The notes below the pieces were generated by a model. That model was not told the DNA's origin. It was given only the letters and a program-made list of their open reading frames with translations, and made no database searches. A DNA stretch of 64,000 bases from Eledone cirrhosa (lineage: Eukaryota): NCBI GenBank assembly GCA_964016885.1, contig OZ024758.1, positions 24,490,001 through 24,554,000 on the forward strand, read 5' to 3'. Positions 1-64,000 of this stretch are shown one piece after another; position 1 is the first letter of the stretch, and each line of letters opens with the position of its first letter. The position numbers and the translations under genes were made by a program.

Positions 1-237
1 CTTTCCTAAGACATTATAACTACATGCCCAGTGATTCTTTCCTAAGACATTATAACTACATGCCCATAGCATTTTCATTTGTAATCATGTGTAAGACATG
101 TTTCACAAATGACCAGCTTGGAGCCTTAATCAATTAATCAGTTACAATTAACATGGCTCTTGCACTGATTTGTTTATCAGATGCAATGGAGATTAGAATC
201 AGAATATATTCAGCTCTGTGTAAGGTATCAGACCTGC

Positions 238-285
<48 letters not shown>

Positions 286-491
286 CAAAGTGGTCATCCA
301 CTGTAAAGTGGTCGTGGAGGTGCCACGGCAAAAAAGCACCCAGCACTCACTGTAAATGAGGTTGGTGCTAGGAAGGGCATCCAGCTGTAGAAATCAAGCC
401 AGCATCAGTTCCCGTCCCACCCTTGCAAGTAGGGAAAAAGCGGACGTAAAATGAAATGAATGAAATGAAATGATATATGTATATATATATA

Positions 492-590
492 TAGGGTGTC
501 CAAAAAAATGTATACACACTTTAACAACATTTTAACAAATATTGGCTATACAGGTAATCAAAGTGTGTATACATTTTTTGGAACACCCTG
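492..590. mobile_element. Tc1/mariner-like micro-MITE
   Basis: About 29-bp TIRs agggtgt(t)ccaaaaaatgtatacacactt around a 40-bp core, at a TA/TG microsatellite. Confidence 0.6.
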
Positions 591-613
591 TGTGTGTGTG
601 TGTGTGTGTGTAT

Positions 614-1009
614 GGAGGCACATGGCTTAGCGGGTTAGAGCATTGGCCTTGCAATCGAAAGGTTGTGAGTTCAATTCTCAGACCGAGTGATGTGTTGTTT
701 CCTTGAGCAAGACACTTTATTTCACATTGCTCCAGTTTACTCAGCTGTGGAAATGAGATGATAGAACTGGGGTCCCTATCATTCCACTGTAAAGTGGTCG
801 TTGTGGTGCCACGCAAAAAAGCACCCAGCACTCACTGTAAATGAGGTTGGTGTTAGGAAGGGCATCCAGCTGTAGAAATCAAGCCAGAATCAGTTCCTGT
901 ATGAGCAAGGCATGGTCAGCCGACCGGGCACTGCCCACAACAGGACAACCCGTCTAACCCATGCTAGCATGGAAGAATGGACGTAAAACGGTGATGATGA
1001 TGATGATGA
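614..1009 (+). mobile_element. SINE-B (tRNA head, CORE-like centre, RTE-type tail)
   Basis: A box TGGCTTAGCGG, B box GAGTTCAATTC, ccttgagcaagacact, tail aggaagggcatccagctgtagaaa...(GAT)n. Confidence 0.85.
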
Positions 1010-1160
1010 TATATATATAGGAAATTGAACATGCCAAAATGTCACATTATAACGGTATGTAAAGATTCAGTATGTAAGATTGGCTACATACTGAGGTGAA
1101 GCTGGCTACGTATAGAGATGGAAGTGAAGGTCAGAAATGAAAAGATAATAATGGCAGGAA

Positions 1161-1448
1161 TAGGGTTAGAGGGACATCTACAGGTGAGGGTCTATAGGGT
1201 TAGGGGGACATCTACAGGTGAGGGTCTATAGGGTTAGGGGGACAATTATAGATGAGGGTCTATAGGGTTAGGGGGACATCTACAGGTGAGGGTCTATAGG
1301 GTTAGGGGGACATCTACAGGTGAGGGTCTATAGGGTTAGGGGGACATCTACAGGTGAGGGTCTATAGGGTTAGGGGGACAATTACAGGTGAGGGTCTATA
1401 GGGTTAGGGGGACAATTACAGGTGAGGGTCTATAGGGTTAGGGGGACA
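1161..1448 (+). repeat. 34-bp minisatellite with telomere-like TAGGGTTAGGGGG
   Basis: About 8.5 copies of tagggttagggggacatctacaggtgagggtcta. Confidence 0.95.
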
Positions 1449-1688
1449 GTGCTAGTCCTGGAGATGTTATTTCTCTCAGAAATTACTTACATATACATTT
1501 ATATACATTCATATATATATATATGTATATACATATATATATATGTATATATATATAGAGGTTATATTTCATTTGTTGGGATTCAACAAGCTTAAACATT
1601 TTTATAACTGATATAAAGCACTCAACAAGTTAGTGGAGTAAATACACAATATATTAATAAATGGTAACTATATTTATAAAACCATATT

Positions 1689-1756
1689 TATTTTGTTATA
1701 TATATATTTCAAGGGCAACCAAGGCAAATTATGGTGCGCTTTCATCAGATAAAATA
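1689..1756 (-). ncRNA. Type I hammerhead ribozyme motif (family 1)
   Basis: Minus strand: tattttat CTGATGA aagcgcacc..ggttgccctt GAAA (ta)n TA acaaaata. Confidence 0.65.
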
Positions 1757-1893
1757 CAGATTTGTTTTATAAATAAATATTGACATACCCGGAAAAAAAG
1801 ACAACCTTAACGGTTGGAGTATCCAGGAAGCTCCAACCGTTAAGGTTGTCTTTTTTTCCGGGTATGTCAATATTTATTTATAAAACAAATCTG

Positions 1894-1959
1894 TATATTA
1901 TCTGATGAAAGCGCACCATAATTTGCCTTGGTTGCCCTTGAAATATATATAATAAAATA
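1894..1959 (+). ncRNA. Type I hammerhead ribozyme motif (family 1)
   Basis: tatattat CTGATGA [helix II aagcgcacc/ggttgccctt] GAAA tatata TA ataaaata. Confidence 0.7.
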
Positions 1960-1997
1960 AATATGGTTTTATAAATATAGTTTCCATTTATTAATAT

Positions 1998-2056
<59 letters not shown>

Positions 2057-2059
2057 CCA

Positions 2060-2625
2060 AAAGTTAAACAAGGTTCATTGATTAATCAATGAATATAGTT
2101 TTACAATAGATTAGAAGCACTCAATAGATAGGTTTTCAAAATATTAATAAATGTAGACATTCACTTAATCAAAATATATTTTATTATATATATTTCGGAG
2201 GTACTGAAAAAACAGCACAGTACCTCCGAAATATATATAATAAAATATATTTTGATTAAGTGAATCATCATTTCATCATCATCATTTCATTTTATGTCCG
2301 CTTTTTCCCTGCTTGCAAGGGTGGGCGGGAACTGATTCTGGCTTGATTTCTACAGCTGGATGCCCTTCCTAACATCAACCTCATTTACAGTGGGTGATTT
2401 TTTGCCATGGCACCTCCGCGACCACTTTGCAGTGGAATGATAGGGACCCCAGTCCCCATCAACTCATTTCTACAGCTGAGTAAACTGGAGCAATGTGAAA
2501 TAAAGTGTCTTGCTCAAGGAAACAACACATCACCCGGTCTGAGAATTGAACTCACAACCTTTCGATTGCAAGGCCAATGCTCTAACCACTAAGCCATGTG
2601 CGTCTACATTTATTAATATTTTGAA
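2060..2625. mobile_element. Inverted-pair element holding the hammerhead 3' half, interrupted by a SINE
   Basis: Palindrome centred near 2210 (cagtacctccGAAAtatataTAataaaata in both orientations). The right arm resumes at about 2602 after the SINE. Related to 29155-29365. Confidence 0.55.
2266..2601 (-). mobile_element. SINE-B copy
   Basis: Reverse complement of the 29443-29778 sequence. Confidence 0.88.
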
Positions 2626-2823
2626 TTAATATTAATATATATAAAAGGACGATTTGTTGTCTTCATTACGTTTGAGTAGTGACATGCGTTTTGCTATTGA
2701 TCAGCTCATGTTCGATCTGTATCGATCTAGCCTGACTCTGGAATTACAGTACTTGGACGTTACATTCCCTATATATATATATATATATATTTAAAAGAAT
2801 AGAGGTGTAACACACGAGTTATG

Positions 2824-3230
2824 ATATATTGGTAAACGGAAAAGAAAATGCTGACAAATTGTTCCCAGTGAAAAATAGTTTAATTAGGAATAAGTAAAAA
2901 TTAGTAATAGTATTGGTTAGTATTCAGTTTTGGTTTTAAGTTTTACCGGTTGCACATTTCTAATGCTTTTCAAAAATAATTTTGTGATAGAGGGCCCGTG
3001 ATGTTTGCTCTAATCCGATTAGAAATGTTTGCTCTAATCTGATTAGAGCAAACATCACGGGCGCTCTATCTCAAAATTATTTTTGAAAAGCATTAGAAAT
3101 GTGCAGCCGGTAAAACTTAAAACCAAAACTGAATACTCACCAATACTATTACTAATTTTTACTTATTCCTAATTAAACTATTTTTCACTGGGAACAATTT
3201 GTCGGCATTTTCTTTTCCGTTTACCAATAT
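2824..3230. repeat. About 400-bp palindrome between (TA)n tracts
   Basis: About 190-bp arms with few mismatches. The centre carries a duplicated atgtttgctctaatcYgattaga. Confidence 0.85.
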
Positions 3231-3782
3231 ATATATATATATATAGGGAATGTAACTCTATTGGTTTTTCACTGGATTTCACAAAATCTGTGGATAAAAT
3301 CTCTGTCTTGGTGTTGTTTTTTTTTTTTTTAATTGACTTTGAATTATTTTCCCATATCTTACGTTAATTATTTTCCATTTTGACGTTATAGTCACTTATA
3401 TATTATGAAATACTGTTGGCTTCTTGCTCACAATAATTTCTATATTTTCATTTATATATATATATAAGTATGTATGTATACGTACATACATATATGTATA
3501 CCGACGTACAGTAGTATGTATATATATATACACATGCACACATATATATATGCACATATCGGTTTACCAAACATTTATTATAATGCTCGGTTTGTTTGTT
3601 TGTAAACCGATACATACATATATATATGTGTGCATGTGTGTATATATATATATATATATATACATACTACTGTATGTCGGTATACATATATGTATGTACG
3701 TGTACATACATACATACTTGCATTTAAGTAAGTGCCGTACTAAGAGTGAGAAATGAAATTTCGTTTCATTCTATTCCATTTA

Positions 3783-3813
<31 letters not shown>

Positions 3814-3997
3814 GGAAATGGCTTCTACAGGACTAGAACTGTTTCAGTCGGGAGAAATCATCAGGGCTTCCTGATGATTTCTCCCGAATGAAACAGTTCT
3901 AGACCTGTAGAAGCCAATTCTATATAAATATTTATACTCTGCTATGTATTGAGTACCTTACTTACTGTGGTTACCCCCGATTGAACCTGGGATAACT
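3814..3997. mobile_element. Inverted-pair hammerhead element (family 3) in (TA)n
   Basis: Inverted arms 3820-3864 and 3870-3915. The tail gtattgagtac is shared with the element at 30501-30695. Confidence 0.6.
3865..3915 (+). ncRNA. Type I hammerhead ribozyme motif (family 3)
   Basis: Helix I ggcttc/gaagcc, core CTGATGA, short helix II ttc(tccc)gaa, GAAA, helix III cag(ttctagac)ctg. GUA cleavage triplet, predicted cut after 3909. Confidence 0.72.
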
Positions 3998-4041
<44 letters not shown>

Positions 4042-4172
4042 CATACATAAGCGTATTGCTCCAGTCATTTTTTGGGTTGCAGACGTTCAGAATTTTCTGA
4101 CAAAAATGACAAAATTTTCTGACAATTTTTTGGGAGGGGATGTGCAACTGCACTCCCAGCAATACGTCACAG

Positions 4173-4215
<43 letters not shown>

Positions 4216-5229
4216 CATCCTCATCATTATTATCACCGTTTAATGTCTATTTTCCATGCTTACATGGATTAAACAAGCTGTCATGTATGGTGACTAGACT
4301 GCATGCTTCATTTTTGGCTTCGTTTCTACAGGTGAATACCTTTCCTAATGTTAACCACTTTACACCATGTACTAGGAGCATTTTATCATGACTCCAGCAC
4401 TCCCACCTTATTGGATCCTTTTTTGTCATTAAACCAGTACAACCACCTTACAGGGTGGACTGGGTGCTTTCTGTTGTAGCACTAACATGACCACCTTATA
4501 GAGTGAATTGGGTGCTTTTTGTTGTGGCACTAACATGACCACCTTATAGAGTGAATTGGGTGCGTTTTGTTGTGGCACTAACATGACCACCTTATAGAGT
4601 GAATTGGGTGCTTTTTGTTGTGGCACCTTACATGGTGGACTGGATATAAAACTCTTATCTGGTTTGTGCTGGGTGCACATACCAAGAACTAATTAACTAA
4701 TAGGTAACTGCTTTGGAAGTCTGAAATCATCAAGAAGAATGACATGACAAACCCAACATATAAGACCTGATGAGGCAAACCATGGTATTCAAGCAACATG
4801 CCTTTTCCAATACTTACCATATTTACTTGAATATAAGCTGACCCACTATTTTATGTCTGAGAAATAGGCAAAAATCCAAACCCCATTTATAAGACAGGTA
4901 ATCAACATGTTTAGATGGTGTAATTTTGAAATTCTCTTCGGAGTAATCTCTCCCTTTGCTAATTACTGTATTTCCCGGCACCGAAGATGCTTCGTCCTCG
5001 AAGATGCACCCTAACTTTGACAACCAAAAATTTGAAAAAAAAGTAAACAACCTTCGGCCTCCATGACGCATGGTAGATTTTTTAGACTTATTTTAGGGAA
5101 AAAGTAGCGTCTTCGAAGTCAGGAAATATGTTAAGTCCTCTAAGTAACAGAAACTATCAACTACTTCTATGATACCTTCCTGGAACCAGAAAGGATTTCA
5201 GTGAGGTTTTTACTACCAACTACACCTGT

Positions 5230-5590
5230 GTATCTGCCAAATGTCTATCTTTTCCGTTAGCCTGCCTACAATCCGACAAGGCCTCATATACCCATACCCT
5301 ACACTAAGTATACTGTATAGAGTTCTGCCTACTCTTTCTACATATCAAGCATGGCAACTTCAGTGATGGTACAAGAGTTCTATCCTCTTTCCTACTTACT
5401 AAAACTTCGGTCTTTGCCTGGTTTACTTTCAACCCTTGTGATTCTAATTAGTTTCCACAACAGAAATTTCTTCTTAAATTCTTCCACAGACTCAACTAGA
5501 CAATAAGAACCATGTCATCAACAAACAAACGTTCCCATAGACAACCAATCTTAAACTCCTCTATTGTGGCATGGAACATAATAAATAGAT
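5230..5590 (-). mobile_element. Old RTE LINE fragment
   Basis: Minus-strand remnants GCLWERLFVDDM, GLKVNQAKTEVLVSRKE and PCLICRK, homologous to the 32-34 kb copy. Confidence 0.65.
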
Positions 5591-6050
5591 GAGGGCTGAG
5601 GGTTGAGCCTTGAAAAACTATAACAGGAGAGGGCTGAGGTATGAGCCTTGAAAAACTATAACAAACAGGAGAGGGCTAAGGGTTGAACCTTGAAAAACTA
5701 TAACAGGAGAGGGTTGAGAGTTGAGCCTTGAAAAACTATAACAGGAGAGGGTTGAGAGTTGAGCCTTGAAAAACTATAACAGGAGAGGGCTGAGAGTTAA
5801 GCCTTGAAAAACTATAAAAGGAGAGGGCTGAGAGTTAAGCCTTGAAAAACTATAATAAACAGGAGAGGGCTGAAGGTTGAGCCTTGAAAAACTATAATAA
5901 ACAGGAGAGGGCTAAGAGTTGAGCCTTGAAAAACTATAACAGGAGAGGGTTGAGAGTTGAGCCTTGAAAAACTATAATGGGAGAGGGCTGAGAGTTGAAC
6001 CTAGAAAAACTATAATAAACAGGAGAAGGCTGGGGGCTGAGCCATGAAAA
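5590..6050. repeat. 38-42-bp minisatellite derived from an RT motif
   Basis: Unit aggagagggctgagagttgagccttgaaaaactata(ataa)ac. The minus strand encodes QGSTLSPLLFIIV. Confidence 0.85.
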
Positions 6051-6156
6051 ACACTGACTTGCAGACTGAATACCTCATTAGACTCACTTTTACTGATAAC
6101 AACTATGCATATGATGACTTGCACTACTCTTATAAGCTACACATCTACAACACATA

Positions 6157-6208
<52 letters not shown>

Positions 6209-6610
6209 GCACACATATAAACACGTACACACGGAGGCGTGCGCGCTCGCGCACACATGTGTGGGCAGGTACACACATATATATATAAGCAGTATCAACA
6301 TAGTGTAGAATGTTTTTAATTGCTGCTATATTTTCAGTGCGTGGGTGAGAGTAGGTATAAATGATAGGATTAACAAGGAGCGTGTCGTCTCGTAACCAGT
6401 TCCCCCACCCCTTAAATAACTATCAGCGGTAGTTTTCAGTCAGACATAGACTTTTACAAGTAATTACATTTATTATTATAGTTTAGATTGTTTAATTAAT
6501 ATTCAACATAATCTCTCAATGTCATGGAAATCCTTTGACATTTTATGAAAATCGTTATCTTTTGTTCTGGCAGCGGTTCGTTTGTGCACCCTTTTCGCCT
6601 GCCTTTTGTT

Positions 6611-6770
6611 GTATGTGGTCCTAGATGTGAGTATGTGGTCCTAGATGTGAGCATGTGGTCCTAGATGTGTGCATGTGGTCCTAGATGTGTGTATGCGGTC
6701 CTAGATGTGTGTATGCGGTCCTAGATGTGTGTATGCGGTCCTAGATGTGTGTATGCGGTCCTAGATGTGT
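6611..6770. repeat. 20-bp minisatellite
   Basis: Eight copies of gtatgYggtcctagatgtgt. Confidence 0.95.
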
Positions 6771-6925
6771 CTATTATTTGCTGGGCTGTGTACTTTTTAG
6801 GTCTTTTGTCCGTTCCCTTTTCTTTTTTTCTCTTTTTATTTGCAATATTATGATGACGGTGATGTTGACAAAGTCTTAATAAAAATTTGAGCAGTGTCTA
6901 ATAAAAATAAAACACACTATTAAAG

Positions 6926-6971
<46 letters not shown>

Positions 6972-9126
6972 AAAAACAACGGGGAAATGAAAAGTAGAAA
7001 AGGAAAGAAGGAACAAGCAACAAAAAATAAGACAAAGGGGTTGGGACAGACACTACACCCTCTTTTCAACGGTAAAGTATGTGGTTATTTTAGTTGACAA
7101 CCCACCAGATTAGTTTTAATTTTCTACAATAAAATTTACACAACAAAAAACGACGGAGATTTTATGTGAATGTGATGTGACGGTTTGAGAAAGAATACAT
7201 AGTCTGTTAACTTTAACCCCTTTATTTACAGTACTTTTTCTTTCTTATATTTCACTCTTTTATTCCTCTCTTTTCTTTTTATAATGAAAGAGGAGAAATG
7301 GAAACCAGGTTGCAAAGTGTGTCAGTGACCTGGTTCCGACTGTCATTTGAAATCACAGCCACCGACACACCGCTAATGTCCTTGTCGGAAAACATAAATA
7401 TATATCGCAACTAATAATTTCCTACCTTTATATAAATGCCTAAGTTCTTTTAATATAACCACACAGTAATATAACGTTTTTTTTTTTGTTTTTTTTAAGG
7501 GAGTCTGGAGGTTTTCAACACTGCTGACCACATCTCTGTTTCATTTCTCAAGTGAAGCAAACTTTTGTTCAAATATATAAGATTAAATAGAAGTACATAG
7601 ATATAATCAGTTAATTATTGCTAGGAACCTTATAAATATAATACACAGTCAGTCTACCCTAACTTAAGATTCTCGTGTCTTAGGAAAATGCATGAACATC
7701 ACACCTTCCAATACACGCCCCCTCCGCAGCCATCCTGAAATGATACTAAATTAAGCATTTCTGAATTGGTGGGGAAGGAGCCAAATCTGATCAATTTAAT
7801 TGTAGTGATTAGTTTAGCTGTTATTATCAAATATCAACCAAGATATGAAAAAGAAAAAAAACTTTGATGTGCGATAAACATAACATGTATATATATATAT
7901 TGTAGCGTCTATACAAATGAATGTGTGTTTTGGTAGTTTGGTGCGAAAAAGATATAATTATTAGAGCGTGTGTGTGTCCCCTCCCCCTGTAATTACAGTT
8001 TAGTCACTAACAGATACCCGTCTACCCGTCTATGAAAAGTTAAGCAGCGACTTTATCCGCTTTATTGACATGAATAAGTTTAGCCAAGTTTACTCTATTT
8101 TATTTTATCATTCCGTCACGCTAGTACAAGCAGAAATAAAATATACAACTTAATTAGCTCAACTAGATTATGTACTGTTGTTCGTTTATTAAAATACCAT
8201 TAGCAATACTTAGTGTTTTAATGTAAAAAAACGCAAGTGTCTTTTGTGGTTATGAAAACGGAAAAGGAAGGAAAAGGCAAGGGCTCTATGGTCACAGAAG
8301 AATGGGCGAGGGTGTGGCAAGGTATGGACTCTAGGCCGAGGGTACGGGTGGTAATGGAGCTGCGCTCCGCGGACAAGACCGCAAAAGTATTCAATAGTCA
8401 ATTATATTTATTATGTGTTTATATATATATATACACATATATATATTCATTCTGAAAAAAATTCTAAGAAATTTGTAATGTTATTTATGTATATTATATT
8501 TAAAATCAAAATAACGCATTCTTTACACAAAGACATCGGAATGTAGAGAGGAGAAGTGGAATTAAACATGGTATGGCATTTCTTTCAGATTCCAACAAAA
8601 TAATGGAAAGAATTCAAAAGATGTGACGATGTATGTGTTTGTTTGTGTTGGTTGATTTGTTCTCGGAAGAATTAGTTACGTAACTTCTATGAAATGGCAG
8701 CAACTAGTTATAGAAACTGGATCGCAAAGTCGGTTTACCGAATATAATGTAACATTGTGAAATATCTTTATATTTTTTTTAAAAAAAGTAATTTTTCTGA
8801 GACTGTAAAGAAGATGTAGACGAAATTATTTATTTAATATAATTTTCGTGCATTTTTCAAATTTAACATAATTTGAATGAAGTGGCTACAGCCGGGAATT
8901 GAAACCGGCTCGCTGTTATATATATATATATATATATAATTGTTTCTACTTTTATACTTTTAGCACAAGGCTAGCATTACTCAGTACATTACTGGTACTT
9001 TATTTTATGGACCCCGTAATAATAAACATTATATATATAGATAGATATAATGTTTATTATTCATTTTTTAGTGTTGTTGATGTTGTTATTATTTTCTCAC
9101 AATAACATAAACATTCCTAGCATTAC

Positions 9127-9175
<49 letters not shown>

Positions 9176-9331
9176 TTCAATTATTATTACTCGGTAGAGG
9201 GTCGGACGCCAAGCATAGAGTTACGGCCCTTGCCATTCTGAGTTCAAATCCCGCCGAGGTTAACTTTGCCTTTCATCCTTACGGGGTCGATAAAATAAAG
9301 TACCAGTAATACACTGGATTATAGAAACAAT

Positions 9332-9366
<35 letters not shown>

Positions 9367-9462
9367 TGTGAAAACGGTAAAATTCTAGTCATGACACAAA
9401 GAGTGAGAGAAAAAAAAATTTTTTTTTTTTTTTTTTCGTTAATTTCAAAGGTGACACTGAAA

Positions 9463-9495
<33 letters not shown>

Positions 9496-9509
9496 AATCT
9501 ATAACTTAC

Positions 9510-9554
9510 GTCCAAGAATATAGCCATTCCCTTTTCCATGTTATGATCCGCCAT
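9510..9554 (-). CDS. First coding exon of an unidentified divergent gene (MADHNMEKGMAIFLD)
   Basis: Minus strand reads gcaggagATGGCG (good start context), 15 codons, then a perfect |gtaagt donor, in a CpG-rich region next to the MORN1 start. An upstream in-frame ATG at 9686 is possible. No second exon was found in 1-9500. Confidence 0.55.
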
Positions 9555-9782
9555 CTCCTGCTTTGCGGTTCGATGTTGGTTGAAAGGGATGTAACGAGAA
9601 CTGGGTGGAGTTACACGAGAACTTGCTGCTAGTTCGGTTGCCGTTGACAACCGATTCGACAACAGAACTTCTCTGTTAGCTGCCATCGCATGGAGTTTTA
9701 GTAGACGACAGAGAGACGACGGCGGCTGTGATAGTTTTTAGAGTCGAGTCGTGTTACACTGAGAGTATAGATATTGTCGGCG
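9555..9782. promoter_or_regulatory. Putative bidirectional promoter/5'UTR region
   Basis: 228 bp between two divergent ATGs, CpG-enriched relative to its flanks and free of repeats. Confidence 0.6.
9637..9651. promoter_or_regulatory. RFX X-box-like palindrome
   Basis: GTTGCC-GTT-GACAAC inside tcggttg...caaccga fits the RFX two-half-site pattern. It lies about 130 bp upstream of the MORN1 ATG. Confidence 0.55.
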
Positions 9783-9918
9783 ATGGATGTTGATGCGGAA
9801 TCCTCCAAGTACATAGAAACTACTTGTGTTTCTCTGACAACAATACATTTGTCGGACATCGAAAGTGCTAGTAATATAGAGAAATATGTAGGAGAACAAG
9901 AGCAAGCATTAAGAAACG
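9783..9918 (+). CDS. MORN1: MORN repeat-containing protein 1, coding exon 1
   Basis: ATG at 9783 (gcgATGG). Encodes MDVDAESS...EKYVGEQEQALRN-G and ends at a G|gtaaga donor (phase 1). YVGE...RNG is a MORN-like start and joins exon 2 in frame. Confidence 0.8.
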
Positions 9919-10224
9919 GTAAGATCACACTCACTGACATTGGCCAAGCAATCTTTATTATAGGATTTCGTCCAAAGATAAAGACTAAGGAGTTAGTTAA
10001 GAGCAGATTTTAACTGCTATATCATCAGATCGAAATAACGAATTAAATGTTTTACATTTCAGTAAGTTTTTTTTTAGAGAACTGAAAAGCTCTGGCAGGG
10101 TGAAAGCCAGGGTATTCTGAGGTAAAAACCATCCAAGTTTCCTGATATCGTTAGAGCCAATATAGGACCACTACCATAACTGTATTTGTTGCTTATTAAT
10201 TTTGACGTCTGAGAGTGTTTATCG

Positions 10225-10345
10225 GGTGTGCAATACTACCACCCTCAACGCATGCCACAAGCCTCGCGAACTGAAATGGCTCTCCCAGCGCGTCACCCTC
10301 ACCATCCTCCGCGGAAACGCCTTCTCTATACTGTCCGCCGGGGTA
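10225..10345 (+). mobile_element. CRE-like (RLE endonuclease) non-LTR C-terminal remnant
   Basis: KPRELKWLSQRVTLTILRGNAFSIL resembles the QRxSxAxQRGNAxSIL C-terminus of CRE-type elements. Confidence 0.55.
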
Positions 10346-11212
10346 GCGAGGTGGCCAGTGCGTGGGACTCCGAGGTGGCCAGCGCGGGGTGGCCAGCATG
10401 TGGGCCCCCAATTGCTCATAATTGTGAGAGATGGGGAGAGACGAGGATAGACTGTCTATGAAGGAGTGATGAAATCTTGCTTGCATTAATTTCAACTCTT
10501 CTTATCGCTATACAAGGCTACGCTGAAAAGTTCATAGACTGATGATGAAGGAGTGACTCTAGGGCTGTGAAATCTTGCATGTATTAATTACAACTCTTCT
10601 TATCGCTATACGTGCGAACTCTGAAAAATTCATAGACTGACTATGAAGGAGTGATGCTGGAGCTGTGAAATCTTGCATGTATTAATTTCAACTCTCCTAC
10701 ATTGTTTCTTTTAAAGTTTCCAATTTAAATTAAATTCTACCGACATAATTTTATATAAGAACCTTACATTAAGTTACTATTTTAGTAATGAAATAATCAA
10801 TAATTTTAGTAAAACCCTCAAAATTCTTCATTATTTAATTGAAATAGAGTGTATTTCATCAAAAATACGGCCATGAAAGGGTCAATCAACAGAATATTTC
10901 TACTGCATGAAGCAAACAATATGAGTAATGTATAGTCTACATTTGATAACTTATGCTATAAGTAACTGTAGTAAATCTAGTACACTTAGTATTTTGGATG
11001 TGTAGTGATGTCACCATTTAAGTAGTCAAAAAAAAAAAAATCTAGTCTGCCTTAACCCTTTAGCATTTACATTATTCTATGACTTTGCCTTTCATCCTTA
11101 CGGGGTAGATAAAATAAAGTACCAGTAATGCACTGGGTAATTGCTGGCCTTGTGCCTAAAGTAGAAACAATTATTCTATATTTACTATTGTATTTTCACA
11201 GTAAAGGCTTTA

Positions 11213-11556
11213 TCATCAACATCATCATTTCATTTTACGTCCGCTTTTCCCTGCTTGCAAGGGTGGGACAGGAACTGATTCTGGCTTGATTTCTACAGCT
11301 GGATGCCCTTCCTAACACCAACCTCATTTACAGTGAGTGCTGGGTGCTTTTTTGCCGTGGCACCTCCACGACCACTTTGCAGTGGAATGATAGGGACCTC
11401 AGTCCCTATCATCTCATTACTACAGCTGAGTAAACTGGAGCAATGTGAAATAAAGCGTCTTGCTCAAGGAAACAACACATCACCCAGTCTGAGAATTGAA
11501 CTCACAACCTTTCGATTGCAAGGCCAATGCTCTAACCACTAAGCCATGTGCCTCCA
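11213..11556 (-). mobile_element. SINE-B copy
   Basis: Full-length match to the other copies. Confidence 0.88.
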
Positions 11557-11691
11557 TATGTATTCAAATACACTCCTGCTTCGTCTCGATCAGAGAAAAC
11601 ATTTTTTTTTTTTCATTTAACTATCTTTTACACTTTCTACAATGCTTCAAGCAAACTATAACACCATCTTATATTTTTGCTATTTTTATAG

Positions 11692-11763
11692 GGCATGGTG
11701 TTTATAATTACAAGAACAGGTTTTATAAATATGAAGGAGAATGGAAAAATAGCCAAAAACATG
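11692..11763 (+). CDS. MORN1: MORN1 exon 2
   Basis: tttttatag| acceptor and |gtaagt donor, 72 nt, phase 1/1. GHGVYNYKNRFYKYEGEWKNSQKHG resembles recalled vertebrate MORN1 [25 protein letters not shown]. Confidence 0.93.
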
Positions 11764-12619
11764 GTAAGTGAGATATAGATGTTGAAAATAACCTGTTTAG
11801 TGAGTCCTATAATTCCATTTGGTTGTTGTGCTATAATTGTTTAGAAAAGCAGAGACCACTTCAATAGCAATAGTATGTATATATGTATATATATGGTCCC
11901 GTAACTCCTGATAGAGTCGTAAGGGAGCTGTGTTAACATACAGTGTTTCTAGGGCATTTTAAACCTGGTAGAGCTCATCCCTCTCCAGGTCTGAATACAG
12001 CAGATTCCTTCCAGAGGAGGATAGAGAGTGATAAAATGGAAGTGAGAAAGAGATATAGAAGAAGAAGAATCAACCCCAGTACTAAACTGGTACATTTTTT
12101 ATTGACCTCAAATGGATGAAAGGCAAAGTTGACTTTGAAGGGATTTAAACACAGAGAACAGAGAGCTGGAATGAATACTACAAAGCATTCTATCCAATAT
12201 TCTAACAACTCTGCCAATTCACTGCCTACAGTAGCAATAGAAGAGGTACTTAATTGGCAGAGTCATTAGAGAATTGTATTAAATATTTCCTGCCATTTGT
12301 TTTGGTTCTCTGTGCTCTAAGCTAAACTCTCATCAAGATCAATTTTTTCTCTTTCATCTTTCCAAAAATCAATAAAGTACTAATGTGGGGATTGATAGTG
12401 AATTGTTGAAGTATTGGACGAGGTGGGACTGGACGAGGTGGGACAGGACAGGACGGGATGGGATGGGACGGGATGGGATGGGACAGGACAGGACGGGATG
12501 GGATGGGACGGGATGCATCGCCGCATCTGTTCTGTCTCTGTGTATCCTGAGTTCAAATTTTGCAATTTGTGACATACTTAAACTGGGACCTCTATTATAT
12601 TCTCCCCCCCCCCTCCCAT

Positions 12620-13058
12620 GGGCGGTGGATTGACAGTATCGGTAGAGGGTCGGACGCCATGCTTTGATGCATAGAGTTACGGCCCTTTCCATTCTGAGTT
12701 CAAATCCCGCCGAGGTTAACTTTGCCTTTCATCCTTACGGGGTCGATAAAATAAAGTACCAGTACTGGGTAATTGCTGGCCTTGTGCCAAAAAGTACTGG
12801 GTAATTGCTGGCCTTGTGCCAAAAGTAAAAACAATTATTAGATTGATGGATTGGCAGAATCGGTAACGCATCGGACCACATGCTTTACTGCATATAGTTA
12901 CGTCATTTACATTCTGAGTTCAAATCTTGCTGAGATTAGCTTTGCTTTTTATCCTTATGGGGTCAATAAAATAAAGTACCAGTGACTCACTGAGATGAAT
13001 TTGACTTTCCCCTCCCGGTAAAAATTGTTGACCTTGTGCGTAAATCAGAAACAATTAT
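12620..13058 (+). mobile_element. Two tandem SINE-A copies (tRNA head, gcctttcatccttacggggtcgataaaataaagtaccag centre)
   Basis: A box tggcagtatcgg-like, B box gagttcaaatcc. The central domain recalls Meta/MESC-type SINEs. Other copies lie at about 9190-9335, 18640-19945, 52458-52625 and 56148-56900. Confidence 0.8.
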
Positions 13059-14667
13059 CTGTTAATTTGCTCAAAATTCTTAGAGTAGGACAACTCTAAC
13101 ATCCCAAGGTACTTAATTAAGACTAAATCAACTGTCATTTAAAGTTAGCTGTCTTGATTAATGAAAGCAGTGCCAATGGTGTGATACAAACAGTTAGCCT
13201 TTTAACCCTTTAGCATTTATGTTACTCTATATTTACTATTATATTTTCACGGTAAAGTCTTTACCTCACATAATTATCTCACATGATATCGAATCTTTTG
13301 ATATTATTTATTTTGAGAACAATACCTTAGCATCAGTATGAGCAGCCAGTTACAGTCGGTTTGAATAGAAAGAGGTGAGAGAATTCTGGCCGGATATGGC
13401 CAGTTTAAATGTTAAAGGGTTAAACTTATAGTCCAACTTTCTTTTCACATAGCAAACTGTGGTTCTCAATTACAAATTTTGATTAAATTCTATTTCTCTC
13501 TCACACATTTCTTCTGCAATCTCAGTCCTTTTACTCTCTGTATCTCAAGAGCAGATGGACTCTGACCGAAGCCATACATTTATTGCTGGATAGATAGTTC
13601 AGAAAGATGACACCTTTCATTTACAGTGATGCCTTAATATCCAAGAAGCAGCGGGAGAGGTGACACCTTTCATTTACAGTGATTCCTTAATATCTAAGAA
13701 GCAGGGGGAGAGGTGAGGGTGTTGGTGGGGTCTGCTTTCATCCTACATTTGCTAACTGCCATCGTAACATAACTCCAAAGGTTTACCAGCAATATAGTGT
13801 AAATTCTCTAGTTGTTTTCTGAAGCTCTATCACATGCAAATAAATGCAAATATCAAATTTCTAACAATGTGTCAGTGATGATAAAAAGAATTTTAAGTTT
13901 TGTGTGTGTGTGTGTGTGTATGTGTAGGTGATTGTCTGTTTGTGTTTGTTTAGGTATATTTATATGTGTGATGGCTTGTGGCTTAACCCTTTCTAATGAA
14001 AGACACAGCTAATGATTTTCAGGTAGTTGTGAAAATAATCAAGAATTTAGAGGGGTTTAGTAACAGAATTAACTTTCTCATTATTTATCTGGTCTTTGGA
14101 ACATAACTTAACAAAGGTTCTTATAAAATTATGATGGAAGATGTTTAGATAAATATAAACACTTTAAAATAAAGTTTTGTATTGTAAAATCAGTGGCAGT
14201 TCCAAGCAGTTTGATAATGAAAGGGGTTAATGATTAAGGTATTTGCTCGTGATGGTTAAGAAAATGAGTTAAATTTGAAGGGTTTCAAGGGTGTGTTTGA
14301 ATTTACTTTATGGCTAATGCAGTGTGGTTTGGAGGAGGGGTAGGGTTTATTGTAGGTGCCACGATAAAAAGCACCCAGTCCTCACTACGAATGTGGTTGA
14401 CATTAGGAAGGGCATCTAGCCATAAAAACCAAGCCAAAAGCAGTTCTGTATGAGCAAGTCATAGTCATCTGATCTGACTTGTCTCACAACGGGACAACTC
14501 TCGTCTAACCCATGCTAGCATGGAAAACTGGAGATTATACGGTGATGATGACAATGATGATGATATAAATATATACACACGCACAAACCCATACACACAT
14601 ACACACACACAAACCTATACATCTATATCTTGTGTCAATGATCAATCTGTGTTCCGTCTAATATATA

Positions 14668-15148
14668 ATTGTTTCTACTTTTGGCACAAGGCCGGCAATT
14701 ATCCCAGTGCATTACTGGTACTTTATTTTATCGATCTTGTAAGGATGAAAGGCAAAGTTAACCTCGGCGGGATTTGAACTCAGAATGGCAAGGGCCGTAA
14801 CAAGCCATCACACATATAAATATACCTAAACAAACACAAACAGACAATCACCCACACATACACACACACACACAAAACTATCATAGTGATGATATAAGAA
14901 GCAATTAAATCATTAATTAATTGATAAATAGAACATTTATGATCATTAGTAAATTTCAACACCGGTAGATTATTTGGACTTAAAATTCTTTTTATCATCA
15001 CTGACACGTTGTTAGAAATTTGATATTTGCATTTATTTGCATGTGATAGAGCTTCAGAAAACAACTAGAGAATTTACACTATATTGCTGGTAAACCTTTG
15101 TGTCAAAGCATGGCGTCCGACCCTCTACCGATACTGCCAATCCACCGC
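14668..15148 (-). mobile_element. SINE-A with a 300-bp foreign insert and 16-bp TSD
   Basis: TSD ccgtctaatatataat at 14654-14669 and 15149-15164. The SINE body is split at 14800-15100. Confidence 0.85.
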
Positions 15149-15512
15149 CCGTCTAATATATAATGACCTCAAGCAGTTTATCTAGTTAAATCTTTCTTAT
15201 CTAATTAGTGCCTAATGTTGGTCAGACATTGAAATCAGATTAGTGTCTCAGATGAGAGATTATTTCCTTGTTAATAATGTTGACAATCAAATGAAGATCT
15301 CCTATGTTTAAAGTCAGAAAGTGTTGTGTCATGGTGTGTATTAAAGTTGAAACACTGAGTAAGTAGTCAAAGAGATCTTTTTTTATAGGTTAATGTCAAA
15401 ATTAATTAGTCCCACTTATAAGAAAAGAAGCTTAAACCAAAAATTATTTTCAGAAACTAATATTATATATATATATATATAGATAGATAAATTTCTTTAT
15501 AGATAGATAAAT

Positions 15513-15925
15513 ATCTTTATTTATTTTCCACAGGGGCATACAAAAATGGGACATTACAAGATGTGACGGCGGGGGGTTTACATAAGATCTTTAACAATGA
15601 TAAATAACAATAAACTATATAAAAATAAAACAATTGAAATCCCCATTAGGGTAACGCTACTGCGGGATTGTTTTACACCCCGTGGATAGAACAACCCTCA
15701 ATACCAGGAACACATTTTGTAGGTGTTACTGTCTTCCCTCTGTTTATCTTCCTCAACCTACAGGTTTATATACAGAGAAGGCTCATTTACCCGGGCCATT
15801 TTCGCCACATTCACCCACCTTTCAGTGAATTTACTGGGGTGTAGCACCTCTCTCTCCACTCTCACCTTCCTTCTGAAGTGGTGCTTAAAGAAGGGGATGA
15901 GTTGTTGTCCGGAGAGAAAGGTGCT
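15513..15925 (-). mobile_element. LINE (Tx1/L1-like) 3' end remnant
   Basis: FFKHHFRRKVRVEREVL..KFTERWVNVAKM, then a stop, a 3'UTR and AATAAA. A similar 3'UTR with a (TTA)n tail lies at about 19948-20190. Confidence 0.45.
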
Positions 15926-16560
15926 TGTATGTATATGTACATACATTACTCTATATATACTATTGCATTTTTGTGGTAAAGGCTTTACCTCACATAATTA
16001 TCTTTGATAATATAGAATCTATGAGATTTTGATCCTGCTGAGGTTAACTTTGCCTTTCATCCTTACGGAGTCGATAAAATAAAGTACCAGTCATGCACTG
16101 GGTAATTGCTGGCCTTGTGCCAAAAGTAGAACAATTATTATTTTGAGAACAATACCTTAACAAAAGTATGAGCAGTCAGTTACAGCCGGTTTGAACAGAA
16201 AGAGGTGAGAGAATTCTGGCCAGATACGGCCAGTTTAAATGCTAAAGGGTTAAAGTACCTTAATTGTTTCCCAGTGTATTAATAGTGGTAGATATGAACT
16301 ACCAAGCTTTCTTTTCACTAGTAACACAACAGTATTAACCCTTTTGATATCAAAACATCTGAAACTGCCCCTGGTTCTACAATACAAAACTGTTTATTTT
16401 AAGGTGTTTACATTTATCAGGATTTTATGTAAGTTTTGTGTAAGTTTTGTTCCGAACACCAGCTTATTAATGAGAAAGTTTGTTATATTACTAAAGTCCA
16501 CCATGTTTTTATCTGTCATCATAAATATGATGATGAAAGGGTTACTCTATCTGTGAACTT

Positions 16561-16748
16561 CAAGGGTCAGCTGAAAAGTTCATAGGCTGACCAAGATACT
16601 CTCATGGAATGACCAAATGAGGTTTATTTTTCAACATAGTCTCTGGAAAGAAACAATGCAGTTATTAATAAGAAGAGTTGAAATTAATGCATGCAAGATT
16701 TCACAACCTTAGCATCACTCTTTCATAATCAGCCTATAAACTGTTCAC
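16561..16748. mobile_element. Mariner-like MITE
   Basis: Imperfect TIRs ctgaaaagttcataggctga / tcagcctataaactgttca. One end is tandemly repeated at 10455-10710 and 28370-28820. Confidence 0.55.
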
Positions 16749-17358
16749 AAGTCCAAGCAAAGTGTGTTTGTGGAAGACCAGCTGTCGCCCATGCATGCCA
16801 GTCTCCCATCTCCACACCATCAAGAGGAAGTCAAAGGTCAATACAGCTTGGCACATGTCATGTATGTCACAACTCATTTCTACAGCTGAATGAACTGGAG
16901 CAACATGAAATAAAGTGTCTTGCTCAAAGACACAACACATCACCCGGTCCAGGAATTGAACTCACAACCTCATGATTGTGAATCCGATGCTCTAACCACT
17001 AAGACTGAAATAAGCACTGCTCTCAATATTATCAACTGAAAACACTTGAACTTGATGCTCCAGCATGGCCAGAGTTCAATGACTGAAACTGGTCATCAAA
17101 TAAAGTGAGATATACATAAATTATTCAAATGCCAAGAATTCTATAATAATCACCAAATATTATAAATTCTTGCATGCAACAATGTTGTTTAAATATAGAG
17201 ATTCGTTAAAGTTCCTCTGAGCTTTCAATTTTGCCATTTTTTCCCATATGGCTGGAGTGAAGTGTCAAGAGTTATTAATGATAAATCTTATAAGGTTAAA
17301 TAAAACAGAAGAAACAAGGAAGGACAAGATGTCATAAATCTCACATGTTGACACGTTA

Positions 17359-18030
17359 CAAAACAACCAGACACAGCACAGTCTACATAGAGTGTATAGA
17401 GTGTGTTTGACTTCCACTACACAACAACAATAGTACCAGGCACAGCACAGACTCTGTAGAGTGTGTTTGGCTTCCACTACAAAACAACAATAGTACCAGA
17501 CACAACACAGACTCTATAGTGAGTGTTTGACTTCCACTACAAAACAACAATAGTACCAGACACAACACAGACTCTATAGTGAGTGTTTGACTTCCACTAC
17601 AAAACAACAATAGTACCAGACACAACACAGACTCTATAGTGAGTGTTTGACTTCCACTACAAAACAACAATAGTACCAGACACAGCACAGACTCTATAGT
17701 GAGTGTTTGACTTCCACTACACAACAACAATAGTACCAGACACAACACAGACTCTATAGTGAGTGTTAGACTTCCACTACAAAACAACAATAGTACCAGA
17801 CACAACACAGACTCTATAGAGTGTGTTTGACTTCCACTACAAAACAACAATAGTACCAGGCACAGCACAGACTCTATAGAGTGTGTTTGGCTTCCACTAC
17901 AAAACAACAATAGTACCAGGCACAGCACAGACTCTATAGAGTGTGTTTGGCTTCCACTACAAAACAACAATAGTACCAGACACAACACAGACTCTATATA
18001 GAGTGTGTTGGACTTCCATTACAAAACAAT
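17359..18030. repeat. 60-bp minisatellite
   Basis: About 11 copies of gtgtttgacttccactacaaaacaacaatagtaccagacacaacacagactctatagWgW. Confidence 0.95.
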
Positions 18031-19948
18031 ATCATTACTTGACACAGCTCAGAATCTATACAGGGGCAGTGGAAGTATTTCTGAATGTGGGAGGGGGTCA
18101 CAAATTTGGTCAATTTAGTTGTAGTGATTAGTTTAGCTGTTATTATCAAATATCAACCAAGATATAAAAAACTTCAATATGTGATAAACATAACACAAAC
18201 TTATATTGTAGCATATAAACAAATATATGTGTGTTTTGGTAGCTTGGGGAGAAAAATATTATTATTCGGAAGGGGGAGGGGGGGGGGGACATGGCCCCGT
18301 TGTTCCACCTCCACTGCTACATAGAGTGTATATGTGTTGGACTTACTTTCACTACAAAACAATATCATTGCTAGACACAGGACAGATTCTGTAAATGTGG
18401 TTGGTGTTAGGAAGGGCATCCAGCCGTAGCAAACCTGCCAGAAACAGTTTTGTACAAGCGAGACACGGTCTCCCGACCAATCTTGCCTCAAGTGGGACAA
18501 ACCCGTCCAACCCATGCTAGCGTGGAAGATGGATGTCAAACGACGCTGATGAGTGTAAATGTGTTGGACTTCCACTACAATAAAGTACAGTACACAGTTT
18601 GTATCTATATACACTCTGTGCCTAATCATGGGAAAGAAAGGCCAATTAAATCAACCCCAGTGTCTTACTGGTACTTTATTTTATCAACCTCAGAAGGATG
18701 AAAGGCAAAGCTAACTTCGGTGGGATTGGATCTCAGAACATAAAGGGACGTAACTATATACCACAAAGCGTGTTGTCCGATGCTCTACCGATTACTGCCA
18801 ATCAACCAACTTAACAATTGTTTCTAATTGTGGCACAAGGCCAGCAATTACCCCAGTGTGTTACTGGTACTTTATTTTATCGACCCCGTAAAAGAAAAAA
18901 GGCAAAGCTAACCTCAGAAGGCCAGCTACTTTGGATACGGGGCAAAGTCAATTTAATCAACCCCAGAGCATTACTGGTACTTTATTTTATCGACCCCGTA
19001 AGGATGAAAGGCAAAGCTAACCTCAGAAGGCCAGCTATTTTGGATACGGGGCAAAGTCAATTTAATCAACCCCAGTGCATTACTGGTACTTTATTTTATT
19101 GACGCCGTAAAGGTGAAAACCAAAGCTAATCGCAGCAGTATCTGGACTTGGAACATAAAGGAATGGAACTACATGCTACAAAGCATGTTACCCAATGCTC
19201 TGCCATTACTGGCAATCCACCAACCTAAAAATGAAAGTTAAAACTCACAAACTTATCACACATTATAAGAGAAAGAAAGGACTTTTTGGAGGGTGAAACA
19301 AATTGATAAATTGATTCTACGATCATTATTAGGATAAAAATAACTGTTTCTACGTTAGGCACAAAGCCAGCAATTACCCAGTGCATTACTGGTACTTTAT
19401 TTTATCGACCCCGTAAGGATGAAAGGCAAAGTTAACCTCGGCGGAATTTGAACTCAGAATGGCAAGGGCCGTAACTCTATACGTCAAAGCATGGCGTCCG
19501 ACCCTCTCCCAATACTGCCAATCCACCGATAAAAATAACAGTAGCATTATGGCTATCACTACTAGCATATCTCTTGGTAGCCATATCTTTCTTTCAGAGC
19601 TGCTATCATTATCCCGCCGAGGTTGACTTTGCCTTTCATCCTTACGGGGTCGATAAAATAAAGTACCAGTAATGCACTGGATAATTGCTGGCCTTGTGCC
19701 TAAAGTAGAAACAATTATCATAATCCCAAGGGTGGAGAATTAGCTGAATAATTACAGCATTTCAAGAAATGTAATATGCTATATATTATGCTGCTTTACA
19801 TTCACAATTCAAATCTTTCCCAGGAACAATGTGGTATATTATAATTGTTTCTACTTTTGGCACAAGGCCAGCAATTATCCCAGTACATTACTGGTACTTT
19901 ATTTTATCGACCCCGTAAGGATGAAAGGCAAAGTAAACCTCGGTATAT

Positions 19949-19983
<35 letters not shown>

Positions 19984-20217
19984 TTTCTTTATTAACCACA
20001 AGGGTTTACATAAAGTAGACATTAAGGACAGTGCAGGACAATACAGGACGGTACAAATGGGCATTTCTGCGTGTAAAAAACAAAAACAGAGGATGTAACA
20101 AAAAAATAACAATGAAAAATTCCCCAATAGGGGGGGGGGGGGGGGAGACTTCGGAGGGACATTTGTGGAGAAAGCCCAGTAAAAGGCCACAATGACCCTG
20201 ACCAATAATAAGGATAA

Positions 20218-20839
20218 CCACCACCACCACTACCATTACAACCACCACCAACACCACCATCATTACCACTACCACCAACACCACCACCACTACCATTACA
20301 ACCACCACCAACACCACCACCATTACCACCACCCCTACCATTACAACCACCACCATCATTACCACTACCACCAACACCACCACCACTACCATTACAACCA
20401 CCACCAACACCACCACCATTACCACCACCATTACCACCACCCCTACCATTACAACCACCACCATCATTACCACTACCACCAACACCACCACCACTACCAT
20501 TACAACCACCACCAACACCACCATCATTACCACTACCACCAACACCACCACCACTACCATTACAACCACCACCAACACCACCATCATTACCACTACCACC
20601 AACACCACCACCACTACCATTACAACCACCACCATCATTACCACTACCACCAACACTACCATTACAACCACCACCAATACCACCACCATTACCACCACCA
20701 TTACCACCAACACCACACCACCACCCCTACCATTACAACCACCACCATCATTACCGCCGCCACCACCACCACCACCGCCACCACCACCACCACCACCACC
20801 ACCACCGCCGCCACCACCACCACCACCACCACCACCACC
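20218..20839. repeat. (ACC)n-derived compound trinucleotide repeat
   Basis: CAC/CAT/TAC/AAC patterned units. They explain the His- and Val-rich pseudo-ORFs. Confidence 0.95.
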
Positions 20840-21619
20840 AGAATCTTTACAATATCATTTTAAGCTGCTGCTATCATTTTAATATTATGTAACCATTATC
20901 ATCCTGAAAAGCAGTATTTACTTTAACATCACCTGTTTACATGCCATCACCAGTATCAATCGCAACACCTACACTTCCATTGCTACAAACATCATCATTA
21001 TTAACATTAGTATCCTTCTCATCATCATCATCATCATCATCATCATCTCCTCCTCGTCCTCGTCATCCTTCTCTTTTTTCCTATTATTTCCAATATCACT
21101 GTCATCGCCATGCCACTTTCATTATTTTCACTATCTTAACAATAATAATGATGGCCATTCTCACCATAACCATCATTGCTGTAATCATCATACCTATAGT
21201 TTATTGAAAGAATTCTCGATCTTCCCTTTATTTATTTTTCTTTATATCATTCACTTATGTGTTATGGAATGCCCGGAGCAGACAATATTGCCAGAGTGTT
21301 TGAGACACAGCTGGAATAAACAGTACAATACCGTAAAGAAGACAAAACCCAACCATCAATCATAGCGCTGAAGATTTCTTTAGCTTCGCCACTTCTTGCA
21401 TCTATTGTTGTTCAGTTCATATAAGTGATTTTTTTTCTATTGCCAGCTGAGGACAGGAGGGTTTTCAACTTAGCAACAATATCAGATATGTATAATGATT
21501 TCATTTGAATATTATGTTGGCCAGAGATGTGAGCAGAGTTTAATTGTTAAGGTATGAGATTAACAGAGAAGAAGATTTAGTTGAATTTTTGTAGCTGTTT
21601 ATTGTATAAAAGTGAAATG

Positions 21620-21792
21620 TACGGTATTTCCCAGCGCTGAAGACCCTTCGTCCTCAAGGACACACCCTAATTTTGACAAGCAAAAATTTGAAGAAAAAAA
21701 AAATAAACAATCTTCGGCCTTTAGGATGCATGATAGATTTTTTAGACTTATTTTAGGAAAAAAGTTGCGTCTTTGACACCAGGAAATACGGG
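21620..21792. mobile_element. Tc1/pogo-like MITE
   Basis: gtatttcc...ggaaatac termini. A second diverged copy lies at 4964-5130. Confidence 0.5.
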
Positions 21793-22016
21793 AGTCATTC
21801 TCTTCTTTCAATTCCTTTTAGTACCTTAACCCTTTAGCATTTAAACTGGCCATATCTGGCTAGAATTCTCTCACCTTTTTCTGTTCAAATCAGCTGCTCA
21901 TACTGATGTTAAGGTATTGTTCTCAAAATAAATAATATCAAAATCTCATAGATTCAATATTATGTGAGATAATTAGGTGAGGATGAAGAAAAGCTGTGCC
22001 ATCAGAGACTGGGGAC

Positions 22017-23509
22017 CAGTGGCGGATTTAACAGGTGGCGAAGGTGGCAAATGCCGACTGGGCCCCTGCCGACTGGGCCCCTGCCGACTGGGCCCCTGCT
22101 GACTGGGCCCCTGCCAACTGGGCCCCTGCCGACTGGGCCCCTGCCAACTGGGCCCCTGCCGTGTGGGCTCCTGCCAACTGGGCGCTTGCAAAAAAACAAA
22201 AAATGTAATTTGGGCGATATTCAAAAATACCTCCCCCATGCCTAGGGCTAAATAACTTCGCTGTTCACTGCTGATATGAGGCTAAATAACTTCGCTGCTG
22301 GCTGCTGAAATGAGGCTATTCCAACAAATTTACATTCCCTTTTTTTTAGCCGTTAAAAGAAATATAGATTTATTTATTTATTTGAAACGTTTTTGTTAGT
22401 TTCATTGTTTTGTTTTTTTGGCGATATTTTTGTTAGTTTCTTGTTTTTTTTTTTTAGTTTCTTTTTGATTTATTCCTTGTGACTGAGTGCTTTGAACGTT
22501 CAACAGATAAATTGGAAGAACTCAGATGCGATCACAAATTTGAACAATTTGTGGACCAGACAAAGAAAGCCTGGAATGACGTGGGATTTGATGCATCTGA
22601 AACTGATTTTAAAATAACGCGAGTAAGGAGAAGAAAGATTATGGATGGTGAAGTTTGTGGTGTTGAAAGACTAGCTACTGCTTCAGATAGATATCGCACT
22701 GCAATTTATTTTCAATCACTGGATAGTATGATTGGGGAGATGAGAGCCCAAACTGAAGGAATAAAAAAAATATCTTCAATCTTTGGATTTTTGAGTCCAA
22801 ATCGACTGGCTAAATGCTCAGATGATGAACTAAAAACACATGTAACAACATTGGTAGATAACTTTCCAAATGAATTCACACTGGAACTCAGAAATGAACT
22901 CTTTTCTTTCATTGGCCTCTACTTTTCACAGCCAAACACAGCTTTAAAACAAAGTGGGGTTATGCCATATCTGAAATTTTTACTGAACAATGACTTGTGT
23001 GATGTCTTTCCCGAGTTTGAAATTCTGGTAAGGCTATTTCTCACTTTACCAATTGGCATAGCAAGTGCGGAACGCTCTTTCAGTGTTCTACGAAGAATTA
23101 AAAATTATCTTCGTTCAACGATGGGCCAGGAGAGGCTATCCAGTTTTGCCCTGCTGGCAATTGAAAACAAAATTACTAAATCAGTAAACTTGGACCACGC
23201 TATAACTCATTTTTCAACTGTTAAAGCTCGCAGAATTCTGCGCATGTAAAAGCAATTTGTGTAAAAGACTAACATATATACAACTTTATTACTTTATTAT
23301 TTGTTTACAGTACAGCACATCTGTTTGTTTGTTTCAAATAAAGTGTACTTGTAATTTAATTGTCTTCTAAATGATTATTGGTAGCTAAATGGGAAATTAA
23401 AAAAAAAACTTTTTCAATACTCGCTCGAAAAGAAGGTACTTTAATTTTCACTCTGGGGCCTCCTTACTGACCAATGCCGACTGGGCCCTATTCCTTAAAT
23501 CCGCCACTG
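22017..23509 (+). mobile_element. hAT DNA transposon, internally deleted
   Basis: Perfect 15-bp TIRs CAGTGGCGGATTTAA and an 8-bp TSD CTGGGGAC (22009-22016, 23510-23517). Subterminal 15-bp repeats tgccgactgggcccc. Confidence 0.95.
22479..23249 (+). CDS. hAT transposase C-terminal fragment (dimerization domain, ZMYM1-like)
   Basis: FPEFEILVRLFLTLPIGIASAERSFSVLRRIKNYLRSTMGQERLS motif. The catalytic N-terminal part is absent. AATAAA at about 23337. Confidence 0.88.
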   Translation: MTECFERSTDKLEELRCDHKFEQFVDQTKKAWNDVGFDASETDFKITRVRRRKIMDGEVCGVERLATASDRYRTAIYFQSLDSMIGEMRAQTEGIKKISSIFGFLSPNRLAKCSDDELKTHVTTLVDNFPNEFTLELRNELFSFIGLYFSQPNTALKQSGVMPYLKFLLNNDLCDVFPEFEILVRLFLTLPIGIASAERSFSVLRRIKNYLRSTMGQERLSSFALLAIENKITKSVNLDHAITHFSTVKARRILRM

Positions 23510-23524
23510 CTGGGGACATGACAC

Positions 23525-26500
23525 CACAGACTGGGGAGTTGTTTGGTGTAGTTAGATGAGGAAAAGTAGTACCCTCACAGACTGTGGGGGGGGGGTAGTT
23601 AGATGAGGAAAAGTAGTACCCTCACAGACTGTGGGGGGGGGGTAGTTAGATGAGGAAAAGTAGTACCCTCACAGACTGGGGGGGGGGTAGTTAGATGAAG
23701 GAAAGTAGTACCCTCACAGACTGGGGAGATTGGTGTAGTTAGATGAGGAAAAGTAGTACCCTCACAGACTGGGGGGTTTGGTGTAGTTAGATGAAGGAAA
23801 GTAGTACCCTCACAGACTGGGGGAGGAGGGGGGTGTAGTTAGATGAAGGAAAGTAGTACCCTCACAGACTGGAGAGTTTGATGTAGTTAGATGAGGAAAA
23901 GTAGTACCCTCACAGACTGGGGAGATTGGTGTAGTTAGATGAGGGAAAGTAGTACCCTCACAGACTGGGGGGCGGTGTAGTTAGATGAGGGAAAGTAGTA
24001 CCCTCACAGACTGGGGAGATTGATGTAGTTAGATGAGGAAAAGTAGTACCCTCACAGACTGGGGAGATTGATGTAGTTAGATGAGGAAAAGTAGTACCCT
24101 CACAGACTGGGGAGATTGATGTAGTTAGATGAGGAAAAGTAGTACCCTCACAGACTGGGGAGATTGATGTAGTTAGATGAGGAAAAGTAGTACCCTCACA
24201 GACTGGGGAGATTGATGTAGTTAGATGAGGAAAAGTAGTACCCTCACAGACTGGGGAGATTGATGTAGTTAGATGAGGAAAAGTAGTACCCTCACAGACT
24301 GGGGGGTTTGATGTAGTTAGATGAAGGAAAGTAGTACCCTCACAGACTGGGGAGATTGGTGTAGTTAGATGAGGAAAAGTAGTACCCTCACAGACTGGGG
24401 AGATTGGTGTAGTTAGATGAGGAAAAGTAGTACCCTCACAGACTGGGGAGATTGGTGTAGTTAGATGGGGAAAAGTAGTACCCTCACAGACTGGGGAGAT
24501 TGGTGTAGTTAGATGAGGAAAAGTAGTACCCTCACAGACTGGGGGGTTTGATGTAGTTAGATGAAGGAAAGTAGTACCCTCACAGACTGGGGAGTTTGGT
24601 GTAGTTAGATGAGGGAAAGTAGTACCCTCACAGACTGGGGAGATTGGTGTAGTTAGATGAGGAAAAGTAGTACCCTCACAGACTGGGGGGTTGTGATGTA
24701 GTTAGATGAAGGAAAGTAGTACCCTCACAGACTGGGGAGTTTGGTGTAGTTAGATGAGGGAAAGTAGTACCCTCACAGACTGGGGGGGGGGGTAGTTAGA
24801 TGAGGGAAAGTAGTACCCTCACAGACTGGGGAGATTGATGTAGTTAGATGAGGAAAAGTAGTACCCTCACAGACTGGGGGGTTTGGTGTAGTTAGATGAG
24901 GAAAAGTAGTACCCTCACAGACTGGGGAGTTTGGTGTAGTTAGATGAGGAAAAGTAGTACCCTCACAGACTGGGGAGTTTGATGTAGTTAGATGAAGGAA
25001 AGTAGTACCCTCACAGACTGGGGGGTTTGATGTAGTTAGATGAAGGAAAGTAGTACCCTCACAGACTGGGGGGTTTGGTGTAGTTAGATGAGGAAAAGTA
25101 GTACCCTCACAGACTGGGGGGGGGTAGTTAGATGAGGGAAAGTAGTACCCTCACAGACTGGGGGGTTTGATGTAGTTAGATGAAGGAAAGTAGTACCCTC
25201 ACAGACTGGGGAGATTGGTGTAGTTAGATGAAGGAAAGTAGTACCCTCACAGACTGGGGGGTTTGATGTAGTTAGATGAGGGAAAGTAGTACCCTCACAG
25301 ACTGGGGGGTTTGGTGTAGTTAGATGAGGGAAAGTAGTACCCTCACAGACTGGGGGGTTTGATGTAGTTAGATGAAGGAAAGTAGTACCCTCACAGACTG
25401 GGGGGTTTGGTGTAGTTAGATGAGGGAAAGTAGTACCCTCACAGACTGGGGGGTTTGGTGTAGTTAGATGAAGGAAAGTAGTACCCTCACAGACTGGGGG
25501 GTTTGATGTAGTTAGATGAGGGAAAGTAGTACCCTCACAGACTGGGGGGTTTGGTGTAGTTAGATGAAGGAAAGTAGTACCCTCACAGACTGGGGAGTTT
25601 GGTGTAGTTAGATGAAGGAAAGTAGTACCCTCACAGACTGGGGGGTTTGATGTAGTTAGATGAAGGAAAGTAGTACCCTCACAGACTGGGGGGTTTGATG
25701 TAGTTAGATGAAGGAAAGTAGTACCCTCACAGACTGGGGAGTTTGGTGTAGTTAGATGAGGGAAAGTAGTACCCTCACAGACTGGGGGGTTTGATGTAGT
25801 TAGATGAAGGAAAGTAGTACCCTCACAGACTGGGGGGTTTGATGTAGTTAGATGAAGGAAAGTAGTACCCTCACAGACTGGGGGGTTTGATGTAGTTAGA
25901 TGAAGGAAAGTAGTACCCTCACAGACTGGGGAGTTTGGTGTAGTTAGATGAGGGAAAGTAGTACCCTCACAGACTGGGAGGTTTGGTGTAGTTAGATGAA
26001 GGAAAGTAGTACCCTCACAGACTGGGGGGTTTGATGTAGTTAGATGAAGGAAAGTAGTACCCTCACAGACTGGGGAGTTTGGTGTAGTTAGATGAGGGAA
26101 AGTAGTACCCTCACAGACTGGGAGGTTTGGTGTAGTTAGATGAAGGAAAGTAGTACCCTCACAGACTGGGGGGTTTGATGTAGTTAGATGAAGGAAAGTA
26201 GTACCCTCACAGACTGGGGGGTTTGGTGTAGTTAGATGAAGGAAAGTAGTACCCTCACAGACTGGGGGGTTTGATGTAGTTAGATGAAGGAAAGTAGTAC
26301 CCTCACAGACTGGGGGGTTTGATGTAGTTAGATGAAGGAAAGTAGTACCCTCACAGACTGGGGAGTTTGGTGTAGTTAGATGAAGGAAAGTAGTACCCTC
26401 ACAGACTGGGGAGATTGATGTAGTTAGATGAGGGAAAGTAGTACCCTCACAGACTGGGGGGTTTGGTGTAGTTAGATGAGGGAAAGTAGTACCCTCACAG

Positions 26501-27990
26501 ACTGGGGAGATTGATGTAGTTAGATGAGGAAAAGTAGTACCCTCACAGACTGGGGAGTTTGGTGTAGTTAGATGAAGGAAAGTAGTACCCTCACAGACTG
26601 GGGAGATTGATGTAGTTAGATGAGGGAAAGTAGTACCCTCACAGACTGGGGGGTTTGGTGTAGTTAGATGAGGGAAAGTAGTACCCTCACAGACTGGGGG
26701 GTTTGGTGTAGTTAGATGAGGAAAAGTAGTACCCTCACAGACTGGGGGGTTTGGTGTAGTTAGATGAGGGAAAGTAGTACCCTCACAGACTGGGGGGTTT
26801 GGTGTAGTTAGATGAAGGAAAGTAGTACCCTCACAGACTGGGGAGATTGATGTAGTTAGATGAGGGAAAGTAGTACCCTCACAGACTGGGGGGTTTGGTG
26901 TAGTTAGATGAGGGAAAGTAGTACCCTCACAGACTGGGGAGATTGATGTAGTTAGATGAGGAAAAGTAGTACCCTCACAGACTGGGGGGTTTGGTGTAGT
27001 TAGATGAGGGAAAGTAGTACCCTCACAGACTGGGGGGTTTGGTGTAGTTAGATGAGGAAAAGTAGTACCCTCACAGACTGGGGGGTTTGGTGTAGTTAGA
27101 TGAGGGAAAGTAGTACCCTCACAGACTAGGGAGATTGATGTAGTTAGATGAGGGAAAGTAGTACCCTCACAGACTGGGGAGATTGGTGTAGTTAGATGAG
27201 GAAAAGTAGTACCCTCACAGACTGGGGGGGGGGGGGGTAGTTAGATGAGGAAAAGTAGTACCCTCACAGACTGGGAGGTTTGGTGTAGTCAGTCTAGAGA
27301 AACTGTGCCCTCACAGACTGGGGAGATTGGTGTAGTTAGATGAGGAAAAGTAGTACCCTCACAGACTGGGGAGTTTGGTGTAGTTAGATGAAGGAAAGTA
27401 GTACCCTCACAGACTGGGGAGTTTGGTGTAGTTAGATGAGGAAAAGTAGTACCCTCACAGACTGGGGAGATTGGTGTAGTTAGATGAGGAAAAGTAGTAC
27501 CCTCACAGACTGGGGAGATTGGTGTAGTTAGATGAGGAAAAGTAGTACCCTCACAGACTGGGGAGATTGGTGTAGTTAGATGAGGAAAAGTAGTACCCTC
27601 ACAGACTGGGGAGATTGGTGTAGTTAGATGAGGAAAAGTAGTACCCTCACAGACTGGGGAGATTGGTGTAGTTAGATGAGGAAAAGTAGTACCCTCACAG
27701 ACTGGGGAGATTGGTGTAGTTAGATGAGGAAAAGTAGTACCCTCACAGACTGGGGGGTTTGGTGTAGTTAGATGAGGGACAGTAGTACTCTCACAGACTG
27801 GGGAGATTGGTGTAGTTAGATGAGGAAAAGTAGTACCCTCACAGACTGGGGAGATTGGTGTAGTTAGATGGGGAAAAGTAGTACCCTCACAGACTGGGGA
27901 GTTTGGTGTAGTTAGATAGGGAAAAGTAGTACCCTCACAGACTGGGAGGTTTGGTGTAGTCAGTCTAGAGAAACTGTGCCCTCACAGACT
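23525..27990. repeat. 48-bp minisatellite, about 93 copies
   Basis: Unit cacagactgggg(a/g)g(a/t)ttg(g/a)tgtagttagatga(g/a)g(a/g)aaagtagtaccct. Confidence 0.97.
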
Positions 27991-29252
27991 ATGTATTCAG
28001 AGTATAGACCACCAACACTAGAGAAGTTGTCATTCCTTTCACACAACTAAAAAGTCCTTTTGACCCTTTATTGACACAGTTTCTACAGCTGGATGTCCTT
28101 CCTATCACCAACCACTTTACAGAGTGTACTTGGTACATGTTTTCATGAAACCAACACTAGAGGAATTATCAGATCGTAAAAAGTTCATTGATTTTGTCAC
28201 CAGCAAGGAATAGAAGAAGATAGATAGTAAAAGATGACATCAAAGTACACTGTATCAATAATATCGATATTAACATATCCTCAGAAGACTCATTGGAATG
28301 GAAAGCAACAGGTAAAAGAACAGCACAAGTAATAAAATCATGACACTGCCATAAACTCTGACAGTATGAGAGGTGGCTGAAAAGTTCATAGGCTGATTAT
28401 GAATGAAGGAGTGATGCTAGGGTTGTGAAATCTTGCATGCATTGTTTCTTTCCAGGAACTTGCATACAAGTTTTGGCGAAAAGTTCATAGGCTGACTATG
28501 AAGTAGTGATGTTAGAGCTGTGAAATCTTGCATGCATTAATTTCAACTCTTTCTGTAATAACTGCATTGTTTCTTTCCAGGAACTTGCATACAAGTTTCG
28601 GCGAAAAGTTCATAGGCTGACTTTGAAGTAGTGATGCTAGAGCTGTGAAATCTTGCATGCATTAATTTCAACTCTTTCTGTAATAGCTGCATTGTATTCT
28701 TTCCAGGAACTTGCATACAAGGGTCGGCGAAAAGTTCATAGGGTGACTATGAAGGAGTGATGCTAGAGCTGTGAAATCTTGCATGCATTAATTTCAACTC
28801 TTCTTATTAATAACTGCATAGAGTTGAGAGTAACCTATAGTCTTTACAAGGACATGAGAACCTCTCTATTACTTGTACCATGATAAAATGCACCCAGTAC
28901 TCTCTGTAAAGAGGTTGGTGTTAGGATGGTCATCAACACATAGAAACGATCCCCAAATTGAAATGTATGACCACTAAGTGATGTTGTGTGTTCTTTTCTT
29001 GTCTCTCTCTCTATCTATCTATCTATCTATCTCTCTCTCTCTCTCATCAACCTTTCTCTGACTCACATATCTACAACTGATTTTAATAAATGATAAATGG
29101 ATATATATATATATATATATGGATATATATATATATATATATGGATATATATACCCAAAGATTAATCAACGGATACAATTTTACAATAGATTAGAAGCCA
29201 ATACTGGAATTGAATAATCAAAACCGCAGCGGTATGTCACATATCAAATCTT

Positions 29253-29317
29253 ATATTTCATCTGATAAAAACGTACTTAAACACCATTTTACCTTTGAAA
29301 TATGTATAATAAAATAT
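29253..29317 (+). ncRNA. Degenerate hammerhead motif
   Basis: atatttcat CTGATAA ... GAAA tatgta TA ataaaatat. The core has a G>A change and helix II is weak, so it is probably inactive. Confidence 0.45.
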
Positions 29318-29442
29318 ATGTTTTGATTATGAGAATATTTTGTATTTATTAACATTTTGAATCATATATGGATATATATATATATATATATATATCCATA
29401 TATGATTAGTGGTTAGAGCATATATATATATATATCCATATA

Positions 29443-29778
29443 TGGCTTAGTGGTTAGAGCATTGGCCTTGCAATCAAAAGGTTGTGAGTTCAATTCTCAG
29501 ACCGGGTGATGTGTTGTTTCCTTGAGCAAGACACTTTATTTCACATTGCTCCAGTTTACTCAGCTGTAGAAATGAGATGATAGGGACAGGGGTCCATATC
29601 ATTCCACTGCAAAGTGGTCGTGGAGGTGCCATGGCAAAAAAGCATCCAGCACTCACTGTAAATGAGGTTGGTGTTAGGAAGGGCATCCAGCTGTAGAAAT
29701 CAAGCCAGAATCAGTTCCCGTCCCACCCTTGCAAGCAGGGAAAAAGCGGACGTGAAATGAAATGATGATGAATGATGA
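29443..29778 (+). mobile_element. SINE-B copy
   Basis: Full-length, with A/B boxes and a (GAT)n tail. Confidence 0.88.
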
Positions 29779-30037
29779 TCATATACACATACATCTACCC
29801 GTCTATGGCTAATACCATGATCAATCAACTTTCTGAAATGATCGTAAAACAATGAACAGATTTATCACTAACCTTTGTCTTTTGCATTTATTATTCAACA
29901 CACACACACACACATACTCACACACATACACACACATATAATAATACAAGGACCATTTGTTATGCCTTCATTACGTTCACCTTGGTAAACCTACAGTAAC
30001 TTCATGTTACTCTCCCTATATATATATATATATATAT

Positions 30038-30423
30038 ATCCAGGAAGCTCCAACCGTTAAGGTTGTCTTTTTTCCGGGTATGTCAATATTTAGTTATAAA
30101 ACAAATCTGTATTTTATCTGATGAAAGCGCACCGTAATTTGTCTTGGTTGCCCTTGAAATATATATAATAAAATAAATATGGTTTTATAAATATAGTTTC
30201 CATTTATTAATATATTATGTATGCCGAGGTTAACTTTGCCTGTCATCCTTACGGGGTCGATAAAATAAAGTACCAGTAATGTACTGAGTAATTGCTGGCC
30301 TTGTGCCTAACGTAGAAACAATTAATATATTATGTATTTACTCCACTAACCTGTTGAGTGCTTTATATCAGTTATAAAAATGTTTAAGCTTGTTGAATCC
30401 CAACAAATTAAATATAACCTCTG

Positions 30424-30424
<1 letters not shown>
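30038..30424 (+). mobile_element. Family 1 hammerhead element with a SINE inserted
   Basis: Near-identical to 1557-2001. The SINE fragment at 30223-30320 is flanked by a 17-bp TSD, attaatatattatgtat. Confidence 0.7.
30110..30175 (+). ncRNA. Type I hammerhead ribozyme motif (family 1)
   Basis: Perfect 8-bp helix I tattttat/ataaaata, CTGATGA, helix II, GAAA, palindromic tatata, AUA site. Predicted cut after 30167. Confidence 0.75.
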
Positions 30425-30500
<76 letters not shown>

Positions 30501-30505
<5 letters not shown>

Positions 30506-30693
30506 AACCAGTAAGACCCCGACAGCTGAGCTCAAGCCGTTTCGACGGCTAATTCTAGTCCAGAATTATCCGTCGAAACGGCTTGAGCTCAGCTGTCGGG
30601 GTCTTACTGGTTCCTATTATCCACTCTACTACCTCAAGTATTGAGTACTTTGGTGCGTTATGGTCCACCTGGTTCCTTACCACATTTCCTTCG

Positions 30694-30695
<2 letters not shown>
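30501..30695. mobile_element. Inverted-pair element with hammerhead 3' half (family 4)
   Basis: Palindrome 30501-30617. cGAAA cggcttgagctcagctg TC ggggtc gives helix III with a palindromic tgagctca and a GUC site. The CTGATGA half is missing at the inversion point. Confidence 0.55.
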
Positions 30696-30744
<49 letters not shown>

Positions 30745-30772
30745 ATCAAAAGATGGTTAAATGAGTTCCATG

Positions 30773-30843
30773 TATTTTATTATCCGCATTTCAAAAACAA
30801 ATATCATCATGCAATAACATTTGTGTTTTCATCAGATAAAATA
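30773..30843 (-). ncRNA. Type I hammerhead ribozyme motif (family 2)
   Basis: Inverted copy of 30932-31002 with one helix III mismatch (tgcgga). Confidence 0.7.
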
Positions 30844-30931
30844 GGAGGACATGATATGAAGGTTAAAAACACTTGTGGATAGTGCAGTTTTAAATCAACA
30901 TAGTGTTTTTAGCCTTCATATCATGTCCTCC

Positions 30932-31002
30932 TATTTTATCTGATGAAAACACAAATGTTATTGCATGATGATATTTGTTTTTGAAATGCGCATAATAAAA
31001 TA
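30932..31002 (+). ncRNA. Type I hammerhead ribozyme motif (family 2)
   Basis: tattttat CTGATGA [aaacacaaatgtta..tgatatttgttttt] GAAA tgcgca TA ataaaata. All three helices pair. Predicted cut after 30994. Confidence 0.8.
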
Positions 31003-31147
31003 CATGGAACTCATTTAACCATCTTTTGATCTTATATATTATGTATACTCCAGTCCTACAAACTGTAGAGTGCTTCTTATCCGATATCTGCATTGCTTTA
31101 TTGTACTACAATAAAACTCACCTCCTACATATATATATATATATATA

Positions 31148-31560
31148 GGCAGACCTAGAAAAACCTGGGACGAGCTGATAAACTCCGACCTCACACACTT
31201 ACACCTCTCCAAGACAATGTCACTGGACCGAGACCTTTGGCGGTACTCAGTAATAGAGAAGACCCGCCTTACCTAAATACATAGTAAAACCTACTACAGT
31301 CAGTAGGCATCTCTAACAAAATACACCCCCGCCAGACAGTCCACGCTGTAATGTGGCCGTGTAGGCAACACGGTAAAAACCTCCCAGACCCACACTGTAA
31401 ACGTGGTTGGTGTTAGGAAGGGCATCCAACTGTAGAAAACCCGCCAGACAGTCCTATGCGAGCAAGACAATCACTCTTGCCTCAAGTGGGAAAACCCCCG
31501 TCCAAACCCATGCAAGCGTGGAACACGGACGTTAAACGTTGATGATGATGATGATGATGA
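31148..31560 (+). mobile_element. 5'-truncated RTE LINE 3' end
   Basis: GRPRKTWDELINSDLTHLHLSKTMSLDRDLWR, then 3'UTR and (GAT)n. Same family as 47162-50060. Confidence 0.85.
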
Positions 31561-31968
31561 TATACATATACATATTCATAGAGTAATTGGAAGAACTCAG
31601 CATGAGCCAAAACACTTCTTTTTAAGTAATATTTTACCCAACCTGCCATTGACGGCATTTTGCTGTTTTAACAGCTTCCTTATGCTGAGTTCCTCCAATT
31701 AATCTATGAATTCTAATACATTTGTGTTTCAAACTCGATATTCAAGATACATTTGTTTATATATATATATATAAATATTATATGTATACCCTTGCAAGCA
31801 GGGAAGAGCAGACGTAAAATGATGATGATGATGATGATGATGATATATCAATGATATTAATAAATGGAAACTATATTTATAAAACCACATTTATTTTATT
31901 ATATATATATATATATATAATAAAATAAATATGGTTTTAGAAATATAGTTTCCATTTATTAATATCAT

Positions 31969-32005
<37 letters not shown>

Positions 32006-32016
32006 CATATAATATG

Positions 32017-32092
<76 letters not shown>

Positions 32093-32129
32093 TATGTATA
32101 TATATATAATATATATATATATGCATACA

Positions 32130-34200
32130 TATAATATCTCTCTCAATTCGTTTATACTTTGCCGTTCACGTATATTACTATTACACATCCATTGGAGCAT
32201 GCAAGCTTCGTTTCTTTCTAATCTGCGCAAGTCTTCTACAGACAGCGCCCGGGTTTCACTACCATGTAACATTGCTGTTCGTATACACGCATCATACAGT
32301 CTGCCTTTCATTTTGAGGGACAAGCCTTTTGCAGCTAGCAGTGGCAGTAACTCCGTGAACTTCTTCCATCCTGTTCTTCCCCTAGTTATTGTACTTTCCG
32401 AACACCCACCTCCGCTGCTAATTCGGTCACCTAGGTCGCAGAAGCTGTCTACTGTTTCTACAGAGCCCTCCCACAGTTTGGTGGTGCTTGTTTCCTGTGG
32501 TCGTTTGCTGCTTGCTGTCCCAGCACAGCTGCTGCATGTGAAGCCTACATTCTTAGTTAAACTTCCTGAGATCCCACTACATCTCTTGTGTACCCATTGT
32601 TTGCATTTGGGGCAGAGGATGGAGTTCCTACCTACACCTTTCCTACATACTGAGCAAGGCCATTTGCCTGAGGGGATCTGGGTTCTGTTTTCTCATCTAC
32701 TTACAAGAACCTTAGTCTTTGTCAGGTTGACTTTGAGACCCTTTCTTTCTAGTCCCTGCTTCCATGTTTGAAATTTCTTCTCTAGTTCCACCATGGATTC
32801 AGCTATAAGTGCGAGATCATCCACATATAGTTCCCATGGGCATCCGGTCTTAAACTCCTCCGTTATTGCCTGCAAAACTATAATGAACAGGAGAGGGCTA
32901 AGAACAGAGTCCTGGTGGACACCAACCTTTATGCTAAATTCCTCGCTATAGTCATTGCTAACTCTAACTTTGCTGACTGCTCCTCTATACATGGCTTGTA
33001 CAGCTTTCACAAGCCATTCATCTACTCCTAATTTTCTAAGAGCCCACCAGATTATAGCACGGGGCACTCTGTCGAAGGCTTTTCCAGATCGACAAATGCC
33101 AGGTAGAGTGGCTTACTTTTAGCTAGGTACTTTTCGTGTGCCTTTCCCTGGTACAAACCCAAATTGCAATCAACTGTGCTATAACTCTTTCCGTTACTTT
33201 CATGACCTGGTCCATCAGCTTTATACCTCTATAGTTTCCTCTATCTAGTGATAAAGGTGATATAGTTCCCTCTATCACCTTTACCTTTGTAACAGTTGAC
33301 AATGATGCTGTTGCACCAATCCTTTGGTATGATACCCTCTAGTATTACCTGGTTAACAATTCGTGTGGTTATGGTGTGACCTACCGACCCAGATGCCTTC
33401 AGCATCTCGGCAGCTATACCCGATGGACCGGTTGCCTTCCATGTCTTTATATCTTTTTGATTGCCTTACTTACTACGCTGCTGCTGACTTGTACTGCTGG
33501 CCCCTCTATAGGGACCGCTTGGGGTAGGGTCTCTTTTTTCCATGCATTCTCCTCGTTTAATAATCTTTCATAATGGCTCTTCCACGCAACTTTCTTCTTG
33601 GCATTTGTGAGGGCAAGCTCACCATTATCATTCCGGATACACTTCTCTCCAATGACATCACAATTCTCTCTGACACACTGCCTTACAATCTTGAACACTT
33701 CCTGTTTCTGGTCCTCACGTTGCAAAAATGCTTGAATTTTCTATCCTCTGCTTCCCTCCTAGCTAAGTATACTTGGCGCCTAGCTTCCCTCCTGGTCTCT
33801 ACGTAATGTACCCTGCTACCCCCCATTCTTCCATTCTTTCCATGCCTGTCTCTTAGCCTTAACTGCCTCATCTACCTTATTGTTCCACCACCAAGTCACT
33901 CTCCTCCTCCCTGTGGACTTGCTCAGATCTCGTCTATCGCCTTTAGTAAGTTATTTTTTAGGAACTCCCAGTGCTCTTCTACATTGAATGTCTCTATCTG
34001 TCCTTCTTTACTGTCATAGGCGTTGAGTAGAATATCTTTAAACCTGCTACTGACTGAGGGGTCTTTCAGCTTCCAGATCTTTCTTCTCCAGGTTGCCTTC
34101 TGTTTCCAAGTTCGTCTAATTTTGACAGCGAAGTCGCTGACAACTAAGTTATGTTGGGAGGTACATTCCTCAACAGGGAAGGCTTTTGTGTTTACAACCG
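32130..34200 (-). mobile_element. Decayed RTE-clade LINE (reverse transcriptase region)
   Basis: Frameshifted pieces: WWALRKLGVDEWLV, GVHQDSVLSPLLFIIV, ELYVDDL, KMKGRLYDACIRTAMLHGSET. Confidence 0.93.
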
Positions 34201-34397
34201 TCCATCTACATATTATATGTATATGTATATATCATCATCATCATCATCATCAACGTTTAACGTCCGTGTTCCACGCTTGCATGGGTTTGGACGGGGGTAG
34301 TCCCACTTGAGGCAAGAGTGATTTTCTTGCTCGCATAGGACTGTCTGGCAGGTTTTCTACGGCTGGATGCCCTTCCTAACACCAACCACATTTACAG

Positions 34398-34441
<44 letters not shown>

Positions 34442-34711
34442 CATATTATATGTATGTATATATATATATATATATACACATACATACATATTATATGTAT
34501 ATATATATATATATATTTACATACATGTAATATGTATGTATATATAATCATCATCATCATCATCATCATCAGGTTTAGCGTCCGTGTTCCACGCTTGCAT
34601 GGGTTTGGACGGGGGTTTTCCCACTTGAGGCAATATATATATATATATACACATACATACATATTATATGTATATATATATATATATATTTACATACATG
34701 TAATATGTATG

Positions 34712-34774
<63 letters not shown>

Positions 34775-35063
34775 CATACATACATGTAATATGTATATAT
34801 ATATATATCTACATACATACAATATATATGTATGTATATATACACATACATATAATATGTATGTAGATGTATACAAACAATATATATGTATGTATATATA
34901 TATATACATACATATAATATGTATGTAGATGTATACATACATATAATATGTATGTAGATGTATACATACATATATATATGTATGTAGATGTATGTATGTA
35001 TATATTTATGAAAAAAAAAATATATATATATATATATAAAAATAAAATATATATATATATAAA

Positions 35064-35102
<39 letters not shown>

Positions 35103-35160
35103 GTATATATATATATATATAAAATATGTATATATATATATAAAATATGTATATATATAT

Positions 35161-35647
35161 CATCATCATCATCATCGTTTAACGTCCGTGTTCCATGCTT
35201 GCATGGGTTTGGACGGGAGTTTTCCCACTTGAGGCAAGAGTGGTTGTCTTGCTCGCATAGGACTGTCTGGCGGGTTTTCTACAGTTGGATGCCCTTCCTA
35301 ACACCAACCACATTTACAATGTGGGTCTGGGAGGTTTTTACCGTGTTGCCTACACGGTCACATTACAGCGTGGACTGTGTGTTTTTTTTTTTCGTGACAC
35401 CTACACGATCTCATTTGTTTCGGCCTGGATGTTGTGGCACCAACATAACTTTACATTGAAAGGGGCGGTGTGGATGGGGTGGGGGTAGTGGGACGGGGGT
35501 GTATTTTGTTAGAGATGCCTACTGACTGTAGTAGGTTTTACTTTGTATTTAGGTAATGCGGGTCTTCTCTGTTACTGAGTACCGCCAAAGGTCTCGGTCC
35601 AGTGACATTGTCTTGGAGAGGTGTAAGTGACATTGTCTTGGAGAGGT
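35161..35647 (-). mobile_element. 5'-truncated RTE LINE 3' end
   Basis: HLSKTMSLDRDLWRYSVTEKTR plus 3'UTR and (GAT)n. Further tail fragments lie at 34232-34398 and 34548-34631. Confidence 0.85.
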
Positions 35648-35925
35648 ATATGTATATATATATATATAAAATATGTATATATATATATATAAAATATGTA
35701 TATAATATAAAATATGTATATATAATATATAATATATATATATAAAATATGTATATATAATATATATATATAATATGTATATATATATATAATATGTATA
35801 TATATATATAATATGTATATATATATATATAATATGTATATATATATAATATGTATATATATATATATATATGTATATAATATGTATATATATATATATA
35901 ATATGTACATATATTTTCATTTTAG

Positions 35926-36135
35926 GATTTGGAACATTTTCAATGAATGATGGAAGTTATTTCAAAGGAAACTTCTGTAATGGAGAAATAGAAGGAAATG
36001 GTATCAAATATTTTGCTAAGACACGAAATAAATATACTGGAAACTTCAAACAAGGAGAAATGCATGGACAAGGAATAATGGAATACAGCAATGGCCGTAT
36101 CTATGATGGAAACTGGTGTGAAAATAAGCACGATG
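35926..36135 (+). CDS. MORN1: MORN1 exon 3
   Basis: cattttag| and |gtcagt, 210 nt, phase 1/1. FGTFSMNDGSYFKGNFCNGEIEGNG...YTGNFKQGEMHGQG...YDGNWCENKHDG contains three MORN repeats. Confidence 0.95.
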
Positions 36136-36153
36136 GTCAGTCTTTTCTTTTAA

Positions 36154-36372
36154 CCCTTTAGCATTTAAACTGGCCATATCCGGCCAGAATTCTCTCACCT
36201 CTTTCTATTCAAAATGGCTGTAACTGGCCACTCATATTGACATTAAGGTATTGTTCTCAAAATAAATAGCATCAAAATCTCATAGATTCGATATTATGAA
36301 ATAATTATGTAAGCTAAAACCTTTACAACAAAAATACAATAGTATATATAGAGTAATGTAAATGCTAAAGGG
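36154..36372. mobile_element. piggyBac-like MITE (TTAA target, CCCTTTAGCATTTA TIR)
   Basis: ttaa|CCCTTTAGCATTTA...TAAATGCTAAAGGG|ttaa. Copies at 13206-13419, 38588-38801, 51278-51681, 54617-54837 and 60189-60340, plus partial copies. Confidence 0.8.
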
Positions 36373-37738
36373 TTAATTCATAAGAAAATCTAAACATACA
36401 GGCAATGCCTGATAGCCTTTAACTCTTTTGTTACCAAATTTTCCAAGCATTTCGAATAATTGTAAAAAGATTCATAATTTTTTTATTTGGTTAATTTACA
36501 TTACTCTATATTTACTATTGTATTTTCGTGGTAAAGGTTTTCATCTCACATAATTATCTCACATAATATTGAATCTATGAGATGTTGATATTATTTATTT
36601 TGAGAACAATACCTTATACCTTATGTATGAGCAGCTGGTTATGGCCAGTTTGAACAGAAAGAGGTGAGAGAATTCTGGCCGGATATGACTGGTTTAAGGG
36701 TTAAACATACAGAAAAAAAAAGCAGTATTGGAAAGAACTATAAATGCCATAAATGAGAGGAAATGTAGGGAAAGAGCAAAGACTACTCGGCAAAGGAAGA
36801 AAGAAAGGGGGAAGGGATGAGTGTGATGGGATTAAATAAAATAAGGCGCATGGCTTAGTGGTTGGAGCATTGGGCTTGCAATCGGGAGGTTGTGAGTTTA
36901 ATTCTTGGACAGGGTGATGCATTGTGTCCTTGAGCAAGACACTTTGTTTTGCATTGTTCCAGTTTGCTCAGCTGTAGAAATGAGTTGTGATGTCACTGGA
37001 ACAAAGCTGTATCGGCCATTGCCTTTCCCTGGACAACATCAGTGGTGTGGATGTTGCTACAGGGGTGGTGAACCATTAGAAAAAGCAGAATGAATGTTTC
37101 ACCTTCAAAAGAGGGATGATTTTCAAAAAGGAGAAATAAAATAACTAATTTTAATATTATTAAGTTGGTGTTTGGGACATAACTTAATAAAGATTTTTAC
37201 ATAAAATTATCATGGAAGGCGTTTAAATAAAAATAAATAATTTAAAATGAGAGGTTTTTTATCATAAAATCATGGGAGGTTTGGAATCAAAAGGGATAAG
37301 GCAGTGAATTGTCAGGATAACAAAATAGTTTTTATTGTACATTCTGAGTTGAAATACATTCTACATGTGGATACAGCATTGTTGAATGGTTAAGAAGCTC
37401 ACTTCACAATCTTTAGGTCTCAGGTTCAATCCCAGTGTGGCATCTCAGGCAAGTGTTATTTGCCATAACTCCGAGTCAACCCATGCCTTGTGAGTGAAAT
37501 CGAAGTGATAGAAACTATTTGGAAGGCCGTCAAATGGATTGTGTTTCTAATTCAAAGGGCAAGCCTTTCCACACACTGTGTCATACTGAATCTCCCTGAG
37601 AATTACATTAAGGGTGTACATGCCTGTGAAAGGCTCAGCTTCTGGCACATTAATTTCACAGGTAGACTAGTCCATAGAAAGAATCAGTCATATATGTCCT
37701 TCCTTGAACCCTCAATTCTATTTTTTTTATATTCCTAG

Positions 37739-37826
37739 GTTATGGAGTTTTAACATTTGTAGGTGGATCTTACAAAGGTGCCTTCTATAATCACAAAAAA
37801 CATGGCTCAGGAATACTTAAAATGAA
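37739..37826 (+). CDS. MORN1: MORN1 exon 4
   Basis: ttcctag| and |gtaagt, 88 nt, phase 1/2. YGVLTFVGGSYKGAFYNHKKHGSGILKM is a MORN repeat. Not in the ORF track. Confidence 0.92.
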
Positions 37827-39071
37827 GTAAGTAGAGTTGTTTGCCTCACATGGTGGGGAGTATAAGTAGTTCTAATTAATCTCAAGATATGTTTGAGATA
37901 ATGGAAAGGAAGTAAATTGCAGTTAAAATCAAAGGTTTATCAACGGTTAGAAAGCAAAAATTATATATATATATATATATTATATATATTTATATATCAT
38001 ATATATTTATATATCATCATCATCACTGTTTAATGTCCACCTTCTACGCTAGCATGGGTTAGACAGATTGTTCCATTTGAGGCATGTTGGGTCAAGTGAT
38101 GGGGGAGGGGAGGGGAACATTTTGAAAAAAATTGGAAAAATTTAATAAAAAGTTTTCTTCAAAAAAAAATATGATGGAAGGTTTTAATATAAATATGAAT
38201 CCTTTAAAATAAGCAGTTTTGTATCATAAAACCAGCATTGGTTTCAGGAGAGTCCGTACATAAAGGGTTAAGCAGGAATAAGAGAAGAAAGAGAACAGAA
38301 ATGGATTTTAAGCAATCTTATAATATTTTTATGTCCTGCGAAGTGAAGAATATAATTTACACAGAAACAGACAGACTGGTGGATATACAATATTAGTCGA
38401 TTTGTAATGTGATATCTGATAAAATCTAACAAGGAAAGTCATTACATTCAGAGGAAATAAAAAGCACACAATATAAAAGAGAAAATTATCATGATATTCC
38501 AAAGACAATTAAGCAAGATAGTTATCTAATATCACCGTACATTATAATATACATCTATACATTGTCAAGGACACCATTTTTCTTTAACCCTTTAGCATTT
38601 ACATTACTCTATATTTACTATTATATTTTCATGGTAAAGGCTTTGCCTCACATAATTATCTCACATAATATCGAATCTATGAGATTGTGATATTATTTAT
38701 TTTGAGAACAACACCTTAACATAAGTATGAGTGGCCAGTTACAGCCGGTTTGAATAGAAAGAGGTGAGAGAATTCTGGTCGGATATGGCCAGTTTAAAGG
38801 GTTAAAGAATATTTTATATTGCTATCCAACAGTTCTATATAAGGAAGACGTGAACATCTGATCTGATTTGTCTCACAACAGGACAACTCGTCTAACCCAT
38901 GCTAGTGTAGAAAAATGGACGTTAAACAGTAATGATGATGATGATGATGATCCAAAATCTGTAATAATATATGGATGAAAGGACCCCTTCAGTTGTATCA
39001 AAGACATGACAACCCCTTCCTCTGTGCACTCAAAAATGTAAGACTGTACGTAAGTGACATGTTGACCATCC

Positions 39072-40943
39072 AGGACTGTCTGGGAGGTCAGTAGCTCCAC
39101 TTCAGTACTGACTTAGTCTGTGTAGACCTGTCCAACCCTTGCGAGATGCAGACCCCCTGGATTGTCTGGGAGGTCAGTAGCTCCACTTCAGTACTGACTT
39201 AGTCTGTGTAGACCTGTCCAACCCTTGCGAGATGCAGACCCCCTGGATTGTCTGGGAGGTCAGTAGCTCCACTTCAGTACTGACTTAGTCTGTGTAGACC
39301 TGTCCAACCCTTGCGAGATGCAGACCCCCTGGATTGTCTGGGAGGTCAGTAGCTCCACTTCAGTACTGACTTAGTCTGTGTAGACCTGTCCAACCCTTGC
39401 GAGATGCAGACCCCCTGGATTGTCTGGGAGGTCAGTAGCTCCACTTCAGTACTGACTTAGTCTGTGTAGACCTGTCCAACCCTTGCGAGATGCAGACCCC
39501 CTGGATTGTCTGGGAGGTCAGTAGCTCCACTTCAGTACTGACTTAGTCTGTGTAGACCTGTCCAACCCTTGCGAGATGCAGACCCCCTGGATTGTCTGGG
39601 AGGTCAGTAGCTCCACTTCAGTACTGACTTAGTCTGTGTAGACCTGTCCAACCCTTGCGAGATGCAGACCCCCTGGATTGTCTGGGAGGTCAGTAGCTCC
39701 ACTTCAGTACTGACTTAGTCTGTGTAGACCTGTCCAACCCTTGCGAGATGCAGACCCCCTGGATTGTCTGGGAGGTCAGTAGCTCCACTTCAGTACTGAC
39801 TTAGTCTGTGTAGACCTGTCCAACCCTTGCGAGATGCAGACCCCTGGACTGTCTGGGAGGTCAGTAGCTCCACTTCAGTACTGACTTAGTCTGTGTAGAC
39901 CTGTCCAACCCTTGCGAGATGCAGACCCCTGGACTGTCTGGGAGGTCAGTAGCTCCACTTCAGTACTGACTTAGTCTGTGTAGACCTGTCCAACCCTTGC
40001 GAGATGCAGACCCCCTGGACTGTCTGGGAGGTCAGTAGCTCCACTTCAGTACTGACTTAGTCTGTGTAGACCTGTCCAACCCTTGCGAGATGCAGACCCC
40101 CTGGACTGTCTGGGAGGTCAGTAGCTCCACTTCAGTACTGACTTAGTCTGTGTAGACCTGTCCAACCCTTGCGAGATGCAGACCCCCTGGATTGTCTGGG
40201 AGGTCAGTAGCTCCACTTCAGTACTGACTTAGTCTGTGTAGACCTGTCCAACCCTTGCGAGATGCAGACCCCCTGGACTGTCTGGGAGGTCAGTAGCTCC
40301 ACTTCAGTACTGACTTAGTCTGTGTAGACCTGTCCAACCCTTGCGAGATGCAGACCCCCTGGATTGTCTGGGAGGTCAGTAGCTCCACTTCAGTACTGAC
40401 TTAGTCTGTGTAGACCTGTCCAACCCTTGCGAGATGCAGACCCCCTGGATTGTCTGGGAGGTCAGTAGCTCCACTTCAGTACTGACTTAGTCTGTGTAGA
40501 CCTGTCCAACCCTTGCGAGATGCAGACCCCCTGGATTGTCTGGGAGGTCAGTAGCTCCACTTCAGTACTGACTTAGTCTGTGTAGACCTGTCCAACCCTT
40601 GCGAGATGCAGACCCCCAGGACTGTCTGGGAGGTCAGTAGCTCCACTTCAGTACTGACTTAGTCTATGTAGACCTGTCCAACCCTTGCGAGATGCAGACC
40701 CCCTGGACTGTCTGGGAGGTCAGTAGCTCCACTTCAGTACTGACTTAGTCTATGTAGACCTGTCCAACCCTTGCGAGATGCAGACCCCCTGGACTGTCTG
40801 GGAGGTCAGTAGCTCCACTTCAGTACTGACTTAGTCTGTGTAGACCTGACCAACCCTTGCGAGATGCAGACCCCCTGGATTGTCTGGGAGGTCAGTAGCT
40901 CCACTTCAGTACTGACTTAGTCTATGTAGACCTGTCCAACCCC
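39072..40943. repeat. 86-bp minisatellite, about 22 near-identical copies
   Basis: Unit ggattgtctgggaggtcagtagctccacttcagtactgacttagtctgtgtagacctgtccaacccttgcgagatgcagaccccct. Confidence 0.97.
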
Positions 40944-41704
40944 TGCTAGCAGGGAAAGCAGACATTATACAATGATGACGATGATAATAATGATGATGAT
41001 GATGATATGGTTATATTAATTTCTAAATAAAGTACCAGTAATGCACTGGGTAATTGCTGGCCTTGTGCCAAAAGTAGAAACAATTAATTTCTAATTTATG
41101 CACAAGGCCAGGAAATTTTTTTTTGGGGGGATGGAAAAAAACAAAGTTGATTAAATCAACCCAAATACTTGACTGGTACTTTATTTTATCAACCCAGAAG
41201 GATGAATGGCAAAGTTGACTGCAGCAGGGTTTAAACTCGGAATGTAAAAAGTCAGAACAAATACCACAATGACATTTTATCCTACGCTCTACCAATTCTG
41301 CCAATATATGGACCTTCAAACATGTCTCTCATCTCTTCATCAGAAGTTTTCTGACAGACTCTACCATGAGCATGAGCTAATGAGGTTCTCACCAGTCCAT
41401 AGTATATTAACACTGGTTTGGTTTGCTTATATCGTCCCTATTCTAATACCCTTCTTGATAGACACATGTAAACTCCTATGTAGAAAATACCATCTTTTAT
41501 CAATTCTTATGTTTCTATCGACATATACAGATATCATCTCGATATAACATATGCAGACCTACACTGTGTCTGAGTAAAAAGACAAGATGGTCATAAATGG
41601 AATGTCTTTGATCATAGGTCAGCTTGATTAGGGATGACCTAGGGCTATGCAAAAGCAACAAGAACTTATAAACAACACAAGACAGCTAGATTAGATAATA
41701 CATT

Positions 41705-42317
41705 ATCGGTAGAGCGTCAGACACCATGCTTTGCAGCATAGAGTTATGGCACTTTACGTTCTGAGTTCAAATCCTGCCGAGGTTAACTTTGCCTTTCATC
41801 CTTACGCCGCCGATAAAATAAAGTACCAGTAATGCACTGGGGTAATTACTGGCCTTGTGCCAAAAGTAGAAACAATTATGATTGATAAATTATTTAGGTG
41901 GATTGGCAGTATTGGTGGAATGTTGGACGCCGTGCTTTGCGGCATGGAGTTACGGCCCTTTACATTCTGAGTTGAAATCCCCCGCTGAGGTTAGCTTTGC
42001 CTTTCATCCTTAGAGGGTCGATAAAATAAAGTACCAGTCATGCACTGGGGTCGATTTAATCGACTTTCCACTGCCGACCCCTCAAATTCTTGGCCTTGTG
42101 CCTAAATAGGAAACCATTATTGATTGGATTGGCAGTATCGGTAGGGGGTCGGACGCCATGCTTTGCAGCAAAGAGTTACGGCCCTTTACGGTTTGAGTTC
42201 AAATCCCGCCGAGGTTGACTTTGCCTTTCATCCTTACGGGGGGGTCGATAAAATGAAGCACTAGTAATACACTGGGATAATTGATGGCCCCTTGTGCCTA
42301 AAGTAGAAACAATTATG
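41705..42317 (+). mobile_element. Three head-to-tail SINE-A copies
   Basis: Repeated A box/B box/central domain units. The last copy runs into the 69-bp array. Confidence 0.82.
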
Positions 42318-44937
42318 TAAAATAAAGTACCAGTAATACACTGGGGTAATTGCTGGCCCCTTGTGCCTAAAGTAGAAACAATTATGTAAAATAAAGTACC
42401 AGTAATACACTGGGGTAATTGCTGGCCCCTTGTGCCTAAAGTAGAAACAATTATGTAAAATAAAGTACCAGTAATACACTGGGGTAATTGCTGGCCCCTT
42501 GTGCCTAATGTAGAAACAAATATGTAAAATAAAGTACCAGTAATACACTGGGGTAATTGCTGGCCCTTTGTGCCTAAAGTAGAAACAATTATGTAAAATA
42601 AAGTACCAGTAATACACTGGGATAATTGCTGGCCCCTTGTGCCTAAAGTAGAAACAATTATGTAAAATAAAGTACCAGTAATACACTGGGGTAATTGCTG
42701 GCCCCTTGTGCCTAAAGTAGAAACAAATATGTAAAATAAAGTACCAGTAATACACTGGGGTAATTGCTGGCCCCTTGTGCCTAAAGTAGAAACAATTATG
42801 TAAAATAAAGTACCAGTAATACACTGGGGTAATTGCTGGCCCCTTGTGCCTAAAGTAGAAACAATTATGTAAAATAAAGCACCAGTAATACACTGGGATA
42901 ATTGCTGGCCCCTTGTGCCTAAAGTAGAAACCATTATGTAAAATAAAGTACCAGTAATACACTGGGGTAATTGCTGGCCCCTTGTGCCTAAAGTAGAAAC
43001 AATTATGTAAAATAAAGTACCAGTAATACACTGGGGTAATTGCTGGCCCCTTGTGCCTAAAGTAGAAACAATTATGTAAAATAAAGTACCAGTAATACAC
43101 TGGGGTAATTGCTGGCCCCTTGTGCCTAAAGTAGAAACAATTATGTAAAATAAAGTACCAGTAATACACTGGGGTAATTGCTGGCCCCTTGTGCCTAAAG
43201 TAGAAACAAATATGTAAAATAAAGTACCAGTAATACACTGGGGTAATTGCTGGCCCTTTGTGCCTAAAGTAGAAACAATTATGTAAAATAAAGTACCAGT
43301 AATACACTGGGATAATTGCTGGCCCCTTGTGCCTAAAGTAGAAACAATTATGTAAAATAAAGTACCAGTAATACACTGGGGTAATTGCTGGCCCCTTGTG
43401 CCTAAAGTAGAAACAAATATGTAAAATAAAGTACCAGTAATACACTGGGGTAATTGCTGGCCCCTTGTGCCTAAAGTAGAAACAATTATGTAAAATAAAG
43501 TACCAGTAATACACTGGGGTAATTGCTGGCCCCTTGTGCCTAAAGTAGAAACAAATATGTAAAATAAAGTACCAGTAATACACTGGGGTAATTGCTGGGC
43601 CCTTGTGCCTAAAGTAGAAACAATTATGTAAAATAAAGCACCAGTAATACACTGGGATAATTGCTGGCCCCTTGTGCCTAAAGTAGAAACCATTATGTAA
43701 AATAAAGTACCAGTAATACACTGGGATAATTGCTGGCCCCTTGTGCCTAAAGTAGAAACAATTATGTAAAATAAAGTACCAGTAATACACTGGGGTAATT
43801 GCTGGCCCCTTGTGCCTAAAGTAGAAACAATTATGTAAAATAAAGTACCAGTAATACACTGGGGTAATTGCTGGCCCCTTGTGCCTAAAGTAGAAACAAT
43901 TATGTAAAATAAAGTACCAGTAATACACTGGGATAATTGCTGGCCCCTTGTGCCTAAAGTAGAAACCATTATGTAAAATAAAGTACCAGTAATACACTGG
44001 GATAATTGCTGGCCCCTTGTGCCTAAAGTAGAAACAAATATGTAAAATAAAGTACCAGTAATACACTGGGGTAATTGCTGGCCCCTTGTGCCTAAAGTAG
44101 AAACAAATATGTAAAATAAAGTACCAGTAATACACTGGGGTAATTGCTGGCCCTTTGTGCCTAAAGTAGAAACAATTATGTAAAATAAAGTACCAGTAAT
44201 ACACTGGGATAATTGCTGGCCCCTTGTGCCTAAAGTAGAAACAATTATGTAAAATAAAGTACCAGTAATACACTGGGGTAATTGCTGGCCCCTTGTGCCT
44301 AAAGTAGAAACAAATATGTAAAATAAAGTACCAGTAATACACTGGGGTAATTGCTGGCCCCTTGTGCCTAAAGTAGAAACAATTATGTAAAATAAAGTAC
44401 CAGTAATACACTGGGGTAATTGCTGGCCCCTTGTGCCTAAAGTAGAAACAAATATGTAAAATAAAGTACCAGTAATACACTGGGGTAATTGCTGGCCCCT
44501 TGTGCCTAAAGTAGAAACAATTATGTAAAATAAAGTACCAGTAATACACTGGGGTAATTGCTGGCCCCTTGTGCCTAAAGTAGAAACAATTATGTAAAAT
44601 AAAGTACCAGTAATACACTGGGGTAATTGCTGGCCCCTTGTGCCTAAAGTAGAAACAATTATGTAAAATAAAGTACCAGTAATACACTGGGGTAATTGCT
44701 GGCCCCTTGTGCCTAAAGTAGAAACAATTATGTAAAATAAAGTACCAGTAATACACTGGGATAATTGCTGGCCCCTTGTGCCTAAAGTAGAAACAATTAT
44801 GTAAAATAAAGTACCAGTAATACACTGGGGTAATTGCTGGCCCCTTGTGCCTAAAGTAGAAACAATTATGTAAAATAAAGTACCAGTAATACACTGGGGT
44901 AATTGCTGGCCCCTTGTGCCTAAAGTAGAAACCATTG
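42250..44937 (+). repeat. 69-bp tandem array of the SINE-A 3' end, about 39 copies
   Basis: Unit aaaataaagtaccagtaatacactggggtaattgctggccccttgtgcctaaagtagaaacaattatgt. Confidence 0.97.
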
Positions 44938-44958
44938 ATAGATTATTTCTGCTTTCAG

Positions 44959-45046
44959 AGATGGAAGTGTCTACTCTGGTAACTTCGTGTGTGGTCAACG
45001 TCAGGGCCATGGACAGACCAAATATGGTGATGGAACTGAACATGAG
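44959..45046 (+). CDS. MORN1: MORN1 exon 5
   Basis: gctttcag| and |gttagt, 88 nt, phase 2/0. DGSVYSGNFVCGQRQGHGQTKYGDGTEHE is a MORN repeat, and its phases match both neighbouring exons. Confidence 0.92.
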
Positions 45047-45062
45047 GTTAGTATTAAATGAA

Positions 45063-45063
<1 letters not shown>

Positions 45064-45093
<30 letters not shown>

Positions 45094-45520
45094 GGCGTCT
45101 TCTTCTTCTTCTTCTCCTCCTCCTCATCTTCTGTTATCATCATCTTATCCTCCTCCTCCTCATCATCATCTTCTTATCCTCCTCCTCCTCATCATCATCA
45201 TCTTATCCTCCTCCTCCTCCTCATCTTCTGTTATCATCATCTTATCCTCCTCCTCCTCCTCATCATCATCATCTTATCCTCCTCCTCCTCCTCATCATCA
45301 TCATCATCTTATCATCCTCCTCCTCATCATCATCATCTTCTGTTATCATCATCTTATCCTCCTCCCCCTCATCATCATCATCTTATCCTCCTCCTCCTCA
45401 TCATCATCATCATCTTATCCTCCTCCTCATCATCATCATCTTCTGTTATCATCATCTTATCCTCCTCCTCATCATCATCATCATCTTTTTCTTCTCTTTC
45501 TCCACCTCCTCTTCATCATT
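45064..45520. repeat. CTG/CTT/CCT/CAT compound microsatellite
   Basis: Low-complexity trinucleotide tracts immediately after exon 5. Confidence 0.9.
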
Positions 45521-45932
45521 GTATCATGCTTCCCGAGATCCGCCAACACTACAGCTAACACATACACACATGTACTTCCCTGACATTTCTCTATTATTCT
45601 ATGTACTATACACACACCTTTGACGAGTTGTAGTGCACCTGAGCACTGTACACAATAATTTCATTATTATTATTATTATTATTATAATCATCTTCTCCTC
45701 CCCATCCTCTTCTCTTTTTCCATGCTGTCATGATTTAAACATATGCAAACTAAGATTCAGCCAAACCAGTCTACCTATCTTACATACCCAGTCTACCTGC
45801 CTTACATACCCAGTCTACCTGCCTTACATACCCAGTCTACCTGCCTTACATACCCAGTCTACCTGCCTTACATACCCAGTCTACCTGCCTTACATACCCA
45901 GTCTACCTGCCTTACATACCCAGTCTACCTGT

Positions 45933-46493
45933 CATCATCATCATCATCATCATCATTTAACGTCCGCTTTTCCCTGCTTGCAAGGGTGGAACGGGAACTT
46001 ATTCTGGCTTGATTTCTACAGCTGGATGCCCTTCCTAACACCAACCTCATTTACAGTGAGTGCTGGGTGCTTTTTTTTTTGCCGTGGCACCTCCACGCCA
46101 CGACCACTTTACAGTGAGTGCTGGGTGCTTTTTCTTTTCTGTGGCGCCTACACGACCACTTTACAGTGAGTGCTTGGTGCTTTTTCTTTTCTGTGGCGCC
46201 TACACGACCACTTTACAGTGAGTGCTGGGTGCTTTTTCTTTTCTGTGGCGCCTACACGTCCACTTTACAGTGTGGGCTGGGTGCTTTTTTGCCGTGACAC
46301 CCCCACAACCACTTTGCAGTGGAATGATAGGGACTCCAGTCCCTATCATCTCATTTCTACAGCTGAGTAAACTGGAGCAATGTGAAATAAAGTGTCTTGC
46401 TCAAGGAAACAACACATCACCCGGTCTGAAAATTGAACTCTCAACCTTTCGATTGCAAGCCCAATGCTCTAACCACTAAGCCATGTGCCTCCA
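45933..46493 (-). mobile_element. SINE-B copy with internal tandem duplications, inside a 22-bp minisatellite
   Basis: About four extra internal ~52-bp units (gaccactttacagtgagtgctgggtgc...). cagtctacc-type repeats flank it on both sides. Confidence 0.85.
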
Positions 46494-46820
46494 TATCTAC
46501 CTTACATAACCAGTCTGTCTACCTTACATAACCAGTCTGTCTACCTTACATACCTTACATAACCAGTCTACCTACTTTACATACCTTACATAACCAGTCT
46601 ACCTACTTTACATACCTTACATAACCAGTCTACCTACTTTACATACCTTACATAACCAGTCTACCTGCCTACCTTACATAACAGCAGATATGCTGAAAAG
46701 TCATCTTAATACACTAAGCTACCGATCTCTCCCTGGACAGAGATGAGGATCCTTTCTCTGATGAAATTCCAAGATTAGAAACTAGCCAAATCAATCACAT
46801 TTTACTGTCTTCAGATATCT

Positions 46821-47008
46821 TAACCCTGTGGTCTAACCACAGGGTTAGTGGTCTAACCACTTTGTTAGTGGTCTAACCACAGGGTTAGTGGTCTAACCAC
46901 TTTGTTAGTGGTCTAACCACAGGGTTAGTGGTCTAACCACTTTGTTAGTGGTCTAACCACAGTGTTAGTGGTCTAACCACTTTGTTAGTGGTCTAACCAC
47001 AGGGTTAA
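46821..47008. repeat. 20-bp hairpin repeat alternating as a 40-bp dimer
   Basis: gtggtctaaccacagggtta alternates with gtggtctaaccactttgtta. Confidence 0.92.
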
Positions 47009-47161
47009 CTTCTCACAGTAAGGCTAAAATTGTATGTTTATTTTAAAAAAAAAGAAAAGATAAATTCTTTTACTTTTTTCTGGTTTCAGTCATTAGACTG
47101 AAAAGACATATCTTACAGAAAAAAACATATCTTCCATTTAAACTATGTGTGTGTGTGTGTA

Positions 47162-50059
47162 TCATCATCATTATCATCATCATTATCATCATCATCGTTT
47201 AACGTCTATCTTCTTCGCTAGCATGGGTTAAACGGGAATTGTCCCACTTGAGGCAAGATTGGTCGGGTGACCGTGTCTCACTCGTATAGGACTATCTGGC
47301 AGGTTTTCTACGGCTGGATGCCCTTCCTAACACCAACCACATTTACAGTGTGGACTGGGAGCTTTTTACCGTGTTACCTACATGGCCACATTAGAGCGTG
47401 GACTGGGTACTTTTTGTCGTGACACCTACATGACCTCATTAGTTTGGACTGGATGTTGTGGTACCAACATAACTTTACAGAGAAAGGGTGGTGTTGGTGG
47501 GAGTGGGGGGATGGAGTAGGGGTAGTGGATTGGGGTGTATATTTGGTTAAGAGGTGCCTACTGACTGTAGGTTTTGCTTTGTACATAGGCAAGGCAGGTC
47601 TTCTGTATTACTGCGTGGTGCCAAAGATCTCGGTCCAGTGACATTGTCTTAGAGAGGTGCAAGTGTGTAAAGTCGGAATTTATCAAATCATCCCAGGTTT
47701 TTCTGGGTCTACCTACTCCGTAACTTCCATCAATTTTGATCACCCTGCACCTTTTTATACAGCTGTTGTCTTTCATGCGCATCACGTGACCATACCAACG
47801 TAGTCTTCTCTCAAGTAAACAGCATCTGATCCTCTTATTCATAATTTCTCACTTAGTTCATTTATGCTTTGCCGTTCACGTATATTACTATTACACATCC
47901 AATGGAGCATGCATGTTTCGTTCCTTTCCAGTCTGCGCAGGTCCTCTGCACACAATGTATATGTCTCACTGCCATGTAACATTGCTGTTCGTATACAAAC
48001 ATCATACAATCTGCCTTTCATTTTTAGAGAGAAACCTTTTGTGGCCAACAGCGCTATAAGCTCTGAACTTTTTCCATCCTGTTCTGACTCTGGCTACTGT
48101 ACTTTCAGAGCACCCTCCACCACTGCTGATTTTGTCACCCAGGTAACGGAAAGTGTCCACTATTTCTATAGAACCATCTGAGCAATAGAAGGAGCTAGTA
48201 TCCTGTGGGCACTTGCTACTTATTGCACCTGAGCATCGGCCACATATAAAGTCTACGTTCTTAGATAGCTTACCTGTGATCCCACTACATCTTTTATGTA
48301 CCCATAGTTTACATTTGGGACATAAAATGGAATTTCTATCTACTCCTTTCCTACATACTGAGCATGGCCATTTTCCAAAGGACACCTGTGCCCTATTTTC
48401 CTTTCTACATACTAGAACTTTAGTCTTAGACAAGTTAACTTTTTCTACATACTAGAACTTTAGTCTTAGACAAGTTAACTTTAAGGCCTTTTGATTCTAG
48501 GCCATGCTTCCATGTTTGGAATTTCTTCCCTAGTTCAGCTAGAGCTATGAAAGTTAGATCATCGGTTTATAGAAATTCCCATGGGCAGCCAGTCTTAAAC
48601 TCCTCTGTTATAGCCTGAAGGGCAATAATAAATAGGAGGGGGCTAAGGACAGAGCCTTGATGAACACCAACTTTTACACTAAATTCTTCACTCTATTCAT
48701 TGTTAATTCTAACCTATACATGGCCTGTATAGCTCTCACAAGCCATTCATCTACACCTAGTTTTCTAAGAGCCCACCAGATAATGGAGCGGGGGACTCTG
48801 TCAAAGGCTTTCTCCAAGTCAACAAAAGCTAAGTAGAGGGGTTTACTTTTAGCTAGGTACTTCTCCTGTAGTTGTTGTACAAGGAAAAGAGCGTCTGTGG
48901 TACTTTTACCTGACACAAACCCAAACTGCATTTCATCTAGATCAATTCGATCTCTGATTAGTTGTGCTATAACGCTTTCTGTGACCTTCGTGAGCTGGTC
49001 AACTAACTTAATGTCTCTATAGTTTCCCCTATCTAGAGCGTCTTCTTTACCCTTGTCGCAGTTAATGATGATGTTGCTACGCCAGTCATTTGGTATGACC
49101 CCATTCTGTATTACTTGGTTTACTATCCGGGTGACCATAGTATGTCCCACCATTCCAGATGCTTTCAACATCTCAGCAACTATCTCCGAAGGCCCAGCTA
49201 CCTTGCCTGTCGTCATATCTTTGATTGCCTTACTTATTATACTACCTTTAACTTGCTCCACTGGTCCCTCTATTGGATCTATTTGGGGCAGACTATCTTT
49301 TTCCTATTTATTTTCCTCATTTAGTAGTCTCTCGTAGTGACACTTCCAAGCTTCCTTCTTATCAGCATCAGTGAGGGCAAGTACACCATCATCATTACGG
49401 ACACACTTCTCCCCGATAATATCACGGTTTTCCTTGACACATTGTCTTGCAATCCTGAACACCTCACGTTTTTGGTCCTCACGTTGTAGAACATGCTTGA
49501 ACTTTCTATCTTCTGCTTCCCTTGTAAAGTACACTTGTCTCCTAGCTTCTCTCCTGGCCACTTGATAGTGTTCTCTACTTCTCCCATCCCGCCATACTTT
49601 CCAAGCCTGTTTTTTTTGCCTGGATTGTCTCCTCTACCTTACTGTCCCACCACCAAGTTACTCTCCTCCTGCCTATAGGTCTGCTCCAGCCACAGATTTC
49701 ATCTATCGCCTTCAGCAGGTTAACTTTCAAGAATTCCCACTGTTCCTCTATATTGCACATCTCTAATTGCTCTTCCTTACTGTCAAAAGCGTCGAGTAAT
49801 ATGCTTTTAAATTTGTTACTGGCTGTGGGGTCCTTCAACTTCCATATTCTTCCCCTCAGGGTAGTCCTCCTCTGTCGTCAAGTATGTCTAGTCCTGACTA
49901 TGAGGTCACTAACTATGAGGCTATGTTGGGGGGTTGCATTCTTCACAGGGGAGGGATTTAGTGTTTACAACAGACACTCTGTCACGTCTTCTATCTGGCT
50001 GGCGTGTTCCACTGATCTATAGGTGATCAAGTGATTGTCTCGTTTTTTTAAGCTTGTGT

Positions 50060-50060
<1 letters not shown>
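47162..50060 (-). mobile_element. Decayed RTE-clade LINE with intact 3' end and (GAT)n tail
   Basis: LYLAFVDLEKAFDRVPR, QFGFVSGKSTTDA, a Cys-rich finger, RRLRWYGHVMR and GRPRKTW, followed by a 3'UTR and microsatellite tail. Multiple frameshifts. Confidence 0.95.
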
Positions 50061-50100
<40 letters not shown>

Positions 50101-50217
50101 ATATATATGTGTGTGTGTGTATATGTGTGTATATAGAGAGACAGATGGCATTAGGAAGGGCATCTAATCATTGAAACCAAACCAAAAACGGAACATACAT
50201 CTAACCCATGCAAGCAT

Positions 50218-50447
50218 TTTACGTCCGCTTTTCGCTTCTTGCAAGGGTGGGACAGGTCTTATTCAGCATTTCTCCACTTGTCACGGTCCTTCGTCATCTT
50301 CACCGTGAGCTTTAGCGATCTGAGGTCTGTTCTCACCACCTCCACCCATGTTTTCCATGGTCTACCTCTACCACGTCTTCCTTCAACTGGCATTTCCTGG
50401 CACTTCTTCACCCATCTGTCATCCTCCATGCGCATCACATGTCCATA
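50218..50447 (-). mobile_element. RTE LINE 3' fragment (second subfamily)
   Basis: YGHVMRMEDDRWVKKC...GRGRPWKTWVEVVRTDL. Its 3' end cccacccttgcaag...gcggacgtaaaatg matches the SINE-B tail. Confidence 0.85.
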
Positions 50448-53400
50448 CATACATATATATATAAACTTAAGAAAATTAACAAAGAGAGGACAAGATAACG
50501 AACGGTAAGAAGGCAAAACGAAAAACAATCTTTTAAAGGGAAACGTTCAATAATTATATTTTAAAAATAAAAATACAAATGAAAGACACAGAAATGCCAC
50601 TGAGATGGACTTTGGCAGTCTCAGTATGTATGTGCACATGTGTGTGTGAGAAAGAGAATGTGTGTGAGAGAGAATATGTGTGTGCAAGCATATGTGTGTG
50701 GGATGTGTGTGCAAGCATATGTGTGTGTGAGCTGTGTGGGTGGTTGTGTGTGTTTCTTTCTCAGAGCAATCATTTTCCATGCTTTGTTAATATAAAACCA
50801 ATATCTGACGTGCAATAGAATTATTCTGCCACATGCTACAAATATAATCTCTGACCAACAACCAAAGGCTGATTATAGTCAATATTGGTAACAAACAACT
50901 CCATACATTTACTTCCTAATTCAGAAAGAGTTTTATTTCTTTCCTATTGTTAATATAGCGTTATTGTATTGTCCACTTGCTTTGTCACTTTCCTATATTC
51001 TTTTCATTTTTTGTTTCATCTTTGAATTGTTTTTGTGTTGTTGTTGTTTTTTGTTGTTGTTGTTTTTGAGCAGGATAGATTCGTTGTTTCTATATTTTTA
51101 TTGGTCAAATCCAACTTGGTGGATGAAAGAATAAGAATCTCCTTTATCTCCATTTACTCATCTGTTTCATTTCACTGTATTCTGTATATCTATATTTTAA
51201 GCCTTACATCAAAATATTTCTAATAAATGACACTTCCTGTTATTTCCAAATCATTTTGAAAATAATAAAAAATGTAACCCTTTAGCATTTAAACTGGCTG
51301 TATCTGGCCGGAATTCTTTTACCTCTTTCTGTTCAAACTGGCAGTAACTGGCTGCTCATACTGATGTAAAGGTATTGTTCTCAAAATAAATAACATCAAA
51401 ATCTTATAGATTCAATATTATATGAGATAATTATGTGAGGTAAAGCCTTTACCATGAAAATACGATAGTAAATATAGAGTAATGTAAATGTTATGTTAGA
51501 TATTATGTGAGATAATTATGTGAGATAATTATGTGAGGTAAAGCCTTTACCATGAAAATACGATAGTAAATATAGAGTAATGTGAATGTTATGTTAGATA
51601 TTATGTGAGATAATTATGTGAGGTAAAGCCTTTACCATGAAAATACGATAGTAAATATAGAGTAATGTAAATGCTAAAGGGTTAATGGTGACAACATCAT
51701 CAACATCAACAACATTATTTCTACAATTTCATTGAATTATAAAAATTTAAAAAATATAAAAATTCAAAGTTACTCTTAGTCATATCATCATCATCGTTTT
51801 TTCCGTCCGTTTTTTCACACTTGCATGGGTTGAATGAGTCTTTTTTCAGCACAGCATCTCTCTGCTTGCCACATTCAAACAAAAATAATATCAAATTAAA
51901 TAATTGATAGAAAGATTGTCTGAGATGTTATATATATTCACAAAAGGAAAGATTCTTCATGCAATTATTAAAAGATGTTAATTCATGTGGAAAAATTGGA
52001 CATTTAGCAAATGGATGCCAAGTAAAAAATTGAAACTATAATAATTTCAAATTTGCTTAAACATGCCAAACCAATTAGAAAAATTAAATTTGTTATGGTA
52101 ATCATTATATTAATAGTATATATGAATCAAATGAAAGTTAAATTGAAATTAATTCTGCTTCTATTAATTTTTAAATGTATGAAGAAATTAGAAATAAATG
52201 TTATATTTCAGCACAGATCAATAACTAATTAATTGAATTTGGATTAAAAATCAGTCATTTATTTAATGTAAATAACTACAAAATTGCTGGGTCTCCACTC
52301 TTGATAAAATTAAATGCTAATTAATTAAAGGTAAATTACTATTAAATGTTGAAATTGTAAATAACCACAAAATTCAGGAATTATTGTAATTGATTCTGAA
52401 ATGAATTTAAATTTATTCAAATTTTCCCATTTAATATGTTGTCGATATGAATGCTTAATAATTGTTTCTACTTTTTGGCACAAGGCCAGCAATTACCCAG
52501 TACATTACTGGTACTTTATTTTATCGGCCTCGTAAGGATGAAAGGCAAAGTTAACCTCGGCGGGATTTGAACTCAGAATGGCAAGGGCCATAACTCTATG
52601 CTTGGCATCCGACCCTCTACCGAATGTTGATAAATCAACTAATTTGAATATTAAACATAAAATTGACGAGCTATGTGCTAAGCATTCTGAAGTATTTTCA
52701 CCTTGAATTTGAATGTGAAATAGTAAACAGTACATTCTAGTCTGTCTTAAGCCTGGAAGCTCATTAGGCCAGTGCTAATCTCCATTTCTGTGACTGAGAG
52801 TACAAGACTCCCCTGTGGACAGGATACCAATCCATCACACGGTTAGTCAGTTCTGTGTGAGCATGACATGGTCACCTGACCTGGCATTGCCCACAACAGA
52901 ACAACTCATTTAACCCATGTTAGCGTAGAAAAATGGATGTAAAAGGGTGATGATGATGATTAAGGCGTTGTATGAAAATTCAAGTCAAAATTCGACTAAA
53001 TCCAGGTTAAAAAAAAAAACATTTATTGAAAGGCCAAGCTATTCTCGTTTTCAAAATCCAAATTGATAACCAGTTGTAACAAGCCACTCATACTAATGTT
53101 AAGGTATTTTTCTCAAAATAAATAACAAAATCTCATAGATTTGATATTATGTGAGATATTTACCATGAAAATATAATAGTAAATATAGAGTAATGTAAAT
53201 GCTAAAGGGTTAATTATGCTAGTGTGGAAAAATGCATGTTAAACGGTGATGATGATGATGATGATGATGTTTCTCATTGATTGATAATTGTATTTGTTTC
53301 TTTAAGTACCATATATACTGGAATATAAGCGAACATGGTCAATATTTTGACAATTTACACCAACTTCAAATTCTACATAAATAAAGTTTGGATTTTTGCC

Positions 53401-53575
53401 CATTTCTCAAACATAAAACAGTGGGGTCAGCTTATATTCAAGCATATATGGCAATTGTTAGCAGTTCTCAGATAATTAGAAAGAAAAAGAAAAGGTTATG
53501 GTTGATATTTAACCTTAAACATTATTGAGAGAATCCACAAATAAAAATGTTATCTTTTCTTGATTACCATTTCAG

Positions 53576-53786
53576 GGTCAATGGGCAAACGACGTGATAA
53601 ATGGATATGGTACTATGAATCATATTTCCGGCATGAGCTACACTGGATTATGGATCAATGGATCCCCGGAAAAATTCGCTACAAAACTGGCATTTGATAC
53701 AATTGACAATGTTCTATACGTGGAAGAATTACAAATGTTTAATATAACAGTTCAATGCCTAGATGATTGGGATGAAATTGTACCAG
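53576..53786 (+). CDS. MORN1: MORN1 exon 6
   Basis: catttcag| and G|gtttat, 211 nt, phase 0/1. GQWANDVINGYGTMNHISGMSYTGLWINGSPEKFATKL... matches the recalled MORN1 GQW...YxGLWINGxP..AT segment. Confidence 0.93.
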
Positions 53787-54261
53787 GTTTATTCATTGAT
53801 CTCTTACTTACACATTAGGTTTTGTATGAATAATGAAAAATATATGTTGTGTTGTGACATTTATGCATTTTCCAAGTGTGTTGGACTTAGGATCATAACT
53901 GAGGATCATGAGTTCAATTCCCGGGCTGGGTTGTGTGTTGTGTTCCTTGAGCAAAACACTTAATTTCATGTTGCTCCAGTAAACTCACCTGTAAATGAAT
54001 ACCAGCAATATCTGGGAGTGTAACCCTGTGATGGACTGGTGTCCTGTCCAGGGTGGAGAGTATTGTATTCTCAGTTGCTTAACACCACCGAAACCGGGAA
54101 AAGCTACCAGCCTATTGAATCTATGAGATTTTGATATTATTTATTTTGAGAACAATATCTTAATATCAGTGGTGGTGTTGATGGTAATGATGAACATGTG
54201 ACAATATTCCAGCACTTCAACCATTTTATGTTGAAACAGAAGTGCCAGGAAGAGTGAACAA

Positions 54262-54590
54262 ATCATCATCATCATCATTTTACGTCCACTTTTCCCTGCT
54301 TGCAAGGGTGGGATGGGAACTGATTCTGGCTTGATTTCTACAGCTGGATGCCCTTCCTAACACCAACCTCATATACAGTGAGTGCTGGGTGCTTTTTTGC
54401 CGTGGCACCTCTGCGACCACTTTGCAGTGGAATGATAGGGTCCCCAGTCCTATCATCTCATTTCTACAGCTGAGTAAACTGGAGCAATGTGAAATAAAGT
54501 GTCTTGCTCAAGGAAACAACACATCACCCGGTCTGAGAATTGAACTCACAATCTTTCGATTGCAAGGCCAATGCTCTAACCACTAAGCCA
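54262..54590 (-). mobile_element. SINE-B copy
   Basis: Full-length match. Partial copies lie at about 284-470, 16850-17003, 36844-37050, 59678-59895 and 62950-63075. Confidence 0.88.
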
Positions 54591-57110
54591 TATTTATGAT
54601 ATATCTTACCCTTCAACCCTTTCGCATTTAAACCAGCCATATCCGGCCAGAATTCTCTCACCTCTTTCTGTGCAAACTGGCTGTAACCAGCTGCTCATAC
54701 TTCTGGTAAGGTATTGTTCTCAAAATAAATAACATCAAAATCTCATAGATTCGATATTATGTGAGATAATTATGTGAGGCAAAGCCTTTACCATGAAAAT
54801 ATAATAGTAAATATAGAGTAATGTAAATGCTAAAGGGTTAAAATAACAATTTCTTACATTGACACAGGGTAACAAATGTATTGTCTAGGCCAGTGATTCT
54901 CAACTGATAGCCCTATAGCCCCCAGGGAGCCAATCATTTTTAGAGGCAACTTGAAAAAAAAATGGAATATTTGGAGACCACAGAAATTTCTGAAGGAACC
55001 CCAAACAGATAAGTTTAACTGGCAGATGTATGATCATCTTATCACAATCCACATATTTCGTTCTTTTGAACAAATTTTTTACAGCATTAAGTATCAACTT
55101 TTACAGCTTAAGTTGCATGCTATTGTTTTTCCCACTTCTTTTATCTTGTTAAATATGGATGTAGCCAAGAGACTTGGTCTACTATGATAGCTTAAAACTG
55201 GCTTGATATTGTATGGAGAAGTGTCATTAACAATACTGCTGCCAAATATTGAACAACATTTGAGCTTCTGTCAGAATAACGTGCCAAACATAAAAAATAT
55301 TTCATGACTTTTTGTTTTCTTGTTTTTGTAAATATAGTACATGTTATTATATTTAATGTTTGGTATTCCTTATGGCTTATGTTCTTACTGTGTATTGCTG
55401 TTTTTATAGAATTTTATTTTTTAATATGCTTCACGGGGCCTCGTGGTTAGGGTGTTGGACTTACGATCATAATGCCATGGATTCAATTCCTGGACTGAGT
55501 TGTGTGTTGTGTTCTTGATCAAAACACTTCATTTCACATTGCCCCAGTATACTCAGCTGAAAATTAGTACCAGCTATAGCTGGGGGTTTAACCCTGTGAT
55601 GATCTTGCATCCTATCCAGGGGGAAGTCACAAAACCAGGATAAGCACTGGCCAGACACATCTCCTGGCTTGAAACAGACTTTAGATAGGTAGATACAATA
55701 ATTAAAGTTAAGCTATACACAAAATAACAAATCTACAGTAAAGGTCTTCCGTTAACAAATCATCTTTTACGAGCTCACATGCAATGCTCTACACCACTTA
55801 TCTACATAGAAATGCTTGATTTTGTCAACTATTACAAACACCTTATTGTTATGTTATAGTTGCAATAAAATAAATAACTATAATAAATAAGTAAAATATA
55901 TTTTTTTTCTCTAAGTAATAACAGAGGTAGGTTAAGTTCAGGAGCAGGGAATGAACAAACAACATTGGTTGAGAACCATAGCATTAAAGTATGGTTAATT
56001 GAGAGAGAAAAGATAAAATAAATCTCAACAGGACTGCAACTGAGAACATAGGACAAAACTAAATACAGACCTGCCAACCTCTAAAAACCCAATGAAAAAA
56101 ACTGCCCCAAAACAGGGAGAAATGAGGCAAAATGGGGAGATTTTATATAATTGTTTCTACATTAGGCACAAGGCCAGCAATTACCCAGTGCATTACTGGT
56201 ACTTTATTTTATCGACCCCGTAAGGATGAAAGGCAAAGTCAACCTCGGCGGGATTTGAACTCAGATCGTAAAGGGACGTAACTATGCTGGAAAGCATGGC
56301 GTCCGACCCTTTACCGATACTGCCAATCCACCAATGAAAATTATTGTGTACCGTGCTGAGGTGCACTACAAATCATCAATGGTGCATGTATAGTACATGT
56401 ATGGTGCATGTATGGTGCATGTATAGTACATAGAATAATGTACAGATACTGCCAATCCACCGCCCTTTTAGAGATATTATATAATGAAAGCTATAACCAT
56501 TTTCACAAGAGAAGACATCTCTCGCCCACCCCAAAATGGGTGGGAGATCTTCCTGTCGGACCTCAGAGTACAGAGAGCCAGAAAAAATATTGGAAAGTAT
56601 GCTGTCATAATGGTTTCTGATTTAAGCACAAGGCCAACAATTTGGGGGCAGGGAAAAGTCGATTAAATCAATTCCAGTGAATTACTGGTACTTTATTTTA
56701 TCGACCCCGTAAGGATGAAAGGCAAAGCTAACCTCTGCAGGATTTGAACTCAGAACACAAAGGGCCGTAACTCATTGCCATAAAGCATGTTGTCCAACAC
56801 TCTACCAATACTGCCGTAAGGATGAAAAACAAAGCTGACCTCCGTAGGATTTGAACTCAGAGTGTAAAGGGACGTAACTCTATGCTGCAATTCTGCCAAT
56901 TTGCCACCTTATCACGCAGATGAGATATAAGAGTTCCCTGCTGCTCCATGTATATGGTATACAATATATTTACCATCACCACATTCTATAGACAATAAAA
57001 CCAATCTCTGATTGTTTCCTCCAGAAATTAAAGAACAGTTTAGCATTGTTTACTTCAGGCAACATATAACATAACAGACCACAGCTACTTTCTTCATATC
57101 ATATAGAATA

Positions 57111-58316
57111 TACTAGCAGAATGGCTCGGCATTGCTCGGGAATTGCTCTAGGGTTCTTATATATTTGATATATATTTATCCTTATCGAGCCTCGTGAAAT
57201 AAATACGTTTGTTTATATTTTGTTACTGTGTATGCAAAAATATCTGTACACGAATATATATATATATACTAGCTAAAGTACCCGTCCTTTGGGCGGTTCA
57301 AGTAGCTCTCCATGTAGCTCATTAAACTAAACAAAGTAAATTTGAATACATAGAAGAAAAACGTACTTTATGTAAACATGAAAACCTTAGGCACTATTCC
57401 AGCGAAATAATTAATATGTGAGCTCGGTGTCATCCGTTATCCCATGTAACAACAGAAATCCAGTCTAGGTATAACATTTTTTTGACAACAGTAAAACCTT
57501 TTGCTTCAAGTACAAAAAGTAAAGTAAAATCCAAATGAGCCGAATTGTAATAATCAAAATCCCAAAACAAAATTTTCGACAACATCAAAAATGAGTTCCT
57601 ATTGTATTGACGAAAGATAACTCTTGTCTTACTTAATCCCGACAATTGACATAAATAACCGAAACTTTTTAATGTCTCCAAAGGCCCCAATATCGATTTT
57701 TGAAAGCCTTTGTATATCATGTACAGGTTTTGTGCAAGGAGAAGCTCTAAAAAATTTCAAAGAAATCGCATGAATGGTTTAGAATATATGAGCCCTCATT
57801 AAAAATTGTCCACACACACACACACAGAAAACTTCAGCTTTATATATATATATTAAAATAATAGATTAAAGTTTAAGCAAATAATCGCTGCTTTCACCCT
57901 TAACAAGATCTTCTGAAACTAAAATTTAAAAAATCAATCTGTGAACGCAGAAGTAAATATTTCGAAAAACGTTACACACTATATATATATATATATACAC
58001 ACTATATATATACACACACACACACACACACAGCTATGTCATAATGTCGTAATGCAGACAGCCGCCAGGCATACAGACAGATATTATAAGGGCACAACGT
58101 TATATCTATGTATCTAAAAAGAGAAAGACTGAGAGAGAGATCGCTAAATCGCCTAATGCAGTCCCTAGGGCATAGAAAATTTGAAATTTTTTTTGCTCAA
58201 AACACTCAATAGGACCATAAGTATTACATATGTAAAGTTTGAAAACAATCGGTTGGGTGTTTCTCGAGTTTTAGGGAGTCAGACAGACAGACATTCTCTG
58301 TTTTAGATATATAGAT
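57111..58316 (+). mobile_element. Nested Helitron/DINE-1-like non-autonomous elements
   Basis: Two tactagc starts, each followed by a GC hairpin (57111, 57267). Two ends with a microsatellite plus ttttatatatatagat-like terminus (about 57852, 58316). Confidence 0.55.
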
Positions 58317-58364
58317 GATATTTTTACTAACTTTGAACAACAATTGAACAATTTGTTGCTGCTT

Positions 58365-58770
58365 CATTCTGATATCATGACATTCTGATATCATGACATT
58401 CTGATATCATTACATTCTGATATCATGACATTCTGATATCATGACATTCTGATATCATGACATTCTGATATCATGACATTCTGATATCATGACATTGTGA
58501 TATCATGACATTCTGATATCATTACATTCTGATATCATGACATTCTGATATCATGACATTGTGATATCATGACATTCTGATATCATTACATTCTGATATC
58601 ATTACATTCTGATATCATTACATTCTGATATCATTACATTCTGATATCATGACATTCTGATATCATGACATTCTGATATCATTACATTCTGATATCATTA
58701 CATTCTGATATCATGACATTCTGATATCATGACATTCTGATATCATGACATTCTGATATCATGACATTCT
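58365..58770. repeat. 16-bp minisatellite containing the palindrome tgatatca
   Basis: About 25 copies of cattctgatatcat(g/t)a. Confidence 0.95.
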
Positions 58771-59034
58771 GCAGATACAAAGCTTCAGAGTTTGTGAGAA
58801 TATTATAGTAATTTTATTGAGTTAGCTGATAATTTTGGAAATTTATTCTATTGTTGAAGTTTGGATGGTGAACAAAGGTTACAGGTTTGTCCCTTCTCCT
58901 CCAGCTAGATAATGGTAAAACGATCTCCCAAAGCAGTATACTGTTATATTTATGAATGGACGTATTTAATTACACTGTAAACATGTTTCTATTTGTTGAT
59001 GACAACCCTGCTAACCCATACAAACATAAAACTG

Positions 59035-59406
59035 TGATGATGATGGTGATGGTGGTGATGGTGGTGATGATAGTGGTGGTGATGGTTGTGGTGGTGATGG
59101 TTGTGGTGGTGATGATGATGGTGATGGTGTTGGTGGTGATGATGATAGTGATGATGATGATGATGGTGGTGATGATGGTGGTGATAATAGTGGTGGTGAT
59201 GGTTGTGGTGGTGATGATGGTGATGATGATAGTGGTGGTGGTGGTGGTGTTGGTGGTGATGGTGTTGGTGGTGATGATGGTGGTGGTGGTGATGATCACA
59301 ATAGTTGGTGGTGATAATGATGATGGTGGTGATGATGATGATGATGACAATTGTTGCAGTGGTGGTGGTAGTGGTGGCGCTACTGTTATTGTTGATGATG
59401 ATGATG
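59035..59406. repeat. GGT/GAT compound microsatellite
   Basis: Low-complexity trinucleotide tract. Confidence 0.92.
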
Positions 59407-60420
59407 TGAACTGCAAGCCTGTATTAAATATGGGCTGTTTCTTGACCTCGCCAACAACTCAAACATACAAGTGTGGCAGTGACAGACGAGTATTCAGCAA
59501 ATTCTGAAATATAATAAACTCTGACATAGATACAGATTTTACAATTGTATTTCAAATATAAGTAGGTTCTGTATTATTTTAACCATTTATTTTAACCATA
59601 ATACAGAATACCCGACCCCTCTCCCCCCACGGGTACAAGCCGAAGCTGAAGCATATAGACAATATGCCCCCACACCCTCCCACTGCAAAGTGGTCGTGGA
59701 GGTGCCACGGCAAAAAAAAGCACCCAGCACACACTGTAAATGAGGTTGATGTTAGGAAGGGCATCCAGCTGTAGTAATCAAGCCAGAATCAGTTCCCGTA
59801 TGAGCCGACCGGACACTACCCACAACAGGAGAACCCGTCTAACCGATGCTGGCGTGGAAGAATGGACGTAAAACGGTGATGATGATGATGATGATTGGTG
59901 ATTTATGTTCTGAGTTCAAATCCCGTTGAGGTTAGCTTTGTGGTAAAGGCGTAACCTCACATAATTATCTCACATAATATCGACTCTATGAGATTTTGAT
60001 ATTATTTATTTTGAGAACAATACCTTAACATCAGTATGAGCGACTGGTTGCAGCCAGTTTAAACAGAAAGTGGTGAAAGAATTTTGGTTGGATACAGCCA
60101 GTTCAAGTGCTAAAGGGTTAAGAATTCTGCATATAGGACAAGCAATTCATATAAAAATTGTGAGCTGTACAATCATAAAATATGTTAACCCTTTAGCATT
60201 TAAACTGGCTGTAACTGGCCAGAATTCTTTCACCTATTTCTGTTCAAACTGGCTACTCATAATTATGTTAAGGTACTGTTCGCAAAATAAATAACATCAA
60301 AATCTCATAGTAAATAAAGAGTAATGCAAATGAGAAAGGGTTAAACTATGCATTTTTTAATAAATATACTTCTATTTTTTCTTCCTAACATTTGTTTTTC
60401 TTCTTTTATGTATATTTTAG

Positions 60421-60529
60421 AACATAAAAGAAAAATTGAAATTTTGCTGGCAGCGAAAACTTCAGGCTCTAATAGAGATTCAGAGACTGAAGGTGCTTCA
60501 TTGCATGAGTCATCACCACTGTTACCCCT
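60421..60529 (+). CDS. MORN1: MORN1 exon 7 (gene continues beyond the window)
   Basis: Long polypyrimidine tract with tattttag| and a |gtaaga donor, 109 nt, phase 1/2. EHKRKIEILLAAK... is weakly similar to the ESGRVLQISAG segment of MORN1. Confidence 0.72.
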
Positions 60530-61542
60530 GTAAGAGTCATCTTTCATTTCTTATTTTATGACAAAAGTACTGGATTTCATCAGGCTTCCAAACAGTTTCC
60601 ATCTACAAAATTTCACTCCATATGGCATGAGTCAACCTGAATCATCATCATCATCATCGTTTAACATCTATCTTCCACGCTAGCATGGGTTTAGACGGGA
60701 ATTGTCCCACTTGAGGCAAGATTGGTCATCTCGCTCGTATAGGAATGTCTGGCAGGTTTTCTACGGCTGGCTGCCCTTCCTAACGCCAACCACGTTTACA
60801 GTGTGGACTGGGAGGTTCTTACCGTGTTACCTACATGGCCACATTACACAACTATAGTAAATGACATTGATCAAATATTCCACGTAGCAAGATTGAAATC
60901 AGTACCTAATGATTGCAAAGCAAACTTCTTGACCATTTGGCCAAATTATAGCCAATTTATAAATTCATCAACTTATTAAAGTTATTAAGATTTTAAAAAG
61001 AATTCCTTCTACCCACAACCTTGCCTGTTTTCTATTTGATGTCCTGCTTAACCCACAACTTACACACATAACACACTTAACCATGTCTGTTCTCTTATTT
61101 TCACTTCCTTCCCTAGCTTTCCTGTCTCTCTCTCTCTTCCTTTCTCCTGACATTAATGATAATTTAATAAAGTTGTCTAAGAGTCTATTTCCGTGGTTGT
61201 AGTGGATCGGAAGGGGGTGGGGGGTAAGTTTATATCTGTTGAAATGTTAAGATATTTGAACCTTGGCCTTTACACTGTTCTTGTTGTATTGCTGAAACCA
61301 TGGAAATTCTCCAAAGATAAACCATCAGTTAACTAGCATTGACACCGATGGGAAAACTTGAAATGTTAGTAGAGATATCTTAAATTTTAGTTTCAATAAC
61401 AAAGCATGGCACGGCTGACAGAAGCATTCATCATTGATGTCGTGTTAAGATTGAACACTTAGCAATAATCTACCAGAAAGCAGTGAAGATGTTGCTGTTG
61501 CTGATGGTAGTGGTGATTATAGTATAAAGTTAAATAAAGTTA

Positions 61543-61832
61543 GACAGACACGTTCTCCACCTCCAGCCTTATCGCTTCAGCCATAAACCTTGGCACTGGC
61601 ACCAATGACACACAGAGAAGAGGAAGATAACCAGCCAAATACCGGGACTTGACTAAATGTTTCCTTTCCATGCCAATCCCCATTGAGGTTTCTGGTGTCC
61701 TTGATCCCAAGACTGCTGTTTTCATCTGCAAAATTGAAAGGAGTGCATCCTGTCTGAAGGAGGAGCCTCATGAGGTGGAGTAGCTGATGCAGTGGGTGTT
61801 GCTGGCTATTCTCTGCAGCAATTTTTTCATCA
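61543..61832 (+). mobile_element. CRE-like non-LTR endonuclease remnant
   Basis: DTFSTSSL...AKYRDL...PIPIEVSGVLDP...EPHEVE*LMQWVLLAIL, with stops. Same domain as 10225-10345. Confidence 0.55.
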
Positions 61833-62200
61833 TTGGATCCTCAAGCAAAGCCAGCCGAGCTCATGGATGTTATGCAACGATCTTGATCGAGGTCTACCCT
61901 TGGGTCTCCTGCCATATGGTTTTGCCCTCAAAATATGTCCTAAGGCATTCTGACCAAATGCGCTATCTTCAATTTGGTATTTATGCCGACCCTTACCCTT
62001 ACTCATGAATCTTGGATAATGACTGGAAAAACACAATTGCAAATCAAGCAGCCAAAATGGGGTTCCTGTCAAGGGTGTTTGGAGTAATGTTACTCGATAG
62101 AATGCGTAGCTCAGGGATCAGAGCGTTGCTGCAATTAGAGCCACTGCTTCTCCAAATTGAGAGATCACAGCTCTGACACTGTGGACATGTGGTCAGAATT
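61830..62200. mobile_element. RTE (Rex3/Expander-like) fragment with inverted 5' part
   Basis: The + strand at about 62045-62200 reads QAAKMGFLSRV...EPLLLQIERSQL*HCGHVVR. The - strand at about 61830-61975 reads PYGRRPKGRPRSR...LGW. Confidence 0.65.
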
Positions 62201-63282
62201 CTGGATACATAATTTATTAGTGTCTAACTTACTGATACCAAAATATTAGTCTGTAACTAATCCTGTTTGCTAGTATACATCTGTCTAGTATTCAAATCTT
62301 CACATGTGTCAAGAAGACAAAATGTACATCAAAATTATTTCTGATTCTGTTTATCAATATAAAAATATTTCATCTTGTTCCATCTGCTCCTTGTGTGTCC
62401 CACCTCCAACTCTCCCTCTTTATCTTTCTCTCTCTTTCTTTCTTTCTCCCTCTTTCTCTTACACTCACACACACACTCTTCATATGTGATCTCAGAGTGC
62501 ATAGAATGCCATTGATGGCCTCTAAATTCATAAATCTACAGCTGAAAGACCAATAGACCTCCCCCTAACTTGATCAACCACTGGGTTCCTTCCTTTGTTT
62601 ATCTGAAACATATTTTAAAGATGAAGTGACTTAGTAGGCAGCTGTCATTAACAAGATAGTTATGGTAAACTTTTATGAAAAATACAAAACAGGAACTGAC
62701 GTAATGCTGGTTGTATTTGTAGCTTTTCTCGGCTGATTTTTTTTTACTTTCTTTCTATGCAATCTTATCTGTTAGATAAAAAACTCATAGTATTTATAAT
62801 AGAAATCTTCATCAAGATATCCTGAATAGAATCTGTGAGTTTTGTTGGGTTTTTTTATTGTGGATACATGTGTGTACCTGCATTGAATGTACGTGTGTTT
62901 GTTGTGTTTGCGTTTAGTGTATGTATTTATGTATGAGCATATGTCAGTGAAGGCACATCGAGAGAGCTGAAGGCACACTAGAGAGCTGAACTCACTATCG
63001 TGAGGTTGCGAGTTCGATTCTTGGACCGAGTGATGTGCTGTGTCCTTGAGCAAGACTCTTTATTTCACGTTGCTCTTTCTGCCAGGAGTTGCGACTGGTA
63101 GATAGAATCAGCAATGGAAATACCAATGGAAACATTGTTTCCTTGGTCCAATTTAACGAAGTCCATCCCACTCACCAAGCAAATGAGGTCTGGAATCTTG
63201 TTAATCAATCAGAGCGATATGTCAACGTACTTCAGTGTGTATGTGATAGCTATAAGTGAAAATACATATGTATGGAGAGTGG

Positions 63283-64000
63283 GGTTGTATATATATTTGG
63301 GTATATATATGTCTGGGTATATATATTAAGGTGTCTGGGTTTATATATGTCTGGGTGTATATATATTTGGGTATATATGTCTGGGTGTATATATGTCTGG
63401 GTATATATATTAAGGTGTCTGGGTTTATATATGTCTGGGTGTATATATATTTGGGTATATATATTTCTGGGTGTATATATGTCTGGGTATATATATCTAG
63501 GTGTCTGGGTTTATATATGTCTGGGTATATATATCTAGGTGTCTGGGTTTATATATGTCTGGGTGTATATATATTTGGGTATATATATGTCTGGGTATAT
63601 ATATCTAGGTATCTGGGTTTATATATGTCTGGGTGTATATATATTTGGGTATATATATGTCTGGGTGTATATATGTCTGGGTATATATATTAAGGTGTCT
63701 GGGTTTATATATATCTGGGTGTATATATATTTGGGTATATATATGTCTGGGTGTATATATGTCTGGGTATATATATCTAGGTGTCTGGGTTTATATATGT
63801 CTGGGTGTATATATATTTGGGTATATATATGTCTGGGTGTATATATGTCTGGGTATATATATCTAGGTGTCTGGGTTTATATATATCTGGGTGTATATAT
63901 ATTTGGGTATATATATGTCTGGGTGTATATATGTCTGGGTATATATATCTAGGTGTCTGGGTTTATATATGTCTGGGTATATATATCTAGGTGTCTGGGT
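63283..64000. repeat. About 16-bp tctgggt(at)n satellite with higher-order units, running off the window end
   Basis: Repeated tctgggtatatatatg/tctgggtgtatatat variants, with recurring ctaggtg/taaggtg units. Confidence 0.93.

Follow-up and report, generated by a model that had tools for sequence, protein, structure and literature searches.

Head-to-head hammerhead repeats in (TA)n tracts of the Eledone cirrhosa genome: probable ends of Hydra-clade Penelope-like retrotransposons

Introduction

Judged by their sequence, the fold-back repeats of families A, B and D in the stretch of E. cirrhosa DNA analysed here (the window: 64,000 nt of contig OZ024758.1, positions 24,490,001 to 24,554,000) are almost certainly the 5′-truncated terminal repeats, pLTR plus tail, of Hydra-clade Penelope-like retrotransposons. 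Families C and E would fit the same elements by architecture and by partial homology (to D and A). Since this class of element is known, the identification itself is ordinary: hammerheads, (TA)n targets, an inverted 5′ copy and tails have already been published for the Hydra clade, including one octopus family (PMC8557442), and the 27 families listed there include Hydra-1_Obim of Octopus bimaculoides and Penelope-13_HM. New here are the scale, a rule by which pairs join one long and one short arm, family-specific fixed 5′ points, a cliff in family D that falls within hammerhead loop II, and a U3-A8 core with an older C3·A8 state. The formation of inverted copies and tails in Penelope-like elements was named as open in both PMC8557442 and PMC11167929.

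Results and discussion

Repeat pieces in the window

Each family has two fixed 3′ ends, long and short, and only the long arm carries a tail. The following pieces were found:

1557..1828, minus strand: family A long arm, made up of the pLTR and a tail of about 85-90 nt; CTGATGA core at 1748; one change in the 3′ strand of helix I
1820..2001, plus strand: family A short arm, tail-less; core 1902-1908; start adjoins the family A fixed 5′ point
2055..2206, minus strand: family E long arm, 3′ half of the hammerhead only
2201..2625, plus strand: family E short arm, divided in two where a SINE-like repeat lies at about 2266-2601
3815..3865, minus strand: family C short arm, starting at the core, without the 5′ strand of helix I
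3865..3997, plus strand: family C long arm with the whole hammerhead motif (3865-3915), its core at 3871-3877 and U·U at the helix II base; cut predicted from the motif after 3909
29155..29196, minus strand: family E long arm, tail only (sequence compared with 2055-2130)
29197..29365, plus strand: family E short arm, core decayed to CTGATAA
30038..30424, plus strand: family A long arm, unpaired, with the whole motif (30110-30175), its core at 30118-30124 and TATATA as helix III; cut predicted after 30167
about 30223-30320: SINE-like insertion interrupting the family A arm 30038..30424
30501..30556, minus strand: family D short arm
30556..30695, plus strand: family D long arm, beginning at the family D fixed 5′ point (A at 30557) inside loop II; hammerhead 3′ half only; GAAA 30575-30578; predicted cut after 30597
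30740..30902, minus strand: family B short arm with its core at 30835 and a damaged helix III (TGCGGA)
30894..31128, plus strand: family B long arm with the whole motif (30932-31002), its core at 30940-30946 and TGCGCA as helix III; cut predicted after 30994
31849..31970, no strand: A-like short-plus-short inverted pair with (TA)n at its centre, limited to sequence that lies downstream of the predicted cut

All segments named in an earlier sequence-only reading of the window were recovered at their positions, with the stem variants it had described (helix III: TATATA, TGCGCA, CAG..CTG, CGGC..GCTG; helix I: TATTTTAT/ATAAAATA, GGCTTC/GAAGCC). By inspection, seven of its eight segments formed the 5′-to-5′ inverted pairs that it had reported for most of them, the exception being 30038-30424, an unpaired segment broken up by another repeat. 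Three window copies (cores 3871, 30118 and 30940) passed a strict type I hammerhead descriptor, and each of the remaining cores (1748 and 3864 on the minus strand, 1902 on the plus strand, 30835 on the minus strand) had one helix damaged or missing. Tandem copies, which that reading had also raised, were absent at the window's elements, where we found no head-to-tail array with a hammerhead in each unit as defines non-LTR retrozymes; tandem hammerhead arrays of 430-468 bp, belonging to other families, were present at loci L198 and L276 of the same genome.

Linked open reading frames

Outside the window, the ends of A, B and D run on into an RT plus GIY-YIG-type ORF with Hydra signatures, and the ORFs of the three families are related (32-42% identity between families). 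Family D includes copies with an intact 716-aa ORF, and pLTRs flank the intact ORF at loci L141, L142 and L355; in a tandem of family D, five copies were spaced by 3,542-3,543 bp. The family ORFs matched the Hydra definition (PMC8557442), with a putative C-terminal GIY-YIG-type endonuclease, RLRWR (an RW(K/R) motif), DKT, YRDD, a CxCx5C linker, CxxC and CxH, one Cys between the GIY- and YIG-like motifs and no CCHH. RLRWR, with R in place of the K of the RWK-type motif, and DKT were present in D and A, the examined B fragments stopping short of this region; CxCx5C, CxH and the single Cys were found in A, B and D; CxxC was matched in D and B, and the pattern was not matched in the examined A copy. 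A VIY..YIG-type motif lies at the C-terminus of all three proteins. The best PDB structural match of the predicted D protein structure (pLDDT 93.5) was telomerase RT (TERT; E 1.8e-8). A Pfam search returned nothing for the D protein and GIY-YIG below threshold in one of three homologues, and a PDB sequence search with the D protein gave nothing significant. The layout is likewise Penelope-like: a single ORF with a telomerase-like RT (in D, with homologous ORFs in A and B), pLTRs, partial tandems, an inverted 5′ copy and an optional tail. As in the Hydra clade (PMC8557442), targets are (TA)n, a type I hammerhead lies near the 3′ end and the inverted copy is 5′-truncated. For family C, no linked ORF was detected in 60 loci, where the two matches were a 90%-identical D piece and a weak one.

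Two other clades were considered and discarded. The Neptune clade, our first assignment, was rejected on published diagnostics because the linker reads CxCx5C rather than CX2-5CxxC and because there is one Cys between the GIY/YIG motifs and no CCHH finger. The Naiad clade had been suggested by a DKA-like motif in one decayed copy, and was dropped because the EN-type motif is C-terminal, DKT is present and hammerheads occur; Naiad elements are diagnosed by an N-terminal endonuclease, DKA and the lack of a canonical hammerhead.

Copy number and target

Hydra-clade elements are a major repeat of this genome. Exact motif matches numbered 80,633 and 53,959 genome-wide, and ORF pieces occurred in 29 of the 119 sampled 10-kb stretches (1.19 Mb). 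Together with at least 2,234 Hydra-clade homologues in the protein collection, this abundance indicates that the clade is under-annotated. Tail-only genome searches for D and B gave no return although copies exist, and are thus uninformative. The population of mini-elements proposed from the window is indeed very large; its members from A, B and D, which had been thought possibly uncatalogued, are almost certainly ends of autonomous Hydra-clade elements. The proposed (TA)n setting was borne out by tabulation of flanks: (TA)n followed 79 of 91 long or short 3′ ends, against 9.5% of random positions.

Hammerhead motifs

In a genome sample of 119 evenly spaced 10-kb stretches, the descriptor matched 62 times (19 of these in one tandem array), the matches being spread over 33 stretches and 16 clusters at 80% identity. 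Controls yielded 0-1 matches in each of five dinucleotide shuffles, none in reversed sequence and 0-1 with decoy cores, and the hammerheads are therefore not due to chance. The sequence-only reading had described several distinct families with one hammerhead architecture and compensatory stems, and this description holds: across nine family representatives, 7 of 18 pairs changed on both sides and 99.4% of cells were paired (0/500 shuffles), in a test that is partly circular because most rows were descriptor hits. Within A, B and C the core was less variable than the rest of the repeat (p 4e-8, 9e-4 and 7e-5, respectively), but the expected conservation excess was not significant in D (p 0.12). 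The CTGATGA core or its 3′ half is kept as had been read, except that the copy at 29155-29365 has CTGATAA and that long copies of the 30501-30695 family (D) carry TTGAGAA, while its short copies lack the hammerhead 5′ half. This D core is a U3-A8 variant, observed in 24 of 26 long copies, and by way of it the pattern C3UGAN G8 A9 / GAAA / UH was found; a CUGANGA-only search would overlook the family. Older D subfamilies exhibited a C3·A8 mismatch, the 3-8 pair failing in 11 of 13. A selected ribozyme function is plausible for the source elements, though less strongly supported than had been stated, given that an older D subfamily spread with the mismatch and that most D copies hold only half a ribozyme.

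Upon folding, only the C and D motifs adopted a hammerhead shape as monomers; A and B did not, and predicted A/B dimers were indecisive. An Rfam scan of the window gave no hammerhead at E ≤ 1, only sub-threshold, hairpin-driven miRNA-type matches, and single-strand folding z-scores were unremarkable for seven of eight window segments.

A fixed 5′ end in each family

Copies of each family end at a fixed 5′ point distinct from the predicted cleavage site. Among arms reaching the interval around this point (+1), 50 of 66 stopped there in D, 58 of 64 in C, 26 of 46 in A and 15 of 26 in B, versus 4/16, 2/6, 3/20 and 3/11 of the arms passing +1 that stopped in the next equal interval, with +1 having been picked from the same arms that were subsequently counted. 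Genome-wide, exact matches for family D fell from 53,959 just downstream of this cliff to 2,548 at a motif 64 nt upstream, a 21-fold step. Measured from the core, the cliff is 82 nt (A), 68 nt (B) and about 10 nt (C) upstream, and in D it falls within loop II; most C arms begin 4-13 nt downstream of the A taken as +1. In family G, examined afterwards, seven of nine arms stopped within 5 nt of the A of CAGTT, about 33 nt below TATATAA. A TATA-like box about 28-33 nt upstream was seen in young D, C and G; it was absent from A, B and H, and degraded in 13 of 13 older-type D copies with the same cliff. An extra non-templated G is the expected trace of a cap. Such a G preceded +1 in 16 of 35 arms, compared with 15 of 100 arms truncated further down (p 7e-4); five of the 16 cases are one recurring junction whose G may stem from the other arm, and 11 of 30 remained without them (p 0.017). 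The excess came mostly from family D (A 3/12, B 4/12).

The cliff is likely a capped transcription start. An RT stall at an RNA structure, a splice acceptor or a ribozyme cut could have produced the cliff instead, and in D the site does follow a pyrimidine run ending in AG and sits within a hairpin; the Penelope intron of D. virilis moreover ends at its hammerhead (PMC4209133). However, copies retain the AG, there is no constant upstream exon, and the family-specific position of the cliff relative to the hammerhead does not agree with such an origin, which we consider unlikely. Hammerhead cut products as the source of the 5′ ends were rejected, since just 4 of the 321 arms terminate there. The pair at 31849-31970 is the one suggestive case, ambiguous because helix III is itself TA-rich.

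If the cliff marks the start site of a pLTR promoter, as we believe with some confidence, ordinary mRNA would give only a 60-280 nt copy and a full-length copy would need read-through RNA from tandem elements. Because the family D start lies within loop II, mRNA that starts at its own promoter would include just half of the ribozyme and would not be cleaved. A promoter within the ribozyme loop, if confirmed, would explain how a self-cleaving motif can be kept at the front of the element's own mRNA.

A separate observation concerns contigs from two runs of one study on the D element, whose summed depth was far higher downstream of the cliff (X1: 1.74 million vs 61,000), a value that is not a copy number, may reflect the source sample and was not counted as evidence.

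Paired arms and their formation

Of the head-to-head pairs in the unselected sample plus window, 31 of 34 combined a long-ended with a short-ended arm (p 8e-7 vs 50%), as did 120 of 127 pairs from search-selected loci; the short-plus-short pair 31849-31970 is an exception. The explanation that we favour as the probable one is that these are Hydra-clade ends in (TA)n whose head-to-head pairs arise from dual priming on one capped RNA. The element endonuclease would cut both strands of the microsatellite, and each end would prime RT at either of two internal sites close to the RNA's front, the template probably being a single capped molecule. Copying may begin at the proximal site and run to the cap, with the distal site used next by strand displacement; the two resulting arms would overlap and be joined 5′ to 5′. 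On this order our judgement is evenly balanced. It seems fairly probable that the hammerhead would cut multimeric read-through RNA, acting as a dimer in cases where a bare palindrome makes up helix III, and would be dispensable for each insertion. In vitro, both strands were cut and extended, two internal RT start sites were used and insertion occurred without ribozyme activity; start-site use did not differ between strands, which counts against this explanation (PMC11167929).

Self-priming by the same elements, in which a strand folds back at its end and copies itself, has been proposed for Penelope on an antisense template, from palindromes at inverted junctions, in PMC3846280. It would account for the closer similarity of arms within than between pairs (A 2.4 vs 5.5%, D 1.6 vs 7.4%). 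Among 65 pairs that were not selected on the 5′ end, both arms started within 8 nt of each other in 32, several at the same point away from +1, which is consistent with fold-back or with later loss of a hairpin tip, and junctions overlapped in 24. However, the short arm reached further 5′ than the long arm in 27 of the 65 (the reverse in 6), holding sequence missing from the long arm, and thus cannot usually be its copy. At L144, L156 and L159 the short arm carries kilobases of ORF, and with the tail only on the long arm neither can be a simple copy of the other. Cross-family junctions, at L170 (one among 161 pairs counted) and L026, further speak against self-priming, which we hold to be rather unlikely. 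These junctions require two RNAs, and two separate RNAs held by a protein dimer, the long-short difference arising from asymmetry of the dimer or the cut, would also explain why both arms usually span the same stretch fully, which one RNA allows only with strand displacement. This model is improbable in view of the strong concordance of subfamily variants within pairs (D, 230 of 242 site comparisons vs 123 expected) and of long arms that often end near the short start site (e.g., L310, L275, L263, L297), as expected from collision on one template. The shared variants could also arise by gene conversion or from one source active at a time.

The sequence-only reading had implied that each short pair moves as a unit of fixed structure, a non-autonomous mini-element that is either MITE-like or a retrozyme monomer. 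Stereotyped sizes, a family C junction that recurs in many copies, the tandem arrays at L198 and L276, and the fact that no ORF was linked to C or E here would suit this idea. It is nevertheless very improbable: junctions differ among copies of A, B and D, longer copies extend unbroken into the ORF, and most D copies, without half the ribozyme, could not self-process as circles.

With dual priming on one capped RNA, a bolder and more doubtful proposal can be made. The genome may be an in vivo record of Penelope-type integration, in which two fixed internal sites of one capped RNA are used for twin priming by a protein dimer. The miniature arms made in this way, well over 100,000 of them, would show by their 5′ ends where the promoter of each family lies. 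The D core promoter would be nested in hammerhead loop II as a switch, only read-through RNA forming the ribozyme, and the D core would have passed through a broken C3·A8 before the youngest subfamily, which is intact, repaired it by a compensatory change to U3-A8. A family that is young, has intact ORFs and has left stereotyped insertions by the tens of thousands allows sharp predictions: one long and one short arm, the short arm first, and a stop at the cap.

Relation to known elements

Unlike the few families of the Hydra paper (PMC8557442), at least 16 hammerhead clusters were present here in 1.19 Mb. Family D measures about 3.5 kb, compared with generally <3 kb in the Hydra clade, and tails of about 65-90 nt compare with 30-40 for Penelope-like elements in general (PMC8557442). 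U·U at the helix II base is shared with many Hydra-clade families (PMC8557442, File S2); neither of two short motifs taken from the hammerhead of Hydra-1_Obim occurred in the loci analysed from this genome. As with the minimal hammerheads of metazoan Penelope-like elements (PMC4209133), type I motifs lie in pLTRs, a palindromic helix III implies dimers, many families share one genome, and opposite-strand pairs occur 100-700 bp apart; the U3-A8 core variant is found there in Schistosoma Cercyon. Unlike those motifs, which have G-C, A and B close helix II with A-U. In D, loop II is about 36 nt long and holds the copy-number cliff, and there is an older C3·A8 state. PMC4209133 gives 2,000-9,000 per genome, fewer than counted here, the descriptors being different.

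Non-LTR retrozymes (PMC7229834; bioRxiv 10.64898/2026.07.22.740005) similarly have a type I hammerhead, high copy number and a relation to the pLTRs of Penelope-like elements, whereas the window elements are inverted or single rather than tandem, and longer copies are contiguous with autonomous ORFs. PAc, a Poseidon element from Anolis (PMC11167929), likewise has a tail defined by two internal RT start sites that lie downstream of the hammerhead; its target is AT-rich and both strands are used. Unlike in PAc, which belongs to a different clade, the two sites are paired here, one long and one short per insertion in vivo, and the D ORF starts about 90 nt beyond the tail, whereas that of PAc starts in the hammerhead (PMC11167929).

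Hammerhead motifs in the window and across the genome

The segments, cores and stems described by the sequence-only reading were all recovered at their reported positions. Three window copies (3871, 30118 and 30940) passed a hammerhead descriptor that demanded the core, at least five pairs in helix I, at least three in helix II and a helix III that is either paired or palindromic; the remaining copies were damaged or half motifs. Across 119 evenly spaced 10-kb genome stretches the same descriptor matched 62 times, 19 of these in one tandem array, and the matches fell into 16 clusters at 80% identity. Dinucleotide shuffles (n = 5) gave 0–1 matches each and the reversed sequence none, while decoy cores with G3-C8, A3-U8, C3-A8 and U3-G8 yielded 0, 0, 1 and 1, respectively. 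Counted as arms, not insertions, a degenerate core covering families A, B, E and their relatives had 80,633 exact matches genome-wide (control, 3), and the 3′ half of family D had 53,959 (control, 0).

Identity of the elements

Longer genomic copies identified families A, B and D as 3′ ends of autonomous elements. The large population of mini-elements that had been proposed was borne out in its size, but not as separate mini-elements. Upstream of family A, reverse transcriptase (RT) and C-terminal nuclease-type frames were found, and the ORF restarts past the A tail. D flanks an intact 716-aa ORF at two loci (L141 and L142), and B pairs enclose frames of 479–575 aa. The three proteins are 32–42% identical to one another and have in common a CxCx5C linker, a CxH motif and a single Cys between GIY- and YIG-like motifs; those of D and A additionally carry RLRWR and DKT. 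Features of this type are given as diagnostic of the Hydra clade in PMC8557442, the supplements of which enumerate 27 Hydra families. Nearly all of these reside in (TA)n and carry hammerheads; an inverted 5′ copy is noted for one, and one comes from Octopus bimaculoides. The predicted structure most closely resembled telomerase RT, and a homologue search returned at least 2,234 proteins with E ≤ 1e-10 when 8,000 candidates were scored. Family E shares its 3′ flank with A. For family C, no linked ORF was detected among 60 loci; its tail and upstream motifs are common to D, and helix II is closed by U·U as in many of the Hydra hammerheads of File S2 of PMC8557442.

In every general respect, this kind of element is already known. 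A search of the open literature, mostly at title level and with subscription journals, Repbase/Dfam and bioRxiv supplements outside its scope, returned no publication that covers these families, a start site located within the loop of a hammerhead, or twin priming by Penelope-like elements (PLEs).

Several further loci were recorded. Five D copies lie head-to-tail at G000:C1:91473243-91487436 with a period of 3,542–3,543 bp (3.54 kb), one unit of which corresponds to L355; the examined unit has an open frame of 786 codons, and the array is a candidate source locus. In the random sample, L167:7392-9560 holds a nearly complete Hydra-type ORF from a different family (41% identity to D over 729 aa). 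An unrelated non-LTR RT frame of 1,029 aa lies at L152:6205-9291. Low-complexity inserts rich in Asn, Ser and Thr lie between RT thumb and linker at L144:3262-4986 (B) and L023:255-1556 (another family) and are reminiscent of the N-rich inserts known from rotifer Penelope.

Conservation of the ribozyme

Compensatory changes had been claimed for the stems, and nine A/B/E-type representatives agreed: both partners differed in 7 of 18 stem pairs, and pairing was kept in 99.4% of cells, a comparison that is partly circular. The excess core conservation on which the ribozyme claim had been made to depend was likewise found, since within families core positions mismatched less than others: 27/1596 vs 491/11276 in A, 3/744 vs 108/5580 in B, 4/444 vs 122/2695 in C and 1/312 vs 44/2899 in D (not significant, p 0.12), with gaps included and copies not independent.

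Long D copies carried TTGAGAA in 24 of 26 cases, the U3-A8 variant already known from Schistosoma PLEs (PMC4209133). Among the first 100 D matches listed, 87 were young U3-A8, 11 had C3 with A8, two had U3-A8 on an older background and none had G8. The C3·A8 subfamilies were more diverged (4.2 and 2.9% vs 2.1%; 21, 11 and 7 short segments). We infer that C3·A8 came first and U3-A8 later, an order that would imply spread of family D with an impaired core.

Structure of the insertions

In every family the 3′ ends fall at two fixed positions, separated by about 65–90 nt, which define long arms with the tail and short arms without it. (TA)n followed 41/44 long and 38/47 short ends, against a background of 9.5%. 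In the unselected sample and the window, 31 of 34 adjacent head-to-head pairs joined a long to a short arm; the exceptions were two short-short pairs and one short-other. Loci selected by search, which are biased towards holding a long arm, gave 120/127. Before counting, 28 duplicate loci were removed, and the counts leave out arms below 28–30 nt or 82% identity and pairs whose arm starts lie 80 nt or more apart. A tail at one end only was recorded previously (PMC8557442, PMC3846280); the present analysis adds the counts.

The 5′ cliff

Arms of each family stop at a specific 5′ position, the cliff. It lies inside loop II in D (window 30557) and above the core in C (by about 5–10 nt), B (68 nt) and A (82 nt). 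In D the genome-wide copy number steps 21-fold over 64 nt (53,959 vs 2,548 matches). Only 4 of 321 arms ended at the predicted cut, and the cliff does not coincide with it.

An initiator motif, TATA spacing and a cap-derived G are marks of a transcription start. The cliff base is an A that follows a pyrimidine in families A, B, D and G, a TATA-like box lies 28–33 nt upstream in young D, C and G, and a non-templated G precedes the cliff base in 16/35 arms vs 15/100 arms truncated further down. Judged from these sequence features, the cliff is likely the capped transcription start of a pLTR promoter. Against this reading, the G excess drops to 11/30 when one recurring junction is omitted, no TATA box was found upstream of the cliff in A, B and H, and the box is degraded in 13/13 older-type D copies. 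In Drosophila Penelope, a promoter within the pLTR has been documented (PMC2377424), and TATA/Inr-like motifs have been recorded in rotifer pLTRs.

Proposed integration mechanism

In vitro, as described in PMC11167929, a Poseidon protein cuts both strands and extends both, the tail is defined by the two internal RNA sites where its RT begins, and insertion does not need ribozyme activity. By analogy, internal priming close to the front of the mRNA would produce a short copy that ends at the cap, which could account for both the cliff and the surplus of tips.

Whether both arms stem from one RNA was considered from the pairs themselves. Subfamily variants are concordant between the two arms, the short arm extends further 5′ in 27/65 pairs and the long arm in 6/65, and some long arms stop near the short-arm start site. 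The remaining 32/65 show near-symmetry, as predicted if the inverted arm arose by fold-back, an origin we consider improbable. Derivation of each pair from two separate RNAs appears slightly less probable still. Overall, the pair data favour one RNA per pair. Two cross-family junctions, however, require two RNAs: an A tail lies head-to-head with a C short arm at L170:7462-7595, and a D-type long arm is joined to an A body at L026:625-790.

Neighbouring repeats

Further repeats in the window and related loci were as follows.

Window 2790-3232: family F pair, long and short arms inverted, in (TA)n
Window 3256-3459: tail from a further family with hammerheads (full motif at L263 near 7640)
Window 3469-3783: end pieces of a tandem-array-forming family
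Window 30223-30320 and 2266-2601, also L336 and L264: abundant SINE-like repeats, inserted where PLE arms have their AT-rich short end
Window 13776-15100: inverted arms, each about 200 bp long, with 99% complementarity and a spacing of about 800–1,080 bp
Window 42249-44936: large minisatellite, 69-bp units
Window 39073-40946: large minisatellite, 86-bp units
Window 23525-27990: large minisatellite, 48-bp units
Window 17395-18029: large minisatellite, 60-bp units

Family F, with 15 arms among the loci, showed no hammerhead in 430 nt upstream in other copies and is possibly a hammerhead-less PLE such as Naiad. The inverted arms at 13776-15100 have no hammerhead core and possibly represent a DNA-transposon derivative. 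The family at 3469-3783 forms tandem arrays at L276:300-9500 (468-bp units, 19 hammerheads) and L198:6700-8400 (about 430 bp), which match the description of non-LTR retrozymes (PMC7229834; bioRxiv 10.64898/2026.07.22.740005); inverted pairs also occur. A SINE-like insertion has what appears to be a 16-bp duplication (30223/30320), one such repeat has a tRNA-like part scoring just under the Rfam threshold, and the 69-bp minisatellite unit is derived from a SINE-like repeat.
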